Of a stretch of 40,233 bases of DNA, positions 1 to 40,233 are shown piece by piece. Origin of the DNA: Escherichia phage vB_EcoP-101118UKE1. The position numbers and the translations under genes were made by a program. The notes beneath the pieces were generated by a model, which made no database searches, was not told where the DNA came from, and was given only the letters and a program-made list of their open reading frames with translations. Every line of letters starts with the position of its first letter. Positions within the stretch are counted from its first letter, which is position 1. The stretch lies in sequence record MZ234021.1; one strand, written 5' to 3'.

Positions 1-3000
1 ATGCAGGAACGAGAGGACCGCTCTACGTGGTTCGGTTTCGGTGCGGCTACAGAAGCTGAAGTGAAGAACTCTATGGTCGGCGTGGCTATCAGAGCTGGTC
101 AGACTGAGGACTCACTGGATGTCATTGGCGATGTGTTCAACCCAACCCGATGGAATAACCATAAGTGGTCTCGTGAGGAGCTGGACCAGATTCGTAACTC
201 TGGGGTTCTGCCTCAGTATTACGGAGTCATCACTGGTGGTTCCCCTCAGAACCTGACTGAGCTGATTAACTTGGCGCTTGAGAACCAGAAGTTGGACCAA
301 GAGAAGGCCAAGGCCGGGACTGGTGCTCAACTGGCGGCTGGTGTGATTGGTGCTGGCGTGGACCCTCTGACCTACGTTCCTATTGCTGGGCAGGTAGGTA
401 AAGGTGGGAAGCTAGCCAACAAGATGTTCACTGTGGCTGCTCAGTCTGGTGCTCTGGCTGGGGCATCCGAGATTGCTCGAACCTCAGTTGCTGGTGGGGA
501 CGCTCATGTGGCTGAGGCAATTATGGGCGGTGCTCTCTTCGGTGGGGGAATGACAGCTATCGGGGACGCTATCGGCAAGGCCTTAGGCAAGTCAACCAAC
601 GAGTTCGCCGGACCAGCCACACGTCTGGAAGCCCGTGAGACTGCACGTAATGTTGATGGTCAGGACCTGTCGCGTATGCCAATCCGTGAAGGAGAGGAGA
701 CCTTTAGTCATCAAGGCGTTAAGTTCGCTGACGTTCCGAATGAGCCGGGAAGTGTACGATTAGAAGACGGTTCAATCCTGATTGGTGAGAACCCTCTGAA
801 CCCTAAGACACGTCAAGTCTTTGACGAAGTGATTGAGCCTGAACGTGCCGCTGCTGGTGTGAACCTTGGTGGGCTGACTGAGATTGGCCTGAAGCTGCTT
901 CGGTCCGAGAACCCTGAGATTCGTGGAGTAGCTGCTGACTTAGTACGTTCACCGACTGGTATGCAGTCTGGGGCCTCAGGTAAAATAGGGACAACTGCGT
1001 CAGACGTATTCGAGAGACTTCGTGCTGTGGACCATCGGTTCTACAATGACATCGACGATGCGGTTACTGAGGCACTAAAGGACCCGTACTTCCAGACAGC
1101 ATTCTGGCGAGACTCTGGCGCATTCCGTCAAGACATCTATCAGCGCGTGTCTATGGCTATCGAAGATGGTAGCGGAAACCTGAAGGCTGAATTGACTCCG
1201 GGAGAACTGAAAGTCTATGACCTGCTGAAGAACCAGTTTGACGCCAAGCGTGAGATGATGGAGAACCCGGCGATGTTTGGTCGCCCAGACGCTCAGTCTA
1301 TCTTTCCGGGTAGCCGCTTCAAGGGAACATACGTCCCGCATGTGTATAGCAACCAGATGAAGGAGCTGTACATCAAGGAGCTTGGGAGTCCAGAGGCACT
1401 ACAGGAGGCCATCAAGAAGTCATGGTTGACCAGCTATGCGTCTCGACCTGAAGTCAAGAAACGCGTGGACGAGGCACTTTTAGAGGCTGACCCTACGTTG
1501 ACTCCAGAAGGACTTGCGGCTGCGGTCGATAAGTACGCCAACGATAAGGCTTATGGTATCTCTCACACCGAGCAGTTCGAGCGTTCATCCGTAATGGAGG
1601 AGAACATCAACGGGCTGGTTGGTCTGGAGAACAACAGCTTCCTTGAGGCTCGTAACCTGTTCGATAGCGATATGTCAATCGTTCTTCCTAACGGTCAGAC
1701 CTTCAGTGTCAACAACCTGCGTGAGTGGGACATGGACAAGATTGTCCCGGCCTACAACCGTCGAGTTAATGGTGATATTGCTATCATGGCTGGTACAGGC
1801 AAGACCACGAAGGAAATGAAGGACTTAGTTGAGACCATGATGAACAAGGCTGGCGATGACGGAAAGTTGAAAGGTGAAGTATCTACCTTACGTGACACCC
1901 TGAAGATTCTCACTGGTCGTGCTCGACGTGATGGTGCTGATGATGCGGCCTTCGCTACCGTGATGCGCACGATGACAGACCTATCGTTCTTCGCTAAGAA
2001 TGCCTACATGGGTGTTCAGAACTTAACGGAGATTGGTGGTATGCTGGCTCGTGGTAACGTTCGTGCAATGCTTCATGGAGTCCCAATTTTCCGTGACCTA
2101 GCCTTCCGTAACAAGAAGGTTGGGGCCTCAGAGATTAAGGACCTGCACAATGTTATCTTCGGTAAGGAACTGGATGACTCAATCCGTCCGTCTAAACAGG
2201 ATGTCATTGACCGTCTGCGATCTTACAGTGACCTCGGTCGTGGTACAGCTACAGCTCTGGGGACTGCCAAGTATTACACTGGCGAACTTGCAGTACGCTC
2301 TCCGTTCACTAAAGTCCTCAACGGTACGACCAACTACCTGTTAGATGCTGGACGTCAAGGCTTCCTGTCTGACATCGTGGAGCATAGCCTGACTGGTAGT
2401 AAGCGTAAGTTCGATGACCGCTGGCTGAAGACCGCTGGTATATCTGACGAGCAGTGGAGTGGAATTAAGTCCCTAATCCGTGAGTCAGTGACTCGTGGGC
2501 CAGACGGGAAGTACACCATCAAGGATAAGAAGGCGTTCAGTCAGGACCCAAGGGCTATGGACCTGTGGCGTATGGGTGACACCATCGCTGACGAGACGTT
2601 ACTCCGGCCTCATAAGCTGTCAAACATGGACGCCAAGGCTTATGGGCCTCTCGCTAAGACTGTCCTTCAGTTTAAGAACTTCGTCATCAAGTCTATCAAT
2701 GGGAGAACCATGCGAACCTTCTATAACGCCACGAAGAACAACAGAGCGATTGACGCTGCACTGTCGACCGTGATGTCTATGGGTCTGGCTGGTATCTACT
2801 ACATGGCTCAGGCGCATGTCAAGGCTTATGCTATGCAGGATGGTCGAGACCGTGACTACCTTAAGCAAGCTCTGGACCCAACGATGATTGGCTATGCGGC
2901 CCTGTCCCGTAGTTCACATCTTGGTGGCCTACTTGGGGTAGCTAACATTCTGGGAGGCATCGCTGGATATGAGGACACTAAGATGCTCCGTTCGTCTATC

Positions 3001-3303
3001 CTACCTCGTTCTCCTACAGATAAGCCTGAGCGTGCCATCGCGTATGGTGCAGCTACAAGTGACCCTGTGATGAATGTTGTTGGTAACTTCTTGGAGCAGG
3101 TTCCAGCTTTCGGATATGCTGCTAACGTTGGCGCTTCGGCTTACAACTTGGCTGGCTACCTCAAGGCTGATACTCGTGTCAACGAGCGTGACTACATGAC
3201 CGGGATGTATAATACGTTCCGTGAACTGGTTCCGAACGACCCCATTACCCAGAAGCTGCTGCTTGGAACGTTTGAGGAGCAAGGCATCCACATCAAGGAC
3301 TAA
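1..3303 (+). CDS. Internal virion (ejection) protein gp16, C-terminal 1100 aa; gene is split by the window boundary and continues from 39649..40233
   Basis: Long ORF colinear with T7 gp16 from about residue 220 onward (e.g. RSTWFGFG, TGGSP, VRSPTGMQSGASGK, GTYVPHVY, MDLWRM); stop TAA 3301-3303. Confidence 0.9.
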   Translation: MQEREDRSTWFGFGAATEAEVKNSMVGVAIRAGQTEDSLDVIGDVFNPTRWNNHKWSREELDQIRNSGVLPQYYGVITGGSPQNLTELINLALENQKLDQEKAKAGTGAQLAAGVIGAGVDPLTYVPIAGQVGKGGKLANKMFTVAAQSGALAGASEIARTSVAGGDAHVAEAIMGGALFGGGMTAIGDAIGKALGKSTNEFAGPATRLEARETARNVDGQDLSRMPIREGEETFSHQGVKFADVPNEPGSVRLEDGSILIGENPLNPKTRQVFDEVIEPERAAAGVNLGGLTEIGLKLLRSENPEIRGVAADLVRSPTGMQSGASGKIGTTASDVFERLRAVDHRFYNDIDDAVTEALKDPYFQTAFWRDSGAFRQDIYQRVSMAIEDGSGNLKAELTPGELKVYDLLKNQFDAKREMMENPAMFGRPDAQSIFPGSRFKGTYVPHVYSNQMKELYIKELGSPEALQEAIKKSWLTSYASRPEVKKRVDEALLEADPTLTPEGLAAAVDKYANDKAYGISHTEQFERSSVMEENINGLVGLENNSFLEARNLFDSDMSIVLPNGQTFSVNNLREWDMDKIVPAYNRRVNGDIAIMAGTGKTTKEMKDLVETMMNKAGDDGKLKGEVSTLRDTLKILTGRARRDGADDAAFATVMRTMTDLSFFAKNAYMGVQNLTEIGGMLARGNVRAMLHGVPIFRDLAFRNKKVGASEIKDLHNVIFGKELDDSIRPSKQDVIDRLRSYSDLGRGTATALGTAKYYTGELAVRSPFTKVLNGTTNYLLDAGRQGFLSDIVEHSLTGSKRKFDDRWLKTAGISDEQWSGIKSLIRESVTRGPDGKYTIKDKKAFSQDPRAMDLWRMGDTIADETLLRPHKLSNMDAKAYGPLAKTVLQFKNFVIKSINGRTMRTFYNATKNNRAIDAALSTVMSMGLAGIYYMAQAHVKAYAMQDGRDRDYLKQALDPTMIGYAALSRSSHLGGLLGVANILGGIAGYEDTKMLRSSILPRSPTDKPERAIAYGAATSDPVMNVVGNFLEQVPAFGYAANVGASAYNLAGYLKADTRVNERDYMTGMYNTFRELVPNDPITQKLLLGTFEEQGIHIKD

Positions 3304-3321
3304 ACTATCACTATAGGAAAC
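3299..3321 (+). promoter_or_regulatory. Phage RNAP promoter (phi17-type), +1 G at 3316
   Basis: ACTAAACTATCACTATA/GGAAAC; one of eleven copies of the core ACTATCACTATAGG. Confidence 0.8.
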
Positions 3322-3367
3322 TGGAGGCGCTACCATAGGTCTCCATTTAAATCACAAAGGAGGCATA

Positions 3368-5548
3368 ATGTCCACGATTACACAATTCCCTTCAGGAAAC
3401 ACTCAGTACAGGATTGAGTTCGACTACCTAGCCAGAACGTTTGTTGTTGTTACGCTGGTGAATAGCTCTAACCCTACCCTGAACCGTGTACTGGAAGTTG
3501 GTCGAGATTACCGATTCCTTAATCCAACGATGATTGAGATGTTGGCTGACCAATCAGGTTTCGACATCGTTCGTATTCACCGTCAGACTGGAACTGACTT
3601 AGTGGTAGACTTCAGGAATGGCTCAGTGTTGACAGCTAGTGACCTGACCAATTCAGAGCTTCAGGCTATCCATATTGCAGAAGAAGGTCGAGACCAAACG
3701 GTTGACTTAGCGAAGGAATATGCCGATGCTGCTGGCAGCTCTGCTGGCAACGCTAAGGATAGCGAGGACGAAGCACGCCGAATCACTGCGAGTATCAAGG
3801 CAGCTGGTAAAATTGGCTATATTACCCGTCGCTCCTTCGAGAAAGGCTTCAACGTTACAACATGGAACGAGGTCCTGCTATGGGAAGAGGATGGTGATTA
3901 TTACCGCTGGGATGGTACGCTTCCAAAGAACGTTCCCGCTGGTTCAACTCCTGAATCATCTGGTGGTATTGGGCTGAGTGCGTGGGTTAGTGTTGGTGAT
4001 GCGTCACTTAGAGCAAACCTGTCTGATAGTGATGGCGCTAAATACATAGGAAGTGGAGAAAGGACATTACTTGAGCACAACAATGATGTTTTGCACTCAA
4101 AAGACTTTCCAACACTGCAGGCAGCTATAGATGCATCTTTGCAAAAAAATGATCTACTGGTGTCTCCTGGCAATTATACTGAAAAAGTTACTATTGGAAA
4201 CGCGCAGTTAAAAGGTGTTGGCGGGGCCACGGTACTAAAAACTCCGGCAGACTTTACAAACACTGTTCAGGTTAATTTAGCTACACCTCATTGGCAATTC
4301 CGCCATAGTGGTGGTTTTGCTATAGATGGTTCCGGGACAACCGGGGCCGTAGGTATTAGTTTTGACCCGTCAGACCAATATTCCGGACGTCATAATTTTA
4401 GTGATGTATACATCCACAACATCAACAAGGCCATTCAGAAGCCTTCCGGGAACATCGGCAATACTTGGAGAAATATTGGGATATCTACGTGTGATTGGGG
4501 GTATTACGCGATTAGTGGCTCAGAGATGCATTGCGGGGCCGATACCCTCTACAATATCCACTTCGATGGCATCTCCACCTATGCAGTCTATCTAAACGGC
4601 ACTGTCGATAATGGCGGGGGGGGCGCATGGTGGCTTAAAGACTCCATTATTGAGGCTTCCGGAGGTGGCGGGATATACTTAAAAAGTAAATCGGGCGACT
4701 GTCCTACATCTCCATGCGGGGTATCCAATATATGGATGGAAGCGATCGCAACATCACCGGCTGTTCAGGTAGACGGCGTGGCGCAAAAACCGCGAGTTCT
4801 CAAGTTGGTAGACACAGCGATATTCTTTGCTGAGTATTCTTATCTCAACAACATCGAGCTATCCAACTCCAACTTAGTAACTTATGGTTGCCGTTTTGAC
4901 AACGCTGATGGCAATCAGGATATTGTCGTGGATGCACAAAGCACCATTGTAGCCCATGACGTGTATTTAAACGGCAGTTCTGGAAAGGACGTTATTGTGG
5001 AGTCCGTCGCATCGCAATCTGCAACGATAGCTACCACAAACTTATCTCTGAGGGGCAACTTAACAAGAGGGAGAGTATTTAATACGCCGACAGGGAATAA
5101 ATTAATGGCTATCACATTTGACTCAGGTAGCTATAATTTTTCTGGCAGCGGCACCGTTAACGGTTCGACTGTATCTGACGGACTTCACGCCGCTACATGT
5201 ACCGAATTTTCATTCCCCGGAGCCGGTTTATATGAAATGGTAGCGACAAGAACAACCATTACATCCGGTAGATGGTACGTGTGGGGAGTTAACTCACGCC
5301 TACAATCTGGCTCGGCGGATATTAGTATAACGTCAGGTATTACCATGGGTAGTGTTTACACAAAGCAGGGGGAGTGGATTAGCACTTTCGGTGTAGGAAA
5401 GGCATCTACCACTGGCACTGTAGCGCTATACGTTTCCACAGGAGGAGGTTCGGGAGCTACGGTCAGATTCAGTGACTTTTTCATCGCTGAGTTTACGACG
5501 CAAGCTCAGGCTTTATCTTTCGCCAATTCAAGGATGTCGTTATCATAA
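3368..5548 (+). CDS. Tail fiber / tailspike (gp17-like N-terminal adaptor, beta-helix-like C-terminal region)
   Basis: AAAGGAGG RBS 3356-3363; N-terminal ~150 aa resemble T7 gp17 (EFDYLARTFVVVTL, DYRF, LVDFRNGSVL, IAEEGRD); remainder unrelated to T7 fiber, Gly/Asn/Ser/Thr-rich with repetitive strand-like segments. Confidence 0.85.
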   Translation: MSTITQFPSGNTQYRIEFDYLARTFVVVTLVNSSNPTLNRVLEVGRDYRFLNPTMIEMLADQSGFDIVRIHRQTGTDLVVDFRNGSVLTASDLTNSELQAIHIAEEGRDQTVDLAKEYADAAGSSAGNAKDSEDEARRITASIKAAGKIGYITRRSFEKGFNVTTWNEVLLWEEDGDYYRWDGTLPKNVPAGSTPESSGGIGLSAWVSVGDASLRANLSDSDGAKYIGSGERTLLEHNNDVLHSKDFPTLQAAIDASLQKNDLLVSPGNYTEKVTIGNAQLKGVGGATVLKTPADFTNTVQVNLATPHWQFRHSGGFAIDGSGTTGAVGISFDPSDQYSGRHNFSDVYIHNINKAIQKPSGNIGNTWRNIGISTCDWGYYAISGSEMHCGADTLYNIHFDGISTYAVYLNGTVDNGGGGAWWLKDSIIEASGGGGIYLKSKSGDCPTSPCGVSNIWMEAIATSPAVQVDGVAQKPRVLKLVDTAIFFAEYSYLNNIELSNSNLVTYGCRFDNADGNQDIVVDAQSTIVAHDVYLNGSSGKDVIVESVASQSATIATTNLSLRGNLTRGRVFNTPTGNKLMAITFDSGSYNFSGSGTVNGSTVSDGLHAATCTEFSFPGAGLYEMVATRTTITSGRWYVWGVNSRLQSGSADISITSGITMGSVYTKQGEWISTFGVGKASTTGTVALYVSTGGGSGATVRFSDFFIAEFTTQAQALSFANSRMSLS

Positions 5549-5692
5549 AAACAACCTCAGCCGAAGCGGGTTATTTATCATCAGAACGGTATTGAATCAT
5601 CGAAGGTTGTGGAGGTAGAGGCTAACTACACGTTGACCAACGTATGATAACAACTTTGGGTCACGGACGACCCGCTTTAAACTGGAGGTTTT

Positions 5693-5887
5693 ATGATTGA
5701 GTTAGACTTCAAGAATGAGGTCCTTAAAGCCTCTCCTATCGTCGGGACCGCTGCGGCTGATGGTGCCAGTCGGTTCTTCTTCGGACTTACACTGAACGAA
5801 TGGTTCTACGTTGCAGCTATCGCGTACACCGTTGTCCAGATTGGTGTGCTAGTCTACAAAACGATTAAAGGAGGTGGTAAAACATGA
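5693..5887 (+). CDS. Holin (T7 gp17.5-like)
   Basis: 64 aa, GGAGG RBS; FFGLTLNEWFYVAAIAYTVVQIG transmembrane segment nearly identical to T7 gp17.5. Confidence 0.85.
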   Translation: MIELDFKNEVLKASPIVGTAAADGASRFFFGLTLNEWFYVAAIAYTVVQIGVLVYKTIKGGGKT

Positions 5888-6147
5888 CGCAGATGGACTT
5901 AGAGAAGTTCCTCTTGATGCTTGATACTGAACGTGCTCGACTCATGCTGCAAGACTTGCGGGATGACACTAAGCGTTCACCTCAGCTCTACAACGCCATT
6001 GAGAAGCTGCTTGCTCGTCACAACTTTGTGTTAAGCAAGGTGTCTGTGGACGAGAAGGCGCTGGCTGATATGGAGGCCCTGAACGCAGAGTACGATAAGG
6101 TTCTTTCAGCGACTGAGGATAATGACACCGGGTATGGTGTTCAATAA
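5884..6147 (+). CDS. Terminase small subunit (gp18-like)
   Basis: 87 aa; ATGA start/stop overlap with holin; size, position and RSPQLYNAI motif as in T7 gp18. Confidence 0.8.
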   Translation: MTQMDLEKFLLMLDTERARLMLQDLRDDTKRSPQLYNAIEKLLARHNFVLSKVSVDEKALADMEALNAEYDKVLSATEDNDTGYGVQ

Positions 6148-6158
6148 GTGTTAGACTC

Positions 6159-6185
6159 AAGGTCATTACTATATGTAGTGGCCTT
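6159..6185 (+). promoter_or_regulatory. Putative RNase III processing hairpin (R18.5-like)
   Basis: AAGGTCAT 6159-6166 pairs with GTGGCCTT 6178-6185 in RNA (G-U wobble allowed), upstream of Rz gene. Confidence 0.45.
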
Positions 6186-6248
6186 TATGGTTAACACACA
6201 CTACGGGCGGCGACGCTACGTGGATTCTGAGAAATGAGGAGGGCAACT

Positions 6249-6686
6249 ATGCTCGAACTTTTACGTAAAGCAATCCCGTGGCTGGTTGCAGGACTCCTGT
6301 TCTGTTCTGGCTACTGGGTGGCAGACAATAAGTGGGAGGCGAAGGTAAACAATGAGTACATCACGAAACTTGAGGCACGAGAGAATCAACGGGCTGCTGT
6401 CCAAGGTGAAATCAACAAAGTGTCAGCCGAGTGGCAAGACAAGATGTCCGCGCTGGAAGGCTCTACTGATAGGATTATTGCTGACCTTAACCGCGATAAC
6501 AAGCGGCTGCGCGTCCGAGTCAACACCTCAGGTCTCACCGAGTCAGATGTCAGTCGATGCTTCCCTAATGGTAGAGTCGAACTACACCCAGAAACTTCTA
6601 AAAGTCTTATCCGATTAACTCAGGAGGCAGACCTTAAGGAGAAGGCGCTTCAGGACACAATAAGGAGGCTCCAAGGTGTTAAGTGA
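6249..6686 (+). CDS. Rz-like i-spanin (gp18.5-like)
   Basis: GAGGAGGG RBS 6237-6243 before ATG 6249 (first in-frame start in the ORF track is 6234); MLELLRKAIPWLVAGLLF N-terminal TM, DLNRDNKRLRVRV as in T7 gp18.5. Confidence 0.85.
   Translation: MLELLRKAIPWLVAGLLFCSGYWVADNKWEAKVNNEYITKLEARENQRAAVQGEINKVSAEWQDKMSALEGSTDRIIADLNRDNKRLRVRVNTSGLTESDVSRCFPNGRVELHPETSKSLIRLTQEADLKEKALQDTIRRLQGVK
6352..6618 (+). CDS. Rz1-like o-spanin lipoprotein (gp18.7-like), embedded in +1 frame of Rz gene
   Basis: 88-aa ORF inside the Rz gene; PRWKALLIGLLLTLTAITSGCASES signal/lipobox pattern matching T7 gp18.7. Confidence 0.7.
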   Translation: MSTSRNLRHERINGLLSKVKSTKCQPSGKTRCPRWKALLIGLLLTLTAITSGCASESTPQVSPSQMSVDASLMVESNYTQKLLKVLSD

Positions 6687-7113
6687 TTACTACAAAGTGG
6701 ACCCGGCTAGTCCATCCGGTCTGGTCTCCGTTAGGACTGGAAAGCCTGTGGGGACATTAAGTCGGATGGGATATTGGATAGTACAGACACGAAGTCTAGG
6801 CAGTAAGCGGGCCCATCGTGTGATATGGGAACTAACCAATGGTCCTATACCGCATGGTATGCAAATAGACCACATCGACAGGAACCCTAGCAATAATACC
6901 TTAAGTAACTTACGGCTCGTTACTGCCGCTGAAAACACTTGGAATACTGGTAGCCATTATGACTCTAAGACAGGAGTGAAGTGCGTTACCCGTCACCAGA
7001 ATGGTTATAGGATTCAGGTTAAACGCGGGAATGCCTATATGCGAACAACACGTCCCACTTTAGAGGAGGCTATCGCTGTCCGGGACCTAATGCTGGAGGG
7101 ACTATATGTCTAA
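6676..7113 (+). CDS. HNH homing endonuclease
   Basis: GTG start with AAGGAGG RBS 6662-6668; motif [20 protein letters not shown] (HNH) followed by AP2-like C-terminal region; overlaps Rz end and terminase start. Confidence 0.85.
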
Positions 7114-8872
7114 GAAAACACCCGCTGAAAGACAGGCAGAAATGGTCCAAAGGATGAGGGACGACTTCGTGTTCTTCATCTTCGTTCTCTGGAAAGCACT
7201 AAGTCTTCCGGTTCCAACCCGCTGCCAGATAGATATGTGTAAGAAGCTGGCTGCTGGGGATAATCGCCGCTTCATCCTTCAGGCGTTCCGTGGTATTGGC
7301 AAGTCGTTTTTGACCTGTGGCTTTGTGGTCTGGAAGCTATGGAATAACCCAGACTTGAAGTTCATGATTGTGTCGGCCTCAAAGGAGCGAGCCGATGCTA
7401 ACTCCATCTTCATCAAGCGAATCATCGACCTCATGCCTCAGCTTCAGGAACTCAAACCTAAGCAGGGACAGCGAGATGCGGTTATTAGCTTCGACGTGGG
7501 ACCTGCCAAGCCAGACCACTCACCTTCGGTTAAGTCCGTTGGTATCACTGGTCAGTTGACTGGTAGTCGTGCTGACACCCTGATTGCCGATGACGTGGAG
7601 GTTCCGAACAACTCAGCGACTCAGGCTGCACGAGACCGTCTATCAGAGCTTGTGAAAGAGTTCGACGCTATCCTGAAGCCGGGAGGTACGATCATCTATC
7701 TGGGTACTCCTCAGAACGAGATGACCCTGTACCGTGAGCTGGAAGGTCGTGGGTACACCACTACTATCTGGCCCGCTCGTTATCCACGCGACAGGAAGGA
7801 CTGGCAGTCTTACGGCGACCGTCTGGCTCCTATGCTTCAGGCAGAGCTGGAAGAGGACCCTGAGTCCTTCTACTGGCGTCCGACTGATGAAGTACGCTTC
7901 GATGATACGGACCTGAAGGAACGTGAGCTGTCCTACGGTAAAGCTGGCTTCGCTCTACAGTTCATGCTTAACCCGAACCTGAGTGATGCCGAGAAGTACC
8001 CTCTGAAGCTCCGTGACCTTATCGTAGCCGACTTGGACCCAGCGTCCAGCCCAATGGTCTACCAATGGTTGCCGAACCCTCAGAACAAGCGTGAGGACGT
8101 TCCTAACGTTGGACTCATGGGTGACTCGTACCACACGTATCAGACTGTAGGTTCTGCCTTCAGCTCATACACCCAGAAGATTCTGGTCATTGACCCTAGT
8201 GGTCGTGGTAAGGATGAAACTGGATATGTGGTACTGTACCAGCTCAACGGCTACATCTTCGCTATGGAAGTTGGTGGCATGCGTGGTGGTTATGAAGACT
8301 CTACGCTGGAAGCCTTGGCTAAGATTGGTCGTAAGTGGAGGGTCAACGAATACGTCATTGAGGGTAACTTCGGTGATGGTATGTACCTTGAGCTATTCAA
8401 GCCTGTAGCGGCCCGTATCCATCCTGCGGCTGTAACTGAAGTGAAGAGTAAGGGTCAGAAAGAACTACGCATCTGTGACGTTCTGGAGCCTATCATGGGG
8501 TCTCACAGACTTATCGTTAACGCTGCTGCTATCGTCCAAGACTACCAGACAGCCTCTGACAAGGATGGTGTTCGTAACCCTATCTACTCTCTATTCTATC
8601 AGATGACACGTATCTCTCGTGAGCGTGGAGCCTTGGCACACGATGACCGACTTGATGCGCTGGCTATCGGTGTACAGTTCTTCGTTGAGTCGATGGCTAA
8701 GGATGCCAACAAAGGCGAACGTGAAGTAACTGAGGAATGGCTGGAGGAACAGATGGAGAACCCACGGAAAGGCTTCGAGTCCATCCACACTGAGTTCTGG
8801 GACAATGGGGTCCGGGTAACTCACGATACGGACGACGAGCTTGGACTAGGGTCATACGTTACGTTCCACTAG
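7106..8872 (+). CDS. Terminase large subunit (gp19)
   Basis: 588 aa, near-colinear with T7 gp19 ([13 protein letters not shown] Walker [34 protein letters not shown]). Confidence 0.97.
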
Positions 8873-8881
8873 CTGAATGAA

Positions 8882-8930
8882 TAACTATAGGTGAAAGCTG
8901 CATGAATAAGCAGTTAGTAACCTATAGTTA
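8882..8930 (+). repeat. 11-bp perfect inverted repeat immediately after terminase gene
   Basis: TAACTATAGGT 8882-8892 and ACCTATAGTTA 8920-8930, 27-nt spacer. Confidence 0.6.
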
Positions 8931-8966
8931 CTACCAGTCTAACATACTGTTTTACAAGGAGTTTGG

Positions 8967-8989
8967 ACTTAACTATCACTATAGGGAAG
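8967..8989 (+). promoter_or_regulatory. Phage RNAP promoter (phiOR-type, right genome end), +1 at 8984
   Basis: ACTTAACTATCACTATA/GGGAAG. Confidence 0.8.
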
Positions 8990-9169
8990 ACCCCCGGTTA
9001 CTTATAGTATTACTGTAGTGAATATACATATGCAGACTTTATGCAAGACCTTAGGAGGCAGACTCCGAGTTCTTACCTAAGGCTTGCACCGATGGAAGGA
9101 GGGTGATATTAATCATAATCCCTCCAATACAGATAGTCACCGACCATAGATACAGGAGGTATGTAGCAT

Positions 9170-9328
9170 ATGGCAAAGACCAAAGCTGTACTTAAAGCTC
9201 TGGCGACCAATCGAGCTACATACAGGTTTCTTGCTGCTGTTCTACTTGCTGCTGGCGTTACTGCTGGAAGTCAGTGGGTCGGGTGGGTCGAGACTCTCGT
9301 ATGTTCTCTGGTCTCTCAGTGTAATTAA
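9170..9328 (+). CDS. Small putative membrane protein (52 aa) in gp19.5 position
   Basis: AGGAGG RBS 9154-9159, ATG 9170, hydrophobic FLAAVLLAAGVTAG segment; not in the ORF track (<60 aa). Confidence 0.4.
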   Translation: MAKTKAVLKALATNRATYRFLAAVLLAAGVTAGSQWVGWVETLVCSLVSQCN

Positions 9329-9361
9329 CGCAATCATGGTAACGATTCATGAGCGGAAGAC

Positions 9362-9404
9362 CTAAGGTCAGTACGTGGATAAAGACTCACTATACTGACC
9401 TTAG
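9362..9404 (+). repeat. 12-bp perfect inverted repeat enclosing a T7-type promoter-like motif, ~170 bp before the terminal repeat
   Basis: CTAAGGTCAGTA 9362-9373 and TACTGACCTTAG 9393-9404; spacer contains AAAGACTCACTATA. Confidence 0.6.
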
Positions 9405-9499
9405 CTACTGTAGTCAAGGACTTTAGGTAACACCATTCAGGCTCTCACCTCTGGTCTACCTACTGATTGGTTCACTGGTCGTCATCCGATGGTCTTAGA

Positions 9500-9521
9500 C
9501 CTACGGTCCTTGACCTACAGT
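9500..9521 (+). repeat. Short CCTAC(A/G)GT repeats flanking the terminal repeat (right-end side)
   Basis: CCTACGGT 9500-9507 and CCTACAGT 9514-9521. Confidence 0.5.
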
Positions 9522-9574
9522 AGCTGGTTCCTAAGGAGGGACGATGAGTTTTGGACCAAAAGTTTGAGACCACA

Positions 9575-9755
9575 TCTCACAGTTCAAGAACCTCAAGTCT
9601 CCCCCATAGGCCCTCTTTCAGTCCAGACCAAAGGCCCTACCCCAGTCTATCATAAGGTTAGACCGATGGTCAAGACTTCAGGTCAACGATAGGTTGTGGC
9701 TATGGCTTAGGGAAGGACGATAGGTTGGGACTATGGGTCTGTCTCTGAGTCTCTA
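9575..9755 (+). repeat. Probable terminal repeat (single collapsed copy) containing the physical genome ends; boundaries approximate
   Basis: Begins TCTCACAG...CCCCCATAGG like the T7 left terminus; ends near GTCTCTGAGTCTCT followed by ATCTGTA (T7 has ATCTGTT concatemer-junction pause motif). Confidence 0.4.
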
Positions 9756-9770
9756 TCTGTATAACCATAG

Positions 9771-9861
9771 GTCCTACAACCTACAGTCCTACAACCTACA
9801 GTCTAACTAACCTACAGTATCAACCATAAGACACCAACACCTACGGTCATAGACCCACAGT
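9771..9861 (+). repeat. Array of CCTAC(A/G)GT-type direct repeats flanking the terminal repeat (left-end side), includes a 16-bp tandem duplication
   Basis: GTCCTACAACCTACAG twice in tandem (9771-9802), CCTACAGT 9811-9818, CCTACGGT 9840-9847, CCCACAGT 9854-9861; analogous to T7 CCTAAAG arrays. Confidence 0.6.
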
Positions 9862-9972
9862 TAATAGACACAAAGCTATAGACTTAAGGTCTTAAACATG
9901 TTAGTCAAAGACTATATCCTATTACACCATGGGGCCGACGATAGCTTAATCAATATTATTTAAGATTACCTA

Positions 9973-10002
9973 TTGACTACAGGTCCAGACTATGGCTTAA
10001 TA
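9973..10002 (+). promoter_or_regulatory. Putative host sigma70 early promoter (A1-like)
   Basis: TTGACT 9973-9978, 17-18 nt spacer, weak -10 (CTTAAT/TTAATA); aligns with T7 A1 region as I recall it. Confidence 0.4.
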
Positions 10003-10113
10003 GCTTCCGTCAACACGACACGGCAACAACCGGATAGTGAAGACGCCGGGTCATCCCGGTTAAGTAGACAGCCTGATAAGTCATACGAACAACAGGCAGA
10101 TGACAGAAAGTAG

Positions 10114-10143
10114 TTGACAAGATGTACCGACTTAAAGTAGTAT
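10114..10143 (+). promoter_or_regulatory. Putative host sigma70 early promoter (A2/A3-like)
   Basis: TTGACA 10114-10119, 18-nt spacer, TAGTAT 10138-10143; flanking sequence resembles T7 A3 region. Confidence 0.5.
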
Positions 10144-10272
10144 GTACCACATCAACACGAAACAACGGTGACGACCAACACTGAAACGGTCTACCTGAAG
10201 TCCTCTGACTGAAGGGAATGCTCTTTAACAATCTGGATAAACTCTTAATGTGCGCCGATAGCGACTAACTAC

Positions 10273-10302
10273 AGGGCCTTTGAGTCTACATCTGAAGGCC
10301 CT
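10273..10302 (+). promoter_or_regulatory. Putative RNase III processing hairpin (R0.3-like) before first early gene
   Basis: AGGGCCTT 10273-10280 / AAGGCCCT 10295-10302 perfect stem; followed by the GGCCCTGACTGATAGTCACTAAC box. Confidence 0.5.
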
Positions 10303-10335
10303 GACTGATAGTCACTAACTTAAAGGATGGACACT

Positions 10336-10581
10336 ATGAAACACTTAAGCACAATCACTAATCGCAATGAAGTATTCGTGAACACTAAAGGTTATGCGTG
10401 GATTCAGCTTAAAGAGATGACAGGAGCGCGTCACCGTGTGGTAGTTCGCAAGGTATCAAGCAAGCAGTTCAGCAACTACAGCGTCGATACTGTGCGTATA
10501 GACAACGAGACATACCTGATAGACTCGCAGATAACCGTGAGTCCTACAGTGGGCGTCTCAGCTCCTTATTTCGCTAACTGA
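10336..10581 (+). CDS. Hypothetical early protein (first gene after the early promoters)
   Basis: ORF 10327..10581; second ATG 10336 has better spacing from AAAGGATGG; preceded by an RNase III-type hairpin; no recognisable homolog. Confidence 0.5.
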   Translation: MKHLSTITNRNEVFVNTKGYAWIQLKEMTGARHRVVVRKVSSKQFSNYSVDTVRIDNETYLIDSQITVSPTVGVSAPYFAN

Positions 10582-10594
10582 GAGTGATTAACTA

Positions 10595-10620
10595 CAGGTC
10601 GTTAGACTGATAGCGGCCTG
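10595..10620 (+). promoter_or_regulatory. Putative RNase III processing hairpin before Ocr gene
   Basis: CAGGTC / GGCCTG stem; followed by GGCCTGACTGATAGTCACTAAC box 10615-10636. Confidence 0.45.
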
Positions 10621-10664
10621 ACTGATAGTCACTAACACATAATTAACTTTGAGAGGATATAACT

Positions 10665-11168
10665 ATGGAACGTAATGCTAACGCATACTATGAGCTGCTG
10701 GCTGCAACCGTTGAGGCATTTATCGAGCGTATTCAGTGCGACCACCTGACTAAAGATGACGACTACAGCGCTGCGCTGCATGAGGTCGTAGACGGTCAGG
10801 TTCCACACTATTACCACGAGATTTTCATGGTGATGGCTGCTGATGGTATAGACAACGAGTTCGAAGACTCTGGGATGATACCTGAAACCAAGGACGTAAC
10901 GCGTATCCTACAAGCTCGCATCTATGAGGCACTTTATAACGACGTGTCTAATAGCTTGGATGTAGTCTGGTTTGAGGATGAAGAGGCAGACGAAGAGGAT
11001 GAATATTGGGTAGTTGACGCTAAAACAGGCGCAATAATTGTGCAAGCTGTAGCTCTTGAGGTCGCTACTGCATGTGCCAAGGTTAACTATGCGGCAGGTC
11101 GCCACCTTCAGGTGGAAGACATCAATGATAACGTAGTGTTTGACCCTGCTGCTGAGGACTGCGAGTGA
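10665..11168 (+). CDS. Ocr-like anti-restriction DNA-mimic protein (gp0.3) with ~50-aa C-terminal extension
   Basis: GAGAGGA RBS; VPHYYHEIFMVMAADGIDNEFEDSGMIPETKDVTRILQARIYE closely matches T7 Ocr; acidic tract then extra 50 aa absent from 117-aa T7 Ocr. Confidence 0.85.
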   Translation: MERNANAYYELLAATVEAFIERIQCDHLTKDDDYSAALHEVVDGQVPHYYHEIFMVMAADGIDNEFEDSGMIPETKDVTRILQARIYEALYNDVSNSLDVVWFEDEEADEEDEYWVVDAKTGAIIVQAVALEVATACAKVNYAAGRHLQVEDINDNVVFDPAAEDCE

Positions 11169-11324
11169 TGGTAACTTATGGCCTCTGCCAGCACCACGTC
11201 ACTAACGCCCGGCTTATGGTCAAGACCGGGCAGTTAGACCACGATTGGGCTATGCGTCTCTTGAAAGTGGTCTACAGGAGACGCAAGCGTATACACGACA
11301 GTTTACACGCTAAGTGACAGACTA

Positions 11325-11348
11325 CAGGTCATCAATGCTGGTGGCCTG
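11325..11348 (+). promoter_or_regulatory. Putative RNase III processing hairpin before 11381 gene
   Basis: CAGGTCAT 11325-11332 / GTGGCCTG 11341-11348; followed by GGCCTGACTGATAGTCATTAAC box 11343-11364. Confidence 0.45.
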
Positions 11349-11380
11349 ACTGATAGTCATTAACAACTGAGAGGGAAGAT

Positions 11381-11608
11381 ATGAACACAATCACTGGTGC
11401 CATAACCAAAGGTTTTCGAGCAATTTTCGGTGAAACGCAAGAAGTATGCACCAATCATAAATTCGTACTTTCTTGCGTAGCAGGTGACGAGTTTGACGGG
11501 TTCGATAAACTGGTGGTTTGCGACCATTGCGGACAAGAGGCTATCCAACACTCAAACGGTAAATTTGAATTAATAGACGATAGCCTTACAGAAGGAGACG
11601 GCGAGTAA
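11381..11608 (+). CDS. Hypothetical small early protein with four Cys (possible Zn-ribbon), acidic C-terminus
   Basis: 75 aa, GAGGGAAG RBS 11371-11378; cysteines at residues 23, 32, 47 and 50 (including CDHC). Confidence 0.55.
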   Translation: MNTITGAITKGFRAIFGETQEVCTNHKFVLSCVAGDEFDGFDKLVVCDHCGQEAIQHSNGKFELIDDSLTEGDGE

Positions 11609-11681
11609 CCTAAATAAACAGGAGAGAACCAAATCATAGCTTGACCATAACACTGACGTGATGGTACTGAGTGATAGACGA

Positions 11682-11707
11682 GAGGTCATCGACTGATAGG
11701 TGGCCTC
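11682..11707 (+). promoter_or_regulatory. Putative RNase III processing hairpin
   Basis: GAGGTCAT 11682-11689 / GTGGCCTC 11700-11707, loop CGACTGATAG. Confidence 0.4.
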
Positions 11708-11740
11708 AAAGATTACCACTTACATTGATAGGAGTTAACT

Positions 11741-11845
11741 ATGAGCACTGCAATCATCTGGACTATCTCAGGCTTCGTAGCGTGGGGAATGTTTACTCTA
11801 GTCTGCAAACTACCGGTCCTTACTCAACTGTTATGGGGCTTATGA
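11741..11845 (+). CDS. Small hydrophobic peptide (34 aa)
   Basis: AGGAG RBS 11730-11734, ATG 11741; MSTAIIWTISGFVAWGMFTLVC...; stop overlaps next start. Confidence 0.35.
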   Translation: MSTAIIWTISGFVAWGMFTLVCKLPVLTQLLWGL

Positions 11846-11961
11846 CTATGAGTATCGCACTATTGATAGCCATAGGCTATGGACTTATCGCCTACGTGCT
11901 GGTGAGAGACATCAACAAAGCGCGTAAAGTCTACAAATTCAAAATATGTACGTCTGGGTAG
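11842..11961 (+). CDS. Small transmembrane peptide (39 aa)
   Basis: ATGA overlap with preceding small ORF; MTMSIALLIAIGYGLIAYVLV TM helix then basic tail; is the 3' part of the 96-aa ORF in the track. Confidence 0.35.
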   Translation: MTMSIALLIAIGYGLIAYVLVRDINKARKVYKFKICTSG

Positions 11962-12045
11962 CTGGACTGTACGTCAACCTAACGGACGATTCATGCGTAA
12001 CTTAGCGAACGTCTGGGATATAGCAACACTTGGGAGCAAACTGTA

Positions 12046-12372
12046 ATGAACAAGTCATACGGGATTAATCTGGTACACTCTATGGACGCAGACATGCAAA
12101 TGTTAAGCCTACTGGCTACCGGGTATCGTCACGGAACGTCAAGTCACTCCGCACGTCAACAGCAGGAGCGGGACCGGGTACTGCAAGCAAGACTCCGGGC
12201 TGAGGGCCATAAGTCCGAACTAATGTGTCTGGCGTATGGTGGACGACCAATCACTGACGATGGTAAACTTTTAGTCTCAGGCTGGAAGGCGATAGACCAA
12301 CGGTCAACCATCAAGCACACGACTCATGGTGACTTCAGTCATCTCCACGCTAACCCGCTGATATGCAAGTAA
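12046..12372 (+). CDS. Hypothetical early protein (108 aa)
   Basis: GGGAG RBS 12032-12036; occupies the position of T7 gene 0.7 but has no kinase motifs. Confidence 0.45.
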   Translation: MNKSYGINLVHSMDADMQMLSLLATGYRHGTSSHSARQQQERDRVLQARLRAEGHKSELMCLAYGGRPITDDGKLLVSGWKAIDQRSTIKHTTHGDFSHLHANPLICK

Positions 12373-12377
12373 TTCTG

Positions 12378-12400
12378 ACTTAACTATCACTATAGGACTC
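12378..12400 (+). promoter_or_regulatory. Phage RNAP promoter immediately upstream of the RNAP gene, +1 at 12395
   Basis: ACTTAACTATCACTATA/GGACTC, 75 nt before RNAP ATG. Confidence 0.7.
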
Positions 12401-12469
12401 AAGGTCTAAGACTCCAAGTGAAAGACCAAAGAGACTTTAAGTGAAAGACTAATAACAAGGACTTTAAGT

Positions 12470-15151
12470 ATGAGCGTCATCTCTATTGACAAGCACGACT
12501 TCTCTGATGTGTCGAACGCCATTGAGCCGTTTAACCTACTGGCTGACCACTACGGGCAAGACCTTGCAGTCAAACAGCTTCAGCTTGAGCACGAGGCATA
12601 CACTGAAGGCGAGCGACGTTTCATCAAGAACCTTGAGCGCCAGACCGAGCGCGGGGAACTGGCAGACAATCAGGTAGCCAAGCCTCTTATGCAGACTCTT
12701 GTTCCTAAGATTGTGCAAGCCGTCAAGGAGTGGCACGAAGGTCCAGACGGGAAGCTGTCAACCTCTCGTCCGAGCGTAGCGTTCACCATGTTGAGCACTG
12801 AAGAGAAGGCCGTAAAGGACCGCTCTTTGCGCATCTCCTGCGAATCTGCTGCGGTTATCATACTGAAGGTCATACTCTCCAAGCTGATCAAGCCTGAAGG
12901 GATACCGATTACACCGATGGCATCCGCGATAGGGCGCACACTTGAGGACGAAATCCGCTTCGGTCGCATCCGTGACAAAGAGAAAGAGCACTTCAAGAAG
13001 GCGATAGCTGATAACCTGAATAAGCGGGCCGGGGCGTCCTACAAGAAAGCCTACATGCAAGCGGTCGAGGCATCCATGCTGGAGCAAGGCCAACTGGAAG
13101 ATGCGTGGGGGACTTGGAGTCCTACAGAGGCTGTCCACGTTGGCGTCAAGATGCTTGAGATTGTCATCCAGTCAACACAACTGGTAGAGCTTAAGCGGTA
13201 CGGTGCTGGCAATGCAGCGGCTGACGTTGAGATGGTCCACCTGTCAGACTTCTGGGTCAAGAAGATGGCACAACGAGGATTCAGCCTTGCGGGTATCGCT
13301 CCAGTCTACCAGCCTTGCGTCGTTCCACCTAAGCCGTGGACCGGTGTCGTAGGAGGTGGGTACTGGGCCAAAGGACGCAGACCACTGCCACTGATTCGCT
13401 TAGGGTCTAAGTCTGCGGTGGCACGTTACGAAGACGTGTACATGCCTGAAGTCTATGACGCTGTGAATATCATCCAGAATACACCTTGGAAAGTGAACAA
13501 GAAGGTTCTGGACGTGGTGAACATGGTCGAGAAGCTGAACAACACGCCTATTGATGACATCCCTCAGATGGAACCGCTGAAGCCTGAGGACTATGCGGGT
13601 GAGACTGAAGAAGAACTCAAGGCATGGAAGAAGGCTGCTGCTGGTATCTATCGCCGCGAGAAGGCCAGACAGTCACGAAGATTGTCACTGAGCTTTATCG
13701 TCAACCAAGCGAACAAGTTCTCTCAGTTCAAGGCCATCTGGTTCCCGTATAACATGGACTGGCGTGGGCGCGTCTACGCTGTTCCGATGTTCAACCCTCA
13801 GGGTAACGACATGCAGAAGGGTCTTCTGACTCTGGCAGTCGGTAAGCCTATTGGTGCTGATGGTTTCAAATGGCTGAAGGTCCACGGTGCAAACTGCGCG
13901 GGTGTCGATAAAGTCACCTTCGAGGAGCGTATCAAGTGGGTGGAAGATAACCACGACAACATCATGGCTGCTGCTAAGGCGCCGATGGATAGTATTAAGT
14001 GGTGGGGCAAGTTAGACTCTCCGTTCTGCTTCCTAGCGTTCTGCTTCGAGTATGCTGGCGTAATGCACCACGGCTTGTCTTACTCCTGCTCGCTGCCGAT
14101 AGCGTTCGATGGGTCCTGCTCTGGGATTCAGCACTTCAGCGCTATGCTTCGCGACCACATCGGTGGACATGCAGTAAACCTGACGCCATCCGGTAAGGTC
14201 CAAGACATCTACCGAATCGTGTCTGACCGCATTGAGGAGGAGCTTAAAGTCCTACTGGTTAACGGTACGGACAACGAGATGGTAACTCACGAGGACAAGA
14301 AAACTGGTGAGATTACCGAGCGTCTCAAGCTGGGGACACGAGAGCTTGCCAGTCAGTGGCTTACCTACGGTATGTCACGAAAGGTCACTAAGCGTTCGGT
14401 CATGACTCTGGCCTACGGGTCGAAAGAGTACGGCTTCGCAGACCAAGTTTACGAGGACATCGTGATGCCAGCGATTGACTCAGGGTCTGGCGCTATGTTC
14501 ACTGAACCAAGCCAAGCATCTCGCTTCATGGCTAAGATGATTTGGGAAGCTGTGAGTGTGACCGTAGTTGCTGCGGTTGACGCGATGAAATGGCTTCAGG
14601 GTGCTGCCAAGCTGCTTGCTGCTGAAGTGAAGGACAAGAAGACTGGAGAAATCCTGAAGCCTTGTCTTCCGGTACACTGGGTCACACCTGATGGTTTCCC
14701 TGTCTGGCAGGAATACCGCAAGAAGGACACCACTCGTCTGAACCTGATGTTCTTAGGGTCATTCAACCTTCAGCCTACCGTCAACAAAGGCACGAAGAAA
14801 GAGCTGGACAAGCACAAGCAGGAGTCAGGCATTAGCCCGAACTTCGTCCACTCACAAGATGGTAGCCACCTCCGCAAGACTGTAGTCCACACGCATCGCA
14901 AGTACGGCGTGATGTCATTCGCAGTGATTCACGATAGCTTCGGGACCATCCCGGCTGACGCTGAGTATCTGTTCCGTGGAGTCCGTGAGACGATGGTCGA
15001 GACCTACCGCGACAACGATGTGCTGCTTGACTTCTACGAGCAGTTTGAATACCAGCTTCACGAGAGCCAGAGAGACAAGTTGCCTGAGCTTCCGAAGAAA
15101 GGTAAACTGAATATCGAAGACATCTTGTCTTCAGACTTTGCATTCGCTTAA
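12470..15151 (+). CDS. Single-subunit DNA-directed RNA polymerase (gp1)
   Basis: 893 aa, colinear with T7/T3 RNAP throughout (PMFNPQGNDMQKGLLTLA, FCFLAFCFEYAGV, AFDGSCSGIQHFSAM, TLAYGSKEYGF, HDSFGT, C-terminal FAFA). Confidence 0.98.
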   Translation: MSVISIDKHDFSDVSNAIEPFNLLADHYGQDLAVKQLQLEHEAYTEGERRFIKNLERQTERGELADNQVAKPLMQTLVPKIVQAVKEWHEGPDGKLSTSRPSVAFTMLSTEEKAVKDRSLRISCESAAVIILKVILSKLIKPEGIPITPMASAIGRTLEDEIRFGRIRDKEKEHFKKAIADNLNKRAGASYKKAYMQAVEASMLEQGQLEDAWGTWSPTEAVHVGVKMLEIVIQSTQLVELKRYGAGNAAADVEMVHLSDFWVKKMAQRGFSLAGIAPVYQPCVVPPKPWTGVVGGGYWAKGRRPLPLIRLGSKSAVARYEDVYMPEVYDAVNIIQNTPWKVNKKVLDVVNMVEKLNNTPIDDIPQMEPLKPEDYAGETEEELKAWKKAAAGIYRREKARQSRRLSLSFIVNQANKFSQFKAIWFPYNMDWRGRVYAVPMFNPQGNDMQKGLLTLAVGKPIGADGFKWLKVHGANCAGVDKVTFEERIKWVEDNHDNIMAAAKAPMDSIKWWGKLDSPFCFLAFCFEYAGVMHHGLSYSCSLPIAFDGSCSGIQHFSAMLRDHIGGHAVNLTPSGKVQDIYRIVSDRIEEELKVLLVNGTDNEMVTHEDKKTGEITERLKLGTRELASQWLTYGMSRKVTKRSVMTLAYGSKEYGFADQVYEDIVMPAIDSGSGAMFTEPSQASRFMAKMIWEAVSVTVVAAVDAMKWLQGAAKLLAAEVKDKKTGEILKPCLPVHWVTPDGFPVWQEYRKKDTTRLNLMFLGSFNLQPTVNKGTKKELDKHKQESGISPNFVHSQDGSHLRKTVVHTHRKYGVMSFAVIHDSFGTIPADAEYLFRGVRETMVETYRDNDVLLDFYEQFEYQLHESQRDKLPELPKKGKLNIEDILSSDFAFA

Positions 15152-15166
15152 CAACAGGAGAAGTAT

Positions 15167-15397
15167 ATGTCAATGAAACTTGTAGCACACAACAGGGTAT
15201 TCAACGATGGGTCGGGACGTTGCCATGTAGAGCTGACTTATAAGGATTTAATCATTCTCCGAGACAGATTACAGTCGGGTGTGACTGGGTGGATTCAACC
15301 TAACGAGTACAACCTTATAGCTTCGATTGATGAAGTTCTTAACGCGTGGATGGAAGACGAGCGCATTCAGTATCCGTCATTCCCTCTAATTAGATAA
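15167..15397 (+). CDS. Hypothetical protein (76 aa)
   Basis: AGGAGA RBS; between RNAP gene and the phi1.1-type promoter. Confidence 0.55.
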   Translation: MSMKLVAHNRVFNDGSGRCHVELTYKDLIILRDRLQSGVTGWIQPNEYNLIASIDEVLNAWMEDERIQYPSFPLIR

Positions 15398-15407
15398 GGA
15401 GAGAGTT

Positions 15408-15623
15408 ATGAAATTTGCACACAAGCATACTGGCGTTAATGGTGGGACTCAAATCGTGACCGTAACAGAACACAACGGCAAGGGTCTGGTGAAGACCACG
15501 GTCATCCCTACCGAGATGTCCAAGCAGCTTAACATCCCGTTCAAGACTCTTGTATATCTGGTCGAGTCCAGCCACGAGAAGTACCTGAAGGACGCAGTGT
15601 CCAAGCTGGAGCAGGCCAAATGA
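15408..15623 (+). CDS. Hypothetical protein (71 aa)
   Basis: AAGGAGAG RBS directly upstream of ATG 15408. Confidence 0.6.
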   Translation: MKFAHKHTGVNGGTQIVTVTEHNGKGLVKTTVIPTEMSKQLNIPFKTLVYLVESSHEKYLKDAVSKLEQAK

Positions 15624-15698
15624 CAGACATACAGTTACTGGCCCTGTGGCTGGGAGCACTCGCAGTATTCACTTTAATCCAACGCAGAAGAGGTTAAC

Positions 15699-15721
15699 CC
15701 TAAACTATCACTATAGGCTTA
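15699..15721 (+). promoter_or_regulatory. Phage RNAP promoter (phi1.1-type), +1 at 15716
   Basis: CCTAAACTATCACTATA/GGCTTA. Confidence 0.8.
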
Positions 15722-15726
15722 GACTC

Positions 15727-15753
15727 AAGGTCATGACTCAAAGTCGTGGCCTT
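15727..15753 (+). promoter_or_regulatory. Putative RNase III processing hairpin (R1.1-like) just after phi1.1-type promoter
   Basis: AAGGTCAT 15727-15734 / GTGGCCTT 15746-15753. Confidence 0.5.
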
Positions 15754-15794
15754 CATGATTAACCCTAAATAAACACTACTGGAGATTTAACCGT

Positions 15795-15974
15795 ATGTAT
15801 CAGAACACTATCAACTTCGAGCGCATCCGTGAACGTCAGCAGACTGAAGGTTACATCCCTAAGGGCCGCAAGCTGAACAAGACTAAACGTGGCGGTGGTA
15901 TCAAAGGCGCTTTCAGAAACGCTGAAGGTAAAGACTCTCTGGTCAACCAAGAGAAATACTTCGTAGGAGCATAA
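15795..15974 (+). CDS. gp1.1-like small basic protein (59 aa)
   Basis: Not in ORF track (<60 aa); KGRKLNKTKRG matches T7 gp1.1; GGAG upstream. Confidence 0.7.
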   Translation: MYQNTINFERIRERQQTEGYIPKGRKLNKTKRGGGIKGAFRNAEGKDSLVNQEKYFVGA

Positions 15975-15978
15975 CTCT

Positions 15979-16242
15979 ATGGGCCGACTTTATAGTGGCA
16001 ACCTCAACGCTTTCAGAGCAGCGTGTAACAGGCTTTATCAGTTAGACTTCTGCGTGATACAGCAGGACTGGTACGACGCGCATCTTCGGAAAGAGTGCAT
16101 GAGACTTCAAGTCGAGGACCGAGCTGGTAACATCTTCGCGCTTGAGACCTTCGCACACTACGATGAAGACGTGCTGTATAATACCGCAACCGACTACCTC
16201 AACGGTCTCGCTGACCATCTCGACACATGGAGCAAAGAATAA
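15979..16242 (+). CDS. gp1.2-like protein (host dGTPase inhibitor family)
   Basis: MGRLYSGNLNAF...DWYDA...HYDEDVLYN closely matches T7 gp1.2. Confidence 0.85.
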   Translation: MGRLYSGNLNAFRAACNRLYQLDFCVIQQDWYDAHLRKECMRLQVEDRAGNIFALETFAHYDEDVLYNTATDYLNGLADHLDTWSKE

Positions 16243-17330
16243 TGACAACTATCAAAACTAACCCTCACCGCGCTGTAGATTACTCTGAGTCTGGAATTAA
16301 GAAGGCACTGGAATCAGCCGGGTCTCTGGAAGCTGAAGTGAAGTACGATGGTGTGCGCCTGAACCTCCTGGTCCTGCGTGAAGGTGAGACCTACTGGCTT
16401 AGCCGCGAGTCGAAACCTCTACCAGCCTTGGAGTGGATGAACTCTGAGTTAGGTAATGCGTGGACCCAAGCTGACTGGCGATGGTTCCTGCGTCAATCCG
16501 GCTACGAAGGTGTGGGCATGATGATTGATGGCGAGGTCATGGTCAAAGGTGTAGACTTCAACACCTCCTCAGGTCTCATCCGAACGAAGTGGCTCAAGCC
16601 TAACAACGAGGAGTTCGCTGAATACTATTCGCCGGCGACTGGTGGAAAGAAGCTCCCGTTCTGGGGATCCCGGTCACGACTTCAGGTTGTGGTATATGGC
16701 GTTGTCGATATGACAACCATAGCAGACCCGAAAGCAGAAGGTCCTATCCATAGCGTAACCCGCCTGAAGGCTGAAGCTATCGTCCCTCTCCTCCAGAAAT
16801 ACTTCCCGGAAATCGACTGGGTTCTGTCTGAGTCACACACGGTCTATGACCTTGAGTCGCTCAACTCCCTGTACGAACAGAAGCGTCTGGAAGGACATGA
16901 GGGTCTGGTAGTCAAGGACCCACTGGGTAAGTACAAGCGTGGCAAGAAGTCTGGCATGTGGAAAATGAAGCCTGAGGAGACCATCGACGGGACCGTGTGT
17001 GGCCTCGTGTGGGGGACTCCTGGTAAGGCTAACGAAGGTAAGGTCATCGGCTTTGAGGTTCTACTGGAGGATGGCATGGTGGTCAACGCCTGTGGTCTGA
17101 CTGAAGAACAGAAGGACGAGTTTACGGCTAAGGTAAAGGAGGACACGCTTGCTGCGGTTGGCATCTTTGCGCCGTACGGCATTGGTGGTAACGAACCTTG
17201 CTTCGATAACCCATACGAAGGCTGGCAGTGTGAAGTCCTCTTCATGGAGAGGTTCCCTGATGGCTCCCTTCGTCACCCCAGCTTCAAGTGCTGGCGTGGA
17301 ACCGAAGACAACCCAACGGTGAAGTCATGA
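16242..17330 (+). CDS. ATP-dependent DNA ligase (gp1.3)
   Basis: KYDG adenylation motif, GHEGLVVKDP, FPDGSLRHPSF; start chosen at ATG 16242 (TAATG overlap, MTTIKTNP as in T7); ORF track begins 16227. Confidence 0.93.
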   Translation: MTTIKTNPHRAVDYSESGIKKALESAGSLEAEVKYDGVRLNLLVLREGETYWLSRESKPLPALEWMNSELGNAWTQADWRWFLRQSGYEGVGMMIDGEVMVKGVDFNTSSGLIRTKWLKPNNEEFAEYYSPATGGKKLPFWGSRSRLQVVVYGVVDMTTIADPKAEGPIHSVTRLKAEAIVPLLQKYFPEIDWVLSESHTVYDLESLNSLYEQKRLEGHEGLVVKDPLGKYKRGKKSGMWKMKPEETIDGTVCGLVWGTPGKANEGKVIGFEVLLEDGMVVNACGLTEEQKDEFTAKVKEDTLAAVGIFAPYGIGGNEPCFDNPYEGWQCEVLFMERFPDGSLRHPSFKCWRGTEDNPTVKS

Positions 17331-17506
17331 GTACACAACTTTATATCAACATAGCAAGTGGTCAACTCTACGCTGTGGTAAATGGCGAGCTGTGGTATCG
17401 TAAACTCAAGAAGTGGGCCAAGTCCTACTACGATGAAGAGACAATATCAACCATGAGTCATCGCTACCGTAAGGCTGCTAAGGTGAACAACTTTAAGATG
17501 CGTTAA
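17327..17506 (+). CDS. Hypothetical small protein (gp1.4 position)
   Basis: ATGA overlap with ligase stop; 59 aa from ATG 17327 (ORF track gives longer 17288 start). Confidence 0.5.
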   Translation: MSTQLYINIASGQLYAVVNGELWYRKLKKWAKSYYDEETISTMSHRYRKAAKVNNFKMR

Positions 17507-17512
17507 CGTCAA

Positions 17513-17544
17513 CCCAGTGGTCTTATGACTGCTGGGTTTCTTTG
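17513..17544 (+). terminator. Intrinsic terminator after the ligase region (TE-like early terminator)
   Basis: 8-bp stem CCCAGUGG / CUGCUGGG (with G-U pairs) followed by TTTCTTTG. Confidence 0.6.
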
Positions 17545-17565
17545 CGTACGGGCCACCAGCTAGAC

Positions 17566-17588
17566 CCTAAGCTATCACTATAGGACAA
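17566..17588 (+). promoter_or_regulatory. Phage RNAP promoter, +1 at 17583
   Basis: CCTAAGCTATCACTATA/GGACAA (one mismatch at -12). Confidence 0.75.
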
Positions 17589-17614
17589 CCCTAACCGACC
17601 AAAGGAGAAACCTT

Positions 17615-17869
17615 ATGTCTAAAAACTTAATGTTCAACCGATTTACTCGAAGCTTCCACCTGTCGCATAGCCCATTCAGCTTCCATAAATCTAATCAACC
17701 ATTACCCCGCTTTGGTAAGACAGTGGCTCTGTCTCCCACAGTTCATGCGCTAGTCACCCGCAAGTCTATGCTGAAGGCTATGGATAAAGAACAAGTCGAT
17801 GTACCTGTGGTCGTTACAAAATGGCCTCGCATTAAGCTGGCCCTTCTGGTAATTAAGGAGGTGTTTTGA
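17615..17869 (+). CDS. Hypothetical protein, T7 gp1.6-like
   Basis: AAAGGAG RBS; FNRFTR...LSPTVHALVTRKS...IKEVF resembles a T7 class II protein as I recall it. Confidence 0.6.
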   Translation: MSKNLMFNRFTRSFHLSHSPFSFHKSNQPLPRFGKTVALSPTVHALVTRKSMLKAMDKEQVDVPVVVTKWPRIKLALLVIKEVF

Positions 17870-18207
17870 TGGCATATTGTGATAGCACCACATACTGTGA
17901 AGCATGTAATGGTGATGACCGCTTCCCACACGTTGGTAAACTTGTAGGTAACAAGCTGCAAGAAATTGATGGTGTACGCAAGCCATCCCACTATCAGGTC
18001 TTTGATGGCGTGGAATCCATTGAGATTATCGCACGGTCAATGACTGTGAGTGAGTTCCGTGGGTTCTGCATGGGTAACGTCCTGAAGTATAGACTCCGGG
18101 CTGGTAAGAAGTCAGAGCTGGCAACTATGGAGAAGGACCTGAACAAAGCAGCCTTCTATCAGGAGCTGTTCGACCTGCATAAAGGTAAGTGCTATGCTTC
18201 CGAGTGA
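17869..18207 (+). CDS. Conserved phage protein of unknown function (possibly DUF3310-like)
   Basis: AAGGAGG RBS, ATG 17869 overlapping previous stop; PSHYQ...GVESIEII...FCMGNVLKYRLRAGKK motif. Confidence 0.6.
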   Translation: MAYCDSTTYCEACNGDDRFPHVGKLVGNKLQEIDGVRKPSHYQVFDGVESIEIIARSMTVSEFRGFCMGNVLKYRLRAGKKSELATMEKDLNKAAFYQELFDLHKGKCYASE

Positions 18208-18285
18208 GTGGTGTGAAATGATGTTCGAGAAGACAGGTAACACTGACTACCTTGAATTGTATAACCAGTGGAAGGAGCGCGGTTT

Positions 18286-18444
18286 ATGACTGAGGTTGAG
18301 AAGAAATACATCGTGGAGCTTGAGGGTCGCGTTCAGTCCTTCGAGGTTCCGTTGTACGCAAAGTCTCTTGAAGAGGCTACCCTGAAGTCCCAAGAGTATG
18401 AGGACGCTGGGTTTGTGGTCGGACGGATTCGCCCTGAGACCTAA
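18286..18444 (+). CDS. gp2-like inhibitor of host RNA polymerase (52 aa)
   Basis: Not in ORF track; AAGGAG RBS 18272-18277; [14 protein letters not shown]...[11 protein letters not shown] matches T7 gp2. Confidence 0.8.
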
Positions 18445-18462
18445 ACTATCACTGTAGGACAG
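18440..18462 (+). promoter_or_regulatory. Phage RNAP promoter variant (phi2.5-type), +1 at 18457
   Basis: CCTAAACTATCACTGTA/GGACAG (A to G at -3). Confidence 0.65.
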
Positions 18463-18501
18463 ACGTCCAGTTAGTAACTTTAAATTAGGAGATTTACACC
18501 A

Positions 18502-19194
18502 ATGGCTAAAGAGCAACTGAAGACTTTCACCACTCCGGTAGCTGGTATCGTTGAGCCTTACGCATGGCTGAACAAAGCAGACACCAAGTTTAATGAACGT
18601 GGTGAGCATAAGGTTAACCTGACGTTCGACCTGAGCGACCCGAAGGTCCGTAAGATGATTGATGTCTTACAGAAGATTCACGACGATGCGTATGCGAAAG
18701 CACTCGCAGACCACGAGAAGAACCCACCTCAGGTTCAGCGTGGTAAGAAGCCTATTGAACCACGTGAAGGCGACATGCCGTGGATTGAGAATGGTGACGG
18801 TACTGTTACCCTTAAGTTTAAATGCTTTGCGTCTTACCTGAAAGACGGCAAGTCCGAGCCTATCTTATTACGGTTCTACGACACCGATGCTAAACTCATC
18901 CGTGACGTCCCGAATATTAGCGCTGGCTCCAAACTGAAGGTCAAGTTTAAAGTCCTGCCGTTCAAGTGGAACGCTGCGACCGGTGCAAGCGTTAAGCTCC
19001 AGCTTGAGTCCTGCCTTCTTGTAGAACTGAAGGAGTGGAAAGGTGCTGGTGGTGATGGTGGCTGGGGTGATGATGAAGACCTTGGTACTGGCTACAAAGC
19101 GCCAACCGATGGTGACTTCGGGTCTGATGCCTTCGGTGACGATGGTTCCGAAGGTGGTGACGACTCCAGCTCTGGTGGCGATTACGACTTCTAA
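18502..19194 (+). CDS. Single-stranded DNA-binding protein (gp2.5)
   Basis: 230 aa, Gly/Asp-rich acidic tail ending in F (GGDYDF) as in T7 gp2.5. Confidence 0.93.
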   Translation: MAKEQLKTFTTPVAGIVEPYAWLNKADTKFNERGEHKVNLTFDLSDPKVRKMIDVLQKIHDDAYAKALADHEKNPPQVQRGKKPIEPREGDMPWIENGDGTVTLKFKCFASYLKDGKSEPILLRFYDTDAKLIRDVPNISAGSKLKVKFKVLPFKWNAATGASVKLQLESCLLVELKEWKGAGGDGGWGDDEDLGTGYKAPTDGDFGSDAFGDDGSEGGDDSSSGGDYDF

Positions 19195-19646
19195 TGGCCC
19201 AATGGTCTGCAAAACGGGGGCACTCTGTGGGTGCCTACCGCTCTGGACTTGAAGCCAAGAACCAGCAGTGGCTGGAACAGAACGGCGTCAAAGCGGAGTA
19301 CGAAAGCCATTATATCAACTATGTGATTCCGGCTTCCGACCACAAGTACACACCAGATTTTATCCTTCCTAACGGTATCATCGTGGAGACCAAAGGTATC
19401 TTCGATAGTGATGACCGTAAGAAGCACCTTCTGGTACGAGAACAGCACCCAGAGTTAGACATCCGGTTCGTGTTCTCAAGTTCACGCTCCAAGTTATACA
19501 AAGGGTCTCCAACCACGTATGGCGCATGGTGCGAAAAGAACGGCTATAAGTATGCCGATAAATTCATCCCGGTTGAGTGGCTTCGAGAGGCGACTGTACG
19601 TCTGCCTTCAGGTATACTCATCCCCAAGAAGAAAGGAGTTAAGTGA
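19194..19646 (+). CDS. Endonuclease I, Holliday-junction resolvase (gp3)
   Basis: YTPDFILPNGIIVETKG...DDRKKHLLVREQHPELDIRFVF nearly identical to T7 gp3. Confidence 0.93.
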   Translation: MAQWSAKRGHSVGAYRSGLEAKNQQWLEQNGVKAEYESHYINYVIPASDHKYTPDFILPNGIIVETKGIFDSDDRKKHLLVREQHPELDIRFVFSSSRSKLYKGSPTTYGAWCEKNGYKYADKFIPVEWLREATVRLPSGILIPKKKGVK

Positions 19647-20137
19647 TGAGCAAGAAGTTTAAACTGTTAGTAGATGCGCATGGCTGGCCTAGTGGGACTA
19701 TAGTTACCAAGTGTGAGAATGACCCCGTACCAGATTCAAGAATGACCCTAGTTGAGTGCCAGATTCCAGGCGCATACAAACATGGGTCTAACGGCTGCAA
19801 TACTCAGCCTGAGGGTATGTGGGGAGCATGGGTCCTTAATTGGAAACTTGAGGAAATCAAGCCGGAAGAGAAACTCACTGGTGTCCAAACCACTCAAGTC
19901 CTGCCAGCTTCGAGCGTACCGCCTGTGACTTTGAAGCGTGAAGTCCTGACCATCGACAAGATTGGTGTAGGCCAGACGTTCATCGTCCATGGAAAGCCTG
20001 AAGAAGTTTACGTGAAGATTAGCAACTCACACGTCTTCAACCATAAGCATCTCCAGATGCACACCACGGACGCACAACGCTTCACCCAGCACCTGAATCT
20101 GGTTGTCGTAGAATTGGTGGTGTACAATGGTAAGTAA
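19646..20137 (+). CDS. Hypothetical protein (163 aa), inserted between endonuclease I and lysozyme
   Basis: AAAGGAG RBS 19632-19638, TGATG overlap with gp3 stop; no T7 counterpart at this position. Confidence 0.65.
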   Translation: MSKKFKLLVDAHGWPSGTIVTKCENDPVPDSRMTLVECQIPGAYKHGSNGCNTQPEGMWGAWVLNWKLEEIKPEEKLTGVQTTQVLPASSVPPVTLKREVLTIDKIGVGQTFIVHGKPEEVYVKISNSHVFNHKHLQMHTTDAQRFTQHLNLVVVELVVYNGK

Positions 20138-20585
20138 GGTACAGTTCAATCCACGGTCCCGGACCGACGCTATCTTCGTACACTGTTCGGCTACCAAGCC
20201 AGAGATGGACATCGGGGTAGAGACCATCCGTATGTGGCACAAGCAGCAAGGCTGGCTGGACGTAGGCTACCACTTTATCATCAAGCGCGATGGTACTGTG
20301 GAAGAGGGACGCCCTGTCAATGTCGTAGGGTCACACGTTAAGGACTGGAACTCACGGTCTGTAGGCGTCTGCCTTGTAGGTGGAATTGACGCTAAGGGTC
20401 AGTTTGAAGCTAACTTCACTCCAGCCCAGATGAACTCCCTGCGCAACAAGCTGGCTGACCTGAAGGTCCTGTATCCTCAGGCAGAAATAAAAGCACACCA
20501 TGACGTAGCACCTAAGGCGTGTCCAAGTTTTGACTTGCAACGCTGGCTGTCTACCAATGAACTGGTAACTTCCGACCACGGTTAA
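20127..20585 (+). CDS. N-acetylmuramoyl-L-alanine amidase / T7-type lysozyme (gp3.5)
   Basis: DAIFVHCSATKP, WLDVGYHFIIKRDGTVEEGR, HDVAPKACPSFD match T7 gp3.5. Confidence 0.93.
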   Translation: MVSKVQFNPRSRTDAIFVHCSATKPEMDIGVETIRMWHKQQGWLDVGYHFIIKRDGTVEEGRPVNVVGSHVKDWNSRSVGVCLVGGIDAKGQFEANFTPAQMNSLRNKLADLKVLYPQAEIKAHHDVAPKACPSFDLQRWLSTNELVTSDHG

Positions 20586-20608
20586 TAAACTCTAAAGGAG
20601 AACACTCC

Positions 20609-20824
20609 ATGATTAAACTTATCGAATTTCTTGGTCGTCTGGTGGTGCGTGGTTATCGTCGTGCTGCGGTTATGGAACGAAAGGTAGCAGAGAAGACTGC
20701 CGATGGTGCGGCTGATGCTGCTGCTCTGGCTGACAAGCTGACCATCGCGTCACTGGAAGCTGGCATGAAGGCGCGTCAGGCTGACACCAAAGCCGACCAG
20801 TTGTCTCAGGTCTTCAAAGCCTAA
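20609..20824 (+). CDS. Hypothetical Ala-rich small protein (71 aa)
   Basis: AAAGGAGAA RBS; position of T7 gene 3.8 but not HNH-like. Confidence 0.55.
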   Translation: MIKLIEFLGRLVVRGYRRAAVMERKVAEKTADGAADAAALADKLTIASLEAGMKARQADTKADQLSQVFKA

Positions 20825-20842
20825 ACTATCACCTTAGGGATG
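20820..20842 (+). promoter_or_regulatory. Phage RNAP promoter variant upstream of gene 4, +1 at 20837
   Basis: CCTAAACTATCACCTTA/GGGATG (divergent at -4/-3). Confidence 0.55.
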
Positions 20843-20889
20843 GGACCGTGAGTCCTGTCCCTCTGTTCGCATTTGTGATTAAGGAGTGA

Positions 20890-22593
<1,704 letters not shown>

Positions 22594-22637
22594 CCTAGAG
22601 TCACGACTTGAAGAGTCACTTAAGAGGAGAGTAACTC

Positions 22638-22802
22638 ATGCTACGAAAACTTAAAGCTCGCTACCATCGGTTCATGTACAAATGGTGGAGCGATGAAGCA
22701 ACCTTCCTGTCCAACATTCTGGGAGACCAGAGGTTCGACTCTAAGGCATGGAAGAAAGCTAACCGTAAGTTCATGTACCACTTCTTACGTACAGACTTCT
22801 AG
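22638..22802 (+). CDS. Hypothetical small protein (54 aa)
   Basis: AGAGGAGAG RBS 22622-22630; not in ORF track. Confidence 0.5.
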   Translation: MLRKLKARYHRFMYKWWSDEATFLSNILGDQRFDSKAWKKANRKFMYHFLRTDF

Positions 22803-22812
22803 GTCTAGACTC

Positions 22813-22837
22813 AAGGTCATTCACATAGAGTGGCCTT
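22813..22837 (+). promoter_or_regulatory. Putative RNase III processing hairpin after gene 4 region
   Basis: AAGGTCAT 22813-22820 / GTGGCCTT 22830-22837. Confidence 0.45.
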
Positions 22838-22865
22838 TATGATTAGACTAAACGGAGGATTAACC

Positions 22866-23267
22866 ATGTTTGATTGCATTGAGTGGACCGGGTGCCGAGA
22901 CCGTTTCGGATACGGTATGCGAAAGGTCAACGGGAAAGTCCGTAGACTGCATCTAATAGCCTTCGAGGAGGCGAACGGTCCGATACCTGAAGGAATGGTC
23001 GTGCGACATAAGTGTGACAACCCATCGTGTTACAACCCAGCACACTTAGAGCTGGGGACACGGGCTGACAACAATCGTGATAGAGACGTAAGAGGTCGAA
23101 CAGCTAAGGGAGTGAGGCATTGGAGTTCTAGGCTTACACCTGAAATAATACAAGAGGCCAAGGTGCTCTACGCAGGAGGTGGATGGACTCACCGCTCCCT
23201 AGGTGAGAAGTATGGAGTGGGACACCGCACGATAGCTAGAGCAATTGGAGGAGAAACATGGACTTAA
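22866..23267 (+). CDS. HNH homing endonuclease (paralog of 39218..39667)
   Basis: ACGGAGGA RBS before ATG 22866; RHKCDNPSCYNPAHLELGTRADN motif. Confidence 0.8.
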   Translation: MFDCIEWTGCRDRFGYGMRKVNGKVRRLHLIAFEEANGPIPEGMVVRHKCDNPSCYNPAHLELGTRADNNRDRDVRGRTAKGVRHWSSRLTPEIIQEAKVLYAGGGWTHRSLGEKYGVGHRTIARAIGGETWT

Positions 23268-25426
23268 GTAACGTATACGGGTCTGACATCGAGACCAACG
23301 GTCTCCTTGATACAGTCTCCCAGTTTCACTGTGGGGTCCTGATTAACGCCGAGTCGAATGAGACCCTTAAGTATGGGGTAGCTCCGATGGTCGGTATCGT
23401 CGGTGGCTTCAAAGAGTATGTTCATAAAGTGGAAGAGATTGCCGCATCGCCTGATGGTATGCTTGTATTCCACAACGGTATCAACTATGACGTACCGGCT
23501 ATCGACAAGCTGAAGCGTCTGTACTTTGGGAAGCGTTTTAACTTCCCGAAACACAAGATGGTTGATACCTTGGTGCTGGGCCGCTTGATGTATCCAAACA
23601 TTAAGTTCTCAGACATGGGCGCTGTGAAAGCTGGTCGTCTGCCACCTCAGATGATGGGACGACAGTCTCTTGAGGCTTGGGGCTATCGTCTCGGTGAGAT
23701 GAAAGGTGAATACAAACACGATTATGTTGCCAAATGCAAGGCTGAAGGTATCGAATATAAGGCTGGGGACGAATGGTTGTTCCCGTCTCAGGAGATGCTG
23801 GACTATAACGTTCAAGACGTTGTGGTCACACTGGCGTTGTTCAAGAAGTTCCTGACTGACAAGTATTACTTCCAGTCTGAACAGTTCGCTTTCGACCAGA
23901 TTTATGCGTTGCGTCTGGAACATGATGCTGCGTGGACCTGTGCGAAGATGGAACGTAACGGCTATCCGATGAACACCGAGATGGTCGAAGGCTTATATCG
24001 TGAACTCACCGTCAAACGTGCAGAGTTGTTGGACAAGCTGCGTTCGACTTTCGGTAGCTGGTATGCACCAAAGGGAGGCAAGGAGTTCTTCAAGCACCCA
24101 CGGACAGGCAAGGACCTTCCGAAGTATCCGCGAGTCGTGTATCCTAAGGTCGGGTCAGTATTCAAGAAGCCGAAGAACAAAGCTCAACGATTAGGTCTGG
24201 AGCCTTGCGAGTTCGACTCACGAGACACGATGGAAGGAGCACCGTTCACACCTATCACTTACGTTGAGTTTAATCCGGGAAGCGGAGACCACTTAGCGAA
24301 AGTCCTGATGGAGCGTGGCTGGGAGCCTGTGGACTTCACTGACACCGGGAAACCTGTAGTCGATGACGAGACGTTGGAACACGTTAAGTTACCAGACGCA
24401 GAGGCTCAGGCTTGCGTAGAGCTGGTCCGTGAGTATCTGGTAGTCCAGAAGCGCATCGGTCAGGCGGCTGAAGGTAAGAACGCATGGTTGAAACTTGTAG
24501 GTCCAGACGGACGTATGCACGGCTCAATAAACCCATGCGGGGCAGTAACCGGACGTGCGACCCATAGTTCACCAAACATGGCTCAGGTCCCGGCTAACGG
24601 TGCTCCATATGGTGAGACTTGCCGTGGTGCTTTCGGTGCAGCGTGGAACAAGAAGGACGGTAAGCCAGACCCTTGGATTCAAGTTGGTGTGGATGCCTCA
24701 GGTCTTGAGCTTCGTTGTCTTGGGAACAGAGCGGCTCCGTTTGATGGTGGTGCATATGCGAAGACTGTGGTAGAAGGTGACATCCACTGGGCCAACGCAG
24801 TAAACGCTGGGTTAGCACCTAACGTCCAACGCGATAAGTCTAACCACGACCATGAGGCTTTCCGTAACAACGCTAAGACGTTCATCTACGCGTTCCTGTA
24901 TGGTGCAGGGGCCGCTAAGATTGGACTGATAGTAGGCGGTGGTAAGAAGGAAGGTTCAGCGCTCATGAAGAAATTCATTGAGGGTACACCAGCTATCAAG
25001 GACCTCAGGGAAGCTGTAAGTAATACGTTAATCTCAGACTCTAAGTGGGTGGACGGAGAGAACATCGTTAAATGGAAACGTCGCTGGCTGAAAGGTCTGG
25101 ATGGTCGTCGTATTCACATCCGGTCTCCACACTCAGCACTTAACGCCCTACTTCAGGGGGACGGTGCGGTTGTCTGTAAGCACTGGATGGTACTGACTGA
25201 GAAGAAACTTGAAGAGGCTGGTTACGGTAACGGATGGGACGGCGACTTTGCGCTAATGGCTTGGATTCACGATGAATTGCAGATAGCGTGCCGTACTCAG
25301 GAGATAGCAGAAGATGTCGTCCGTATTGCTCAAGAGGCGATGCGCGAGGTCGGACGCTTCTATAACTTCAAGTGTGAACTTGATACGGAGGGTAAGATTG
25401 GACCAACGTGGAAAGAGTGTCATTGA
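23258..25426 (+). CDS. DNA polymerase (gp5)
   Basis: 722 aa, colinear with T7 gp5 (SDIE exo motif, AVTGRATH, NAKTFIYAFLYGAG, HDE). Confidence 0.97.
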   Translation: MDLSNVYGSDIETNGLLDTVSQFHCGVLINAESNETLKYGVAPMVGIVGGFKEYVHKVEEIAASPDGMLVFHNGINYDVPAIDKLKRLYFGKRFNFPKHKMVDTLVLGRLMYPNIKFSDMGAVKAGRLPPQMMGRQSLEAWGYRLGEMKGEYKHDYVAKCKAEGIEYKAGDEWLFPSQEMLDYNVQDVVVTLALFKKFLTDKYYFQSEQFAFDQIYALRLEHDAAWTCAKMERNGYPMNTEMVEGLYRELTVKRAELLDKLRSTFGSWYAPKGGKEFFKHPRTGKDLPKYPRVVYPKVGSVFKKPKNKAQRLGLEPCEFDSRDTMEGAPFTPITYVEFNPGSGDHLAKVLMERGWEPVDFTDTGKPVVDDETLEHVKLPDAEAQACVELVREYLVVQKRIGQAAEGKNAWLKLVGPDGRMHGSINPCGAVTGRATHSSPNMAQVPANGAPYGETCRGAFGAAWNKKDGKPDPWIQVGVDASGLELRCLGNRAAPFDGGAYAKTVVEGDIHWANAVNAGLAPNVQRDKSNHDHEAFRNNAKTFIYAFLYGAGAAKIGLIVGGGKKEGSALMKKFIEGTPAIKDLREAVSNTLISDSKWVDGENIVKWKRRWLKGLDGRRIHIRSPHSALNALLQGDGAVVCKHWMVLTEKKLEEAGYGNGWDGDFALMAWIHDELQIACRTQEIAEDVVRIAQEAMREVGRFYNFKCELDTEGKIGPTWKECH

Positions 25427-25457
25427 CCCTCGAACCCAGACCCTACGCTTCCACACC

Positions 25458-25739
25458 ATGCCTACCGGATGTATCGTCTGCGTGTCCCACAAGAGGAACC
25501 AAGATGGGTACTTCCGGTACTCCATGGGAAGCTACAGGAAGGGCAACAAGTTCGCCTTCATGTTCCACCGATGGGTGTGGGAGCAGAAGCGCGGACCTAT
25601 ACCAAATGGCTACGAAATAGACCATTTGTGCTTGAACCGTGGGTGCTGCAACATAGAGCATCTACAGTGTATTCCAAAACGCGAACACGTCATTAAGACG
25701 AACCGTGAGCGCAAACTTGTTAAGAAGGAGTGTCACTAA
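25458..25739 (+). CDS. HNH homing endonuclease (gp5.3 position)
   Basis: EIDHLCLNRGCCNIEHL motif; start set at first ATG after polymerase stop; no clear SD, start uncertain. Confidence 0.7.
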   Translation: MPTGCIVCVSHKRNQDGYFRYSMGSYRKGNKFAFMFHRWVWEQKRGPIPNGYEIDHLCLNRGCCNIEHLQCIPKREHVIKTNRERKLVKKECH

Positions 25740-26023
25740 TGGCTATTACTAAACGTATTCGTGTGAGTTTTGATCTGAAGATGGTTGTTAACTCAAAGGA
25801 AGAAGATACCATGTGTCGCCAACTGGCCGAGATGACTAAAGCCTACGCTGAGGGTGAGAAGCTGGATGGTCTTCAGTTGGCTATGGTCAAAACCGCAATC
25901 GAGTCAGGCCCTGAGTCTGCCCTTGAAATTGCCCTCAAGAAGACCATCAAGGATGAGCTGGTAGACGACTTTGGTTATGGCCAGTTCGGAGTATCTAACC
26001 TGCGATTCGAGGTCAAGCAATGA
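25739..26023 (+). CDS. gp5.5-like protein
   Basis: AAGAAGGAG RBS; MAITKRIRVSFDLK resembles T7 gp5.5 N-terminus. Confidence 0.7.
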   Translation: MAITKRIRVSFDLKMVVNSKEEDTMCRQLAEMTKAYAEGEKLDGLQLAMVKTAIESGPESALEIALKKTIKDELVDDFGYGQFGVSNLRFEVKQ

Positions 26024-26229
26024 GTGAATACTTACGGGTCCTAGCGGCCCTTAAGTCCTGCCCGAAGACCTTCCAGTCCAACTATGTGCGCAACAACGCT
26101 GCACTTGTGGCTGAGGCTGCGAGTCGTGGACATCTAAGCTGCCTGTCTATGGATGGGCGTAACAACGGTGCGTGGGAGATTACCGCTGCTGGCACCAAGT
26201 TCCTGAACCAACACGGAGGATGCCTGTGA
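26020..26229 (+). CDS. gp5.7-like protein
   Basis: 69 aa, ATGA overlap with gp5.5; size and position as T7 gp5.7. Confidence 0.7.
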   Translation: MSEYLRVLAALKSCPKTFQSNYVRNNAALVAEAASRGHLSCLSMDGRNNGAWEITAAGTKFLNQHGGCL

Positions 26230-27092
26230 GCGAAAAGAAAATAGCTCTGGTGCTAGACGGTGACTACTTAGTGTTCTCTTCTATGGCTGCTGCCGAGGAC
26301 GAGACAGACTGGGGTGATGGCATCTGGACCCTTATCTGCGACCATGAGAAGGCTCGTCGTATCCTTGAGAACACCATCGCTGAAATCGTTAAGAAGCGTA
26401 AGGCGTGGAAAGACGCTAAGATTGTGATGTGCTTTACTGACGATAACAACTGGCGTAAGGACGTGCTACCTACCTATAAGGCCAATCGTAAAGGTTCCCG
26501 CAAGCCTGTAGGTTACAAGAAGTTCGTAGCCGAAGTGATGGCTGACCCACGGTTCAACAGCTTCCTGCGTCCTACGCTTGAGGGCGATGACTGTATGGGT
26601 ATCATCGGGACCAGACCTCAGATTGTTGGATGTGACCATGCGGTTCTGGTGTCCTGTGATAAGGACTTCAAGACCATCCCGAACTGTGAGTTCTTCTGGT
26701 TAACCACTGGTGAAATTCTGAGTCATACGACTGCTGAGGCAGACTACTGGCACATGGAGCAGACCATCAAGGGTGACACTACAGATGGCTACGGCGGGAT
26801 TCCGGGGATGGGTGAGGACACCACTCGTGCGTTCCTTGACGAGCCGTACTACTTCGTGCAGGAGAGCCGTGAGCTTAAGACTGGAAAGAACAAAGGCCAG
26901 ATTAAGACTGAGTGGAAGAAGTATCCTAAGCGTGAAGACATGACGCTGTGGGACTGCATGGTGACTCTGGCTGCTAAAGCTGGGATGACCGAGGAGGAAC
27001 TTCTGGTCCAAGCTCAGGTAGCTCGTATTTGCCGAGCCTCCGACTACGACCCTAAGTCCAAGGAGGTCATCCTATGGACACCATCCATGTAA
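26220..27092 (+). CDS. 5'-3' exonuclease (gp6)
   Basis: LDGDYLVF, KANRKGSRKPVGY, SCDKDFKTIPNC, ITDGY-like motifs as in T7 gp6; start ambiguous (ATG 26220 or GTG 26226 after GGAGGA). Confidence 0.92.
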   Translation: MPVSEKKIALVLDGDYLVFSSMAAAEDETDWGDGIWTLICDHEKARRILENTIAEIVKKRKAWKDAKIVMCFTDDNNWRKDVLPTYKANRKGSRKPVGYKKFVAEVMADPRFNSFLRPTLEGDDCMGIIGTRPQIVGCDHAVLVSCDKDFKTIPNCEFFWLTTGEILSHTTAEADYWHMEQTIKGDTTDGYGGIPGMGEDTTRAFLDEPYYFVQESRELKTGKNKGQIKTEWKKYPKREDMTLWDCMVTLAAKAGMTEEELLVQAQVARICRASDYDPKSKEVILWTPSM

Positions 27093-27218
27093 TTTACTGG
27101 GCCGGACTTCTGGCCCTTTACTGCATGTACAAGTGGTTCGGGTCGAACAACCGTCCTAAACACTAAGTCTAACCGATAGTCATATACTATCAATCCAACA
27201 GTCATCCATAGGTGAAAC

Positions 27219-27241
27219 ACTAAACTATCACTATAGGGACT
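27219..27241 (+). promoter_or_regulatory. Phage RNAP promoter (phi6.5-type), +1 at 27236
   Basis: ACTAAACTATCACTATA/GGGACT. Confidence 0.85.
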
Positions 27242-27302
27242 TTAGGACCTAAGATATGACTATAAGATAGACTTTAGTCTTAACTTAAAGAGGAGATTCA
27301 AG

Positions 27303-27575
27303 ATGGCGCTTAATGCTATTGAAAACGTTGTTAAGCAATTACAGGAAGAAAGACTTGATGTCCCGAACATCTCCCAGTCTGCCATCCAGTTCCTGCACGT
27401 ACTGTTCAACGCAAGCTACGCTGAGAAGATGGGAGCTATCAGTCTCCTCAAGCAGCAAGGCTACAGCGATGCGTTCATTGCCGGGTTCATCAAGGGTCTC
27501 CAGTATTGTTCTGACACTCTCGACTCTGCGATTGCTATGCGTCGTGAGCTGAAAGATACCGTTCAGTTCGATTAA
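27303..27575 (+). CDS. Hypothetical protein (gp6.5 position)
   Basis: AAAGAGGAG RBS; downstream of phi6.5-type promoter. Confidence 0.5.
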   Translation: MALNAIENVVKQLQEERLDVPNISQSAIQFLHVLFNASYAEKMGAISLLKQQGYSDAFIAGFIKGLQYCSDTLDSAIAMRRELKDTVQFD

Positions 27576-27589
27576 CTGTAGGAGGGACT

Positions 27590-27814
27590 ATGTGTTTCAG
27601 TCCAAAGATTAGCACTCCGAAGCCTTCGGTCCAAGCACCTGAACCAGCACCTCTGAGTGAGGAAGTTGCGTCAGTTGACATCGGGGCTGAATCTGATGTG
27701 GACACAAACGAGACCAAAGGTATCAAAGACCTTAAGGTTAAGAAGGAGTCTGCACCTAAAGATAAATCGTCAGTGAGTCGCGCTATGCGAGCCTCTGGCG
27801 TAAACATGGGGTAA
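27590..27814 (+). CDS. gp6.7-like virion protein
   Basis: MCFSPKI.TPK...EPAPL matches T7 gp6.7 N-terminus. Confidence 0.8.
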   Translation: MCFSPKISTPKPSVQAPEPAPLSEEVASVDIGAESDVDTNETKGIKDLKVKKESAPKDKSSVSRAMRASGVNMG

Positions 27815-27818
27815 GACA

Positions 27819-28241
27819 ATGCTACCATATCTCAACTCACGCGAAGGTCGCCACATGTGCGCCTGCCGCCTCTGGGAAGACGGGCAGTATAACTTCAAGT
27901 CATTCGAGGACTTCAAGGCTCATACTTACCGTATGGCTGACGAGTTCGAGGGTGAAGAGTACACAATCTACGATGTCTCAGGCCAACCAGTAGCGTATCT
28001 CTACATGCTGGCTACCACATCTTGGCACCGACCGACTCCCGGTCTTGACCTTTCAATCGTCGCTATTCGTCGTGACTCGCAGTCCTCCCGCAAGGTTCTT
28101 GAGACTGTCAGGTATATCATAGACGAAGAGTGCAAGCGTTGGGGTCTTGGCTGGTATTCTCGTGTCAAGCATGTTTCCGGGTCGGTAGACATCGTAACAA
28201 CCAAGTGCGTTAGCACGAACAAGGAGATTAACCGTGGGTAA
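27819..28241 (+). CDS. gp7-like virion protein
   Basis: Position and size; VAYLYMLATT / LSIVAIRRD similar to T7 gp7. Confidence 0.65.
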   Translation: MLPYLNSREGRHMCACRLWEDGQYNFKSFEDFKAHTYRMADEFEGEEYTIYDVSGQPVAYLYMLATTSWHRPTPGLDLSIVAIRRDSQSSRKVLETVRYIIDEECKRWGLGWYSRVKHVSGSVDIVTTKCVSTNKEINRG

Positions 28242-28482
28242 ATCAATCAGTAAGGCCTTCAGTAAAGTAGTAAAAGGTGCTTTAGGGACCGTTGGTCTTG
28301 GTTCTAACGATGCACCTAAGGTTGTTGAGGCTCAGACCCCAGCAGCACCAGTGGAAGTACCGAACGACAAAGTGGAGGATGTGGATACTGAAACAACCGC
28401 ATCTGACGAGAAGAAAGTGAAGCGCTCCGGTAAGCGTAGCCTTCAGGTCTCTCGTACATCTGGTGGCGGTATTTCTATATAA
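28234..28482 (+). CDS. gp7.3-like tail-associated protein
   Basis: Basic N-terminus MGKSISKAFSKVVKG, C-terminal SGGGISI as in T7 gp7.3. Confidence 0.75.
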   Translation: MGKSISKAFSKVVKGALGTVGLGSNDAPKVVEAQTPAAPVEVPNDKVEDVDTETTASDEKKVKRSGKRSLQVSRTSGGGISI

Positions 28483-28493
28483 GGAGGTGACGA

Positions 28494-30062
28494 ATGGCTG
28501 AACGTGAAGGGTTCGCTGCTGAAGGCGCTAAGTCAGTTTATGATAGATTGAAGAACGGACGACAGCCTTACGAGACCCGCGCACAGAACTGTGCTGCTGT
28601 CACTATCCCGTCACTGTTTCCTAAGGAATCAGACAACTCGTCTACTGAATATACCACTCCGTGGCAAGCTGTAGGTGCTCGCTGCTTGAACAACTTGGCT
28701 GCAAAGCTGATGTTGGCGTTATTCCCTCAGTCACCGTGGATGCGACTGACAGTCTCCGAATATGAGGCCAAGACCTTGAGTCAGGACTCAGAGGCTGCTG
28801 CTCGTGTTGACGAAGGGCTTGCTATGGTCGAGCGTGTGTTGATGGCCTACATGGAGACTAACAGTTTCCGTGTGCCATTGTTCGAAGCTCTGAAGCAGCT
28901 TATCGTCTCCGGTAACTGTCTGCTTTACATTCCAGAGCCTGAACAGGGTACTTACAGTCCGATGCGGATGTACCGCTTAGTGTCTTACGTTGTTCAACGT
29001 GATGCGTTCGGTAACATCTTGCAGATTGTGACTCTCGACAAGGTAGCTTTCAGTGCTCTACCGGAAGACGTGAAGTCTCAACTCAATGCAGACGACTATG
29101 AGCCTGACACCGAGCTTGAAGTGTATACGCACATCTACCGTCAAGACGACGAGTATCTACGCTACGAGGAAGTGGAAGGGATTGAGGTAGCAGGGACCGA
29201 TGGTTCCTACCCGCTGACTGCATGTCCGTACATCCCGGTACGAATGGTTCGACTGGATGGTGAAGACTACGGTCGTTCTTACTGCGAGGAGTATCTGGGC
29301 GACCTTAACTCGCTGGAGACGATTACAGAAGCTATCACCAAAATGGCTAAGGTAGCCTCCAAGGTGGTGGGACTCGTTAACCCGAACGGTATCACGCAAC
29401 CTCGACGTCTGAACAAGGCGGCTACAGGTGAGTTCGTGGCTGGTCGCGTTGAGGACATCAACTTCCTGCAACTGACGAAAGGTCAGGACTTTACGATTGC
29501 CAAGTCGGTGGCTGACGCTATCGAGCAACGTTTAGGCTGGGCCTTCCTTCTTAATAGTGCTGTTCAGCGTAATGCAGAGCGTGTCACTGCTGAAGAGATT
29601 CGTTATGTTGCTGGCGAACTGGAGGCGACATTAGGTGGCGTGTACTCAGTACAGTCACAAGAGCTTCAGTTACCTATCGTCCGTGTGCTGATGAACCAGC
29701 TTCAGTCTGCTGGCATGATTCCTGACCTTCCGAAAGAAGCGGTAGAGCCTACGGTCTCCACTGGTCTTGAAGCGTTAGGCCGTGGTCAAGACTTAGAGAA
29801 GCTGACTCAGGCAGTCAACATGATGACCGGGCTACAGCCTCTTGCTCAGGACCCAGACATTAACTTGCCTACCCTGAAGCTGCGACTGCTGAATGCCTTA
29901 GGCATTGACACCGCTGGTCTACTCCTTACGCAGGACGAGAAGATTCAGCGCATGGCTGAACAGTCGTCTCAACAGGCAGTAGTCCAAGGTGCTGGTGCTG
30001 CTGGTGCCAACATGGGCGCTGCTGTAGGTCAGGGAGCTGGTGAGGACATGGCTCAAGCCTAA
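28494..30062 (+). CDS. Portal (head-to-tail connector) protein gp8
   Basis: 522 aa, AAGGAGGTGA RBS; position and size as T7 gp8. Confidence 0.95.
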   Translation: MAEREGFAAEGAKSVYDRLKNGRQPYETRAQNCAAVTIPSLFPKESDNSSTEYTTPWQAVGARCLNNLAAKLMLALFPQSPWMRLTVSEYEAKTLSQDSEAAARVDEGLAMVERVLMAYMETNSFRVPLFEALKQLIVSGNCLLYIPEPEQGTYSPMRMYRLVSYVVQRDAFGNILQIVTLDKVAFSALPEDVKSQLNADDYEPDTELEVYTHIYRQDDEYLRYEEVEGIEVAGTDGSYPLTACPYIPVRMVRLDGEDYGRSYCEEYLGDLNSLETITEAITKMAKVASKVVGLVNPNGITQPRRLNKAATGEFVAGRVEDINFLQLTKGQDFTIAKSVADAIEQRLGWAFLLNSAVQRNAERVTAEEIRYVAGELEATLGGVYSVQSQELQLPIVRVLMNQLQSAGMIPDLPKEAVEPTVSTGLEALGRGQDLEKLTQAVNMMTGLQPLAQDPDINLPTLKLRLLNALGIDTAGLLLTQDEKIQRMAEQSSQQAVVQGAGAAGANMGAAVGQGAGEDMAQA

Positions 30063-30080
30063 ACTATCACTATAGGAACA
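30058..30080 (+). promoter_or_regulatory. Phage RNAP promoter (phi9-type), +1 at 30075
   Basis: CCTAAACTATCACTATA/GGAACA, overlaps gp8 stop. Confidence 0.85.
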
Positions 30081-30156
30081 ACACCGTAAGTCCAACTCTA
30101 GGTGAGTCAACTAGACGAGGCAGGTGTTACCTATTAACTACCAAAGGAGAGACTTA

Positions 30157-31041
30157 ATGTCCCAATCAGTTTATGCCGAGTTCGGCGTTAGTCCTAATGC
30201 AATCACTGGTTCCGTTGAGGACCTGAACGAACACCAGAAGTCTATGCTTGAACAGGACGTAGCTGTTCGTGATGGCGATGACGCTATTACCTTCAAGCAA
30301 CTGGAAGCCGAAAACGAAGAGGCGACCGAAGAAGACGAGAACGTCGAAGAGACTGAGGGTGCTGAAGACAACGAGTCCGATGACGAAGAGTCTGAGACCG
30401 ATGGTGAGCAGCCGGAGTTCATCGAACTAGGTGATGCGCCGAAAGAGCTGACCGAAAGTGTCACCGCTCTGGATGAAAACGAAGCTGCATTTGACGACAT
30501 GGTGTCTTCCGCTGTAGAAGCTGGCAAGGTCACTGCTGATGAAATTACCGCTATCAAGGCTGAATACGCCAAGGACGGTAAGCTATCTGACGCATCCTAC
30601 GCTAAGTTGCAGGAAGCAGGTTACACCAAGCGTTTCGTAGATTCGTTTGTACGTGGTCAGGAAGCTCTGGCTGAACAGTATGCTGCTGGTGTGGTTCGCT
30701 ATGCTGGTGGTGCTGAACAGTTTAATCGAATCCTGTCACACCTTGAGTCCAACGACCCGTCAACTCGTGAAGCACTGGAAGCTGCTATCGTTCGTAAGGA
30801 CATTGCGACTACCAAAGCTCTGCTGAATCTTGCTGGAAAGACACTTGGCAAAGCTGTAGGCGTTAAACCTCAGCGTACAATCACCACTCAGGCTAAACCT
30901 GTGGTAGCACCTAAGGCTCCTCAGACCGAAGCATTCAGCTCTAAGGCTGACATGATTAAGGCTATGAGTGACCCGCGATACCTGCGTGACGCTAAGTACA
31001 CGATGGAAGTTCGCGCTAAGGTAGCTGCCTCAAGCCTGTAG
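30157..31041 (+). CDS. Capsid assembly scaffolding protein gp9
   Basis: AAGGAGAG RBS before ATG 30157; acidic, FVRGQEALAEQY and KAMSDPRY motifs as in T7 gp9. Confidence 0.85.
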   Translation: MSQSVYAEFGVSPNAITGSVEDLNEHQKSMLEQDVAVRDGDDAITFKQLEAENEEATEEDENVEETEGAEDNESDDEESETDGEQPEFIELGDAPKELTESVTALDENEAAFDDMVSSAVEAGKVTADEITAIKAEYAKDGKLSDASYAKLQEAGYTKRFVDSFVRGQEALAEQYAAGVVRYAGGAEQFNRILSHLESNDPSTREALEAAIVRKDIATTKALLNLAGKTLGKAVGVKPQRTITTQAKPVVAPKAPQTEAFSSKADMIKAMSDPRYLRDAKYTMEVRAKVAASSL

Positions 31042-31044
31042 TTG

Positions 31045-31067
31045 ACTAAACTATCACTATAGGGAGA
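31045..31067 (+). promoter_or_regulatory. Phage RNAP promoter (phi10-type, major capsid), +1 at 31062
   Basis: ACTAAACTATCACTATA/GGGAGA, the only copy with the full GGGAGA start. Confidence 0.9.
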
Positions 31068-31169
31068 CCAAGAGACAGACTCAAGGTTTCCCTATTACTT
31101 CAGTCCATACGGATTGGGCATACAGTAAGTAATAAACTTTATCTTTCAATTGAATAGGAGAATTATCAT

Positions 31170-32219
31170 ATGGCAAACGTTCCGGGTCAGAAAGTTGGTA
31201 CAGACCAAGGTAAAGGCAAATCTGGTTCCGACGCTCTGGCGTTGTTCCTGAAGGTCTTTGCTGGCGAAGTCCTGACAGCATTCACTCGCCGCTCTGTAAC
31301 TGCTGACAAGCATATTGTCCGTACCATTCAGAACGGTAAGTCTGCTCAGTTCCCGGTCATGGGTCGCACCTCTGGTGTGTATCTGGCTCCGGGTGAGCGA
31401 CTGTCCGATAAGCGTAAAGGTATCAAACATACCGAGAAAGTGATTACCATTGATGGTCTGCTGACTGCCGATGTGATGATTTTCGACATTGAAGACGCGA
31501 TGAACCACTATGACGTGGCTGGCGAGTACTCCAACCAGTTGGGCGAAGCTCTGGCTATCGCTGCCGATGGTGCGGTACTGGCTGAGATGGCTATTCTGTG
31601 TAACCTACCGGCTGCATCTGATGAAAACATCGCTGGTCTTGGCAAAGCGTCTGTGCTGGAAGTTGGTACTAAAGCAGACCTGAACACTCCGGCTAAGCTG
31701 GGTGAAGCAATCATCGGTCAACTGACCATTGCTCGTGCGAAGCTGACATCCAACTACGTTCCTGCTGGCGACCGTTACTTCTACACCACGCCGGACAACT
31801 ACTCTGCAATCCTCGCGGCTCTGATGCCGAACGCTGCTAACTATGCTGCGCTGATTGACCCAGAGACTGGTAACATCCGTAACGTAATGGGCTTCGTGGT
31901 TGTTGAAGTTCCACACTTGACTCAGGGTGGTGCTGGGGAAACTCGTGGTGCCGATGGTATCGCTATTGCGACTGGTCAGAAGCACGCCTTCCCAGCTACT
32001 GCTACTGGTGATGTTAAAGTTGCTCTGGACAACGTTGTGGGCCTGTTCTCTCACCGTTCTGCTGTAGGTACTGTTAAGCTGCGTGACTTGGCGCTGGAAC
32101 GTGACCGTGACGTCGATGCTCAGGGCGACCTGATTGTTGGTAAGTACGCTATGGGTCACGGTGGTCTGCGTCCAGAAGCAGCAGGCGCACTGGTTTTCAC
32201 AGCGGCGTCAGCGGGTTAA
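31170..32219 (+). CDS. Major capsid protein gp10A
   Basis: 349 aa; FLKVF.GEVLTAF, KHTEKVITIDGLLTADV, YAALIDPE, HRSAVGTVKLRDLALER match T7 gp10. Confidence 0.97.
   Translation: MANVPGQKVGTDQGKGKSGSDALALFLKVFAGEVLTAFTRRSVTADKHIVRTIQNGKSAQFPVMGRTSGVYLAPGERLSDKRKGIKHTEKVITIDGLLTADVMIFDIEDAMNHYDVAGEYSNQLGEALAIAADGAVLAEMAILCNLPAASDENIAGLGKASVLEVGTKADLNTPAKLGEAIIGQLTIARAKLTSNYVPAGDRYFYTTPDNYSAILAALMPNAANYAALIDPETGNIRNVMGFVVVEVPHLTQGGAGETRGADGIAIATGQKHAFPATATGDVKVALDNVVGLFSHRSAVGTVKLRDLALERDRDVDAQGDLIVGKYAMGHGGLRPEAAGALVFTAASAG
32192..32198 (+). promoter_or_regulatory. Putative -1 programmed ribosomal frameshift site in capsid gene
   Basis: G GTT TTC heptamer eight codons before the 10A stop, same motif and position as in T7 gene 10; -1 frame open to 32482. 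Confidence 0.5.
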
Positions 32220-32482
32220 CGACCTTTAAGGCCCTCTCTACAGAGGGTCCTACCTTAGAGACGTATAGTTCTACGGTGGGAACCAGCCTGAAGGTTGACT
32301 TCCCTGAGCTTTCAGATGTGACCGATTGGTCGCTGCTTGAGGTGACTACGCCTGATGGTGTTAGCTACTCCCGTAGAACCAACAGTCTCTACTTCAAGGC
32401 CACCTCTGGCGTGGAAGGTCTGGTGATTGTTGGGTATGACGGGACGCCTGTGCGTTCCTTCAACGTATCTTTCACAAACTAA
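32198..32482 (+). CDS. C-terminal extension of minor capsid protein gp10B, reached by -1 frameshift from gene 10A
   Basis: -1 frame is open from 32144 to stop at 32482; conserved GGTTTTC heptamer 32192-32198 as at the T7 10A/10B shift site. Confidence 0.55.
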   Translation, partial: HSGVSGLTTFKALSTEGPTLETYSSTVGTSLKVDFPELSDVTDWSLLEVTTPDGVSYSRRTNSLYFKATSGVEGLVIVGYDGTPVRSFNVSFTN

Positions 32483-32488
32483 TTGAAA

Positions 32489-32526
32489 CCCCTTGGGTGC
32501 CTTCGGGTGCTTGAGGGGTTTTTTTT
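32489..32526 (+). terminator. Tphi-like late terminator after capsid gene
   Basis: CCCCTTGGGTGC-CTTCGG-GTGCTTGAGGGG stem-loop followed by TTTTTTTT, closely resembling T7 Tphi. Confidence 0.9.
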
Positions 32527-32540
32527 CTTAAGGAGGGACT

Positions 32541-32630
32541 ATGGTCCTTATTTACACAGGGTTAGCACTATTCGTCTTATTCTGGGCGTACCTGCTGTCC
32601 AGCTCACCGTCTAGCGCCTATGACCGTTAA
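32541..32630 (+). CDS. Possible small hydrophobic peptide (29 aa)
   Basis: AGGAGGG 32531-32537 just after Tphi; MVLIYTGLALFVLFWAYLL; may be non-coding. Confidence 0.25.
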   Translation: MVLIYTGLALFVLFWAYLLSSSPSSAYDR

Positions 32631-32641
32631 GGAGTAAACCT

Positions 32642-33208
32642 ATGGCTCAATACATTCCACTGAATGCTAACGATGACTTAGATGCCATCAACGATATGTT
32701 AGCAGCTATCGGTGAACCAGCAGTCCTACAGCTTGACGAAGGTAACGCTGACGTCTCGAACGCTCAACGTATCCTGCATCGTGTCAATCGTCAGGTCCAA
32801 GCTAAAGGCTGGAACTTTAACATCAACGAAGCTGCTGTCCTGACACCTGATGTCCAAGACAATAGGATTCGATTCCTGCCGTCTTACCTTCGGGTCATGA
32901 CTGCTGGTGCTACCAGTTACTACAGCAACATGGGGGGCTATCTCTATGACCTGTCCACTCAGTCCACGACCTTCACTGGACCAATTACAGTCGAACTGGT
33001 GGAGATGAAACCGTTCGCTGAGATGCCTGTAGTATTCCGTGACTACATCGTTACCAAGGCCAGCCGTGAGTTCAACGCTAAGTTCTTCGGTAGCCCAGAG
33101 TCTGAACTGTACCTTCGTGAGCAGGAAGCAGAACTCTATCAGCAGGTCATGGAATACGAGATGGATACTGGTCGCTACAACATGATGTCAGACATCGGGA
33201 GGGACTAA
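32642..33208 (+). CDS. Tail tubular protein A (gp11)
   Basis: AAGGAG RBS; INDMLAAIGEP, GWNFNINEA, YEMD motifs as in T7 gp11. Confidence 0.92.
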   Translation: MAQYIPLNANDDLDAINDMLAAIGEPAVLQLDEGNADVSNAQRILHRVNRQVQAKGWNFNINEAAVLTPDVQDNRIRFLPSYLRVMTAGATSYYSNMGGYLYDLSTQSTTFTGPITVELVEMKPFAEMPVVFRDYIVTKASREFNAKFFGSPESELYLREQEAELYQQVMEYEMDTGRYNMMSDIGRD

Positions 33209-33435
33209 TGGCTAGTCACAACCTGAAGATTCACCGCCAGCACTTTGGTCTGGTACAACTAGGTCTAAAGACAGCAGAGCTGAGACTTAACGACCGGGAC
33301 TTTAAGGTTGGCGACTGGCTTATCCTGAATGAGTGGGACAACGGGTATACTGGACAACAGGTAGCGCGTAAGGTTGTCCACATTGCTGACGTTGGTGAGA
33401 TCGCTGAGGGATATGTCCTAATGAGTATGATTTAA
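33208..33435 (+). CDS. Small ASCH/PUA-like protein (DUF3850-like?), inserted between gp11 and gp12
   Basis: GGGAGGG RBS, TAATG overlap with gp11 stop; LKIHRQHF...KTAELRLNDRDFKVGDWLIL pattern. Confidence 0.55.
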   Translation: MASHNLKIHRQHFGLVQLGLKTAELRLNDRDFKVGDWLILNEWDNGYTGQQVARKVVHIADVGEIAEGYVLMSMI

Positions 33436-33444
33436 GGAGAGCCT

Positions 33445-35802
33445 ATGCCATTAATTACGCAAAGCATAAAAAATCTTAAAGGTGGTATTAGCCAACAGCC
33501 TGACATCCTGAGGTTCTCAGACCAAGGCGAGGCTCAAGTTAACTGCTGGTCATCCGAGAGTGATGGCCTCCAGAAGCGTCCACCTACAGTCTTCAAGCGA
33601 CGTCTTAACATCGACGTTGGGAGCAACCCTAAGTTCCACCTGATTAACCGTGATGAGCAGGAGCAGTATTACATCGTGTTCAACGGGTCCAACATTCAGG
33701 TAGTCGACTTGAGCGGTAATCAGTACTCAGTTTCAGGTGCGGTAGACTACGTTAAGTCGTCCAACCCGCGAGATGACATCCGTGTCGTTACAGTTGCAGA
33801 CTATACGTTCGTCGTTAACCGTAAGGTTGTCGTTAAAGGTGGAAGCGATAAGTCACACTCTGGTTATAATCGTAAAGCACGCGCTTTAATTAACCTGCGT
33901 GGTGGACAGTATGGTCGCACCCTTAAGGTAGGAATCAACGGAGGCGTTAAGGTTTCGCATAAGTTGCCAGCAGGTAATGATGCCGAGAATGACCCTCCTA
34001 AGGTTGATGCTCAGGCTATCGGTGCAGCTCTGAGAGACCTTCTTGTTGCTGCTTACCCTACCTTCACGTTCGACCTTGGGTCTGGATTCCTGTTAATCAC
34101 TGCCCCTTCAGGGACTGACATTAACTCAGTGGAGACGGAGGATGGCTACGCTAACCAGCTAATCAGCCCAGTACTCGACACGGTGCAAACAATCTCTAAG
34201 CTGCCTCTTGCAGCTCCAAATGGGTACATCATTAAGATTCAAGGTGAGACCAACAGTAGCGCCGATGAGTATTACGTGATGTATGACTCCAACACTAAGA
34301 CGTGGAAGGAGACAGTAGAGCCGGGAGTGGTCACTGGGTTCGATAACACCACAATGCCACATGCTCTGGTTAGACAATCTGACGGCTCCTTTGAGTTCAA
34401 GACTCTGGACTGGTCTAAGCGGGGTGCTGGTAATGATGACACAAACCCTATGCCTAGCTTCGTGGATGCTACGATTAACGATGTGTTCTTCTACAGGAAC
34501 AGGCTAGGGTTCTTGTCAGGAGAGAACGTAATCATGAGCCGTTCAGCCAGCTACTTTGCGTTCTTCCCTAAGAGTGTGGCGACATTGAGTGATGATGACC
34601 CTATTGACGTAGCTGTAAGTCACCCTAGAATCTCAATACTTAAGTATGCCGTTCCGTTTAGCGAGCAGCTACTACTTTGGTCAGATGAGGTGCAGTTCGT
34701 GATGACAAGCTCGGGGGTCCTTACCTCGAAGTCTATCCAGCTTGATGTAGGCTCAGAGTTTGCCTTAGAAGATAACGCCAGACCGTTCGCTGTAGGACGC
34801 TCAGTCTTCTTCTCAGCGCCTCGTGGGTCATTCACCAGTATTAAGCGATACTTCGCTGTAGCAGATGTGTCTGACGTGAAGGATGCCGATGATACCACTG
34901 GTCACGTACTGTCCTATATCCCTAACGGGGTGTTTGACATTCAAGGTACAGGGACTGAGAACTACATCTGCGTCAACTCCACAGGTGCATGCAACCGAAT
35001 CTACATCTACAAGTTCTTGTTTAAGGACGGCGTACAACTTCAAGCCTCTTGGTCGCACTGGGAGTTCCCTAAAGCTGATAAGATTCTGGCGTCTGCGTCG
35101 ATTGGCTCTACCATGTTCATTGTTCGTCAGCACCAAGGGGGTGTGGACATTGAGCACCTTAAGTTCATCAAGGAGGCAACCGACTTTCCATTAGAGCCGT
35201 ATAGACTCCACGTTGACTCTAAGGTGTCTATGGTAATACCAATTGGCTCATACAACGCTGACACCTATAAGACTACGGTTGACATTGGTTCTGCTTATGG
35301 TGGAAACGCTCCGTCTCCCGGTAGGTACTATCTGATTGACAGTCAGGGTGCCTACGTGGACCTTGGTGAATTGACCGACATCTCAACTGTGGCTGTACTC
35401 AATGGTGATTGGTCAGGACGTACAGTGTTCATCGGACGGTCTTATCTGATGTCCTACAAGTTCTCACGGTTCCTGATTAAGATTGAAGACGAGAGTGGCA
35501 CTCAGTCTGAAGACACTGGTCGTCTACAGCTTCGTCGTGCTTGGGTAAACTACAAGGACACTGGCGCTCTTAGACTCATTGTCAGAAACGGTGAGCGGGA
35601 GTTCGTGAACACCTTTAATGGGTACACCCTTGGTCAGCAAACCATAGGGACTACCAACATTGGGGATGGTCAGTATCGATTCGCTATGAATGGCAACGCA
35701 TTAACCACGAGTCTAACCTTAGAGTCCGACTATCCTACCCCGGTGTCCATCGTTGGGTGTGGCTGGGAGGCGTCATACGCTAAGAAAGCTCGTTCCGTCT
35801 AA
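33445..35802 (+). CDS. Tail tubular protein B (gp12)
   Basis: 785 aa; SIKNLKGGISQQPDILR, GFLSGENVIMSR, DDDPIDVAVS, LRRAWVNY, IVGCGWEA match T7 gp12. Confidence 0.95.
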   Translation: MPLITQSIKNLKGGISQQPDILRFSDQGEAQVNCWSSESDGLQKRPPTVFKRRLNIDVGSNPKFHLINRDEQEQYYIVFNGSNIQVVDLSGNQYSVSGAVDYVKSSNPRDDIRVVTVADYTFVVNRKVVVKGGSDKSHSGYNRKARALINLRGGQYGRTLKVGINGGVKVSHKLPAGNDAENDPPKVDAQAIGAALRDLLVAAYPTFTFDLGSGFLLITAPSGTDINSVETEDGYANQLISPVLDTVQTISKLPLAAPNGYIIKIQGETNSSADEYYVMYDSNTKTWKETVEPGVVTGFDNTTMPHALVRQSDGSFEFKTLDWSKRGAGNDDTNPMPSFVDATINDVFFYRNRLGFLSGENVIMSRSASYFAFFPKSVATLSDDDPIDVAVSHPRISILKYAVPFSEQLLLWSDEVQFVMTSSGVLTSKSIQLDVGSEFALEDNARPFAVGRSVFFSAPRGSFTSIKRYFAVADVSDVKDADDTTGHVLSYIPNGVFDIQGTGTENYICVNSTGACNRIYIYKFLFKDGVQLQASWSHWEFPKADKILASASIGSTMFIVRQHQGGVDIEHLKFIKEATDFPLEPYRLHVDSKVSMVIPIGSYNADTYKTTVDIGSAYGGNAPSPGRYYLIDSQGAYVDLGELTDISTVAVLNGDWSGRTVFIGRSYLMSYKFSRFLIKIEDESGTQSEDTGRLQLRRAWVNYKDTGALRLIVRNGEREFVNTFNGYTLGQQTIGTTNIGDGQYRFAMNGNALTTSLTLESDYPTPVSIVGCGWEASYAKKARSV

Positions 35803-35809
35803 CTTATTG

Positions 35810-35859
35810 AAGGGCCTATAGATTTACCTTAACTATCACTATAGGGACTATAGGCCCTT
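35810..35859 (+). repeat. 12-bp perfect inverted repeat bracketing the phi13-type promoter
   Basis: AAGGGCCTATAG 35810-35821 and CTATAGGCCCTT 35848-35859. Confidence 0.6.
35827..35849 (+). promoter_or_regulatory. Phage RNAP promoter (phi13-type), +1 at 35844
   Basis: CCTTAACTATCACTATA/GGGACT, flanked by a 12-bp inverted repeat. Confidence 0.85.
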
Positions 35860-35878
35860 AAGGTTATAAGGAGACTTT

Positions 35879-36349
35879 ATGTATATTCGCAAGGCTACGG
35901 AACAGGATGTCCACTACTTTCTGTGGCATCTTTCAGCAGATGATGTTAATGAGTGCAAAGCAAACTATGGGTCAACCGTTGGTCTCTCTGAAAGACTGCT
36001 TAAGCATCTATCTCCGTCATCTGTGGTTTTAACGAATGGTGTAGGCGAAGTGTTTGCCTATGGTGGAAACCAAGGGGATAACGTATGGTTCTTGACTTCC
36101 GGTCTTGTCCATAAGCTGAGACCTAAAGAGAAGCGGGAGTTCATAAAGCGTATCTCTGAGTACAGGGACTTAATGTTAGACCAATACGGGACCATCTGGA
36201 ACTACGTGTGGTCAGGCAATAAGTCTCACATTAAATTCTTGAAGTTGCTTGGGGCTAAATTCCATGATGATTGGACTGTCAGCCCGGTAACTGGTGAGCG
36301 TTTTCAATTATTCACTATCTCTAAGGAGGACGTATGTGTGAACCCGTAA
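35879..36349 (+). CDS. Internal virion protein gp13-like
   Basis: AAGGAG RBS; position downstream of phi13-type promoter. Confidence 0.7.
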   Translation: MYIRKATEQDVHYFLWHLSADDVNECKANYGSTVGLSERLLKHLSPSSVVLTNGVGEVFAYGGNQGDNVWFLTSGLVHKLRPKEKREFIKRISEYRDLMLDQYGTIWNYVWSGNKSHIKFLKLLGAKFHDDWTVSPVTGERFQLFTISKEDVCVNP

Positions 36350-36921
36350 GTATCGGCATGGGTATCATGGCTGTAGCCGGGGCCACTATGTCCGCATCCC
36401 AGCAGGCCAAGGCCGAAGGTGCAGCAATTGACGCTCAGAACCGACAGGCTCAGGAAATGGTTAAGCAGATGAACTACTCTGACGCCAACCTGAGGATGCA
36501 GGAGCGAGACCTGAAGGAGCAGCAGATGGCTGAACTGACAGAGACCACGCTCAACGGTATCCGAAATCAGGGTATGGTACGAGCTGCGGTGGCTGAGTCC
36601 GGTCTGGAAGGTAACTCTATGGACAGGATTGAACGTCAGGTCGAAGGGGATACAGTCAAGGAGCGAGCAGGGATTACAGAAAGTTACAACCGCGACTATG
36701 CGGCTATCTTCGGGAACCGTATCGCCAACATTGAGAACACCAAGTCTGCTATCCGTGGTCATGGTAAAATTATCAAGACCAGCCCACTGGCTCATGCACT
36801 TAATGTTGCAAGCGCCGGGATGCAGGGGTACGCTGCTGGTAAGTCAATCTCTGGGGCATCAAGCTCTGGTGGTGCTGCACCGATTAGTGCTGCTAAAGGC
36901 ACACCTACAGGTCATAGCTAA
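36334..36921 (+). CDS. Internal virion protein B (gp14)
   Basis: 195 aa; MC.. start, NGIRNQGMVRAAVAESGLEGNSMDRIER resembles T7 gp14. Confidence 0.85.
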   Translation: MCEPVSIGMGIMAVAGATMSASQQAKAEGAAIDAQNRQAQEMVKQMNYSDANLRMQERDLKEQQMAELTETTLNGIRNQGMVRAAVAESGLEGNSMDRIERQVEGDTVKERAGITESYNRDYAAIFGNRIANIENTKSAIRGHGKIIKTSPLAHALNVASAGMQGYAAGKSISGASSSGGAAPISAAKGTPTGHS

Positions 36922-36932
36922 GAGGAGGACTA

Positions 36933-39215
36933 ATGGCTAGTAATATTGAATCAGCTCTGGCTAATCGGACTATGGGTCGTGGCAGGGCTCCGGGTAAAAC
37001 TATCGCCGTCAACTATCAAGCAGCCAGCGTTCAGGCTCCAACTGGTGACTCAGGTCTGGCTCGGGCGCTAACCAACTTCGTTGAGTCTGGTACTGGATTA
37101 TACAAGCAGTTCAAAGACGAGGAGAAGACACGGGCCGACGAGCGGTCTAACGAGATTATCCGTAAGCTTACACCTCAGCAAAGACGTGAGGCTATCCAGA
37201 ACGGTACATTGCTGTATCAGGATGACCCTTACGCTATGGAAGCACTTCGAGTCAAGACGGGCCGTAACGCTGCCTTTGCGGTTGATGACGAGATTAACGT
37301 TAAGATTCAGAACGGTGAGTTCCGTACACGTCAGGACATGGAAGAGTATCGCCACCAGAGACTTCAGGACGCCGCTAAGTCCTATGCTGAAGAGGCGGGT
37401 ATTAACCCTACCGACGAGTTCTTCCAGCGCGGGTTCAACGATAACATCACAGACCGAAACATCGCTATCTATGGGTCTTTCAATAAGTATTTCAGCAAGC
37501 AGTCTGAAGAGACAGCAATGTTGAACACTCGTATTGAGATGAACTCGTTCCTTAACGATGGGGACCTGATGCGTTCGCCTGATTCTGGAAAGACCTTCAT
37601 GGCCTACCTTCGGGATGGACTGACGACTGCTGCTATCCCTTCGGACCAGCGAGCACGAGAGGTAATCACCCAGACGGTCCGTGACGCAATCCAGAAGTCA
37701 GGAGGCTCAAACTTCCTACAGCAAGTCCGTGGTGAGCGTATCAACCTTAACGGTGTGGATGCTACAGTCGAAGAGATTGTAGGACCAGATGTCTTCAACG
37801 CTGCTATTGTAGAGGCCCAAGGTACTGAGTACAAGCTGGTGGCTAAGTATCAGGAAGACTTGTCGTTAGGCGTTCAGTCTGCGATTCTTCAGGATGACCC
37901 AACCATCGGTCTGGCCCAGATTCAGAAACTCAAGGAGCAGAACAACCTGCTTCAACCGGGTGAAGAACTCACGCCTCAGCGTCAGATGCTTATTAATGCC
38001 GAAGCCAGCTTACTGGAAGCGGTCAAGCGTAAGTCTGCTGAACAAGCGAAGGAGAACACTAAGTTAATCCAGACCCAGAACAAGCAACTGGTCATCGACC
38101 AAGTGTATCAGCGACGTCTGGCTGGTGACAACGTATCCACCAACTATGAGGACCTTCCGGTCTCTGACGCTACAGGGGAGTTCAAGCGTTCAGACATGAA
38201 CAACTATGCGTCTTCCAAGCTACAGCAGATTGACCAGATGGACATCCCTGAGGCTGCTAAGGACGCTCAGAAGGTGGCATTGTTAAGAGCTGACACTAAT
38301 AACGGTCCGTTCCGTAATGCCTTCCAGACGCTGACTCAGGACGCTGCTGGTGAGTGGCAAGCTGCGGTCATCCGTGGACAGTACGACCCAGATAAGATGC
38401 AACGCTTCGAGTCTCTTCGTCGTGCCTACACTCAGGACCCTTCAAGTTTCGCTGCTCTGTATCCTGACCAAGCTCAGTTGTTCTCTACATTCGACCAGAT
38501 GGACAAAATGGGTCTAGACCCTCAGACGATGATTGAAGCTGATAAGCAAGCTGCAAGTCAAAGCCGTGAGATGCGCATGGAGTCAGACAAGGCGTGGCAG
38601 GAGTTGAAGAACGACTCCAAGAACACCCAGTTGTCTCGCCTCCCAACGTCTCTGGACTCAAGTGCTCGTAAGGTCTGGGACTCATGGTACTATCGTACAG
38701 GTAACGCTGACGCTGCAACGCAGCAGACTCAACGCTGGCTGAATGAGAACACCGTAACGTTCCAGTCTGAAGGTTCTGACGGTAAGTCCATCGGCATGGT
38801 GTCCAAACACCAGCTTATGGTCGGGGATAACCCAGAGTCGTGGCAGGTGGGTCGAGACATTATAGACACCGCTCGTCAGCAGCTCATTAAGGCCAACCCT
38901 TGGGTAGTGAACTCTCAGTTGTCCGTTGTTGAACAGAACGGCTCTATCTTCCTCCAAGACGCTACGGGGACTATTCGTATTCGATACGATAAAGAACTTG
39001 TAGGTAAACTCTACCGCGAACAACAGCAGAAGGTACAAGATGCCGCATATGCTCAGGCAGAACGTGACGCTAACAAGCGAGCGCGTATCGTCGGGACTAA
39101 AGCTGCTGGTGACAAACGTCGAGCTGACCGAGAGGCCAACATCGAGAAGCGCGGTGGGATGTACAATGACGTCTCACTGGAGGGTATCGCAAACGCACTA
39201 ATCGGTAAGGAGTAA
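36933..39215 (+). CDS. Internal virion protein C (gp15)
   Basis: 760 aa, AGAGGAGG RBS; size and position as T7 gp15. Confidence 0.9.
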   Translation: MASNIESALANRTMGRGRAPGKTIAVNYQAASVQAPTGDSGLARALTNFVESGTGLYKQFKDEEKTRADERSNEIIRKLTPQQRREAIQNGTLLYQDDPYAMEALRVKTGRNAAFAVDDEINVKIQNGEFRTRQDMEEYRHQRLQDAAKSYAEEAGINPTDEFFQRGFNDNITDRNIAIYGSFNKYFSKQSEETAMLNTRIEMNSFLNDGDLMRSPDSGKTFMAYLRDGLTTAAIPSDQRAREVITQTVRDAIQKSGGSNFLQQVRGERINLNGVDATVEEIVGPDVFNAAIVEAQGTEYKLVAKYQEDLSLGVQSAILQDDPTIGLAQIQKLKEQNNLLQPGEELTPQRQMLINAEASLLEAVKRKSAEQAKENTKLIQTQNKQLVIDQVYQRRLAGDNVSTNYEDLPVSDATGEFKRSDMNNYASSKLQQIDQMDIPEAAKDAQKVALLRADTNNGPFRNAFQTLTQDAAGEWQAAVIRGQYDPDKMQRFESLRRAYTQDPSSFAALYPDQAQLFSTFDQMDKMGLDPQTMIEADKQAASQSREMRMESDKAWQELKNDSKNTQLSRLPTSLDSSARKVWDSWYYRTGNADAATQQTQRWLNENTVTFQSEGSDGKSIGMVSKHQLMVGDNPESWQVGRDIIDTARQQLIKANPWVVNSQLSVVEQNGSIFLQDATGTIRIRYDKELVGKLYREQQQKVQDAAYAQAERDANKRARIVGTKAAGDKRRADREANIEKRGGMYNDVSLEGIANALIGKE

Positions 39216-39217
39216 AC

Positions 39218-39667
39218 ATGAAGAACGGGACAGCCAGTGAGAGACTGGCAGAACTGTCAGCAGGTGAAGAGTCTGGCTGTATCCGATTCACAGGCCACTT
39301 AGACGGAGAAGGATACGGAAGGATAATGGTCAACAGGGTCAAATACAGAGCGCATAGACTTGCTTACGAGCTTGCTAACGGTCCTATACCAGATGGGTAC
39401 GTTGTTCGCCATAAGTGCGACAACCCGTCCTGTATAAACCCAAGACACCTTGAAGTCGGTACCCAAGCTGATAACATAAAGGATAAGGTGACTAGAGGTC
39501 GCCAAGCGTTAGGATGCTTCATAGGATCGTCTAAGCTCACTGAGGAAAGTGTGCGTGATATAAGGTCCAGCAACCTAAAGGTTTCACTTTTGGCTGAACG
39601 CTATGGAGTGAGTACGGTTTCTATTAGAAATATCTTGAGGAGAAAGACATGGCGACACGTGGAGTAA
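39218..39667 (+). CDS. HNH homing endonuclease inserted between gp15 and gp16 (paralog of 22866..23267)
   Basis: TAAGGAG RBS; RHKCDNPSCINPRHLEVGTQADN motif; 3' end overlaps gp16 start. Confidence 0.85.
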   Translation: MKNGTASERLAELSAGEESGCIRFTGHLDGEGYGRIMVNRVKYRAHRLAYELANGPIPDGYVVRHKCDNPSCINPRHLEVGTQADNIKDKVTRGRQALGCFIGSSKLTEESVRDIRSSNLKVSLLAERYGVSTVSIRNILRRKTWRHVE

Positions 39668-40233
39668 GGAACTCAAACCCCGGGAACCTCCGTAAGTCCA
39701 AAGACCAATGGGAAGGTGCTATAGGGGATGATGGTGAATTCGTTATCTTCGACAGCCCTGAATCCGGGGTCCGAGCCTTAGCAAAAAACCTTCAAAGCTA
39801 CGGGCGCCAAGGCTATGACTCAATCGAGAAGATTATCAACCGTTGGGCACCTCCGAACGAGAACGACACTCAGTCCTACATCGACTCGGTTGTATCTGCG
39901 ACTGGTATTCCAGCCACACAGAGTCTCGACCTATCGGACCCTGACACCCTGTCTTCTCTGGCTCAAGCTATCAGCTTCCATGAGACAGGATCCCGGTACG
40001 ACCCAGAAGTCTATCAGAAGGGAGTCGCACGAGCACTCAATGGCATTAGCCCAAAGACTCCACCAGTAAGCGCTAACGTATTTGACGCACTCACGGAAGG
40101 ACTCAAGGCTAAACCTAAAGTAGCTCTGGGTGAGAACCTTCCGACCGCTGCTGGTATGAACATTGAGGGTCAAGCACCTGAAGCTCCCAACGAATCGTTC
40201 GGTGAGATGTTCTATAAGGCTACTGGCGAGACC
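39649..40233 (+). CDS. Internal virion (ejection) protein gp16, N-terminal 195 aa (partial; continues in frame at window position 1)
   Basis: GAGGAG RBS, ATG 39649, open to window end; last residues FYKATGET align with T7 gp16 FWETHGET just before the segment at 1..3303. Confidence 0.85.
   Translation, partial: MATRGVRNSNPGNLRKSKDQWEGAIGDDGEFVIFDSPESGVRALAKNLQSYGRQGYDSIEKIINRWAPPNENDTQSYIDSVVSATGIPATQSLDLSDPDTLSSLAQAISFHETGSRYDPEVYQKGVARALNGISPKTPPVSANVFDALTEGLKAKPKVALGENLPTAAGMNIEGQAPEAPNESFGEMFYKATGET

What the first reader, a model, noticed from the sequence alone, without database searches (positions are those of the whole stretch)
1..40233. Window is a complete, circularly permuted T7-like genome; gene 16 is continuous across the window boundary
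The ORF open to the window end (39649..40233, 195 codons, ending FYKATGET) and the ORF starting at position 1 (MQEREDRSTWFGFG...) are adjacent segments of one gp16-like protein in the same frame (T7 has ...FWETHGETLDEYNSRSTFFGFK...). The record is therefore a circular or concatemer-derived representation of a roughly 40.2-kb linear genome, with the true termini at about 9.57-9.76 kb. Any annotation treating the window ends as genome ends would truncate gene 16 and misplace the terminal repeat.
Basis: partly seen in the sequence, partly recalled or inferred. Interest (0 to 1): 0.6.

Follow-up and report, generated by a model that had tools for sequence, protein, structure and literature searches.

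The report
Phage genome record opened inside gene 16
The window is a complete T7-like (K1F-type) coliphage genome written out from an arbitrary point inside gene 16, so the gene is split across the record ends and the true DNA ends lie inside the record; this is an ordinary record artefact, not new biology.

Summary
Window 39649..40233 (195 codons) and 1..3303 (1100 codons) join in frame into one 1295-aa protein. It aligns without gaps, end to end, with gp16 of phage K1F (97.5% identity) and from residue 125 onward with T7 gp16 (53.6%). The window is a Kayfunavirus genome and almost certainly GenBank MZ234021 (vB_EcoP-101118UKE1): the length is the same, 40,233 bp, and so are the endolysin coordinates. 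Opened at 9575, it carries the T7 genes 0.3 to 19.5 in T7 order on one strand, with 11 phage promoters. A single 179-bp copy of the terminal repeat lies at 9575..9753. It matches the repeats found at both ends of K1F and EcoDS1 and the PhageTerm-predicted repeat of phage Peacock. The virion DNA is therefore inferred to run 9575 to 40233, then 1 to 9753, about 40,412 bp; physical ends cannot be tested without reads. Nine sister records start at the same internal ATG. The two I inspected annotate a truncated 1100-aa "transglycosylase" and leave the 195 N-terminal codons unannotated. Those codons hold the only muralytic domain, which resembles the Enc34 endolysin, not T7's SLT domain. The biology is already known, and the value is curatorial.

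The parts
39649..40233 (+). Gene 16, 5' part: codons 1-195 of the 1295-aa internal virion protein D. It contains the whole muralytic domain (aa 3-123, Enc34-endolysin-like; W66, Y77, E112).
   Evidence: gap-free to K1F gp16; PDB 9vvp_L 1-195; 7q47_A E 2.5e-13; phrog_873 endolysin E 4e-52
1..3303 (+). Gene 16, 3' part: codons 196-1295 plus stop. This is the T7-gp16-like body, which in T7 is part of the DNA ejectosome. Base 1 is the internal Met196 codon.
   Evidence: phrog_342, 1054 bits; T7 gp16 structures 7eyb/7k5c/6yt5
39218..39667 (+). HNH homing endonuclease ORF (149 aa) inserted between genes 15 and 16. Its 3' end overlaps the gene 16 start by 19 nt. It is absent from K1F, LM33_P1, CLB_P1 and 22664BS1.
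   Evidence: unaligned 39216-39648; HNH_3 E 6e-17; = '7.7C homing endonuclease' of CR44b; in 16 of 183 related records
36933..39215 (+). Gene 15 (internal virion protein C), upstream neighbour of gene 16
   Evidence: 98.7% to EcoDS1 gp15; 46.5% to T7 gp15
3301..3318 (+). Phage RNA polymerase promoter (phi17 equivalent) overlapping the gene 16 stop
   Evidence: 0 mismatches; EcoDS1 phi17 annotation
3368..5548 (+). Gene 17 tail spike (726 aa): T7-type N-terminal adaptor plus LM33_P1-type receptor-binding part. Downstream neighbour of gene 16.
   Evidence: (Phage_T7_tail, Tail_spike_N)
7106..8872 (+). Gene 19, large terminase subunit of the T7 (short direct terminal repeat) type
   Evidence: 97.1% to EcoDS1 gp19; 63.7% to T7 gp19
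8969..8986 (+). Phage promoter at the position of phiOR (between gene 19 and the right copy of the terminal repeat)
   Evidence: EcoDS1 phiOR 38500-38522 has the same sequence
9170..9328 (+). Gene 19.5, last gene before the right genome end
   Evidence: 100% to EcoDS1 gp19.5
9575..9753 (.). Single (collapsed, or concatemer-junction) copy of the 179-bp direct terminal repeat. Inferred left genome end = 9575 (TCTCACAGT...). Inferred right genome end = 9753 (...GAGTCTC). The EcoDS1 'concatemeric junction' motif TCTATCTG lies at 9752-9759.
   Evidence: K1F exact 178-bp DTR maps here; EcoDS1 'terminal repeat'; Peacock PhageTerm DTR; alignment incl. T7; only one copy in the window
10665..11168 (+). 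Gene 0.3 (Ocr-type anti-restriction), first T7-numbered conserved gene after the left end
12470..15151 (+). Gene 1, single-subunit phage RNA polymerase (893 aa)
   Evidence: 98.8% to EcoDS1 gp1; 62.8% to T7 RNAP

Best explanation
The window is the deposited sequence of a K1F-like T7-family coliphage (genus Kayfunavirus), almost certainly MZ234021, vB_EcoP-101118UKE1. The virion DNA of such phages is linear with fixed ends and a short direct terminal repeat. Short-read assembly collapses the two repeat copies, or reads concatemer junctions, which also carry one copy. The result is a circular sequence that can be opened anywhere. Here it was opened at the ATG for Met196 inside gene 16, probably because that was the first CDS a closed-end gene caller could call on a contig broken in gene 16, and the whole series was then rotated to that point. 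As a result gene 16 is split between the two record ends. The real ends, by homology, are at 9575 and 9753. The packaged genome is inferred to be 9575..40233 + 1..9753, about 40,412 bp. Shown: gene continuity, gene order, a single repeat copy homologous to documented terminal repeats, and a shared start point across the series. Inferred: the physical ends in this isolate, and the reason for the chosen start.
For: The joined ORF of 1295 aa is gap-free against K1F, CLB_P1 and LM33_P1 gp16, EcoDS1 gp16 and the solved structure 9vvp_L. The DNA junction is gap-free against K1F. The closest records are Kayfunavirus at 96-98% identity. The genes from 0.3 to 19.5 are present in T7 order, with gene 16 spanning 39649 to 3300 on the doubled sequence. 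All 11 phage promoters are on the + strand, against 0.03 expected by chance. K1F and EcoDS1 carry exact 178-bp repeats at both ends, and these map once to 9575..9753 with K1F's right and left flanks on either side. EcoDS1 annotates the same sequence as 'terminal repeat' and Peacock as 'direct terminal repeat predicted by PhageTerm'. Identity of the window: its length is 40,233 bp and its endolysin lies at 20127-20585, 152 aa. The source paper used MiSeq, SPAdes and Prokka and mentions no terminus analysis. Nine sister records (MZ234009, 11, 22, 23, 24, 44-47) begin or end at the same homologous base. The two I inspected annotate CDS 1..3303.
Against: No reads or virion DNA were available, so the ends in this particular isolate are inferred from relatives 92-98% identical in the repeat. 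The record MZ234021 itself is not in the searchable collection, so its own annotation was not seen. The reason why base 1 is an in-frame ATG is a guess.
Confidence: 0.95

Rival explanations
1. The window ends are the true physical ends of the phage DNA. Two separate genes (a 195-aa muralytic protein and an 1100-aa gp16 body) then sit at opposite ends of the genome.
For: Only the form of the record: it is linear and starts with an ATG. Sister records annotate CDS 1..3303 as a gene.
Against: The 195-codon frame has no stop codon before the window end. The two parts form one gap-free 1295-aa protein in every correctly oriented relative and in a solved structure. There is no terminal repeat at the window ends. 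The homologue of the documented terminal repeat lies at 9575..9753.
Confidence: 0.01
2. The virion DNA is truly circularly permuted and terminally redundant (headful packaging), so no unique ends exist.
For: A circular assembly is what headful phages also give. No reads were available to exclude it directly.
Against: The large terminase is 63.7% identical to T7 gp19 and 97% to EcoDS1 gp19. The terminal-repeat sequence, its boundary motifs and the upstream phiOR promoter are conserved with phages that have fixed ends. A terminase phylogeny places the K1F group among short-DTR packagers (PMC5582158).
Confidence: 0.02
3. Met196 (base 1) is a genuine internal translation start. It would yield a second, shorter gp16 without the muralytic domain, as with T7 genes 4A/4B, and the record start reflects that.
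For: The ATG is in frame and conserved among K1F-type gp16. Gene callers accept it in sister records.
Against: There is no convincing Shine-Dalgarno sequence at the right spacing upstream (...TAAGGCTACTGGCGAGACC|ATG). T7 has Leu at this position. No phage promoter lies nearby. A gene caller forced to start inside a cut gene explains the call fully.
Confidence: 0.02

Closest known systems
Escherichia phage K1F (DQ111067) and EcoDS1 (EU734172), genus Kayfunavirus, records deposited with both terminal repeats
   Same: Same genes in the same order. gp16 is 1295 aa (97.5% and 96.8% identity). The 178-bp terminal repeat is about 94-95% identical to window 9575..9753. The promoter consensus, phiOR and gene 19.5 are the same.
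   Different: Those records start at the left physical end and carry the repeat twice. The window starts inside gene 16 and carries it once. The window has a different tail spike (LM33_P1 type, not the K1F endosialidase) and extra HNH genes.
Sister records of the same study (MZ234009, MZ234011, MZ234022-24, MZ234044-47; Loose et al. 2021, PMC8614997)
   Same: 94-98% identical. All are opened at the same internal ATG of gene 16. In the two inspected, MZ234009 and MZ234011, gp16 is annotated as a truncated 1100-aa 'peptidoglycan lytic exotransglycosylase' and the 5' 585 nt are unannotated.
   Different: They differ in tail spikes and in HNH content. The window's own record (MZ234021) is not in the collection searched.
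Bacteriophage T7 (V01146): gene 16, 160-bp terminal repeat and concatemer junction
   Same: Gene order is the same. The gp16 body is 53.6% identical from residue 125. The repeat boundary motifs are shared: TCTCACAGT at the left end and CTATCTGT just across the right boundary. A phiOR promoter lies upstream of the right repeat.
   Different: The repeat interior is not alignable by BLAST. T7 gp16 begins with an SLT lytic transglycosylase domain. The K1F-type gp16 begins with an unrelated domain similar to the Enc34 endolysin.

Membership tests
T7-like phages (Autographiviridae, Studiervirinae, genus Kayfunavirus) | Phage-encoded single-subunit RNA polymerase | tested here: met
   12470..15151, 893 aa; 98.8% identical to EcoDS1 gp1 and 62.8% to T7 RNAP
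T7-like phages (Autographiviridae, Studiervirinae, genus Kayfunavirus) | All genes on one strand in the conserved order 0.3 ... 19.5 | tested here: met
   tblastn of EcoDS1 and T7 proteins gives a monotonic order when the circle is opened at 9575. Collinear DNA alignment to K1F, LM33_P1 and CLB_P1.
T7-like phages (Autographiviridae, Studiervirinae, genus Kayfunavirus) | Conserved phage promoters recognised by the phage RNAP | tested here: met
   11 matches to the EcoDS1 promoter core, all on the + strand, against 0.03 expected. Function not tested.
T7-like phages (Autographiviridae, Studiervirinae, genus Kayfunavirus) | Linear virion DNA with short direct terminal repeats at fixed ends | not testable with these tools
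   Only one copy is in the window. It is 92-98% identical to repeats documented at record ends in K1F, EcoDS1, Peacock, Vec13 and GA2A. Physical ends need reads or virion DNA.
gp16 / internal virion protein D (T7 ejectosome component) | Full-length collinear homology to gp16, encoded between genes 15 and 17 | tested here: met
   Met only after joining the window ends: 1295 aa, gap-free to K1F gp16; matches PDB 9vvp_L and T7 gp16 structures 7eyb/7k5c/6yt5
gp16 / internal virion protein D (T7 ejectosome component) | N-terminal SLT-type lytic transglycosylase domain as in T7 gp16 (the basis of the name 'peptidoglycan lytic exotransglycosylase') | tested here: not met
   No Pfam SLT hit. Residues 1-124 do not align with T7 gp16. 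They match the Enc34 endolysin catalytic domain instead (7q47, E 2.5e-13), and W66/Y77/E112 align with its proposed catalytic W/Y/E. Enzyme activity not tested.
Headful-packaged, circularly permuted phage genomes | Headful-type terminase and no fixed ends | tested here: not met
   The terminase is T7 gp19-like (63.7%), and a fixed-end terminal repeat homologue is present. Physical permutation is not directly testable here.

The most novel reading that the evidence does not exclude
Met196, the codon at window base 1, might be a real internal initiation site. It would give a second gp16 isoform that lacks the muralytic domain, so the 'truncated' CDS would correspond to a natural product. Nothing in the sequence supports this: there is no good ribosome-binding site and the Met is not conserved in T7. 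It simply cannot be excluded without protein data.
Probability: 0.02. Interest if true: 0.3.

Novelty: already known. Interest (0 to 1): 0.08.

Why it matters
The matter is one of data quality, not discovery. A 'complete genome' record, and at least nine sister records, start inside an essential virion gene. In the two sister records I inspected the deposited protein is 195 residues short and lacks the very domain its name refers to. The terminal repeat is buried mid-record under spurious small ORFs, and the stated genome length omits one repeat copy. Protein surveys, pangenome clustering, synteny plots and terminus-based packaging predictions that use these records inherit the error. One possible example is a 2025 survey of UPEC-phage lysins, which lists 1295-aa 'internal virion proteins with endolysin domain' for LNA3, LNA5, SHAK7854 and SHAK9454 but not for these six Kayfunavirus phages. 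The fix is simple: rotate the record to start at 9575, append the 179-bp repeat after confirming it with reads, and annotate gene 16 as one 3888-nt CDS.

Tried and rejected
- Pfam found nothing for either half of gp16. PHROGs and PDB sequence searches were needed to identify them.
- blastn-short of the T7 ends against the window gave no hit at E 1e-5. Only a multiple alignment showed the shared boundary motifs.
- I first recalled PDB 7Q47 as the Pae87 lysin. The library shows it is the Enc34 endolysin catalytic domain, so the recollection was dropped.
- MZ234021 could not be fetched, so its own feature table was not seen.
- The original K1F genome paper is not held, so the way K1F's ends were determined could not be checked.
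- A sigma-70 and terminator scan of 8873-10664 gave counts no higher than shuffles and was not used.
- A search for long direct repeats in the whole window found only promoter-associated and candidate RNase III-type repeats. There was no second repeat copy and no sign of a misassembly.
- No tRNAs were found. The composition profile is unremarkable.
- Searches were input errors.
Full report
**Observation**

The frame opened by the ATG at 39649 runs without a stop to the last base of the window (585 nt, 195 codons...FYKATGET). Base 1 begins ATG CAG GAA (MQEREDRSTWFGFG...), and that frame ends at 3303. The window length is a multiple of three, so joining 40233 to 1 gives a 3888-nt ORF of 1295 codons with only the final stop.

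This product aligns residue 1 to 1295, with no gap, to the 1295-aa gp16 of K1F (97.5%), CLB_P1 (96.7%) and LM33_P1 (96.4%). It aligns from residue 125 to T7 gp16 (53.6%), and the T7 segment FWETHGETLDEYNSRSTFFGFK lies exactly over the junction. The 600 nt around the junction align without gaps to K1F 28999-29598. The window ends share no overlapping sequence. The same protein matches the solved chain 9vvp_L (Gp29, 1295 aa) along its full length, and it matches the T7 gp16 structures 7eyb, 7k5c and 6yt5.

**What the window is**

The closest records are Kayfunavirus phages (Autographiviridae, Studiervirinae) at 96-98% identity, led by vB_EcoP-22664BS1 (MZ234009) and vB_EcoP-101136BS1.

Table 1 of the source paper lists a Kayfunavirus of exactly 40,233 bp: vB_EcoP-101118UKE1, MZ234021 (PMC8614997). 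A later survey gives its endolysin as 20127-20585, 152 aa (PMC12031403). That is exactly the window ORF. The record itself is not in the searchable collection. The paper describes MiSeq sequencing, SPAdes assembly and Prokka annotation, and it contains no mention of terminal repeats, circularity or PhageTerm.

**Completeness and architecture**

tblastn with the EcoDS1 and T7 protein sets finds genes 0.3, 1, 1.3, 2.5, 3, 3.5, 4, 5, 6, 8, 9, 10A, 11, 12, 13, 14, 15, 16, 17, 17.5, 18, 18.5, 19 and 19.5. All are on the + strand. They follow T7 order once the circle is opened at 9575, and gene 16 spans 39649 to 3300 on a doubled sequence.

The rotated window is collinear with LM33_P1 over 38,280 of 40,233 bases. 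The gaps include HNH endonuclease ORFs at 6676..7113, 22830..23267 and 39218..39667. Eleven matches to the EcoDS1 phage promoter core occur, all on the + strand, against 0.03 expected by chance. One of them, at 8969..8986, sits in the position of phiOR.

**True ends**

K1F and EcoDS1 carry exact 178-bp repeats at both record ends. The K1F left end (1-1191) aligns to window 9575-10742, and the last 1200 bases of K1F align up to 9753. The window therefore contains right flank, one repeat copy, then left flank, which is the arrangement of a concatemer junction or of a collapsed assembly.

The 179-bp segment 9575..9753 matches, along its full length, position 1 to about 178 of many records in which it is annotated as a terminal repeat:
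- EcoDS1 annotates it as 'terminal repeat', with a 'concatemeric junction' at 177-184.
- Peacock annotates it as 'direct terminal repeat predicted by PhageTerm'.
- Vec13 and GA2A also annotate a repeat there.

A multiple alignment shows that the boundary motifs are shared even with T7: TCTCACAGT at the left end, and CTATCTGT across the right boundary. Only one copy exists in the window.

By inference the packaged DNA is 9575..40233 + 1..9753, or 40,412 bp. The physical ends of this isolate were not, and cannot be, measured with the tools at hand.

**Why the record starts where it does**

Nine other records from the same submission (MZ234009, 11, 22, 23, 24, 44-47) begin or end at the homologous base. 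MZ234009 and MZ234011 annotate CDS 1..3303 as 'peptidoglycan lytic exotransglycosylase'. Both leave the last 585 nt unannotated and call small hypothetical CDSs over the terminal repeat.

A shared start on an in-frame ATG cannot be a random contig break. The likely history is as follows:
- A contig was broken somewhere in gene 16.
- A gene caller that does not allow partial genes then started at the next in-frame ATG.
- All genomes were rotated to that first CDS so they could be compared.

This history is an inference.

**What the split removes**

Residues 1-124 of this gp16 do not align with T7's SLT domain and have no Pfam hit. They match PHROG 873 ('endolysin', E 4e-52) and the catalytic domain of the phage Enc34 endolysin (PDB 7q47, E 2.5e-13).

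The Trp, Tyr and Glu proposed as catalytic in Enc34 (W79, Y95, E131 in the deposited numbering) align with W66, Y77 and E112 of this gp16, allowing for a one-residue offset between chain index and deposited numbering.

All three residues lie in the 195 codons at the 3' end of the window. The truncated 1100-aa CDS, as annotated in the sister records, therefore carries a muralytic name but no muralytic domain, and the name (SLT-type transglycosylase) does not fit the K1F-type protein in any case.

**Alternatives**

- Window ends as real ends. This is excluded by the open frame, the gap-free gp16 and the location of the repeat.
- True headful permutation. This is very unlikely given a T7-type terminase (63.7% identical to T7 gp19), the conserved repeat and boundary motifs, and published terminase phylogeny that places the K1F group among short-DTR packagers (PMC5582158).
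- An internal start at Met196. There is no suitable ribosome-binding site, and T7 has Leu at that position.

**Verdict**

The finding is correct, and it is a sound curatorial catch. The biology behind it is textbook: a T7-type genome with direct terminal repeats, represented as an arbitrarily opened circle. Novelty: already known. Interest: low.

Noticed in passing
window 39218..39667 (+): A 149-aa HNH_3 homing endonuclease ORF is inserted between genes 15 and 16, starting 3 nt after the gene 15 stop and overlapping the gene 16 start by 19 nt. It is absent from K1F, LM33_P1, CLB_P1 and 22664BS1. It is present in 16 of 183 related records, for example as '7.7C homing endonuclease' in Citrobacter phage CR44b.
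   Followed up: yes
window 6676..7113, 22830..23267, 25314..25739 (+): Three further HNH_3 endonuclease ORFs lie between 18.5 and 19, just upstream of gene 5, and at the 3' end of gene 5. Together with the 15/16 insert they account for much of the extra length of the window over LM33_P1 (38,979 bp).
   Followed up: partly
window 39649..40017 (gp16 aa 1-123): The N-terminal muralytic domain of K1F-type gp16 is not the SLT domain of T7 gp16. It resembles the Enc34 endolysin catalytic domain (PDB 7q47), with the proposed W/Y/E residues conserved (W66, Y77, E112). Database names such as 'peptidoglycan lytic exotransglycosylase' for this protein are probably inherited from T7 and not tested.
   Followed up: partly
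window 3368..5548 (+): The tail spike has a T7-tail-fibre N-terminal adaptor (aa 10-116) followed by a Tail_spike_N domain. The DNA aligns with the LM33_P1 tail fibre gene, not with the K1F endosialidase or the EcoDS1 gp17 C-terminal part (only aa 1-257 match EcoDS1).
   Followed up: partly
window 6151-6195 and 15719-15763; 10300-10319, 10617-10636, 11345-11364: There are two sets of conserved direct repeats. One sits just after the promoter at 15701 and between genes 18 and 18.5. The other lies in the early region before genes 0.3 and 0.35-0.6. Their positions correspond to where T7 has RNase III processing sites (R1.1, R18.5, R0.3, R0.5). That comparison is from memory of T7 and was not tested by folding.
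   Followed up: no
window 9760-9870 and 9485-9521: Short imperfect repeats (ACCTACAGT / ACCTACGGT type) flank the terminal repeat on both sides. They are reminiscent of the arrays of 7-bp repeats (SRL/SRR) next to the T7 terminal repeat.
   Followed up: no
L002 (NC_031937, LM33_P1) and L005 (KC109329, CLB_P1) record ends: These reference records also lack a second repeat copy. LM33_P1 is opened 8 nt inside the left edge of the repeat (window 9583). CLB_P1 is opened near its right edge (window 9743). Neither has an exact terminal duplication. In LM33_P1 the RNA polymerase is annotated as two CDSs (2925-4892 and 4920-5606), which suggests a frameshift or a sequencing error there.
   Followed up: partly
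L001 (MZ234009) 19873..20226: The endolysin (gp3.5 amidase) of the sister phage 22664BS1 is annotated as only 117 aa, against 152 aa in the window and the other sisters. This is another probable annotation or start-site artefact in the series.
   Followed up: no

Follow-up and report, generated by a model that had tools for sequence, protein, structure and literature searches.

The eleven copies of the repeat ACTATCACTATAGG found in the genome of Escherichia phage vB_EcoP-101118UKE1 (MZ234021.1; 40,233 nt, the whole of which is referred to below as the window) are almost certainly promoters of the K1F type, recognised by the single-subunit RNA polymerase (RNAP) that the phage itself encodes in gene 1. 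The window is a circularly permuted genome of a Kayfunavirus (K1F-like, Studiervirinae), and its promoter/RNAP pair is exactly that of K1F. This identity was overlooked in an earlier sequence-only reading, which had proposed a T7-like RNAP and promoters with a specificity of their own, potentially orthogonal to T7. The interpretation is supported, but the system is already known: the K1F pair has been characterised before and serves as a T7-orthogonal tool, which makes the earlier observation right but unremarkable.

The promoter family

A scan of the whole window with ACTATCACTATAGG, allowing up to 2 mismatches, returned 11 matches, all on the + strand (Table 1), whereas shuffled sequences gave 0.26 matches on average and never more than 3. 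This confirms the eleven-copy family proposed earlier. Eight of the 11 copies are exact. The sequence-only reading counted nine exact copies and two changed ones; the two changes, at the sites with +1 at 18457 (G at -3) and 20837 (C at -4 and T at -3), are real, while a third variant, with G at -12 (match start 17571), had escaped notice. Positions -16, -15, -13, -11 to -5 and -2 to +2 are invariant among the 11 sites, and position -12 is A in 10 of them. The upstream block from -17 to -13 reads MCTWA at all sites, with C-16, T-15 and A-13 fixed, A or C at -17, and A or T at -14. Since the upstream conservation reaches -17, the conserved element comprises about 19 bp, from -17 to +2, with the consensus MCTWAACTATCACTATAGG. 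The block ACTAT at -12 to -8 joined to the T7-group core CACTATAGG, by which we define K1F-type promoters, was found at the 11 sites, and the pattern is shared by 135 unique sites of K1F, Ro45lw, MZ234009 and IMG/VR contigs; numerous copies of the 18-mer CTWAACTATCACTATAGG are present in about 25 IMG/VR contigs, 39-40 kb in length.

A position weight matrix rescan of both strands, as the earlier reading had proposed, and of the circular junction recovered exactly the 11 known sites (31.6-38.1 bits) and no weaker or antisense promoters beyond them; the best score outside the sites (12.7 bits, at 27265) lies within the shuffled null (maximum 15.7). Rfam models at gathering thresholds gave no match in the whole window.

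Table 1. Promoters and associated features of the window (promoters from -17 to +6; "start" is the first position of the ACTATCACTATAGG match).
Feature	Coordinates	Strand	+1	Start	K1F +1	Remarks
Promoter, phi17 position	3299..3321	+	3316 (G)	3304	32614	between gene 16 (stop 3303, overlapped) and tail-spike gene 17 (3368)
Promoter, phiOR position	8967..8989	+	8984	8972	38869	3' of terminase gene 19 (stop 8872)
Promoter before gene 1	12378..12400	+	12395	12383	2491	75 nt 5' of RNAP gene; Ro45lw +1 at 2417
Promoter, phi1.1 position	15699..15721	+	15716	15704		5' of gene 1.2
Promoter, phi1.5/1.6 position	17566..17588	+	17583	17571		G at -12; between ligase and gene 1.6
Promoter, phi2.5 position	18440..18462	+	18457	18445		G at -3; overlaps end of gene 2 (stop 18444)
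Promoter, phi3.8/4 position	20820..20842	+	20837	20825		C at -4, T at -3; 5' of primase/helicase gene 4
Promoter, phi6.5 position	27219..27241	+	27236	27224		
Promoter, phi9 position	30058..30080	+	30075	30063		overlaps end of gene 8 (stop 30062)
Promoter, phi10 position	31045..31067	+	31062	31050		5' of major capsid gene
Promoter, phi13 position	35827..35849	+	35844	35832		
Gene 1, T7-like single-subunit RNAP	12470..15151	+				893 aa
Codons aligned to T7 AT-rich recognition loop	12752..12784	+				aa 95-105, KLSTSRPSVAF
Specificity-loop beta-hairpin codons	14729..14782	+				aa 754-771 (T7 744-761), TTRLNLMFLGSFNLQPTV
T-phi-type terminator	32485..32530	+				3' of capsid gene 10; 17-bp stem, then run of 8 U

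The gene order is collinear with that of T7, and ten of the promoters occupy the junctions phi17, OR, 1.1, 1.5/1.6, 2.5, 3.8/4, 6.5, 9, 10 and 13. The nine T7 names assigned earlier agree with these junctions, but two sites had been left unnamed, namely the one before gene 1 (+1 12395) and the one at the phi1.5/1.6 position (+1 17583). Contrary to their earlier description, not all sites are strictly intergenic, as several extend into the final codons of the gene before them (genes 16, 2 and 8). The DNA-metabolism region contains all three deviating promoters as well as the one with C at +3, while perfect copies precede the structural genes and phiOR; the initiating sequence at the phi10 position, GGGAGA, is the same as in T7 class III promoters. 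T7 has a comparable division into weaker class II and stronger class III promoters, and, judging by sequence, the deviating sites may be the weaker ones here.

The overall number of promoters is lower than in T7 (11 versus 17). Unlike in T7, phiOL is absent and a promoter is found directly 5' of gene 1 instead, where T7 has no corresponding phage promoter, only the E. coli C promoter; a homologue of the T7 gene 0.7 kinase is also absent.

The promoter sequence itself shares with T7 (TAATACGACTCACTATAGGGAGA) the common core TCACTATAGG from -8 to +2, an even longer identity than the T7-like -8 to -1 segment noted before. It departs from T7 at -12 to -9 (ACTA here, CGAC in T7) and at -17 to -13 (MCTWA here, TAATA in T7). 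The comparison of positions -11 to -8 in the sequence-only reading (CTAT here, GACT in T7, CCCT in T3) was correct, as was the conclusion that the consensus is distinct from those of T7, T3, K11 and SP6. The T3 (AATTAACCCTCACTAAAGG) and K11 (AATTAGGRCACACTATAGG) consensus sequences, derived from the annotated promoters of these phages, differ from the present one at both -12 to -8 and -17 to -13. The T7 consensus TAATACGACTCACTATAGG, with CGAC at -12 to -9, has zero matches in the window at up to 3 mismatches, and K1F-type sites have zero matches in the T7 genome at the same threshold. The sites are thus not members of the T7, T3, K11 or SP6 promoter classes, where SP6 was judged by the identity of its distantly related RNAP.

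The RNA polymerase and its specificity loop

The product of gene 1 contains the Pfam domains RNA_pol (PF00940, 1e-106) and RPOL_N (PF14700, 5e-15), matches the T7 RNAP structures 1CEZ and 1ARO over its full length, and retains the catalytic residues D537, K631, Y639, H784 and D812 as well as the C-terminal FA. Its sequence identity is 99.1% to the K1F enzyme, 94.1% to Ro45lw, 64% to T7, 64% to T3, 60% to K11 and 32% to SP6, in agreement with the earlier description of the RNAP as T7-like. The beta-hairpin of the specificity loop, TTRLNLMFLGSFNLQPTV, is identical to that of K1F, with N748, S754, N756, Q758 and V761 (T7 numbering), and carries four changes with respect to T7 (Q744T, Q754S, R756N and I761V), whereas R746, N748 and Q758 are the same in both. 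The substitutions that alter base reading are those at T7 positions 754, 756 and 761. Asparagine in place of arginine at position 756 is consistent with the absence of the T7 C:G pair at -9, which is A:T here, and the combination 754S, 756N, 761V is listed with the cognate promoter block ACTAT in Table 2 of PMC11880802.

The segment FLGSFNLQPTVNKGTKKELDKHKQ (aa 761-784, nt 14750-14821, T7 751-774), singled out before as divergent, includes the base-reading change at 754, 756 and 761, but only in its first part. It is not unusually divergent, because with 58% identity to T7 (versus 64% overall) it ranks only 223rd of 854 windows of the alignment. The segments that diverge most from T7 RNAP are T7 77-115 and from about 236 onward. 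In the region aligned to the AT-rich recognition loop, the basic KRGKR of T7 is absent, LSTSR stands in its place, and about 11 additional residues follow just downstream. By analogy to the T7 structure, this N-terminal loop would read the promoter block at -17 to -13.

Probable orthogonality to T7

The proposal of a distinct specificity for this pair, determined by the specificity loop, is supported by its identity to the K1F pair, which has been characterised as T7-orthogonal. T7 RNAP equipped with the K1F hairpin gives 17-fold induction from a K1F-type ACTAT promoter and does not interfere with the T7, T3 and N4 pairs, to which it is orthogonal (Temme 2012, PMC3458549). The native K1F RNAP with PK1F is in use as an orthogonal expression system and is orthogonal to MmP1 and VP4 (PMC12218169). 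The engineered T7(K1F) RNAP (Temme 2012; Segall-Shapiro 2014) contains the hairpin encoded here (754S, 756N, 761V) and is used with ACTAT at -12 to -8. It is, however, a chimera, with the remaining enzyme and the promoter block at -17 to -13 (TAATA) taken from T7, and differs from the natural system in lacking both MCTWA and the rebuilt N-terminal loop region. It is mainly with such a chimera that orthogonality to T7 has been determined; we found in the accessible literature no direct test of a native K1F-type RNAP on a T7 promoter.

An alternative that we consider unlikely is that the promoters are of the K1F type while the native enzyme is only weakly selective and reads T7-type promoters to an appreciable extent, so that the pair would not be truly orthogonal. 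In its favour, the orthogonality of the loop-graft set has been described as limited and its stringency as modest (score 8), with non-cognate pairs retaining relatively high activity (PMC11880802), variable cross-reactivity of T7 RNAP with foreign promoters is mentioned by Takatsuki et al., and the residues R746, N748 and Q758 and the promoter positions -8 to +2 are common to both systems. Against this, four consecutive positions (-12 to -9) as well as the block at -17 to -13 are unlike T7, the R756N substitution removes the contact to G at -9, the K1F graft was measured as orthogonal by Temme et al., and the genome makes no use of T7-like sites.

Selective recognition of K1F-type promoters remains our preferred reading, and we tentatively extend it in two directions, which taken together we consider possible, though not probable. 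MCTWA and the rebuilt N-terminal loop could constitute a second, as yet unexploited determinant of specificity, in which case the native enzyme should reject T7-type promoters more stringently than the loop-graft chimera does. The promoter at 12395 implies that the RNAP gene may also be transcribed by its own product, and could thereby provide positive feedback, i.e. a loop of the polymerase on itself in this phage group that is absent in T7.

Relationship to K1F and other Kayfunaviruses

A direct scan of the K1F genome (NC_007456) revealed promoters at the same 11 of 11 gene junctions, with the same consensus and near-identical flanks, including the one just 5' of gene 1. All three site-specific variants are shared (G-12 at phi1.6, G-3 at phi2.5, C-4/T-3 before gene 4). 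In Ro45lw, G-12 at the ligase/gene 1.6 junction (annotated there as phi1.6) and G-3 at phi2.5 are kept as well, and so is the gene-1 promoter, which has A at -2; Ro45lw possesses 12 sites, the extra one being located 5' of its DNA polymerase gene. Differences between the present phage and K1F lie outside the promoter system itself: gp17 of K1F comprises 1064 aa compared to 726 aa for the tail spike encoded here, and the content of HNH endonucleases is not the same.

The view that the pair represents a new specificity, unlike those of K1F, T7, T3, K11 and SP6, and hence a novel orthogonal system, is effectively refuted by sequence identity. It could appeal to the fact that the window as a whole is identical to no GenBank record (the best match covers 96% of the first 25 kb and has 96.5% identity) and that the RNAP differs from that of K1F in 8 residues. 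These residues (aa 82, 113, 140, 226, 330, 374, 510 and 628) are, however, conservative or scattered substitutions, and none of them touches the specificity loop (aa 754-771), where the two phages have the same sequence; the promoter consensus and its site-specific variants are likewise shared. The RNAP gene is 99.9% identical at the nucleotide level to that of MZ234009, and 175 GenBank phage records contain an RNAP gene at least 90% identical.

The assignment to the K1F type is strengthened by published experiments on close relatives. For the purified Ro45lw RNAP, the minimal promoter ACTTAACTATCACTATAGGGA has been determined and the start mapped to the +1 G by deep sequencing (Takatsuki 2025, PMC12272871). 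This minimal promoter is an exact match to the phiOR site of the window from -17 to +4, and the Ro45lw specificity loop is the same as the present one apart from M750L and a single T-to-S change away from the contact residues. In another Kayfunavirus, phage Sparklingdew, repeats of CTWAACTATCACTATAGG were given as promoters (PMC13298934); both this 18-mer and the Ro45lw minimal promoter agree with the MCTWA block found here. We infer that the behaviour reported for K1F and Ro45lw (promoter activity, the location of +1 and selectivity against T7 promoters) extends to this near-identical enzyme, and the +1 positions in Table 1 are predicted on the same grounds. Experiments of the type proposed in the sequence-only reading already exist in the literature on K1F and Ro45lw (PMC3458549, PMC11880802, PMC12218169, PMC12272871), and the alignment of the loop with characterised RNAPs, also proposed there, gave the identity to K1F described above. 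K1F-type promoters with their RNAP are a documented and experimentally used member of the T7-like repertoire, and the present case carries little weight as a discovery. Its practical value is in annotation: 11 promoters with +1 positions, a T-phi terminator and a gene 1 of K1F specificity.

Predicted course of transcription

By homology with T7, the early transcript including gene 1 would be made by the host RNA polymerase. The phage RNAP would next bind each promoter of about 19-23 bp, with the hairpin TTRLNLMFLGSFNLQPTV expected to read the major groove between about -12 and -7 (ACTATC here) and the N-terminal loop to read MCTWA at -17 to -13. The TATA at -4 to -1 would then be melted and RNA synthesis would begin at GG (+1/+2). 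Transcription of the capsid region would presumably stop at the T-phi-type hairpin. With T7 the phage shares the enzyme fold, catalytic residues, gene order, promoter placement, T-phi after gene 10 and hairpins of the RNase III type.

Other sequence elements

An exact T7-type core, GACTCACTATA, occurs at 9384-9394. We rejected it as a functional (vestigial T7-type) promoter, because CT follows it instead of GG, the upstream block is missing, the sequence is situated within a hairpin with a 12-bp stem, and it is not exactly conserved in K1F or Ro45lw.

The RNase III-type hairpins that directly follow some of the sites (e.g. 15719-15763, directly 3' of the phi1.1-position promoter; dG -17.7, z -3.5) and the four HNH endonuclease genes of the genome could suggest that the repeats are a dispersed element of another kind (RNase III processing sites, homing-endonuclease targets, or replication or packaging signals), but this is extremely improbable: the repeats contain the T7-group promoter core TCACTATAGG, every copy is co-oriented with the genes at T7 promoter junctions, the same sequence directs transcription, with +1 mapped, by the purified 94%-identical Ro45lw RNAP (PMC12272871), none of the HNH genes is adjacent to a promoter site, and the hairpins form a separate family, with a motif-free copy at 6146-6198. 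The T-phi-type hairpin 3' of the capsid gene is predicted to be stable (dG -25.2, z -4.75) and occupies the place that T-phi has in T7 and T3.

The promoter family and its relation to K1F

A search of the window with ACTATCACTATAGG, allowing up to two mismatches, identified 11 sites, all on the plus strand, while dinucleotide-preserving shuffles yielded a mean of 0.26. Eight are exact copies and three are variants, so the tally of nine and two in the sequence-only reading was off by one. In the alignment on the presumed +1 G, conservation extends beyond the core to invariant C-16, T-15 and A-13, with A or C at -17 and A or T at -14; the full element reads MCTWAACTATCACTATAGG, and 10 of the 11 sites have R at +3. 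A PWM built from positions -17 to +6 was used to scan both strands, a check that the same reading had proposed, together with the circular junction; it recovered exactly the same 11 sites (31.6-38.1 bits) and no additional promoters, the next-best score (12.7 bits) being within the range of the shuffled null. The span 3299-35849 previously assigned to the family begins exactly at position -17 of the first site and ends at +6 of the final one.

The consensus sequences (-17 to +6) derived from annotated promoters of T7 (TAATACGACTCACTATAGGGAGA), T3 (AATTAACCCTCACTAAAGGGAGA) and K11 (AATTAGGACACACTATAGGGAGA) differ from that of the window (MCTWAACTATCACTATAGGRA). No site with up to three mismatches to the T7 consensus was found in the window and no K1F-type site in the T7 genome, so the claim of a family distinct from those of T7, T3, K11 and SP6 is right. 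However, the comparison that matters, omitted there, is with coliphage K1F. Its reference genome (NC_007456) likewise contains 11 sites, the three variants are identical to those of the window, and the flanks are nearly identical site by site; Escherichia phage Ro45lw carries 12 sites of the K1F type. The eleven sites are almost certainly the promoters read by this phage's single-subunit RNAP, and their specificity is that of K1F; that the repeats are instead non-promoter elements is very unlikely.

Coordinates of the promoter sites and homing-endonuclease ORFs in the window
Feature	Motif start or ORF	+1	Strand	Variant bases	Context
phi17	3304	3316	+		gene 16 / gene 17 junction
phiOR	8972	8984	+		after gene 19
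promoter without T7 phage-promoter counterpart (12378-12400)	12383	12395	+		75 nt upstream of gene 1
phi1.1	15704	15716	+		before gene 1.2
phi1.5/1.6	17571	17583	+	G at -12	ligase / gene 1.6 junction
phi2.5	18445	18457	+	G at -3	gene 2 / gene 2.5 junction
phi3.8/4	20825	20837	+	C at -4, T at -3	before gene 4
phi6.5	27224	27236	+		gene 6 / gene 6.5 junction
phi9	30063	30075	+		gene 8 / gene 9 junction
phi10	31050	31062	+		gene 9 / gene 10 junction
phi13	35832	35844	+		gene 12 / gene 13 junction
HNH_3 ORF	6676-7113				between genes 18.5 and 19
HNH_3 ORF	22830-23267				between genes 4 and 5
HNH_3 ORF	25314-25739				after gene 5
HNH_3 ORF	39218-39667				between genes 15 and 16

The RNA polymerase

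The RNAP gene (12470-15151) shows 99.9% nucleotide identity to that of Escherichia phage vB_EcoP-22664BS1 and 95-98% to many Kayfunavirus records, with 175 GenBank phage records matching at ≥90%. The protein is identical to K1F RNAP at 885 of 893 positions (99.1%); identity is 94.1% with Ro45lw, 64% with T7 and T3, 60% with K11 and 32% with SP6. None of the eight differences from K1F (aa 82, 113, 140, 226, 330, 374, 510, 628) falls in the specificity loop, and the hairpin equivalent to T7 744-761, TTRLNLMFLGSFNLQPTV, is the same in both phages. The identical loop and the shared promoter variants argue against a pair specificity different from that of K1F, which is very unlikely.

Relative to T7, the hairpin carries Q744T, Q754S, R756N and I761V, while R746, N748 and Q758 are kept. 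Base-specific contacts in the T7 promoter complex are made by R746, N748, R756 and Q758 (summary in PMC11880802), so R756N fits the change from C:G to A:T at -9. The peptide previously singled out as divergent (aa 761-784, T7 751-774) does contain positions 754, 756 and 761, but with 58% identity to T7, compared to 64% overall, it is not unusual; conservation is lowest at T7 77-115 and from about 236 onward. In aa 95-105 (12752-12784), which align with the AT-rich recognition loop of T7, KRGKR is replaced by LSTSR with loss of basic residues, and ~11 residues are gained just after. The promoter block at -17 to -13 is unlike that of every classical T7-group promoter, and we note that the altered loop region correlates with this non-T7 block, MCTWA (invariant C-16, T-15). 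Published loop grafts retained the T7 counterpart, TAATA, in the promoter; for the native enzyme, the upstream block may be a second specificity determinant.

The K1F-type promoter/RNAP pair is already known. In Temme et al. 2012 (PMC3458549), which identified subfamilies of RNAP hairpins and their PHIRE-predicted promoters, the K1F hairpin (T7 Q744-I761) was transferred into T7 RNAP and promoter positions -12 to -7 were swapped; induction was 17-fold, and the graft was orthogonal to T7, T3 and N4. Segall-Shapiro et al. 2014 used the K1F loop again as a sigma fragment. The K1F-graft variant is listed as 632S, 754S, 756N, 761V with the cognate promoter ACTAT (PMC11880802, Table 2). Poor selectivity of the native enzyme would agree with the orthogonality score of 8 for the graft set, described there as limited, yet we regard it as unlikely or as a question of degree. 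Native K1F RNAP, paired with its promoter PK1F, is in use for broad-host expression and targeted mutagenesis, and this system is orthogonal to MmP1 and VP4 (PMC12218169). For purified Ro45lw RNAP, the minimal promoter is ACTTAACTATCACTATAGGGA and deep sequencing placed +1 at G (Takatsuki et al. 2025, PMC12272871), and in a 2026 genome report (PMC13298934) on another Kayfunavirus, CTWAACTATCACTATAGG repeats are described as promoters. For K1F and Ro45lw, this literature documents promoter activity, the start site and discrimination against T7; we infer them for the present phage. The original observation is thereby upheld, and its interpretation has support. In an exact-pattern scan of IMG/VR, the 18-mer promoter appeared many times across about 25 contigs 39-40 kb long; it also occurs in loci L041, L068 and L078 (72.9, 29.3 and 29.1 kb), sizes atypical of 39-40 kb Kayfunavirus genomes.

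Genomic context of the promoters

T7 proteins (tblastn) revealed complete collinearity with the window, whose first 25 kb are 96.5% identical to MZ234009 (96% of length covered). The window is a circular permutation, with gene 16, of about 1295 aa, starting at 39649, crossing the end and continuing in frame through 1-3303. Alignment with the K1F ends places the physical genome ends and a ~180-bp terminal repeat at about 9575-9753. No phiOL-type promoter was found near the left end.

All three off-consensus sites and the sole C+3 site fall within the DNA-metabolism (class II) part of the genome, and the structural genes are preceded by perfect sites. This distribution parallels that of T7, whose class II promoters are weaker than those of class III, and a similar difference in strength may be expected here. 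The promoter upstream of gene 1 has the full consensus and is conserved in K1F and Ro45lw, unlike in T7, where only a host promoter is found upstream of this gene; its presence suggests that the polymerase additionally transcribes its own gene, which would give positive feedback.

Insertions between conserved genes include four HNH_3 homing-endonuclease ORFs, which differ in number and placement from those of K1F. The gene 17 product (3368-5548) is not the K1F endosialidase but a tail spike of 726 aa that combines a T7-tail-fibre N-terminal adaptor with a Tail_spike_N (TSP1/Gp66) domain, hence the host capsule or O-antigen specificity would differ from that of K1F.

Other elements

A small ORF (32276-32482) after the capsid gene precedes a T-phi-type terminator (32485-32530; a strong hairpin with a 17-bp stem, then U8; dG -25.2, z -4.75) in the T-phi position downstream of the capsid gene. 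A degenerate promoter-like sequence at 27241-27267 (CCTAAGATATGACTATAAGA, 29 nt downstream of the phi6.5 start; PWM 12.7 bits, likewise within null range) may be a decayed duplicate. A hairpin with a 12-bp stem at 9362-9404 (dG -20.5, z -3.7) includes an exact T7-type promoter core, GACTCACTATA, at 9384-9394, followed by CT rather than GG; this core is also present in MZ234009, with no exact copy in K1F or Ro45lw, and the minus strand of the region reads as a sigma70-like site, TTGACT-17-TATAGT. A hairpin family, TTAGACTCAAGGTCAT...GTGGCCTTYATGRTTAAC, at 6146-6198, 15719-15763 and 22800-22820 is similar to RNase III processing sites; the two copies that were folded have z -6.0 and -3.5, and one member of the family begins 3 nt past the phi1.1 +1. 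GGCCTGACTGATAGTCAYTAAC occurs three times in the early region (10291-10320, 10608-10637, 11336-11365), shortly before small early ORFs; the single copy folded (10285-10325) is weak, no better than shuffles, and these copies are possibly early-mRNA processing or translation-initiation contexts.

Follow-up and report, generated by a model that had tools for sequence, protein, structure and literature searches.

The tailspike locus and its domains

The window, meaning the whole 40,233-nucleotide stretch of DNA analysed here, is a circularly permuted Kayfunavirus genome (Autographiviridae, Studiervirinae) whose first 25 kb are 96.5% identical over 96% to vB_EcoP-22664BS1 (MZ234009), with an identical coordinate origin. 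Kayfunavirus 101118UKE1 has as its isolation host the O25b-positive strain DSM101118 (PMC8614997). At the locus, the genes run in the order gp16-like internal virion protein, spike, holin, small terminase, Rz spanin, HNH endonuclease and large terminase, such that the spike occupies the gp17 slot of a T7-like genome in which gp11/gp12-type tail proteins (PHROG 446 and 457), the portal, the capsid and internal virion proteins are encoded farther along. Among the window's open reading frames of at least 100 aa, none suggested itself as a second receptor-binding protein, those scanned being other virion or packaging proteins, and megablast and blastn searches of 5,426 complete E. coli genomes returned no prophage copies. 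The features of the locus are listed below, with amino acid positions referring to the spike protein.

3300..3321, + strand: promoter-like element of the phage RNA polymerase type, CTAAACTATCACTATAGGAAAC, 22 nt, 46 nt 5' of the spike start
3357..3363, + strand: Shine-Dalgarno sequence AAGGAGG, read directly from the sequence, 4 nt before the spike ATG
3368..5548, + strand: tailspike gene in the gp17 position, ATG start, 726 aa plus stop codon
3368..3814, + strand: gp17-type N-terminal particle-attachment (adaptor) domain, aa 1-149 (PF03906, T7 gp17 chains)
3818..4000, + strand: small beta domain Tail_spike_N (CBA120 TSP1/gp66-type), aa 151-211 (PF18668, E 1.5e-19)
4001..4066, + strand: linker or neck with the module-exchange junction, aa 212-233 (pLDDT <50 at model residues 62-84)
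4067..5062, + strand: capped right-handed parallel beta-helix, putative O-antigen binding/cleaving domain, aa about 234-565, with cap helices at aa 234-256 and beta-strand coils at aa about 261-563 (both from the AF2 model)
4529..4741, + strand: conserved beta-helix core with candidate catalytic residues H388 (4529-4531), D392, E429 (4652-4654), W456 and E458 (4739-4741)
5096..5545, + strand: CBM-like C-terminal beta-sandwich ending in a short helix, aa 577-726, with the sandwich itself at aa 577-709 and the terminal helix at aa 712-721 (both from the model)

The promoter-like element overlaps the end of the gp16-like gene and is one of 8 copies found in the whole window at up to 3 mismatches, all on the + strand, where 100 shuffles yielded none. 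Its core resembles the T7 promoter core, ACTCACTATAGG, and for this reason the element is read as a phage RNA polymerase promoter for the spike gene. A sigma-70 promoter scan gave a count of promoter-like sites no higher than in shuffles. Five terminator-like sites were found (shuffle mean 1.9, sd 1.6), and the scan placed none of them between the spike stop codon and the holin start.

The spike protein matches PHROG 27367 'tail fiber protein' over its full length (1334 bits). A preliminary description, made from the sequence alone, had treated it as a fusion of two parts, a gp17-like adaptor of about 150 residues and a beta-helix-like remainder; adaptor and beta-helix are both there, but the protein comprises four modules, with the junction at aa about 215-226. 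That the likeness to T7 gp17 is N-terminal only, as had been claimed, is borne out by PF03906 (Phage_T7_tail), which matches aa 10-116 (E 3.7e-16, 59.6 bits against a cut-off of 25.2), and by the T7 gp17 chains 7boz, 8dsp and 8e4g, whose alignment is limited to aa 6-116 (E about 1e-16 to 1e-17). The genus-conserved N-terminal block does not stop at the proposed boundary near residue 150 but runs on to aa about 215-225 and includes the Tail_spike_N domain, which forms short strands in the AF2 model. Chains of CBA120 TSP1, TSP3 and TSP4, in which this domain is N-terminal, align with spike aa 145-229. Over aa 1-225 the spike is near-identical to PDB 9vvr, an entry of 18 chains named 'tail spike protein' (843 aa), and beyond that point the two are unrelated.

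The composition of aa 151-726 (G 12.0%, S 11.1%, T 9.0%, N 6.2%) agrees with the Gly/Asn/Ser/Thr-rich remainder described earlier, and so do the glycine tracts, with GGGG at aa 416-419 and 432-435 and GGG at aa 692. These runs and many adjoining residues are invariant among homologues and are therefore not a product of chance. Two of the motifs quoted for this region are present, NIGISTCDWG at aa 369 and IYLKSKSGDC at aa 436, but the third, given as 'NIH.INKAI', really reads YIHNINKAI (aa 348-356). No Pfam family was found for aa 226-726, either in the spike or in any of the 35 alignment members scanned.

Fold and structural relatives

The AF2 model was built as a monomer of aa 150-726 with 34 homologues in the input, and it has a pLDDT of 86.7 and a pTM of 0.78. 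Structure prediction had been set beforehand as the refuting test of the beta-helix assignment, and it returned a beta-helix and no T7-like fibrous tip; the predicted fold is the parallel beta-helix (pectin-lyase-like) fold expected of a phage tailspike. The whole remainder had been called beta-helix-like, which is right for aa about 234-565 but not for the last 150 aa, which make up a separate beta-sandwich in the model. Foldseek puts CBA120 TSP4, TSP3 and TSP2 at the top of its PDB matches, along with the Klebsiella K2-2 TSP, Sf6, HK620 and further depolymerases (lowest E 2.4e-13). Because these top matches are beta-helix tailspikes, a T7-like fibrous tip is refuted and the beta-helix reading holds. 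A T7-type fibrous tail fibre of shaft and tip was likewise rejected on the grounds that the T7 chains stop at aa 116 and that the rest is beta-helix and beta-sandwich.

At the level of sequence, a PDB search with the single sequence and with two close-family profiles gave no significant match for the beta-helix. A wide-family profile of 71 members does reach the Sf6 endorhamnosidase tailspike (E 3.6e-10), a remote homology that covers the first coils only, and over the first coils it also reaches 7chu, AlgE epimerases, GH55 and GH28. The solved, O-antigen-specific tailspikes CBA120 TSP2-4, Sf6, HK620 and P22 share with the spike both the fold and the layout of N-terminal adaptor, beta-helix and C-terminal beta-sandwich, and the CBA120 TSPs have the Tail_spike_N domain in common with it as well. 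Identity between the beta-helix and those of the solved O-antigen tailspikes is just 9-17%, and catalytic residues are not transferable from them. In architecture and probable function, the spike belongs with the O-antigen tailspikes of CBA120, Sf6, HK620 and P22 and is typical of them, set on a T7 gp17 adaptor.

With T7 gp17 and with the K1F gp17 endosialidase, the spike of the type Kayfunavirus, the protein shares the N-terminal attachment domain and the genomic slot. T7 gp17 continues into a fibrous shaft with a small tip domain, and K1F gp17 carries, in the same slot, a sialidase followed by a C-terminal self-cleaving chaperone domain. Neither a sialidase nor Peptidase_S74 was matched in the spike by Pfam at E up to 1, and a K1F-type endosialidase spike was rejected on the basis of these missing matches and of a C-terminus that is a CBM-like beta-sandwich.

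Near-identity to LM33_P1 gp17 and exchange of the C-terminal module

Across its whole length, the spike gene is 99.4% identical in nucleotide sequence to gp17 of Escherichia phage LM33_P1, annotated 'Phage tail fibers' (LT594300, O25BPHAGE1_P1_GP44). The LM33_P1 protein (Kayfunavirus LM33P1) is also 726 aa long, has the same flanking genes and is effectively the same protein, from which the spike is separated by eight substitutions (window to LM33_P1: A136S, T140A, S219A, N410D, T556A, Y589H, Q667P and S717A); the window genome differs from that of LM33_P1 by extra HNH endonuclease ORFs. Nine further records, mostly Kayfunavirus isolates, carry the whole gene at 98.9-99.4% identity and one more carries it at 96.0%, and the siblings 22664BS1 and 101136BS1 are 99.3% identical to it.

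A different pattern emerges when the two ends of the gene are followed separately. More than 100 other records, mostly from Escherichia and Salmonella phages, match only from gene nt 1 to about 645-658, the N-terminal matches in Kayfunavirus end at gene nt 643-658, and Kagunavirus siphophages share only gene nt 677-2174, at 87-89% nucleotide and 91-93% amino acid identity. In the protein alignment, identity to IMEP24, with which the adaptor is shared, drops at aa about 215-226, and identity to phiEc4, with which the C-terminal module is shared, climbs at the same place; the junction motif DGAK.IGSG.R...ND(I/V).HS.D(F/Y).TLQ.A is present in the spike, in IMEP24 and in phiEc4. The Kagunavirus tailspikes (VB_EcoS-Golestan, phiEc3, phiEc4, 22664BS2 and fEg-Eco06; 661 aa) have the C-terminal beta-helix and beta-sandwich in common with the spike, but their N-terminal about 160 aa are unrelated to it and serve attachment to a siphovirus tail, and their gene is located after a J-like tail protein. 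The tail fibre of Kuravirus ES17 (ES17-TFP, 1021 aa) is 64-66% identical to spike aa 225-726 over its C-terminal about 510 aa, and the about 510 aa at its N-terminus lie outside the shared module. At up to 83% amino acid identity, the module also stands behind P22-type head-binding domains (PF09008) and in other Tail_spike_N proteins (metagenomic sequences and NCBI contigs). A phmmer search of 1.84 billion representative proteins returned 297 relatives at E <=1e-3, with 197 at <=1e-10, nearly all of which hold the beta-helix and the beta-sandwich jointly at the C-terminus behind varying N-termini.

Residues about 226-726, the C-terminal block, form a host-range cassette that is mobile and has been swapped among phages of unrelated groups, with a conserved motif at the junction. 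This pattern is one of standard tailspike cassette exchange, and a similar exchange has been described for the O16-specific spikes of the BASEL collection (PMC11990801). Since the protein is a near-copy of LM33_P1 gp17, the finding is in this respect already known, and both the LM33_P1 likeness and a putative depolymerase domain have been remarked upon in the ES17 paper (PMC7885116). The combination of adaptor and beta-helix is the norm for Kayfunavirus spikes, and the spike described here is real but ordinary.

Probable ligand, predicted chemistry and alternative readings

Which glycan does the cassette recognize? The GenBank locus tags of LM33_P1 read O25BPHAGE1, and the phage was published, to go by the title under which it is cited, as one of the ST131-O25b:H4 clonal complex. 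Dufour and colleagues, in the LM33_P1 paper of 2016, reportedly found that only O25b strains were infected and that O25b LPS inhibits the phage. Other carriers point in the same direction, because O25b-positive strains served as isolation hosts for two podoviruses, 22664BS1 and 101136BS1, and for the siphovirus 22664BS2, with 22664BS1 and 22664BS2 sharing one isolation strain, DSM22664 (PMC8614997). All three carry the C-terminal module, which in the Kagunavirus 22664BS2 is 91% identical at the amino acid level. ES17, on whose fibre the module also occurs, likewise infects ST131 (PMC7885116). The 99.4% identity to the LM33_P1 gene and the O25b-positive strains of the sibling phages and of the module-carrying siphovirus thus lend support to the polysaccharide-dependent host range that the preliminary description had suggested. 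From this evidence we infer O25b as the ligand, and O-antigen, not capsule, is the most likely target.

Each O25B repeat is composed of two Glc, two Rha (one of them 2-O-acetylated) and GlcNAc, and it contains no uronic acid (PMC9516715). If O25b is the substrate, the missing uronic acid makes beta-elimination by a lyase unavailable, which leaves hydrolysis, deacetylation or binding only. Conservation was counted over 71 homologues extending down to 21% identity. E458 and G390 are kept in all 71, H388 and W456 in 68 each, R341 in 66, and N362-I363-G364 in 66-69; E429 is found in 63, with Q in the remaining 8, K358 in 61 and D392 in 52. In the model, these conserved residues sit at or beside the long strands of successive coils, which suggests that they belong to a common catalytic centre in which E429 and E458 would be the acid/base pair. 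Because aa 226-726 have no Pfam family and no solved structure is reached by a single-sequence match, conservation is what this catalytic assignment is drawn from. The function suggested by these comparisons is most likely recognition of O25b O-antigen together with its hydrolytic cleavage. The literature searched, to which the original LM33_P1 description did not belong, contained neither a biochemical study of an O25b tailspike nor a report of enzymatic activity for the spike's close relatives. One observation speaks against this reading, namely that for the 64%-identical ES17 protein the sole interaction that its authors could detect was with heparan sulfate and mucin (PMC7885116).

We consider it probable that the spike is the sole receptor-binding protein of this T7/K1F-like Kayfunavirus podovirus, an O25b-type beta-helix tailspike and putative O-antigen endoglycosidase. 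The beta-helix tailspikes structurally near the spike are trimers, and the spike would very likely be a homotrimer present in six copies per virion. In Sf6, the active site lies between subunits. In the model that we propose, the adaptor (aa 1-149) would anchor the spike to the gp11/gp12-like proteins of the tail, and aa 151-233 would act as a spacer that consists of Tail_spike_N, a small domain, and a flexible neck. On E. coli lipopolysaccharide of the O25b type, the beta-helix would bind the long O-antigen chains along its groove, and the domain would most probably be an endoglycosidase that cuts the O-antigen by hydrolysis, with E429 and E458 as putative acid and base and H388 and D392 near them. 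Cutting of the O-antigen would allow the phage to progress down to the outer membrane, and the CBM-like beta-sandwich may provide extra glycan contacts, trimer stabilisation, or both.

How well do other readings account for the same observations? A receptor-binding protein that only binds, with the beta-helix holding O25b O-antigen or another glycan reversibly and without catalysis, is one of the options left once a lyase is set aside. However, a tight polar and acidic cluster has been kept down to 21% identity (E458, E429, H388 and R341, with the counts given above), and its conservation in diverged members, which presumably differ in glycan specificity, suggests shared chemistry and not specificity contacts; moreover, the nearest phage structural neighbours are nearly all enzymes, and we regard a purely binding role as quite unlikely. 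The chemistry might instead be that of an O-acetyl esterase which strips the 2-O-acetyl group from the O25b rhamnose and leaves the backbone uncut, in the manner of CE8 pectinesterases. The 2-O-acetyl-rhamnose of O25B (PMC9516715), a weak likeness to 8tne, a pectinesterase, and the match of ES17-TFP to a 'putative pectinesterase' reported at E 7e-3 (PMC7885116) speak for this possibility. The CE8 lead was rejected in our own comparison, in which the 8tne match has an E of 0.37 and covers only a generic N-terminal cap motif, with the catalytic coils not included, and we consider an esterase highly improbable.

A capsule (K-antigen) lyase, or a lyase of the heparosan/heparan type, would follow from the K5 lyase analogy that has been proposed for the ES17 homologue. 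Among the structural matches, however, K5-lyase type 2x3h ranks just 23rd at 7% identity, with dozens of hydrolases, epimerases and adhesins at least as close, and the analogy was rejected as a non-specific similarity of fold. What the isolation hosts of the carriers have in common is the O25b antigen, the repeat unit of which offers no uronic acid for beta-elimination, and the capsule types of ST131 are heterogeneous, which further counts against a capsule lyase; the chance that the spike is one appears very remote.

The spike decides which E. coli are open to killing by the phage. Since its relatives are directed at O25b:H4-ST131, a pandemic clone with multidrug resistance, the C-terminal cassette may offer phage engineering, diagnostics or enzyme therapy a ready-made module for the recognition of O25b. 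Two more speculative proposals concern what could be new here, and we regard each as unlikely on present grounds. One is that the cassette represents a glycoside-hydrolase family that lacks a Pfam entry and a structure and operates through the E429/E458 pair. The other is that the cassette may bind mammalian heparan-sulfate or mucin glycans in addition to O25b, which, if true, would place phages of the LM33_P1 type on the gut or urinary mucosa that ST131 inhabits. The rationale for the latter is that the counterpart of the cassette in ES17, at 64-66% identity, was found experimentally to bind these glycans (PMC7885116).

The tailspike module in other records

The spike of IMEP24 (MZ648215, 3001-5184), a Kayfunavirus, carries the same adaptor as the tailspike of the window, with 97.7% nucleotide identity over nt 1-643, while its C-terminal module belongs to the same family as the window's tailspike module at only 38% amino acid identity. 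Comparison of the two sequences makes this look like an allelic replacement inside one module family, and the IMEP24 spike would presumably recognize an O-antigen other than that of the window's tailspike.

Versions of the module are also found joined to a P22-type head-binding domain, both in NCBI and in metagenomic contigs (homologous proteins P0017-P0027 and P0035), and the contigs with this arrangement include one of 447 kb and a Citrobacter freundii record. Searches of 5,426 complete E. coli genomes by megablast and blastn did not find the tailspike module. A further copy, 71% identical over 72% of the length, is present at 15821-16882 of MZ417522 (24,953 bp), a record labelled as that of a mycobacteriophage, Mycolicibacterium phage J1. 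An E. coli tailspike module is implausible for the stated host, and this copy suggests that the record is contaminated or mislabelled.

HNH ORFs and genome length

Two ORFs resembling HNH endonucleases are present in the window, and the second lies immediately 3' of the gene for a gp15-like internal virion protein:

6676-7113, +, HNH homing-endonuclease-like ORF, 145 aa, GTG start (PHROG 99, E 7e-41)
36933-39215, gp15-like internal virion protein gene
39218-39667, +, second HNH endonuclease-like ORF, 149 aa (PHROG 59, E 1.4e-36)

The first is positioned between the Rz spanin and large terminase genes and overlaps at both ends, whereas in LM33_P1, a Kayfunavirus with a near-identical tailspike gene, the Rz and terminase genes abut without an annotated gene between them. 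Together, the two HNH ORFs may be the source of much of the extra length of the window (40,233 nt) over the LM33_P1 genome (38,979 bp).

Promoter-like copies and window ends

The 22-nt T7-like promoter consensus CTAAACTATCACTATAGG... occurs in eight copies in the window when up to three mismatches are allowed, all on the + strand, where none would be expected by chance (0 in 100 shuffles). These copies are probably the promoter set of a phage RNA polymerase:

3300, 8968, 12379, 17567, 18441, 27220, 30059 and 31046, +, T7-like promoter copies

At the start of the window lies a gene for another internal virion protein:

1-3303, gp16-like internal virion protein gene with a lytic transglycosylase domain

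The ORF begins at base 1, and its match to the PHROG profile starts only from profile position 214. The N-terminus of the protein is probably located at the window's end, at about 39.67-40.23 kb, and such a placement would mean that the assembly is circularly permuted.

Follow-up and report, generated by a model that had tools for sequence, protein, structure and literature searches.

Four open reading frames (ORFs) with HNH motifs lie beside essential genes in the genome of Escherichia phage vB_EcoP-101118UKE1 (MZ234021.1), raising the question of whether they are selfish homing endonuclease genes, working parts of the phage, or relics. The window, meaning the whole stretch of 40,233 nucleotides that was analysed, represents a complete Kayfunavirus (K1F/T7-like) genome in circularly permuted form. 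Each of the four ORFs named in an earlier sequence-only reading was present on the + strand at the coordinates given there (Table 1), and the overlap with or abutment on essential genes that it had claimed for all of them was seen at all four junctions. We refer to them as HNH-A to HNH-D. They are very probably free-standing HNH (His-Me finger, HNH_3) homing endonuclease genes, i.e., selfish one-site cassettes beside essential genes, and as a four-gene feature they are ordinary and already described for this phage group.

Table 1 Coordinates of the four HNH genes and of the neighbouring features in the window.
Feature	Position	Strand	Description
Rz-like spanin gene 18.5	6234..6686	+	3' end bears SD AAGGAGG
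HNH-A	6676..7113	+	145-aa HNH_3 endonuclease, T7 gp3.8 / CR44b 3.8A type, Rz/large-terminase junction
Large terminase gene 19	7106..8872	+	ATG within final 8 nt of HNH-A
HNH-B	22866..23267	+	133-aa HNH_3 endonuclease, C-terminal helix-turn-helix, gp7.7 type (CR44b 7.7B)
Recoded patch, gene 5 5' end	23258..23283	+	Occupied vs empty site alignment
DNA polymerase gene 5	23258..25426	+	Flanked by HNH-B and HNH-C
Divergent tract, last ~300 nt of gene 5	25124..25423	+	Co-segregates with HNH-C
HNH-C	25458..25739	+	93-aa HNH_3 endonuclease, T3 gene 5.3 orthologue, directly 3' of the polymerase gene
Internal virion protein gene 15	36933..39215	+	3' end bears SD now serving HNH-D
HNH-D	39218..39667	+	149-aa HNH_3 endonuclease, C-terminal helix-turn-helix, gp7.7 type (CR44b 7.7C)
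Gene 16 5' part	39649..40233, then across window end 1-3303	+	

We defined HNH_3 (PF13392) membership by the Pfam gathering score of 24.8 bits, which all four proteins passed with 74.1, 63.1, 69.6, and 61.4 bits for A, B, C, and D, respectively (E-values of 7e-21 to 6e-17). All four also matched PHROG HNH-endonuclease families. The HNH identity was borne out by alignment of the four, in which the catalytic His and Asn were intact throughout: H66 and N70 (A numbering) were invariant and the last metal-ligand column read N/N/H/N. A profile built from A-D found no fifth HNH ORF in a six-frame translation of the window. Orthologue dN/dS values were 0.05–0.44, with most pairs at 0.05–0.25, and all four cassettes are under purifying selection. 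The host genes were uninterrupted and the window had no Rfam match at E<=0.01, on which basis an intron-borne reading of A-D was rejected; a group I intron signal occurred only in the relatives L008-L010 (tested on L009). No CR44b-type promoter was found directly upstream of A, B, C, or D, and the promoters upstream of the cassettes were at 3299 (A), 20820 (B and C), and 35827 (D).

We compared the window with 15 Kayfunavirus genomes and judged each site occupied or empty by anchor-to-anchor distance. These genomes are kin, so perfect associations among them are not independent events. Occupied and empty sites differed by distances of 638 bp vs 208/224 bp at site A, 638 bp vs 249 bp at B, 482 bp vs 169 bp at C, and 650 bp vs 221 bp at D. 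Across the 15 genomes the four sites were in clean occupied or empty states with base-level boundaries, every combination was met, and relatives without the cassette in question provided clean empty sites for all four insertion points. The closest relatives did not share the gene content of the window, as all four cassettes were polymorphic: the nearest (97.1% identity) carried C only, while CR44b, the most distant (91.1% identity), carried the three that this relative lacks, A, B, and D. The four cassettes explain essentially all of the ~1.1 kb size gap to the nearest relative. They were also near-identical across otherwise diverged genomes. Selfish insertion by homing, as first suggested from the letters of the sequence, is the best reading of this presence/absence polymorphism among close relatives. 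Two of the junctions had been called unusual, and that description did not survive comparison: in dozens of phages in GenBank, these HNH genes or relatives of them lie at the Rz/terminase and gp15/gp16 junctions, and the genes there in CR44b (96–99% identical) are already labelled predicted homing endonucleases.

HNH-A, HNH-B, and HNH-D each begin where the downstream gene ancestrally began, using its SD, and give back a new SD and an overlapping ATG. At site A, the HNH-A GTG start overlaps the Rz stop and the HNH-A TAA overlaps the terminase ATG. This GTG occupies the site at which the terminase gene once started, preceded by the same AAGGAGG, so that this SD within gene 18.5 serves the terminase in empty-site relatives and HNH-A here. 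The terminase SD is now GGAGGG, provided by the 3' end of HNH-A. HNH-A was missing in 12/15 relatives, including the two nearest (96–97% identity), where Rz overlaps the terminase gene directly. Elsewhere the same junction held a different HNH gene (L011) or an unrelated ORF of 261–263 aa (L005 and L009).

These observations bear on whether HNH-A could instead be a packaging cofactor of the adjacent large terminase, HK97 gp74-like and not selfish. HNH proteins beside terminase genes assist cos cleavage (PMC10448857, PMC3592412), and HNH-A lies immediately upstream of the large terminase gene with translational overlap and has a dN/dS of 0.09 vs CR44b, both of which would suit such a role. Its absence from most relatives is not that of a conserved part of the packaging module, however, and the junction holds other cargo in three of them. 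Terminase-associated HNH enzymes feature a [CxxC]2 zinc site (PMC3592412), which HNH-A does not have because it contains a single Cys in 145 residues; its sole Pfam match was HNH_3. The genome is also T7-like, and in its relatives the annotated ends are direct terminal repeats and not cos sites. The terminase-associated role was rightly kept secondary in the sequence-only reading, and on distribution, motif, and packaging type we reject it as extremely improbable. An AP2-like DNA-binding domain suspected in the HNH-A C-terminus had no Pfam match even at E<=1. The different HNH protein at this site in L011 gave a weak AP2 match (E 0.014).

Linkage of HNH-A to its flank was only partial because five A-empty genomes (L006, L010, L012, L014, and L015) have the divergent allele at the terminase 5' end as well. 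These genomes may have lost the cassette, or a resistant allele may occur independently of it.

HNH-B was inserted at the gene 5 start codon, with an insert of 389 bp that was present in 5/15 relatives. Empty B sites read GGAGGATTAACCATGTTTGACCTTAAG at the polymerase start, and at the occupied site HNH-B starts with the same SD plus ATGTTTGA. The gene 5 ATG overlaps the HNH-B stop (ATGGACTTAA), and the new gene 5 SD (GGAGGAG) is located within HNH-B. The polymerase N-terminus is MFDLKSIWGSD at empty sites and MDLSNVYGSD next to HNH-B, a recoding of ~24 nt. This recoded patch is likely an altered HNH-B target site and may be linked to target immunity. HNH-B DNA was 98–100% identical to that of CR44b and EPr2, compared with 60–74% in the bin at 22566, ~200–300 bp upstream, which points to lateral transfer. 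We ruled out a "HEG island" that moves the whole polymerase gene between B and C, since gene 5 showed no stretch of raised identity in genomes with both B and C.

The HNH-C insert measured 313 bp against the empty sites in L002 and L012. Its left junction duplicates polymerase C-terminal codons, the gene ends in a copy of the polymerase C-terminus (KECH followed by the stop), and this end overlaps the gene 5.5 start (TAATG). HNH-C shared 86% identity over 90 aa with T3 gp5.3 and 51% identity with the intron-encoded HNH protein in the polymerase gene of L008-L010. T7 gene 5.3 was dismissed as a homologue because its product is unrelated; HNH-C is instead homologous to T3 gp5.3. In C-plus genomes the final 300 nt of gene 5 were 92–100% identical, vs 65–84% in C-minus genomes. 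This divergent tract spans ~25270 (AWIH/DE), the position of the group I intron in L008-L010, and the gene 5 3' tract is the predicted HNH-C target and co-conversion region. The target placement follows the T3 gp5.3 literature as far as it is relayed by PMC10448857 (citing Bonocora & Shub 2009).

HNH-C has no recognisable SD and is missing the first 11 codons of the T3-type gene, both of which are kept in T3, L007, L014, and L015; judging from these missing elements, it may be weakly expressed or at the onset of decay. Such loss would fit a history in which at least one ORF, most of all C, is an inactive relic of a past invasion, kept only because its precise deletion would harm overlapping essential-gene signals. 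A, B, and D carry the SD/start context of essential genes and therefore most deletions there would be lethal. Against this, the ORFs are intact, their catalytic residues are conserved, and the dN/dS range that covers most orthologue pairs (0.07–0.22 for HNH-C) argues for ongoing selection. We consider relics improbable, and homing genes under selection remain the preferred reading for all four.

The HNH-D insertion falls precisely at the junction of the gp15 stop and gp16 start codons, and the insert of 429 bp was found in 6/15 relatives. HNH-D uses the ancestral gp16 SD (AAGGAG), and the gp16 ATG overlaps its end, with the present gp16 SD (GAGGAG) inside HNH-D. The first ~250–300 nt of gene 16 had 74% identity in 9/9 D-minus genomes vs 87–100% in 6/6 D-plus genomes, a divergent tract perfectly linked to HNH-D among the 15 genomes. 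On the other side, the gp15 flank was 97–100% identical in 14/15 genomes (lower, at 73–88%, in the D-plus genome L012) and therefore did not separate D-plus from D-minus genomes. Neither B nor D had a significant PDB sequence match; D gave insignificant matches to MarA-type helix-turn-helix proteins.

B and D had been described as close paralogs that arose by recent duplication or intragenomic homing. The core motif behind this claim, GPIP.G.VVRHKCDNPSC.NP.HLE.GT.ADN, was indeed found in both proteins. Over their full length they were only 47% identical, and within the 32-residue core the DNA was 71% identical, with the same codon at 12/26 conserved residues, a longest exact run of 9 nt, and saturated synonymous sites. 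These values exclude a recent duplication. B and D were mutually no closer than either was to T7 or CR44b gp7.7 (41–47%), and each had its own orthologues, 83–99% identical, at its own site in other phages. The two are best classed as old paralogs.

Flank co-inheritance thus ranged from perfect (C and D) through the 24-nt recoded patch at B to the partial linkage at A. Together with the start-site architecture, this suggests how the cassettes would spread. With no promoter of their own, they would be co-transcribed with their neighbours. In a mixed infection with a cassette-less relative, the enzyme would nick or cut the empty allele in or beside the neighbouring essential gene. For A, B, and D we predict targets at the 5' ends of genes 19, 5, and 16, respectively, and for C a target near AWIH/DE at the gene 5 3' end. 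Phage recombination would then repair the break with the cassette-bearing genome as template, copying the cassette and a stretch of the flanking gene, and the copied flank would protect the new allele from the enzyme. For A-D, cleavage itself, the precise target sites, and present-day activity are inferred.

The capture of start codons by A, B, and D might in addition be an adaptive retention device and not an insertion accident, which we regard as rather unlikely. If it were so, translation of the terminase, the DNA polymerase, and gp16 would depend on the 3' ends of A, B, and D, and therefore only base-perfect excision would be viable. In this reading, the divergent gene ends brought in with the cassettes would also make them a leading source of mosaicism in essential genes of Kayfunavirus phages.

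The same features could be read as benefits to the phage, with the cassettes kept mainly as weapons against co-infecting relatives (marker exclusion/interference competition) or as domesticated nucleases or DNA-binding regulators. Purifying selection on A-D is also compatible with a domesticated role, the cassettes are translationally coupled to essential genes, and exclusion would favour linked flanking alleles. Domestication of homing endonuclease genes (HEGs) has been discussed, and it is not separable from active homing by bioinformatics alone (PMC10448857). Each cassette is nevertheless dispensable in close, viable relatives, and their patchy distribution, independent of combination, matches the expectation for selfish spread and loss. 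We therefore think it doubtful that phage benefit is the main reason for their retention. As weapons they would differ from homing genes mostly in emphasis, because the mechanism, cutting of the rival allele, is the same.

For annotation, the proper labels are free-standing HNH homing endonucleases of the 3.8A, 7.7B, T3 5.3, and 7.7C types for A, B, C, and D, and not terminase cofactors or recent duplicates. The finding matters little beyond good annotation. The cassettes do flag the ends of genes 5, 16, and 19 as hot spots of recombination. Such hot spots distort the phylogenies of these coliphages, which are therapeutic candidates, and their similarity-based typing. In addition, the clean occupied/empty pairs are ready substrates for defining the target sites of gp3.8/gp7.7-type enzymes.

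Among known systems, T3 gp5.3 is the nearest counterpart of HNH-C. It was reportedly demonstrated to be a free-standing homing endonuclease (Bonocora & Shub 2009), and is said in the same work to enter empty sites and to cut the polymerase gene at the intron insertion site. Its intron-borne relative is reportedly I-TslI of phages PhiI/W31 (Bonocora & Shub 2004, 2009). HNH-C sits where T3 gene 5.3 does, between genes 5 and 5.5 and immediately behind the former. As with T3 gp5.3/I-TslI, its linked divergent tract covers the intron insertion site, and a kin HNH gene lies inside the intron of L008-L010. Unlike T3 gene 5.3, HNH-C is without the SD and first 11 codons, its left junction duplicates polymerase codons, and its activity is putative.

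The cassettes also resemble T4 segG, mobE, and others, as well as the HEG islands of ICP1 and other phages, in being intergenic, placed by essential genes, and patchily distributed (PMC2790892, PMC2988022, PMC10448857). A cleavage site in the neighbouring gene and co-conversion of flanking markers would extend this likeness to A-D. The placement of gene 5 between B and C resembles the pattern in which HEGs bracket essential genes; unlike HEG islands, the polymerase gene here has no island-like block of high identity. Cleavage, homing, and exclusion were demonstrated for the T4 enzymes and are deduced here, and both the nuclease subfamilies and the host phages differ. The only solved structure matching HNH-A was I-HmuI (PDB 1U3E), an HNH nicking endonuclease of phage SPO1. 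The match was weak (E 0.063, 16 bits), extended over DH...N...N, and placed D65-H66, N78, and N87; unlike HNH-A, I-HmuI is intron-encoded.

T7 gp3.8 shared 48% identity over 61 aa with HNH-A, and T7 gp7.7 ~46% with HNH-B. The sites differ from those of T7, where 3.8 is found ahead of gene 4 and 7.7 ahead of gene 8; here the genes precede 19, 5, and 16. CR44b gp7.7 was 41% and 46% identical to B and D, with a common HNH-plus-helix-turn-helix layout. The genome announcement of Citrobacter phage CR44b (HG818823) does not discuss its endonucleases. Unlike the window, CR44b has an empty post-polymerase site (no C), and it carries two HNH genes that the window does not, of which 7.7 precedes the portal gene and 3.8B follows the terminase gene. 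Its genes 3.8A, 7.7B, and 7.7C, annotated "predicted homing endonuclease", match A, B, and D at 95.9%, 99.2%, and 96.0% identity, respectively; they occupy the same three junctions and overlap genes 19, 5, and 16 in the same way.

We compared the genome (40,233 bp), that of a K1F/T7-like Kayfunavirus podophage, with 15 other genomes of this genus (L001-L015) having overall identities of 91-97% to the window. The nearest GenBank relative was vB_EcoP-22664BS1 (species Kayfunavirus LM33P1), with 96.5-98.3% identity across 96-97% of the window. Gene order was that of T7. Gene 16 (about 1,296 codons) was broken by the window ends (39649-40233, then 1-3303), so the record represents the whole genome in circularly permuted form. 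In GenBank MZ234009 the break in gene 16 falls at the identical internal Met, and the annotated gp16 is truncated. Of the tail-fibre/tailspike gene (3368-5548), the C-terminal two-thirds (window 4007-5607) were common to only about 4/15 relatives, a host-range module swap of the kind usual in K1F-like phages. ARAGORN found no tRNA in the window; L003 (vB_EcoP-U8) has an annotated tRNA-Thr at 36843-36921, with the lysozyme region on one side and the primase gene on the other.

The four HNH reading frames picked out from the sequence alone were confirmed. All four matched HNH_3 (PF13392) at 61-74 bits (Pfam threshold 24.8 bits) as well as PHROG HNH-endonuclease families. A four-protein alignment showed the catalytic His and the Asn that comes after it to be invariant, and the last metal-ligand column read N/N/H/N. 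HNH-A aligned weakly with I-HmuI, a homing endonuclease of solved structure (E 0.063), over a span that covers the DH...N...N motif. A profile built from the four proteins found no fifth HNH reading frame in a six-frame translation of the window, and no introns or other RNA families were matched there by Rfam. Nei-Gojobori dN/dS values of 0.05-0.44 against same-site orthologues place the proteins under purifying selection rather than decay. Judged by sequence, the four are ordinary free-standing HNH homing endonuclease genes (HEGs) of kinds already annotated in Kayfunavirus.

Positions, site states among the 15 comparison genomes (distances between conserved flanking anchors), same-junction tblastn matches in GenBank phages, and dN/dS against same-site orthologues for the four HNH genes
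Gene	Position (strand)	Junction	Occupied	Empty	Other states	tblastn records	dN/dS
HNH-A	6676-7113 (+)	Rz / large terminase (gene 19)	638 bp: L002, L004, L008	208 or 224 bp	different inserts, 580 and ~1020 bp, in three genomes	13 at >=95% identity, plus 41 at 60-80%	0.09
HNH-B	22866-23267 (+)	before DNA polymerase gene 5	638-646 bp: L002, L005, L006, L009, L011	246-250 bp	none	12 at >=80%	0.05-0.15
HNH-C	25458-25739 (+)	after gene 5, before gene 5.5	482-488 bp: L001, L003-L006	169 bp: L002, L012	several	about 100 at >=80%	0.07-0.22
HNH-D	39218-39667 (+)	between gp15 and gp16	650-653 bp: L002, L003, L005, L006, L008, L012	221-222 bp	none	16 at >=80%, plus 6 at 56-59%	0.12-0.44

Anchor-to-anchor distances fell into discrete classes at all four sites. 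The cassettes assorted independently: the closest relative carried C alone, none of the 15 genomes had all four, and Citrobacter phage CR44b, the most distant of the set, had A, B and D without C. Its counterparts of these three (3.8A, 7.7B and 7.7C) are annotated 'predicted homing endonuclease'. The mobility proposed in the sequence-only reading is therefore a real signal, with the catalytic His and Asn retained and presence or absence varying among close relatives. That reading had called two of the junctions unusual; they are not, since orthologues occupy the same positions in many GenBank phages (12 to about 100 records).

HNH-A had alternatively been suggested to be a terminase cofactor. 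We reject this role, because the gene is missing from 12/15 relatives, including the two nearest, and relatives have annotated direct terminal repeats, not cos ends. HNH_3 was its sole Pfam match and it has one cysteine, so the [CxxC]2 zinc site, a feature of terminase-associated HNH enzymes (PMC3592412), is missing. The slot also holds other cargo in some relatives: L011 has a different HNH, and L005 (EPr2) and L009 (CLBP1) have an unrelated 261-263-aa ORF (slot homologous to window ~6686-7106; ~37331-38115 in EPr2, annotated in GenBank as 37492-38115) without a Pfam match at E<=0.01. The Rz/terminase junction is thus a general insertion hot spot, not one for nucleases alone.

Recent duplication does not account for HNH-B and HNH-D. 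They shared 47% identity over 129 residues, no closer than to CR44b/T7 gp7.7 (41-47%), and within the 32-residue core on which the duplication had been proposed, 68/96 nucleotides matched and 12/26 conserved residues used the same codon. Their likeness is active-site conservation between old paralogs.

Base-level alignments of occupied and empty sites gave one recurring insertion design. At empty site B the polymerase gene begins GGAGGATTAACC-ATG-TTT-GAC-CTT; in the window, HNH-B begins with the polymerase's empty-site Shine-Dalgarno (SD) sequence and ATG-TTT-GA, and the ATG at which the polymerase restarts overlaps the HNH-B stop (ATGGACTTAA) and follows a new GGAGGAG that lies within HNH-B. 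In empty relatives the terminase start is a GTG (AAGGAGG-N7-GTG); HNH-A takes this GTG as its own start, and the terminase now starts 8 nt ahead of the HNH-A stop, behind GGAGGG. HNH-D has as its SD the AAGGAG that empty relatives use for gp16; in the window gp16 restarts at 39649 within the last HNH-D codons, behind GAGGAG. Site C is the mirror image: the final polymerase codons (KECH, stop) are duplicated, so that HNH-C ends with the ancestral ...GAGTGTCACTAATG and overlaps the gene 5.5 start. Each cassette overlaps or abuts an essential gene, as read from the sequence alone. None of the 11 CR44b-type promoter matches lay directly upstream of a cassette (nearest upstream: 3299 for A, 20820 for B and C, 35827 for D), so the cassettes use neighbouring transcripts and captured translation signals.

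Window identity to each genome in 100-bp bins revealed flanking tracts linked to some cassettes. Over its first ~250-300 nt, gene 16 had 74% identity in 9/9 D-minus genomes vs 87-100% in 6/6 D-plus genomes. The gp15 flank was 97-100% identical in 14/15 genomes (the exception, D-plus L012, had 73-88%) and so failed to distinguish D-plus from D-minus genomes. Gene 5 had, over its last 300 nt, 92-100% identity in the five C-plus genomes vs 65-84% in the other ten. At B, the flank contained only a ~24-nt recoded patch (MFDLKSIWGSD to MDLSNVYGSD). Terminase 5' alleles formed two classes (76-78% vs 91-100%), and linkage was incomplete for HNH-A because five genomes without it carry the window's allele. 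For the spanin gene and terminase 5' end (6208-6607, 7108-7307), the alleles belong to two families separated by deep divergence (about 65-79% vs 85-100% identity), which assort only partly in step with HNH-A. The sequences indicate recent lateral movement of the HNH-B cassette: its DNA was 98-100% identical to CR44b and EPr2, and ~200-300 bp upstream (22566 bin) identity was only 60-74%. Window 22566-22665 (~100 bp), which lies in the small gene 4.x region just past the primase/helicase gene, forms a mosaic patch of its own, unlinked to HNH-B, with 60-78% identity to 14/15 relatives and 100% to L001. Linked flanks and cassette mobility are signatures expected from break-induced gene conversion, in which a resistant target allele would be co-converted with the cassette. 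Free-standing endonucleases of T4 are an established case of such conversion with flank co-conversion (PMC2790892, PMC2988022); HEGs adjoining essential genes are described as a general pattern (PMC10448857).

T3 gp5.3 is 86% identical to HNH-C and occupies the same slot 3' of gene 5, whereas T7 gene 5.3 is unrelated. The window's C allele, alike at the junction in L001 and L005, lacks the GGAGGT SD and first 11 codons found in T3, L007, L014 and L015; a 31-nt spacer after the polymerase stop (region 25424-25460) replaces this 5' end. The HNH-C start codon is an internal Met that lacks a recognisable SD; expression may therefore be weak, and the allele is either attenuated or decaying, or else translated by re-initiation. 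At the equivalent of window 25427-25738, between genes 5 and 5.5, L011 and L013 have a 58-aa ORF (MEGVSLM...EQEVKDLMRSAWWCGHEES...) without a Pfam match instead of an HNH gene. In L008-L010, a 131-aa HNH 51% identical to C lies in an insert breaking the polymerase gene between AWVH and DE. The L009 insert (19295-19892) matched group I intron RF00028 at 35.7 bits (E 4.7e-7), below the 50-bit gathering score, and the same putative intron has been noted in K1F (PMC4925675). The equivalent position in the window (~25270) falls within the C-linked divergent tract, and the polymerase gene is uninterrupted there. Bonocora & Shub (2009) reportedly showed T3 gp5.3 spreading into sites that lack it, with cleavage of the polymerase gene where the intron inserts. 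The start-codon-capture layout and the linked gene-end tracts deserve noting, though a specialist would not be surprised by them; one of the four lineages, the T3 gp5.3 type, was reportedly characterised experimentally in that same work.

Follow-up and report, generated by a model that had tools for sequence, protein, structure and literature searches.

A conserved inverted repeat upstream of the terminal repeat in Kayfunavirus genomes as a probable member of the T7-group right-end DNA hairpins

Near the right genome end of Escherichia phage vB_EcoP-101118UKE1 (sequence record MZ234021.1), a perfect inverted repeat encloses a sequence that resembles a T7 promoter. This raises the question of whether the element is a hairpin used in DNA processing and packaging or the remnant of a promoter of foreign specificity. 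In a concatemer, neighbouring genomes share one terminal repeat, yet both need a copy. How the second copy arises during concatemer cutting in T7-type phages has, to our knowledge, been unsettled since the hairpin-end model of 1990. We analysed the complete 40,233-bp sequence, referred to here as the window, which represents a circularly permuted Kayfunavirus genome (K1F-like, T7 supergroup).

The segment 8850-10000 is 90-96% identical to many Kayfunavirus records, and the sequence TCTCACAG at 9575 coincides with the annotated start of the terminal repeat in EcoDS1, CR44b and SH3 (Table 1). The inverted repeat is intergenic. It starts 34 nt past the stop codon of the gene 19.5 homolog, the product of which is 33% identical to T7 gp19.5 (E = 2e-5), and its right arm ends 171 bp before the terminal repeat, close to the distance of about 170 bp given in an earlier note on this DNA. 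The phage's own promoter core, CTATCACTATAGG, occurs in nine perfect copies in the window versus approximately one expected, and transcripts of the phiOR type run rightward through gene 19.5 and the hairpin. The order of elements at the right end is gene 19.5, a first hairpin (at about -190 bp), a conserved block, a second hairpin (at about -110 bp), the terminal repeat and an ATCTGT pause-type signal; judged by sequence, this layout is collinear across the T7 and Kayfunavirus genera. Further upstream, between the terminase stop codon and the phiOR-type promoter, lies a perfect 11-bp inverted repeat (TAACTATAGGT / ACCTATAGTTA, 8882-8892 / 8920-8930). Each of its arms contains the promoter-core-like sequence ACTATAGG, in opposite orientations, and K1F has the same repeat.

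Table 1. Right-end features and RNase III sites of the window (coordinates are window positions)
Feature	Position	Strand	Remarks
Large terminase gene	7106-8872		
Own promoter, phiOR equivalent (ACTTAACTATCACTATAGGGAAG)	8967-8989	+	Core at 8973; annotated phiOR in EcoDS1
Gene 19.5 homolog, 52 aa, membrane-type	9170-9328	+	Annotated 19.5 in CR44b, EcoDS1 and LS2
Hairpin element	9362-9404		First of two right-end inverted repeats
Left arm CTAAGGTCAGTA	9362-9373		First bases belong to one copy of the short repeat ACCTANRGT
Spacer, allele A: C / GTG / GATAAAGACT / CAC / TA	9374-9392		
Right arm TACTGACCTTAG	9393-9404		
Second, long inverted repeat	9403-9525		9403-9428 pairs with 9499-9525; ~27 bp, 2 mismatches, 70-nt loop
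Conserved block CTACTGTAGTCAAGG	9405-9419		Directly 3' of hairpin; counterparts CTATAGAGTCAAG in T7 and CTGTAGAGTCAAC in T3
Terminal repeat, single collapsed copy, ~180 bp	9575-9754		Right boundary uncertain by a few nt
ATCTGTA	9755-9761	+	Directly after terminal repeat; conserved in relatives as CTATCTGTAT, with divergence right after
Canonical T7-type RNase III sites	6147-6200, 15715-15768, 22801-22852		Sites at 6159, 15727 and 22813

The two 12-nt arms are 100% complementary and separated by 19 nt, exactly as the earlier note had described them. The arm length of 12 bp holds for two of the three spacer alleles found in the genus (A and C, see below); in allele B, present in K1F and others, the perfect stem is 11 bp. 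Within the spacer of the window, GTG (9375-9377) pairs with CAC (9388-9390), and the resulting hairpin has a 12-bp lower stem, a small internal loop, a 3-bp upper stem and a 10-nt apical loop, with its centre 192 bp before the terminal repeat. The calculated DNA folding energy is -11.5 kcal/mol (z = -5.9) for the top strand and -12.2 kcal/mol for the bottom strand. The window contains two inverted repeats with perfect arms of 12 bp or more and a spacer of 3-40 nt, versus 0.097 expected, and 7% of 300 dinucleotide shuffles hold at least one. Such statistics alone are only suggestive; it is conservation that is decisive for the reality of the palindrome. The other repeat of this class (AAGGGCCTATAG / CTATAGGCCCTT, 35810-35859, 26-nt spacer) sits between the end of a 785-aa ORF (35802) and an ORF start at 35879, and encloses a genuine promoter of the phage (CTATCACTATAGG at 35833). 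Transcripts initiated there would carry the right arm only, and read-through transcripts the full hairpin.

To follow the element through the genus, we sampled 30 other Kayfunavirus sequences over the whole similarity range, without using the arms as a criterion. The sequence ACCTAAGGTCAGT...ACTGACCTTAG is identical in each of them, so that the comparison of right ends that the earlier note had proposed returns identical palindrome arms in 31 of 31 sequences. Identity over the right arm and the next 28 nt reaches at least 99% in 171 of 219 database records, whereas over the surrounding 246-nt region it is just 60-80% in 121 of 221 records. The conserved block sets in sharply at AAGACCTAAGG; the upstream flank and the spacer are variable. 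Three unrelated spacer alleles exist: A (ACGTGGATAAAGACTCACTCT), B (TCATAGCTGACGCTACTCT) and C (ACGTGGGATAAACCCTCCACTCT). Among 29 relatives, 13 carry B (K1F and 12 others), 11 an A-type and five a C-type spacer. The upper stems differ in sequence from allele to allele (GTG/CAC, TAGC/GCTA and GTGG/CCAC), but the architecture is the same: all alleles, whether folded as DNA or as RNA (z of about -5), form an 11-12-bp lower stem, a 1x2 or 3x4 internal loop, a 3-5-bp upper stem and an apical loop. The gap between the 11-nt arm cores measures 19, 21, 22 or 23 nt. Because the arm spacing varies and different spacer sequences give one fold, a hairpin is favoured over a duplex site for a dimer with fixed spacing. 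The lower stem itself is invariant within Kayfunavirus and hence offers no covariation for the stem of the window; by itself, this invariance could equally mean a protein-binding sequence on duplex DNA.

Spacer alleles and upstream flanks have been shuffled against each other: one sequence of the 19.5 end occurs with A or B, another with B or C (K1F, L002; Pipis, L098; GA2A, L096; and L097, L099 and L093-L095, compared with window positions 9329-9361). In several relatives, gene 19.5 and the hairpin are separated by an additional small ORF or by unrelated sequence. The shuffling and the extra upstream sequence suggest that the left edge of the hairpin is a recombination or insertion boundary.

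We searched for counterparts outside the genus by anchoring on the terminase gene and scanning 73 terminase-anchored loci for perfect stems and motifs. Hairpins lie right after gene 19.5 in T7 (39,567-39,611), T3, Vibrio phage N4 (L013), the uncultured phages L016, L024, L025 and L041, and contigs L010-L014. Across the 73 loci this hairpin type is found in some lineages only: L015, L017, L018, L019 and L020 have no clear counterpart, and some of the loci stop short of the relevant region. A BLAST search with the L024 and L041 regions gave no match among cultured phages. Across lineages, the stems are unrelated in sequence yet paired. L024 and L025 share an identical loop, with stems that differ at four or more positions, and the T7 and T3 hairpins are related by four compensatory pair changes. 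In a MAFFT alignment, the hairpins of T7, T3 and Kayfunavirus fall into the same columns, and a shared block, CTRTAG(AG)TCAA, comes next.

Covariation supports the pairing in related lineages. As MAFFT put the stems out of register when hairpins were aligned across lineages, that alignment was not used for model building. To obtain an unbiased count, IMG/VR was scanned with the inner core only, which yielded ten distinct hairpins with eight different outer stems. The unconstrained 7-bp outer stem of these ten is 100% Watson-Crick paired; five of its seven pairs change on both sides, and no pair changes on one side alone. Shuffles give a covariation score of 0.081, compared with 0.356 for the real stems, a value that 0 of 500 shuffles reach, and slid controls show 25-40% pairing. 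A covariance model of this type (R1; L010/L012/L014/L152-L168), comprising the outer 7-bp stem, a TTC/TC internal loop and a GG.A...T.CC inner stem, recovers the independent lineage L024 (E = 0.002). At E <= 10 it finds no match in the window, K1F, EcoDS1, GA2A, T7 or N4. Since there is no significant model score, the kinship of the Kayfunavirus hairpin with the others rests on its position, its architecture, a short motif common to the hairpins (GTA-(T)CGT...CAC(T)C-TAC) and the co-alignment with T7 and T3.

The position is closely kept. Measured from the hairpin centre, the terminal repeat starts 190 bp away in T7 and 184 bp away in T3, both within 8 bp of the distance in the window. Of 30 Kayfunavirus genomes, 23 fall in the range 181-194 bp; the remaining seven measure 153-160 bp and carry deletions farther downstream. 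N4 stands outside this comparison, its record being circular and having no second repeat copy. The 190 bp measured for T7 agrees with the position of the T7 hairpin end, which we take to be about 190 bp left of the junction.

T7 has an m element or M-hairpin (Chung, Nardone & Hinkle 1990; Kim & Chung 1996; Kim, Kim & Chung 1997), which according to PMC2680503 adjoins gene 19.5; its place is on the side of that gene facing the right terminal repeat. It is most likely the T7 counterpart of the element studied here. Both it and the window sequence are inverted repeats that can fold into a DNA hairpin, and the T7 candidate at 39,567-39,611 has its centre 190 bp before the repeat, compared with 192 bp in the window, with CTRTAG(AG)TCAA following both. 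The two differ in build: T7 and T3 have an interrupted 15-bp helix (6+2+3+4), Kayfunavirus a perfect 11-12-bp stem derived from a local short repeat, with a loop that comes in three alleles. There is also no significant sequence or covariance-model match between them. The earlier note had offered a packaging or processing hairpin as one reading, and this reading gains support from the genus-wide conservation, the T7 and T3 counterparts at the same distance, the covariation in related lineages, the DNA-like behaviour discussed below and the M-hairpin literature. We infer, with a probability of roughly 0.6, that the inverted repeat is the Kayfunavirus form of the T7-group right-end DNA hairpin and acts in concatemer maturation as a fold-back.

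A second, long inverted repeat begins where the first hairpin ends. Its centre lies 111 bp before the terminal repeat in the window, 110.5 bp in T7, where the repeat occupies about 39,650-39,690, and about 115 bp in T3. Of 31 Kayfunavirus sequences, 27 retain the long-range pairing; EcoDS1 and ST11 have it in weakened form, and L008 and PDP21P1 have lost it. In about half of the relatives, the right arm (CAGTGGCT) has a G in place of A, so that the top strand forms a G.T pair there. Given its place about 110 bp before the terminal repeat in T7, T3 and Kayfunavirus, this second repeat could be the M-hairpin instead. Beyond the terminal repeat, the ATCTGTA of the window has its counterpart in the only ATCTGTT of T7, at nt 161, directly after the 160-bp T7 repeat. 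We take the T7 heptamer to be the concatemer-junction pause signal for T7 RNA polymerase, and ATCTGTA is probably such a signal for the polymerase of this phage.

The right-end DNA hairpin has to be weighed against a palindromic site that is read as duplex DNA. Here, the arms would be inverted copies of a short right-end repeat (ACCTAAGGT...) bound by a packaging protein, for example the small terminase subunit, within a pac signal, and no hairpin would form. The invariance of the 11-12-bp arms in 31 of 31 sequences, free of compensatory variation, fits such a site, as does the 215-bp stretch up to the terminal repeat, which consists of near-invariant blocks as expected of packaging signals. 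The left arm moreover opens with a copy of ACCTANRGT, a repeat clustered around the terminal repeat: 8 of 12 forward and 3 of 6 reverse genome copies fall within 8920-9840, on both sides of the terminal repeat, with one starting at 9360. This clustering resembles the short repeats that flank the terminal repeat of T7. Three observations speak for structure. Arm spacings of 19, 21, 22 or 23 nt would rotate the half-sites relative to each other; duplex binding leaves the extra stem that each spacer allele brings with it unexplained; and the stems of other lineages differ fully yet stay perfectly paired, which means that structure is conserved and not sequence. A duplex site as the sole explanation is thus possible but unlikely. 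Recognition of the duplex is at the same time compatible with the hairpin model, as a nicking enzyme may read the stem sequence.

If the hairpin forms, it could do so in DNA or in RNA. With DNA parameters, the bottom strand of all 19 right-end hairpins compared folds better than the top strand, the difference reaching 3.9 kcal/mol, and in T7 and the L154 type, A.C mismatches on the top strand are G.T pairs on the bottom strand. Known RNA elements behave in the opposite way, 11 of 13 (RNase III sites, Tphi) favouring the top strand. The bias is modest for the Kayfunavirus alleles, at -0.7 to -2.2 kcal/mol, and stems from loop terms. All transcription in these phages is rightward. Because the bottom strand is favoured and no RNA of bottom-strand sense is made, the folding calculations indicate that the structure is most likely selected at the DNA level.

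This bears on a further alternative, an RNA stem-loop 3' of the phiOR-gene 19.5 transcript that would serve as a processing site or as a barrier to 3' exonucleases, stabilizing late mRNA. The sequence is indeed transcribed rightward from the promoter at 8973, lies 34 nt past the 19.5 stop codon and folds strongly as RNA (-20.5 kcal/mol, z = -5.7). The details of the pairing nevertheless point away from RNA: no stem contains a G.U pair, the covarying stems show no one-sided changes, and where mismatches are conserved, the transcript-sense strand has A.C and the complementary strand G.T, the reverse of what the RNA controls show. The element also lacks an RNase III consensus and a U-run after the stem, and an Rfam scan of 8500-10500 gave no match at E <= 1. 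We regard an RNA function as distinctly unlikely.

The element also falls outside two specific RNA classes. The element shares with T7-group RNase III sites (R0.5, R1.1, R1.3 and others) an irregular hairpin, an AAGG...CCTT stem and a location in transcribed intergenic sequence. The canonical sites of the window are near-identical in consensus to those of T7, for which we assumed the coordinates given by Dunn & Studier 1983, and have the consensus GACTCAAGGTCAT...GTGGCCTT(T/C)ATGATT with a conserved U.G wobble. The hairpin at 9362 has neither the wobble nor the consensus GACTCAAGGTC...GTGGCCTT(T/C)ATGATT (GACTCAAGGTC...GTGGCCTTTATGATT in its short form), and its strand preference is opposite, with the bottom strand favoured; it is not an RNase III site of this group. 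Nor is it an intrinsic or class I terminator, as the right arm is followed by CTACTGTAG with no T/U run, and a terminator scan finds none at the hairpin. A primase site was also considered: 5'-GTC is present on the bottom-strand loop in L024 and L025, the L154 type and Kayfunavirus alleles A and B; T7, T3, N4 and allele C lack it, and this candidate was rejected.

There remains the promoter resemblance that first drew attention to the spacer. The earlier note was right about the likeness and about the start site: GACTCACTATA at 9384-9394 agrees with T7 promoter positions -11 to -1 at every base, and the next base is C rather than G, with CT instead of GG at +1/+2. Its further suggestion of a decayed heterologous T7-type promoter is not supported. 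Relative to the T7 class III promoter (TAATACGACTCACTATAGGGAGA), with which the window shares this exact 11-nt core, the AT-rich upstream part departs at -17, -15, -14 and -12, and the complete 23-mer (-17 to +6) agrees with the T7 consensus at 15 of 23 positions. The polymerase of this phage uses CTATCACTATAGG; on a matrix built from the ten promoters of the window, the site scores -0.4 bits, as opposed to 33-37 bits for real promoters. The T7-like 11-mer hangs on one base, the A at 9391, and is not conserved in relatives: CACTATA occurs in two of 30 genomes (the window and 22664BS1), the other A-type spacers read CACTCTA or CACTGTA, and 13 of 30 genomes have an unrelated spacer. In the MAFFT alignment of T7, T3 and Kayfunavirus right ends, TCACTATAC of the window falls over TTCACTACAC of T3, the 3' half of the T3 hairpin. 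As the CACTA motif thus aligns with the 3' stem half of both the T3 and T7 hairpins, the promoter look can be rationalized as the product of an inherited hairpin segment and one variant base.

A decayed or heterologous promoter of T7 specificity, or a pseudo-promoter that binds a phage RNA polymerase within the palindrome, is therefore very improbable, even though several findings lean towards it. Besides the exact core, the site ranks 27th of 80,422 23-mers on the own-promoter matrix, the second perfect 12-bp palindrome of the window encloses a real promoter, the hairpin loops of other lineages hold ...CACT..TA-like cores, and the L024/L025 loop with its closing pair is identical to a probable real promoter core in other contigs. 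Against these stand the low score, the missing GG and the lack of conservation, as well as the absence of any gene between the site and the genome end. A single additional TCACTATA in 80 kb, both strands counted, is at chance level (about 1.2 expected by calculation), and a 3-nt match to one of several famous promoters is approximately a 1-in-16 event.

Other promoter-like matches in these sequences were noted as well. Reading allele C as a T3 promoter and allele B as an SP6 promoter needs indels or mismatches, and we judged both to be within chance. A leftward sigma-70-like match (TTGACT-17-TATAGT, 9417 to 9389, minus strand, 10/12) runs over the GTCAAG block and the spacer; the region has three sigma-70-like sites versus 1.6 expected, and the -10 box of the 9389-9417 match needs the rare A at 9391. 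The 14-mer TCGTTGACACTCTA, which forms the loop and closing pair of the L024 and L025 hairpins, has 48 matches in IMG/VR, of which just the two known contigs (L024/L025) have stems; the remaining matches are unrelated contexts or probable promoters. It recurs in the context ...GGATATGG-TCGTTGACACTCTA-GTA... (L109, L112, L114, L122, L132, L145 and L147-L149), which from its sequence looks like the promoter of an uncultured phage group with SP6-like polymerase specificity.

That the palindrome is a functionless product of chance can be practically dismissed: perfect repeats of this kind do turn up in the 7% of shuffled windows given above, but the arms are invariant over 31 genomes and about 219 records while the flanks diverge, and counterparts sit at the same distance in T7 and T3.

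How could a right-end DNA hairpin of this type contribute to concatemer maturation? In the mechanism we propose, the bottom strand, which runs 5' to 3' leftward, would be nicked at or near the left edge of the repeat. Its 3' end would then snap back through the inverted repeat and prime rightward synthesis over the 171-bp unique segment and the terminal repeat, displacing the top strand. A second repeat copy would thereby be made, so that each of two neighbouring genomes receives one, the first at its right end and the second at its left. The strand bias fits this model, because only a fold-back of the bottom strand points its 3' end toward the terminal repeat. As a variant, the palindrome might extrude as a cruciform and be resolved by the junction-resolving endonuclease of the phage. 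The invariant lower stem probably also carries sequence that is read by nicking or packaging proteins, and the loop would be free to vary as long as the small upper stem is kept.

According to PMC2680503, a T7 deletion of 19.5 and the hairpin is viable, with late lysis and small plaques (Kim & Chung 1996), and much of the effect may be due to the hairpin, with defects in concatemer processing (Kim et al. 1997). By analogy, the element probably improves the efficiency of processing and is not absolutely essential. In principle only, the scheme is similar to the rolling-hairpin replication of parvoviruses and to poxvirus telomeres, where the 3' end of a folded strand primes the copying of adjacent sequence. 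The hairpin considered here, in contrast, would be internal to the concatemer and transient, and would duplicate a direct terminal repeat rather than keep a hairpin telomere; no homology is implied.

The loop may be more than a passive spacer. Since three discrete loop alleles sit on an invariant stem and are shuffled against the flanks, one can imagine an exchangeable recognition cassette that recruits the phage RNA polymerase (its own or that of a co-infecting phage), gp19.5 or the terminase. The loops of several lineages contain a promoter-like core (...CACT..TA) that lacks a G start and whose specificity region differs from that of the phage's own promoters. We consider this idea speculative and quite improbable; if true, polymerase binding would be coupled to the duplication of the terminal repeat, and concatemer processing would be allele-specific.

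A hairpin of this kind is already known in T7, and the Kayfunavirus element is probably an additional member. For annotation, it carries the warning that promoter-like strings in the right-end region should not be called promoters, and the hairpin layout helps to place the true genome ends in permuted Kayfunavirus assemblies. The fold-back model makes a strand-specific prediction, a bottom-strand 3' end at the left edge of the repeat. What started as one palindrome thus becomes a defined and conserved right-end layout, with precise targets for mutation (the arms, compensatory arms and loop swaps) in T7, T3 and K1F-type phages.

Follow-up and report, generated by a model that had tools for sequence, protein, structure and literature searches.

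The region considered here belongs to Escherichia phage vB_EcoP-101118UKE1 (sequence record MZ234021.1; the entire stretch of 40,233 nucleotides that was analysed is hereinafter called the window), in which the gene order is gp18, gp19, phiOR, gp19.5, repeat, host promoters, early genes and RNA polymerase. The genes and features that are relevant for this analysis are the following:

5884-6147, plus strand: gene 18, terminase small subunit (PHROG 1351, E = 1.6e-34), part of the machinery acting on the ends
7106-8872, plus strand: gene 19, terminase large subunit (PHROG 38, E = 1.2e-130)
8963-8985, plus strand: phage RNA polymerase promoter in the phiOR position, between genes 19 and 19.5 (promoter repeat family ...TTAACTATCACTATAGG)
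9170-9328, plus strand: gene 19.5, last gene of the linear genome (PHROG 2193, E = 6e-25), corresponding to EcoDS1 gp19.5
9362-9404, no strand assigned: perfect 12-bp inverted repeat, CTAAGGTCAGTA (9362-9373) and TACTGACCTTAG (9393-9404), with a 19-nt spacer
9500-9521, plus strand: left-flank array of two CCTACRGT octamers (9500-9507 and 9514-9521), putative analogue of the T7 right-end short repeats
9542-9574, plus strand: block abutting the repeat on the left, CGATGAGTTTTGGACCAAAAGTTTGAGACCACA, where the unique sequence ends ahead of the right-end repeat
9575-9754, plus strand: predicted direct terminal repeat, 180 bp, from homology to the annotated or mapped ends of relatives; right boundary 0 to +4 nt
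9597-9601, plus strand: C5 homopolymer inside the repeat (C5 in 3/12 aligned relatives, mostly C4)
9686-9736, plus strand: internal 20-nt unit, ACGATAGGTTGnGnCTATGG, occurring twice (90% identity) in the repeat's right half
9755-9761, plus strand: junction motif ATCTGTA immediately to the right of the repeat, a 6/7 match to ATCTGTT of T7 and T3
9764-9861, plus strand: right-flank short-repeat array, units ending in CCTACRGT or CCATAGGT, spaced by 14-29 nt
9973-10009, plus strand: first early promoter for the host RNA polymerase (A1 position), 34/37 bases identical to the EcoDS1 'host RNAP promoter' 469-505
10114-10144, plus strand: second early promoter for the host RNA polymerase, TTGACA-18-TAGTAT (10/12), 28/31 bases identical to the EcoDS1 host promoter 609-647
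12470-15151, plus strand: gene 1, single-subunit T7-type RNA polymerase (PHROG 414, 1058.7 bits)

The genomes closest to the window are those of Kayfunavirus (K1F-like) coliphages, e.g., vB_EcoP-22664BS1 (98.1% identity across 98% of a 25-kb query). Gene 19 is located in the same position as gp19 of EcoDS1, K1F, T7 and T3, and phiOR is annotated at the equivalent place in EcoDS1, T7 and T3; members of the phage promoter family (...AACTATCACTATAGG) are scattered across the window, one of them being the 8963-8985 sequence. A simple sigma-70 scan makes no call for the first host promoter (9973-10009). The first early ORF is found at 10327. When the last 400 and the first 400 bases of the window are joined, the resulting sequence is contiguous in 199 phage records, within gene 16, which encodes the internal core protein. 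This seamless join implies that the entire genome is present, in circularly permuted form; thus, MZ234021.1 is evidently a complete genome of a Kayfunavirus (K1F-like, T7 relative) coliphage, opened inside gene 16. The record of LM33_P1, a phage with a 97% identical genome, contains no duplicated repeat; its ends (...TCTCACAC, then TTCAAGAACC...) have the appearance expected if a record with a single repeat copy were opened 8 nt into that copy.

The segment 9575-9754, which begins with TCTCACAG, is single-copy within the window, the next best self-match being 20-22 nt long. This segment matches 246 phage records, in 164 of which at least 80% of the 180-nt query is covered, and aligns end to end, with 92-98% identity, with positions 1 to 178/179 of linear Kayfunavirus records, including K1F (two independent sequences), EcoDS1, Vec13, Peacock, Penshu1, GA2A, CR44b, LS2, LS3 and others. 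The annotation of EcoDS1 specifies a 'terminal repeat' at 1-178 and 39075-39252 and a 'concatemeric junction' at 177-184; positions 1-179 of Peacock are annotated as a direct terminal repeat predicted with PhageTerm (the right-end copy is absent from the Peacock record), the Penshu1 repeat is likewise annotated as a PhageTerm-predicted direct terminal repeat, and that of Vec13 is denoted 'long terminal repeat'. Exact repeats were checked at both record ends for EcoDS1 (178 bp), K1F (178 bp) and T7 (160 bp). For the Citrobacter phages SH3, SH4 and SH5, run-off sequencing of virion DNA yielded termini of 183, 190 and 190 bp, respectively (PMC4925675), and the terminal repeat of K1F is given as 179 bp (quoted through PMC4925675). 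If the concatemer junctions of the relatives are rebuilt by joining the right end, minus the repeat, to the left end, the outcome is the string that is found in the window, ...GACGATGAGTTTTGGACCAAAAGTTTGAGACCACA / TCTCACAGTTCAAGAACC ... TGAGTCTCT / ATCTGTAT... (slashes denote the repeat boundaries). In particular, EcoDS1, K1F and Peacock have, ahead of the right-hand repeat, the same 33 bases as the window to the left of 9575, and the bases to the right of 9754 are those that follow the left-hand repeat in the relatives.

A previous reading of this DNA, made from the sequence only (hereinafter the sequence-only reading), placed the physical ends of the genome in this segment, with a single copy of a terminal repeat of about 180 bp resulting from a collapsed circular assembly. 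Alignment with the termini of related phages, where the segment corresponds to positions 1 to 178/179 of the linear genomes, argues for such an assignment of the ends, given the 92-98% match to annotated or mapped termini with coinciding boundaries; the single-copy status of the segment and the joining of the window ends within gene 16 agree with the rest of the proposal.

The right edge of the repeat, ...GAGTCTCT / ATCTGTAT, matches the 'concatemeric junction' of EcoDS1 and the ends of the T7 and T3 repeats. Among the relatives, the right ends of the IMG/VR copies read ...GAGTCTCT (Vec13 and L021), ...GAGTCCCT (SH4), ...TCTCTA (CR44b) and ...TCTCTATCT (SH3), the contigs of SH3, SH4 and SH5 ending at ...GAGTC(T/C)CT or a few bases later, so that the right boundary of the deposited relatives varies by up to 4-5 nt. 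Because the relatives end at ...GAGTCTCT, at ...GAGTCCCT or at most 4 bases further, the right boundary is set at 9754 and may lie up to 4 nt further right. A real repeat with boundaries other than 9575-9754, i.e., one that extends 1-4 nt into ATCT (9755-9758) or lacks the last T, appears improbable. The repeats of EcoDS1, Vec13, SH4, L021, Peacock (PhageTerm), T7 and T3 all stop directly before ATCTGT, against the SH3 contig, which ends with ...GAGTCTCTATCT (183 bp in PMC4925675), the end of CR44b in ...TCTCTA, and the K1F record, where the exact repeat of 178 nt ends with ...GAGTCTC; furthermore, the drop-off in run-off sequencing is uncertain by one to a few nucleotides, and a terminal A was discarded by the authors (PMC4925675).

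Within the repeat, the C5 tract, in place of C4 in most relatives, makes the repeat 180 rather than 179 bp long; variable poly-C tracts in T7-like repeats have been reported for Yersinia podoviruses (PMC5923468). The 20-nt unit is present at 9686-9705 and 9717-9736, and its copy number differs among the relatives, which accounts for repeats of 166-231 bp; in L022, extra copies of this unit yield a 231-bp repeat. Almost all of the 12 aligned junctions agree throughout 9542 to about 9640, with departures that include L022 and a few variable sites in the repeat; the search pattern fixed 12 nt of the 9542-9574 block and 30 nt of the region from 9542 to about 9640, and the conservation reaches well past both. 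The block itself is unchanged in 12/12 junctions except for L022 (TA in place of GG at 9553-9554), and T7 and T3 have the pattern ACCA.AAAA..TGA. in common at the same position. Thus, this block probably carries the recognition or cleavage context.

Two other elements were noticed around the left edge. The palindrome TGAGA-CCACA-TCTCA (9565-9579), which straddles the left cut site, was considered as a cleavage signal and rejected: its fold is no better than those of shuffled sequences (z = -0.75), and only 4 bp are kept in T7, with TGAAT in T3. A terminator-like match at 9527-9542 is a weak stem of 6 pairs, and one such match is expected by chance.

An ATG-initiated ORF of 67 aa (9489-9692) runs into the repeat, and many automatically annotated relatives list a 'hypothetical protein' here, which raises the question of whether the region is coding and the repeats reflect constraints at the protein level. 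This ORF shows no match to PHROG families, the C4/C5 indel falls inside it, the longest ORF across the repeat start varies from 14 to 67 aa in 12 relatives, with different starts and frames, and no gene is annotated there in the curated records of EcoDS1, K1F, T7 and T3. A coding role, already extremely improbable on these grounds, is rejected given the lack of a PHROG match and of a conserved frame and length, and the 'hypothetical protein' calls across the segment in many database records are then spurious. An Rfam search of 8850-10400 with E <= 1 identifies no known RNA family.

Membership of the segment among the terminal repeats of T7-type phages is indicated by its orthology to mapped or annotated repeats with coinciding boundaries, by its location in the non-coding DNA that separates gene 19.5 from the host early promoters and the first early gene, and by the presence of the T7-type terminase (gp18 and gp19) together with a single-subunit RNA polymerase in the same genome (PHROGs 1351, 38 and 414). 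A different packaging strategy, headful or cos, in which case the likeness of the segment to the repeats of K1F and T7 would be a relic and the ends would be located elsewhere or permuted, is very unlikely for a genome that matches a known Kayfunavirus at 98% identity across 98% of 25 kb. The T7-type gp18 and gp19 and the near identity of the repeat and both its flanks to those of relatives with mapped ends similarly speak against it.

Thus, with a probability of about 90%, the segment 9575-9754 is the direct terminal repeat of a K1F-like phage, the two physical ends of which are fused by the circular representation. The virion DNA is predicted to start at 9575 (TCTCACAG...) and to end at about 9754 (...GAGTCTCT), with the repeat present twice and a mature genome length of approximately 40,413 bp. 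Because the two copies of the repeat were collapsed into one in the assembly, the region reads like a concatemer junction; the genome can be linearised by starting at 9575 and adding a copy of the repeat at the right end.

The motif ATCTGTA is preceded by T (...TCTCT / ATCTGTA) and is located, like all genes, on the plus strand, downstream of phiOR. It therefore shares with class II pause signals the preceding A, C or T and the location on the non-template strand of rightward transcription, as well as the placement immediately to the right of the terminal repeat (compare positions 161-167 in T7, 232-238 in T3 and 177-184 in EcoDS1). The seventh position, however, differs from the strict motif: ATCTGTT, which is found directly after the repeat in both T7 and T3, is strictly conserved in the three known class II sites at which T7 RNA polymerase pauses or terminates, including the T7 concatemer junction (bioRxiv 10.64898/2026.02.12.705533, citing Lyakhov 1997 and He 1998). 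The motif that the sequence-only reading noted near 9755 is thus in the expected place but retains only six of the seven bases. To assess the relatives, IMG/VR was searched for the right edge with a 15-mer; most of the 120 matches came from unrelated contigs and were removed by a repeat-context filter, namely the presence of TCTCACAG 166-231 nt upstream of the motif. All contigs with the motif in this context contain ATCTGTA (16/16), and none contains ATCTGTT (0/16), so that the A in position 7 is not a sequencing quirk. In three genera, the core ATCTGT has exactly this placement relative to the end of the repeat. By analogy, ATCTGTA occupies the position of the pause site and is a candidate pause motif for the K1F-type polymerase; the product of gene 1 would be the polymerase that transcribes through the junction.

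Short repeats flank the terminal repeat on both sides. The window contains 14 matches to CCTACRGT, compared with 2.79 +/- 1.62 in shuffled sequences (14 was reached in 0/100 shuffles), and six exact copies, all on the plus strand, are located within 348 bp, where 0.06 would be expected (Poisson P = 6.5e-11). The two left-flank copies that the sequence-only reading listed at 9500-9521 are indeed there, and a 14-bp period (2.0 copies) spans 9491-9518. Among its five right-flank copies, four are exact, starting at 9780, 9795, 9811 and 9840, and the fifth, 9854-9861 (CCCACAGT), has one mismatch to CCTACRGT; the 16-bp tandem duplication described there is instead an array with a 15-bp period, GTCCTACAACCTACA, repeated 3.1 times at 9771-9818. 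The unit in this phage is CCTAC(A/G)G(T), with CCATA(A/G)G variants, and no CCTAAAG is detected on the plus strand in 9300-9950. In T7, about 12 CCTAAAG-like units with a 13-nt spacing are present at 175-355, and CCTAARG is found at 39621, 39658, 39671 and 39700, to the left of the right repeat. The pattern in the window, a unit of 7-8 nt on one strand in both flanks of the repeat with spacings of 14, 15, 16 and 29 nt (13 nt in T7), is that of a short-repeat array, and the parallel with the CCTAAAG arrays of T7 drawn in the sequence-only reading holds: the arrangement on the two flanks is the same, the unit is different, and the enrichment is strong. In 14 distinct relatives, the junction motif is separated from a conserved anchor (GCTATAGACTTA) by 84 to 263 bp (113 bp here), and this spread in array length points to frequent slippage or unequal exchange. 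The CCTACRGT arrays are, by analogy, the apparent counterparts of the T7 CCTAAAG arrays, i.e., slippage-prone flanking repeats.

The inverted repeat at 9362-9404 is centred at 9383, 192 bp to the left of 9575. Its DNA fold of -11.5 kcal/mol (z = -4.4) is equalled in 0/200 shuffles. The arms are invariant across 20 distinct relatives, the loop occurs in at least three versions, and the distance from the centre to the repeat is 182-192 bp in 19/20 relatives and 160 bp in EcoDS1. An inverted repeat is found also in T7 (39568-39608), centred 190 bp to the left of the repeat, with a T3 counterpart 184 bp to the left; the T7 and T3 sequences differ by compensatory changes. In 1990, Chung, Nardone and Hinkle reportedly described a 'hairpin end' of T7, proposed to be an intermediate in the duplication of the repeat, which we take to map near nucleotide 39,587, i.e., at the T7 inverted repeat. 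The position of the inverted repeat in the window, centred approximately 190 bp to the left of the left-end site, is that of the 'hairpin end', although its arms show no similarity to the T7/T3 palindrome (AGGGATTC...ATCCCT). By analogy, it is regarded as a candidate equivalent of the 'hairpin-end' palindrome of T7.

Under the T7 paradigm, which is established knowledge and from which the steps of the mechanism are inferred, the replicated genomes would join through the repeat to form concatemers, with one repeat per junction. The phage RNA polymerase, moving rightward from phiOR (8963-8985), would reach ATCTGT just past the repeat and pause, and the pause would mark the junction for the gp18/gp19 terminase and the proheads. 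The terminase would cut at the repeat boundaries, and repair synthesis would duplicate the single repeat, leaving one copy at each daughter end; the duplication might proceed via a fold-back primed at the inverted repeat 9362-9404. An insertion screen in T7 fits this mechanism: most of the genome-end loci tolerate insertions, and the only end positions that scored as essential, 142 and 162, flank ATCTGT (PMC11482910).

The same observations have to be weighed against a different reading, in which the octamer arrays and ATCTGTA do not contribute to the formation of the ends: the arrays would be neutral slippage filler, and the motif would be conserved only as part of a site cleaved or recognised by the terminase, rather than as a polymerase pause site. 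We consider this possible, though doubtful. The array length of 84 to 263 bp among the 14 relatives indicates that the copy number is not fixed, insertions are tolerated at most of the T7 end loci (PMC11482910), and position 7 of the pause motif is changed in every member of the K1F group. However, the octamer sequence, its strand and the two-sided placement are kept across T7, T3 and the K1F-like phages despite the turnover, ATCTGT is placed identically after the repeat in the three genera, and the sole essential-scoring end positions of T7 are next to this motif. A more general, tentative proposal, to which we assign a rather low likelihood, is that the K1F group has kept the end-processing architecture of T7 and replaced each of its sequence elements, namely the junction motif (ATCTGTA), the palindrome at about 190 bp and the array unit. 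If so, the K1F-type RNA polymerase would have a shifted class II pause specificity, and the position of the fold-back, not its sequence, would be required for the duplication of the repeat.

K1F-type terminal repeats and the logic of the T7 concatemer junction have been on record for decades. The feature described here is already known, as the region of K1F-like phages that comprises the terminal repeat and the junction, and its identity to annotated examples is 92-98%. Accordingly, it adds little to the biology of these phages, and its modest extra value is comparative and comes from the invariant ATCTGTA, the inverted repeat that keeps its position about 190 bp to the left of the terminal repeat, though not its sequence, across three genera, and the hypervariable arrays.

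Among the known systems, the closest ones are the repeats of Kayfunavirus, i.e., those of K1F (178/179 bp), EcoDS1 (178 bp), Vec13 (179 bp), Peacock and Penshu1 (179 bp), SH3 (183 bp), and SH4 and SH5 (190 bp). The repeat in the window shares with these the full-length identity of 92-98%, the first bases TCTCACAGTTCAAGAACC, the last bases ...TGAGTCTCT, both flanks including ATCTGTAT, and the location downstream of gene 19.5 and ahead of the host early promoters. It differs by the one extra C (180 compared with 179 bp) and by its own pattern of flanking copies, including the 15-bp triplication; only two of the three host promoters annotated in EcoDS1 follow the repeat. The single copy found here is due to the circularisation of the record.

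The sequence-only reading likened 9575-9610 to the first bases of T7 DNA, and the T7 repeat start (TCTCACAGT) is indeed identical in its first nine bases, with CCCCCATAGG matching exactly at about position 27 (9601-9610 in the window), but the likeness does not extend to the whole repeat, which is only 62% identical and is 180 bp long compared with 160 bp in T7. In both phages, a CT-rich tract ends the repeat and is directly followed by ATCTGT, heptamer or octamer arrays with a 13-15 nt spacing are present on the same strand on both sides, phiOR is located upstream, and an inverted repeat is centred about 190 bp to the left of the repeat. The distinct features are the array unit, CCTACRG(T) here and CCTAAAG in T7, the junction motif, ATCTGTA and ATCTGTT, respectively, and the inverted repeats, which are unrelated in sequence and have perfect 12-bp arms with a 19-nt loop here and imperfect 19-nt arms with a 3-nt loop in T7. 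Unlike the case of T7, no phiOL-type promoter is recognised in the interval from the repeat to the first host promoter.

The T3/phiYeO3-12 group has repeats of about 230 bp; the T3 repeat is 231 bp long and 60% identical, and it is associated with the ATCTGTT motif and with the unit C(C/T)TAAAG. The first 18 bases are nearly identical (TCTCATAGTTCAAGAACC in T3 and TCTCACAGTTCAAGAACC here), followed by CCCCATAG..CCCTCTT, and T3 similarly has ATCTGT after the repeat and an inverted repeat 184 bp to its left.

The window opens (1 / 40233) inside gene 16, whose product is the internal core protein and includes a transglycosylase domain. In 199 related genomes the sequences of its two ends run on without a break, and a self-comparison of the window detects no overlap of at least 8 nt between its termini. 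The record of LM33_P1 (LT594300.1), a phage that is 97% identical, contains no duplicated repeat and its ends read ...TCTCACAC, then TTCAAGAACC... Judging by these sequences, it looks like a one-copy record that opens 8 nt within the repeat, so that its first base would not be the physical end.

One open reading frame crosses the genome terminus:

9489-9692, 67-aa ORF with an ATG start

Many automatically annotated relatives carry "hypothetical proteins" at this position. The ORF belongs to no PHROG family, and neither its frame nor its length is conserved among the relatives; these calls are probably spurious.

The promoter consensus of vB_EcoP-101118UKE1, AACTATCACTATAGG, derives from phage-RNAP promoter-like sites that share ...CTAAACTATCACTATAGG(G/A)A:

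3292-3318, phage-RNAP promoter-like site
8963-8985, phage-RNAP promoter-like site
12374-12396, phage-RNAP promoter-like site
15692-15718, phage-RNAP promoter-like site
17559-17585, phage-RNAP promoter-like site
18433-18459, phage-RNAP promoter-like site
20817-20855, phage-RNAP promoter-like site
27212-27238, phage-RNAP promoter-like site
30051-30077, phage-RNAP promoter-like site
31046-31076, phage-RNAP promoter-like site
35828-35858, phage-RNAP promoter-like site

The loop of the inverted repeat at 9362-9404 contains, at 9383-9399, the sequence GACTCACTATA, which differs from this consensus and is identical to the T7 promoter core; the bases after it are CTGACC rather than GGGAGA. In K1F-type relatives, the loop sequence is unrelated to the T7-core-bearing one.

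No phage promoter of the phiOL type was seen in the stretch that separates the repeat from the first host promoter. The first early gene begins about 570 bp after the end of the repeat (9755-10330), compared to about 810 bp in EcoDS1, and only two of the three host promoters annotated in EcoDS1 have homologs in the window (9973-10009 and 10114-10144). A repeat of about 30 nt, GGCCTGACTGATAGTCACTAAC..., is present in three copies, each a short way upstream of the start codon of an early gene:

10291-10320, GGCCTGACTGATAGTCACTAAC... repeat
10608-10637, GGCCTGACTGATAGTCACTAAC... repeat
11336-11365, GGCCTGACTGATAGTCACTAAC... repeat

This element may serve in processing, or else as a cassette for translation initiation.

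Two leftward matches to sigma-70-like promoters were identified, the second of which falls within the terminal repeat:

9417->9389, minus strand, TTGACT-17-TATAGT, 10/12
9673->9644, minus strand, TTGACC-18-TAGACT with an upstream TG

These matches can be compared with the leftward host promoter A0, which in both T7 and T3 is annotated in or close to the repeat.

Follow-up and report, generated by a model that had tools for sequence, protein, structure and literature searches.

The early region of Escherichia phage vB_EcoP-101118UKE1 is very probably the standard class I operon of Kayfunavirus, with an overlooked gp0.4 homologue and a frameshifted gp0.37 gene

Against encapsulated E. coli, Kayfunaviruses (K1F and LM33_P1, for example) serve as model phages and as therapeutics. 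The window analysed here, a stretch of 40,233 nucleotides from Escherichia phage vB_EcoP-101118UKE1 (MZ234021.1), is a complete, permuted Kayfunavirus genome, in which a run of small genes lies between the early promoter and the RNA polymerase gene. The question raised by this locus is whether these genes reflect a remodelling of the T7 plan with novel functions, as the original prediction had it, or the ordinary equipment of the lineage. The outcome is an annotation correction and nothing new: the early-gene block is already known, since it is present in hundreds of sequenced K1F-like coliphage relatives, but one gene gains a name, as a homologue of gp0.4, and another, gp0.37, needs a frameshift flag. 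The segment is very probably the class I (early) operon of Kayfunavirus, T7-like in organisation and carrying the lineage's own standard gene set. Its features are as follows.

10114..10143, + strand: predicted sigma-70 early promoter, T7 A3-like, TTGACA-18-TAGTAT (10/12 consensus positions)
10259..10317, + strand: RNase III-type hairpin before gp0.2; stem, internal loop, stem (-25.6 kcal/mol, z -2.95)
10336..10581, + strand: gp0.2 homologue, 81 aa, basic, beta-rich
10583..10633, + strand: RNase III-type hairpin before ocr (-23.8 kcal/mol, z -4.0)
10665..11168, + strand: Ocr (gp0.3), predicted DNA mimic, 167 aa, long form (PF08684, PDB 1S7Z)
11168..11317, + strand: gp0.35, 49 aa, T7 gp0.4 homologue (PF26807, phrog_5058, hhalign)
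11320..11358, + strand: RNase III-type hairpin before the 75-aa gene (-20.5 kcal/mol, z -1.95)
11381..11608, + strand: 75-aa acidic Cys4 protein, C-X8-C-X14-C-X2-C, a mobile accessory early gene (phrog_32657)
11609..11634, + strand: remnant of the 3' flank of the 75-aa cassette (blastn match to Bas70)
11668..11722, + strand: RNase III-type hairpin ahead of the 34-aa gene, lying within a fold of -25.9 kcal/mol (z -2.31)
11741..11845, + strand: 34-aa hydrophobic peptide, positional analogue of T7 gp0.5 (Shine-Dalgarno, ATGA coupling)
11842..11961, + strand: gp0.37 homologue, which a +1 insertion shortens to 39 aa, the transmembrane helix and 15 further residues (phrog_2385)
11945..12046, + strand: out-of-frame rest of gp0.37, the nearly invariant basic C-terminal half (...YVRLGSWTVRQPNGRFMRNLANVWDIATLGSKL), whose TAA overlaps the gp0.38 ATG
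12046..12372, + strand: gp0.38 homologue, 108 aa, basic, pI 9.3 (phrog_7066, E 6e-46)
12379..12401, + strand: phage RNA polymerase promoter directly upstream of gene 1, CTTAACTATCACTATAGGAC
12470..15151, + strand: gene 1, single-subunit RNA polymerase, 893 aa, the region's right-hand boundary (an ORF annotated as RNA polymerase in all relatives)

The early genes of K1F (AM084414) are matched one-to-one and in the same order, with amino acid identities of 96% for gp0.2, 79% for gp0.3 (Ocr), 82% for gp0.35, 92% for gp0.37 after repair of its frame, and 77% for gp0.38. In both phages gp0.38 is followed by a phage promoter and then by gene 1, the polymerase domains of which (PF14700 and PF00940) are found on the relatives' contigs. 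The region shares 96.5% nucleotide identity over 3.6 kb with Escherichia phage vB_EcoP-101136BS1, and gene order is identical across 31 related loci; it is identical too in the ORF table of Hafnia phage Ca (PMC8861465). K1F-type early regions contain a variable slot, which is occupied here, as in LM33_P1 and vB_EcoP-101136BS1 (both at 100% amino acid identity), by the 75-aa and 34-aa genes, whereas K1F has a 55-aa hydrophobic gp0.36 in their place. K1F also differs from the window in the N-terminal 24 residues of gp0.38.

All of the ORFs described in the original prediction are present, on the + strand and each with an upstream purine run resembling a Shine-Dalgarno sequence. The description of a remodelled region is true only against T7, as within Kayfunavirus this is the standard layout. 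Nor are the small genes novel: beside the K1F homologues at 77-96% amino acid identity, every ORF except the 34-aa one is already a member of a PHROG, these being families of unknown function, with the family of gp0.35 cross-hitting that of T7 gp0.4. What does stand is that they are real genes in an early region without a kinase. Purifying selection is seen on gp0.2, gp0.35, the 75-aa gene and gp0.38, and the pN/pS values of the ORFs other than the 34-aa one, about 0.02-0.5, exclude non-coding status.

Two of the products can be given a predicted function by homology. The Ocr-like gene, correctly recognised from the outset, scores 93.3 bits against PF08684 (cutoff 25) over residues 8-94, belongs to phrog_2568 (E 8e-51), and matches T7 Ocr in PDB 1S7Z over residues 11-113 (E 3.6e-22); the protein has a pI of 4.1. 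It is therefore predicted, by homology, to mimic DNA and to block both type I restriction and BREX. In comparison with T7 Ocr it is longer at the C-terminus, by an extension of around 54 aa. Ocr was not, however, the only recognisable gene of the region, since a 49-aa gene at 11168-11317 had been overlooked. This gene, gp0.35, starts within the ocr stop codon (TGATG at 11166-11170), mirroring the one-base overlap in T7 class I, where base 1278 is both the last of 0.3 and the first of 0.4. It belongs to phrog_5058 (E 4e-25), which shows reciprocal cross-hits with phrog_7202, the family of T7 gp0.4, and hhalign pairs it directly with T7 gp0.4 at 94.9% (E 4.6e-8, 41 columns). An identical 49-aa protein on three contigs carries a match to PF26807, Phage_T7_GP04. 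On the basis of this homology gp0.35, the pN/pS of which is 0.13-0.56, is a candidate FtsZ inhibitor of the gp0.4 type; FtsZ is mislocalised during K1F infection (PMC9372555).

The remaining products are less readily interpreted. Searched against Pfam, NCBIfam, PADLOC and PDB sequences, five products (gp0.2, gp0.37, gp0.38 and the 75-aa and 34-aa proteins) had no match, and for the first three and the 75-aa protein no function emerged from searches with profiles, structures or folds. Placement in well-characterised families, the outcome that the original prediction named as its refutation, thus did not occur for these four; the overlooked 49-aa gene does fall in such a family, that of T7 gp0.4. 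The literature searched contains no functional discussion of gp0.2, gp0.35, gp0.37 or gp0.38. The extra ORF of 81-84 aa reported ahead of the Ocr gene is present, at 10327/10336-10581, and is gp0.2, a gene that T7 lacks upstream of ocr; the 84-aa reading, which begins at 10327, has a poor Shine-Dalgarno, and the AF2 model of the protein is of low confidence (pLDDT 68). For the products other than Ocr and gp0.35, which have no enzyme-like domain, we infer roles from size, charge, position and conservation: they may act as small binders of host proteins, for takeover or counter-defence. The residual value of the region is experimental, with gp0.2, gp0.37, gp0.38 and the mobile 75-aa Cys4 gene as the targets.

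The signals between the genes also follow the T7 plan. The site at 10114..10143 is the sole strong + strand sigma-70 site upstream of the early genes, where T7 has three, and is the predicted early promoter, although promoter-like sites are no commoner here than in shuffled sequence. Sites of the T7 RNase III type were taken to be intergenic, to consist of a lower stem and an upper stem of around 10 bp separated by an internal loop, and to resemble T7 R0.5 and R1 in sequence. Four hairpins show these properties, with z from -1.95 to -4.0, membership of one repeat family, and alignment to the R0.5 and R1 sequences. The hairpin before gp0.2 displays the motif CTACAGG...GGCCTGACTGATAGTCAC, which is common to the other three and to T7 R0.5 and R1. 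The one upstream of ocr, which aligns with T7 RNase III sites, is matched in folding by 0/200 shuffles, the one before the 75-aa gene is closest in sequence to R1, and that at 11668..11722, a member of the same motif family, sits where T7 has R0.5. No Rfam family covers the four hairpins or anything else in the region. The phage promoter CTTAACTATCACTATAGGAC matches around nine other CTAAACTATCACTATAGG sites in the window, and the annotation of CR44b places a promoter at the same point before gene 1, a position at which T7 has an RNase III site instead.

These elements suggest how the operon would be expressed. Host RNA polymerase would initiate at the sigma-70 promoter near 10114 while the left end of the genome enters the cell, and RNase III would cleave at the four T7-like hairpins to yield units encoding gp0.2, Ocr with gp0.35, the 75-aa protein, and the 34-aa peptide with gp0.37 and gp0.38. 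Translation within these units would be coupled through the TGATG, ATGA and TAATG overlaps, and expression of gene 1 would then be raised by the phage promoter. In this scheme the activity of the promoters, processing by RNase III and translation are predicted by analogy with T7.

The absence of a gp0.7-type kinase, claimed originally, extends to the whole window: tblastn queries with three T7-like kinases, T7 gp0.7 among them, gave no match (best E 1.2), and profile searches of the region's ORFs gave no match to a kinase family, including phrog_2828 and PF27024, the family of T7 gp0.7. T7 has both a kinase and a C-terminal shut-off (SO) domain in gp0.7, and the window has neither. The T7 kinase is a broad anti-defence effector that disarms many bacterial defences (PMC13645617), and it is this effector that K1F/LM33_P1-like members, including the window, do without. 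Because the kinase is also missing from these relatives, its absence does not represent a recent remodelling.

At the position of the T7 0.7 kinase is found, as first described, a basic protein of 108 aa, gp0.38. It has a variable N-terminus, a conserved 83-aa core and an invariant C-terminal motif, HTTxGDFSHLHxxPLICK, within which there is synonymous variation; pN/pS in the core is 0.02-0.09 against close relatives. The family forms 143 clusters, nearly all on contigs of up to 40 kb, and is found in 221 GenBank phage records. An HMM search of 1.84 billion representatives returned 13 members of the family only, with no link to another family. The AF2 model, at low confidence (pLDDT 60), is helical, and the invariant motif of this basic helical protein may be a contact surface. 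The gene lies directly upstream of gene 1 in 31/31 related loci, preceded by gp0.37 in all but CR44b. Strongly constrained, lineage-restricted and always placed before gene 1 in this set, gp0.38 is the clearest experimental target of the region.

It is not simply a stand-in for the kinase, because a sister lineage has a kinase domain together with gp0.37 and gp0.38. In vB_EclP_26 and IMG/VR relatives, as in the window, gp0.37 (76% amino acid identity) and then a gp0.38-like gene stand directly before gene 1. The gp0.38-like protein has a C-terminal motif identical to that of the window and an unrelated N-terminal two-thirds. In this type a SAM hydrolase replaces Ocr, a gp0.36-like gene heads the gp0.37/gp0.38 cassette, and the cassette is preceded, in vB_EclP_26 and eight IMG/VR loci, by a 244-aa T7K-like kinase that aligns only to residues 44-219 of T7 gp0.7 and lacks the SO domain.

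This arrangement raises the idea that gp0.37 and gp0.38 together form a stand-alone equivalent of the SO domain of T7 gp0.7, encoded between the kinase position and gene 1 and providing shut-off of host transcription or counter-defence independently of a kinase. Since the SO-less kinase sits beside gp0.37 and gp0.38 in the vB_EclP_26-type loci, none of the 32 loci examined combines the pair with the SO domain, even where the kinase domain is kept. The constant placement of the genes before gene 1, the basic nature of both proteins (pI 10.8 for gp0.37) and the very strong purifying selection on gp0.38 point the same way. Against this, hhalign comparison with SO domains gives 0.2-0.3% for gp0.38 and 2% for gp0.37, the latter from a patch of only 12 residues (xPNGxF); an N-terminal membrane anchor in gp0.37 fits poorly with a DNA-directed role; and, provided that the frameshift is real, the phage of the window seems to be viable with a broken gp0.37. 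The case is one of position and co-distribution, and we consider it unlikely, albeit the best placed of the alternatives. It is compatible with the main explanation, to which it would add a specific function for the gp0.37-gp0.38 pair, and if true it would show how a large set of coliphages that target capsules and O-antigens copes without the T7 kinase. Actual homology to the SO domain was considered and rejected for both proteins: neither hmmsearch (4.4 bits) nor hhalign (0.2-0.3%) linked gp0.38 to the T7 domain by itself or to an alignment of six SO sequences, and the (R/K)xPNGxF patch of gp0.37 was taken as chance. The Ser/Thr/Tyr content of the pooled small early proteins was also considered as a signature of kinase absence; at 15.3% here against 12.1% in T7 the direction is as expected and the difference too weak to use.

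One of the two occupants of the variable slot is the 34-aa peptide. Its ORF has an AGGAG Shine-Dalgarno 7 nt upstream, overlaps gp0.37 by ATGA and has a GRAVY of 1.39. The order of RNase III hairpin, small hydrophobic peptide and ATGA-coupled next gene parallels R0.5-0.5-0.6 in T7, although blastp finds no match between the peptide and T7 gp0.5. Some of the small ORFs, and this one above all, might be chance frames or gene-caller artefacts, the true gene being an 87-aa gp0.37 read from a GTG at 11784. The ORF indeed has no PHROG and shows zero substitutions among four close relatives, its support comes from just two diverged loci, and the 87-aa ORF is called instead by gene callers on related contigs and in the IME177 record. 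Those two loci, however, keep exactly 34 codons, CR44b at 91% amino acid identity and L035 at 47%; both keep the Shine-Dalgarno and stop, in L035 despite changes at 47/102 nt, and the KLPV-TQ motif is conserved in all three versions. Moreover, the GTG at 11784 has no Shine-Dalgarno, and gp0.37 homologues elsewhere begin M(S/G)W..., span 64-67 aa and have no conserved upstream extension. For the other ORFs the pN/pS values given above already exclude a chance frame. An artefact is thus improbable, and the 87-aa gene model was rejected in favour of a 34-aa ORF followed by gp0.37. Both products may be anchored in the membrane.

The two translationally coupled hydrophobic peptides of 34 and 39 aa reported originally do exist as ORFs, with their ATGA overlap, but the second is a frameshift-truncated gp0.37. 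The window has AAAA at 11941-11944 where relatives have AAA or AAC; this extra A truncates a gene that encodes 64-70 aa when intact, so that no natural peptide corresponds to the 39-aa ORF. Without the extra base gp0.37 matches the LM33_P1 gene at 100% nucleotide identity. Conservation of its C-terminal half extends over 21 loci, and the hydrophobic peak of the protein is 2.35. The gene is unbroken in the relatives that carry it, K1F, LM33_P1 and vB_EcoP-101136BS1 among them, and the extra A occurs in none of 30 related loci, while 121 GenBank records and IMG/VR contain no exact copy of the allele; the best of the 121 GenBank matches is exactly one gap apart from the window's allele. That the extra A marks a programmed or tolerated +1 frameshift site, giving both a 39-aa and a full-length product in the manner of T7 0.6A/0.6B, is very hard to credit, for although the T7 annotation lists 0.6B, at the corresponding place, as a possible product of frameshifting and the insertion falls within an A run (TTC AAA ATA), a conserved recoding site would be expected to be shared, whereas this allele is unique among the related loci, GenBank and IMG/VR, and gp0.37 is not homologous to T7 gp0.6. 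The insertion reflects one of two things: an error in sequencing a homopolymer, or a null mutation private to this genome, in a gene that can be dispensed with. Descent of gp0.37 from T7 gp0.6A, 0.6B or 0.5 was rejected (hhalign up to 0.3%, different PHROGs and no cross-hits), and neither gp0.37 nor gp0.38 has detectable homology to T7 gp0.6 or gp0.7; the RefSeq label '0.6' for the K1F gene therefore denotes position only.

The other occupant of the variable slot is the 75-aa gene, which had been described as a four-Cys protein downstream of Ocr and is present as such at 11381-11608. Its cysteines (C23, C32, C47 and C50) are retained in 5/5 full-length homologues, and the protein is a candidate zinc binder of the zinc-ribbon or Cys4 type. 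The gene forms only 6 clusters and occurs in 56 phage records, which include siphophages of 43-45 kb at 90-93% amino acid identity; it is a horizontally mobile cassette common to these siphophages. In MarieHeimVoegtlin (Bas70), a 43-45 kb siphovirus and thus an unrelated type of virus, the same protein is encoded by Bas70_0048 (93% amino acid and 87% nucleotide identity), with 20.5 synonymous and 5.5 nonsynonymous changes between the two genes (pN/pS 0.07), and the Bas70 relatives Golestan, K1ind1 and vB_EcoS_XY1 carry it as well. There it opens the early operon, adjoins a transcriptional regulator and is followed by genes for a 166-aa acidic protein, an exonuclease and an ssDNA-annealing protein, whereas the window has only the 75-aa gene and the Shine-Dalgarno of the gene after it. 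The blastn match to Bas70 spans 11361-11634 of the window and ends at CAGGAGAGAAC/ACAAAT, the site of the next ATG in Bas70, so that the remnant at 11609..11634 still contains the Shine-Dalgarno that serves the next gene in Bas70 and that stands here with no gene behind it.

The genome, complete and circularly permuted, is that of a T7-like podophage in the K1F-like genus Kayfunavirus, and its physical left end lies near 9580. The segment 9000-12600 matches Escherichia phage vB_EcoP-101136BS1 at 96.5% along its full length, with lower-identity matches to LM33_P1 and around 400 other records. The early region had been described as remodelled, with novel small genes around Ocr, and the remodelling holds only in relation to T7; within its own lineage, however, the region corresponds gene for gene to K1F (AM084414), with identities of 96% for gp0.2, 79% for gp0.3 (Ocr), 82% for gp0.35, 92% for gp0.37 and 77% for gp0.38. 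The ORF table of Hafnia phage Ca shows this series as well (PMC8861465). These genes have long been catalogued as part of the standard early region of Kayfunavirus, and they are uncharacterised. The original prediction is largely correct as an observation but incomplete, and its interpretation is partly supported: the small genes are real and uncharacterised, but they are not new, and one overlooked gene belongs to a known family. The genes are as follows.

10336-10581, + strand: gp0.2, 81 aa (preferred over an 84-aa reading)
10665-11168, + strand: Ocr (PF08684, 93 bits; solved T7 Ocr, E 3.6e-22)
11168-11317, + strand: gp0.35, 49 aa; start overlapping the stop codon of ocr (TGATG)
11381-11608, + strand: 75-aa protein with four Cys
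11741-11845, + strand: 34-aa ORF, ATGA overlap with the 39-aa ORF
11842-11961, + strand: 39-aa ORF, ATGA overlap with the 34-aa ORF
12046-12372, + strand: gp0.38, 108-aa basic protein
12470-15151, + strand: RNA polymerase gene (gene 1)

All of the ORFs originally listed are present on the + strand, each with a purine-rich ribosome-binding site upstream. The 84-aa start of gp0.2, at 10327, lacks a usable Shine-Dalgarno (SD) sequence, and most homologue clusters are of 81 or 88 aa. The core of gp0.38 differs from two relatives by 14 synonymous changes and 1 nonsynonymous change (pN/pS 0.02) and gives a ratio of 0.09 against a third, with synonymous codon variation also found within its invariant C-terminal motif. 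The ratio is about 0.17 for gp0.2 against three of four more distant relatives, 0.13-0.56 for gp0.35, and 0.07 for the 75-aa gene when compared with the copy in a siphophage (20.5 synonymous and 5.5 nonsynonymous changes). The 34-aa ORF has zero substitutions among close relatives; CR44b (91% aa) and a locus differing at 47 of 102 nt both keep exactly 34 codons, the SD and a KLPV-TQ motif. An 87-aa model, which some pipelines call instead of the 34-aa ORF and gp0.37, lacks an SD and shows no conservation.

On sequence grounds the identity of Ocr is secure, but the claim that it alone is recognisable overlooked gp0.35. In T7, gene 0.4 overlaps 0.3 exactly as gp0.35 overlaps ocr here. The protein falls in phrog_5058, and the cross-hits are reciprocal, T7 gp0.4 finding phrog_5058 and gp0.35 finding phrog_7202, the family of gp0.4; when the profiles of the two families are aligned with each other, the probability is 94.9% (E 4.6e-8). 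An identical 49-aa protein on related contigs carries a precomputed match to Pfam PF26807, Phage_T7_GP04. From the TGATG overlap and these matches, gp0.35 is a homologue of the T7 FtsZ inhibitor gp0.4 and, by homology, a candidate inhibitor itself, which fits the reported mislocalisation of FtsZ upon K1F infection (PMC9372555). Ocr itself carries a C-terminal extension of some 54 aa (residues ~114-167; 11003-11168) that matches neither T7 Ocr nor any PDB sequence. As relatives carry either a long form (~167 aa) or a short form (~105-114 aa, as in vB_EcoP_F and CR44b), the extension looks like a separable module. In two public records, LT594300 (1121-1624) and MZ398247 (1569-2072), the Ocr gene is labelled as a protein kinase ('Phage protein kinase' or 'protein kinase'). 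These labels are misannotations, and could mislead searches for kinases in the genus.

The second of two tandem peptides originally described, that of 39 aa, exists as an ORF but is a truncated gene and not a natural peptide. Relatives have at this position an ORF of 64-70 aa (K1F gp0.37, phrog_2385), which ends in a stop codon overlapping the following start, and where they read AAA or AAC the window reads AAAA (11941-11944). Taking out one A makes the gene 100% nucleotide-identical to that of LM33_P1. The gene is intact in all relatives that carry it; over a 106-nt stretch the best of 121 GenBank matches differs by exactly one gap, at the extra A, and no exact copy of the frameshift allele was found in IMG/VR. 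Either sequencing erred at the homopolymer, or the extra A is a null mutation private to this genome. Where intact, gp0.37 spans the membrane once and carries a C-terminal domain that is very basic and nearly invariant, and it is this half that is lost through the frameshift. In vB_Eco_1RS a second gp0.37 paralogue (3238-3417; 41% identical) lies just before gp0.38, and several additional small ORFs occupy the variable slot.

The absence of a kinase is secure, as tblastn with T7 gp0.7 and two other T7-like kinases gave zero matches anywhere in the window. The 108-aa protein, gp0.38, had been placed where T7 carries this gene, and it does sit before gene 1 in a genome that lacks the kinase; it is no simple replacement, however, since Enterobacter phage vB_EclP_26 and eight IMG/VR loci possess gp0.36, gp0.37 and gp0.38 together with a T7K-like kinase. 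The vB_EclP_26-type kinase is 244 aa long and aligns to residues 44-219 of T7 gp0.7, without the C-terminal shut-off (SO) domain, so that none of the 32 loci examined has gp0.37/gp0.38 together with the SO domain. Both are encoded in one and the same slot, directly ahead of gene 1. Homology between them is undetectable (hhalign 0.2-2%), and the relationship is thus positional and complementary only. On position and complementary distribution, gp0.37/gp0.38 might be the counterpart of the SO domain, although we consider this improbable. Recent work shows that the T7 kinase disarms many defences and that its C-terminal domain binds DNA (PMC13645617), which makes this lead the only part of the locus that deserves an experiment. 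As experimental targets, gp0.38/gp0.37 and the mobile 75-aa gene retain value.

An (R/K)xPNGxF...N patch in gp0.37 (residues ~46-57; 11990-12025, in the shifted frame) is shared with the linker before the SO domain in the T7-like kinases of pO103, JSS1, KFSA9 and a Klebsiella phage. The likeness scores 2% probability in hhalign and may be due to chance. The sister lineage (vB_EclP_26, 1235-2605, and comparison loci L032-L037, L040 and L041) combines a SAM hydrolase and the 244-aa kinase with homologues of gp0.36, gp0.37 and gp0.38. Its gp0.38 relative, of 70 aa, shares the last ~34 residues alone with gp0.38 of the window, and the C-terminal motif accordingly behaves as an exchangeable module.

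In each of 31 related loci gp0.38 is the gene directly before gene 1, and gp0.37 comes before gp0.38 everywhere except in CR44b. Of the 31 loci, 23 have gp0.35 and about two thirds have Ocr, as the ~167-aa or a ~105-aa form. The other genes are patchy (gp0.2 in 9, K1F gp0.36 in 7, the 34-aa ORF in 6, the 75-aa gene in 5), which marks the slot between gp0.35 and gp0.37 as an accessory-gene hotspot. Mobility is clear for the 75-aa Cys4 gene. It forms only six protein clusters, and is found in siphophages of 43-45 kb (such as Bas70, Golestan and vB_EcoS_XY1; 90-93% aa, with Bas70 at 93%), in K1ind1 (74% aa) and on another unrelated 43-kb contig (71%). Positions 11361-11634 match Bas70 2480-2754 over 274 nt at 87% nucleotide identity, from the gene's own SD to just past the SD that serves the following gene in Bas70; the window lacks that gene. 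This leftover SD suggests a siphophage-like source for the cassette, and the match argues for recent transfer between phage types that are unrelated and infect similar E. coli.

The predicted regulatory elements of the region are listed here.

10114-10143: strong sigma-70 promoter, the only strong one predicted
10259-10317: intergenic hairpin 1
10583-10633: intergenic hairpin 2
11320-11358: intergenic hairpin 3
11668-11722: intergenic hairpin 4
12379-12401: phage-polymerase promoter CTTAACTATCACTATAGGAC, upstream of gene 1, with ~9 other matching sites in the genome

The four hairpins have the motif CTACAGG...GGCCTGACTGATAGTCAC in common, fold as stem, internal loop and stem, and align with the T7 R0.5 and R1 regions. 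By analogy with T7 they are putative RNase III processing sites, which would delimit four units: gp0.2; Ocr-gp0.35; the 75-aa gene; and 34-aa-gp0.37-gp0.38. The annotation of CR44b places a phage promoter at the same position before gene 1.

Searches of Pfam, NCBIfam, PADLOC and PDB sequences gave no match for gp0.2, the 75-aa protein, the 34-aa peptide, gp0.37 or gp0.38. The gp0.38 family comprises 143 clusters, almost all of them from contigs of phage size (<=40 kb), and scanning 1.84 billion representatives in full with its HMM profile returned 13 members only and no outward link. Its AlphaFold model is helical and of low confidence (pLDDT 60), with the most conserved segment, HTTxGDFSHLHxxPLICK, disordered; the gp0.2 model is beta-rich (pLDDT 68). 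None of these small early proteins displays enzyme-like features; going by size, position and constraint, we suppose that they work as binders of host proteins.

The phage promoter consensus CTAAACTATCACTATAGG recurs around ten times across the genome, with ACTATAG cores starting at 3310, 8978, 12389, 15710, 17577, 27230, 30069, 31056 and 35838, and a tandem pair near 35838 and 35847. A gp0.1 ORF (71-72 aa in K1F and LM33_P1) is interrupted at 9935-10150, leaving a 46-aa TTG ORF (9973-10113); it overlaps the sigma-70 promoter region and is probably not a gene. Gene 19.5 (9170-9328, 52 aa) is assigned to the right end of the genome. Around the genome ends, 9480-9870 holds dense short direct repeats of the ACCTACAGT / CCTACGGTC type (families D3, D4 and D6), which are probably part of the terminal repeat or concatemer junction.
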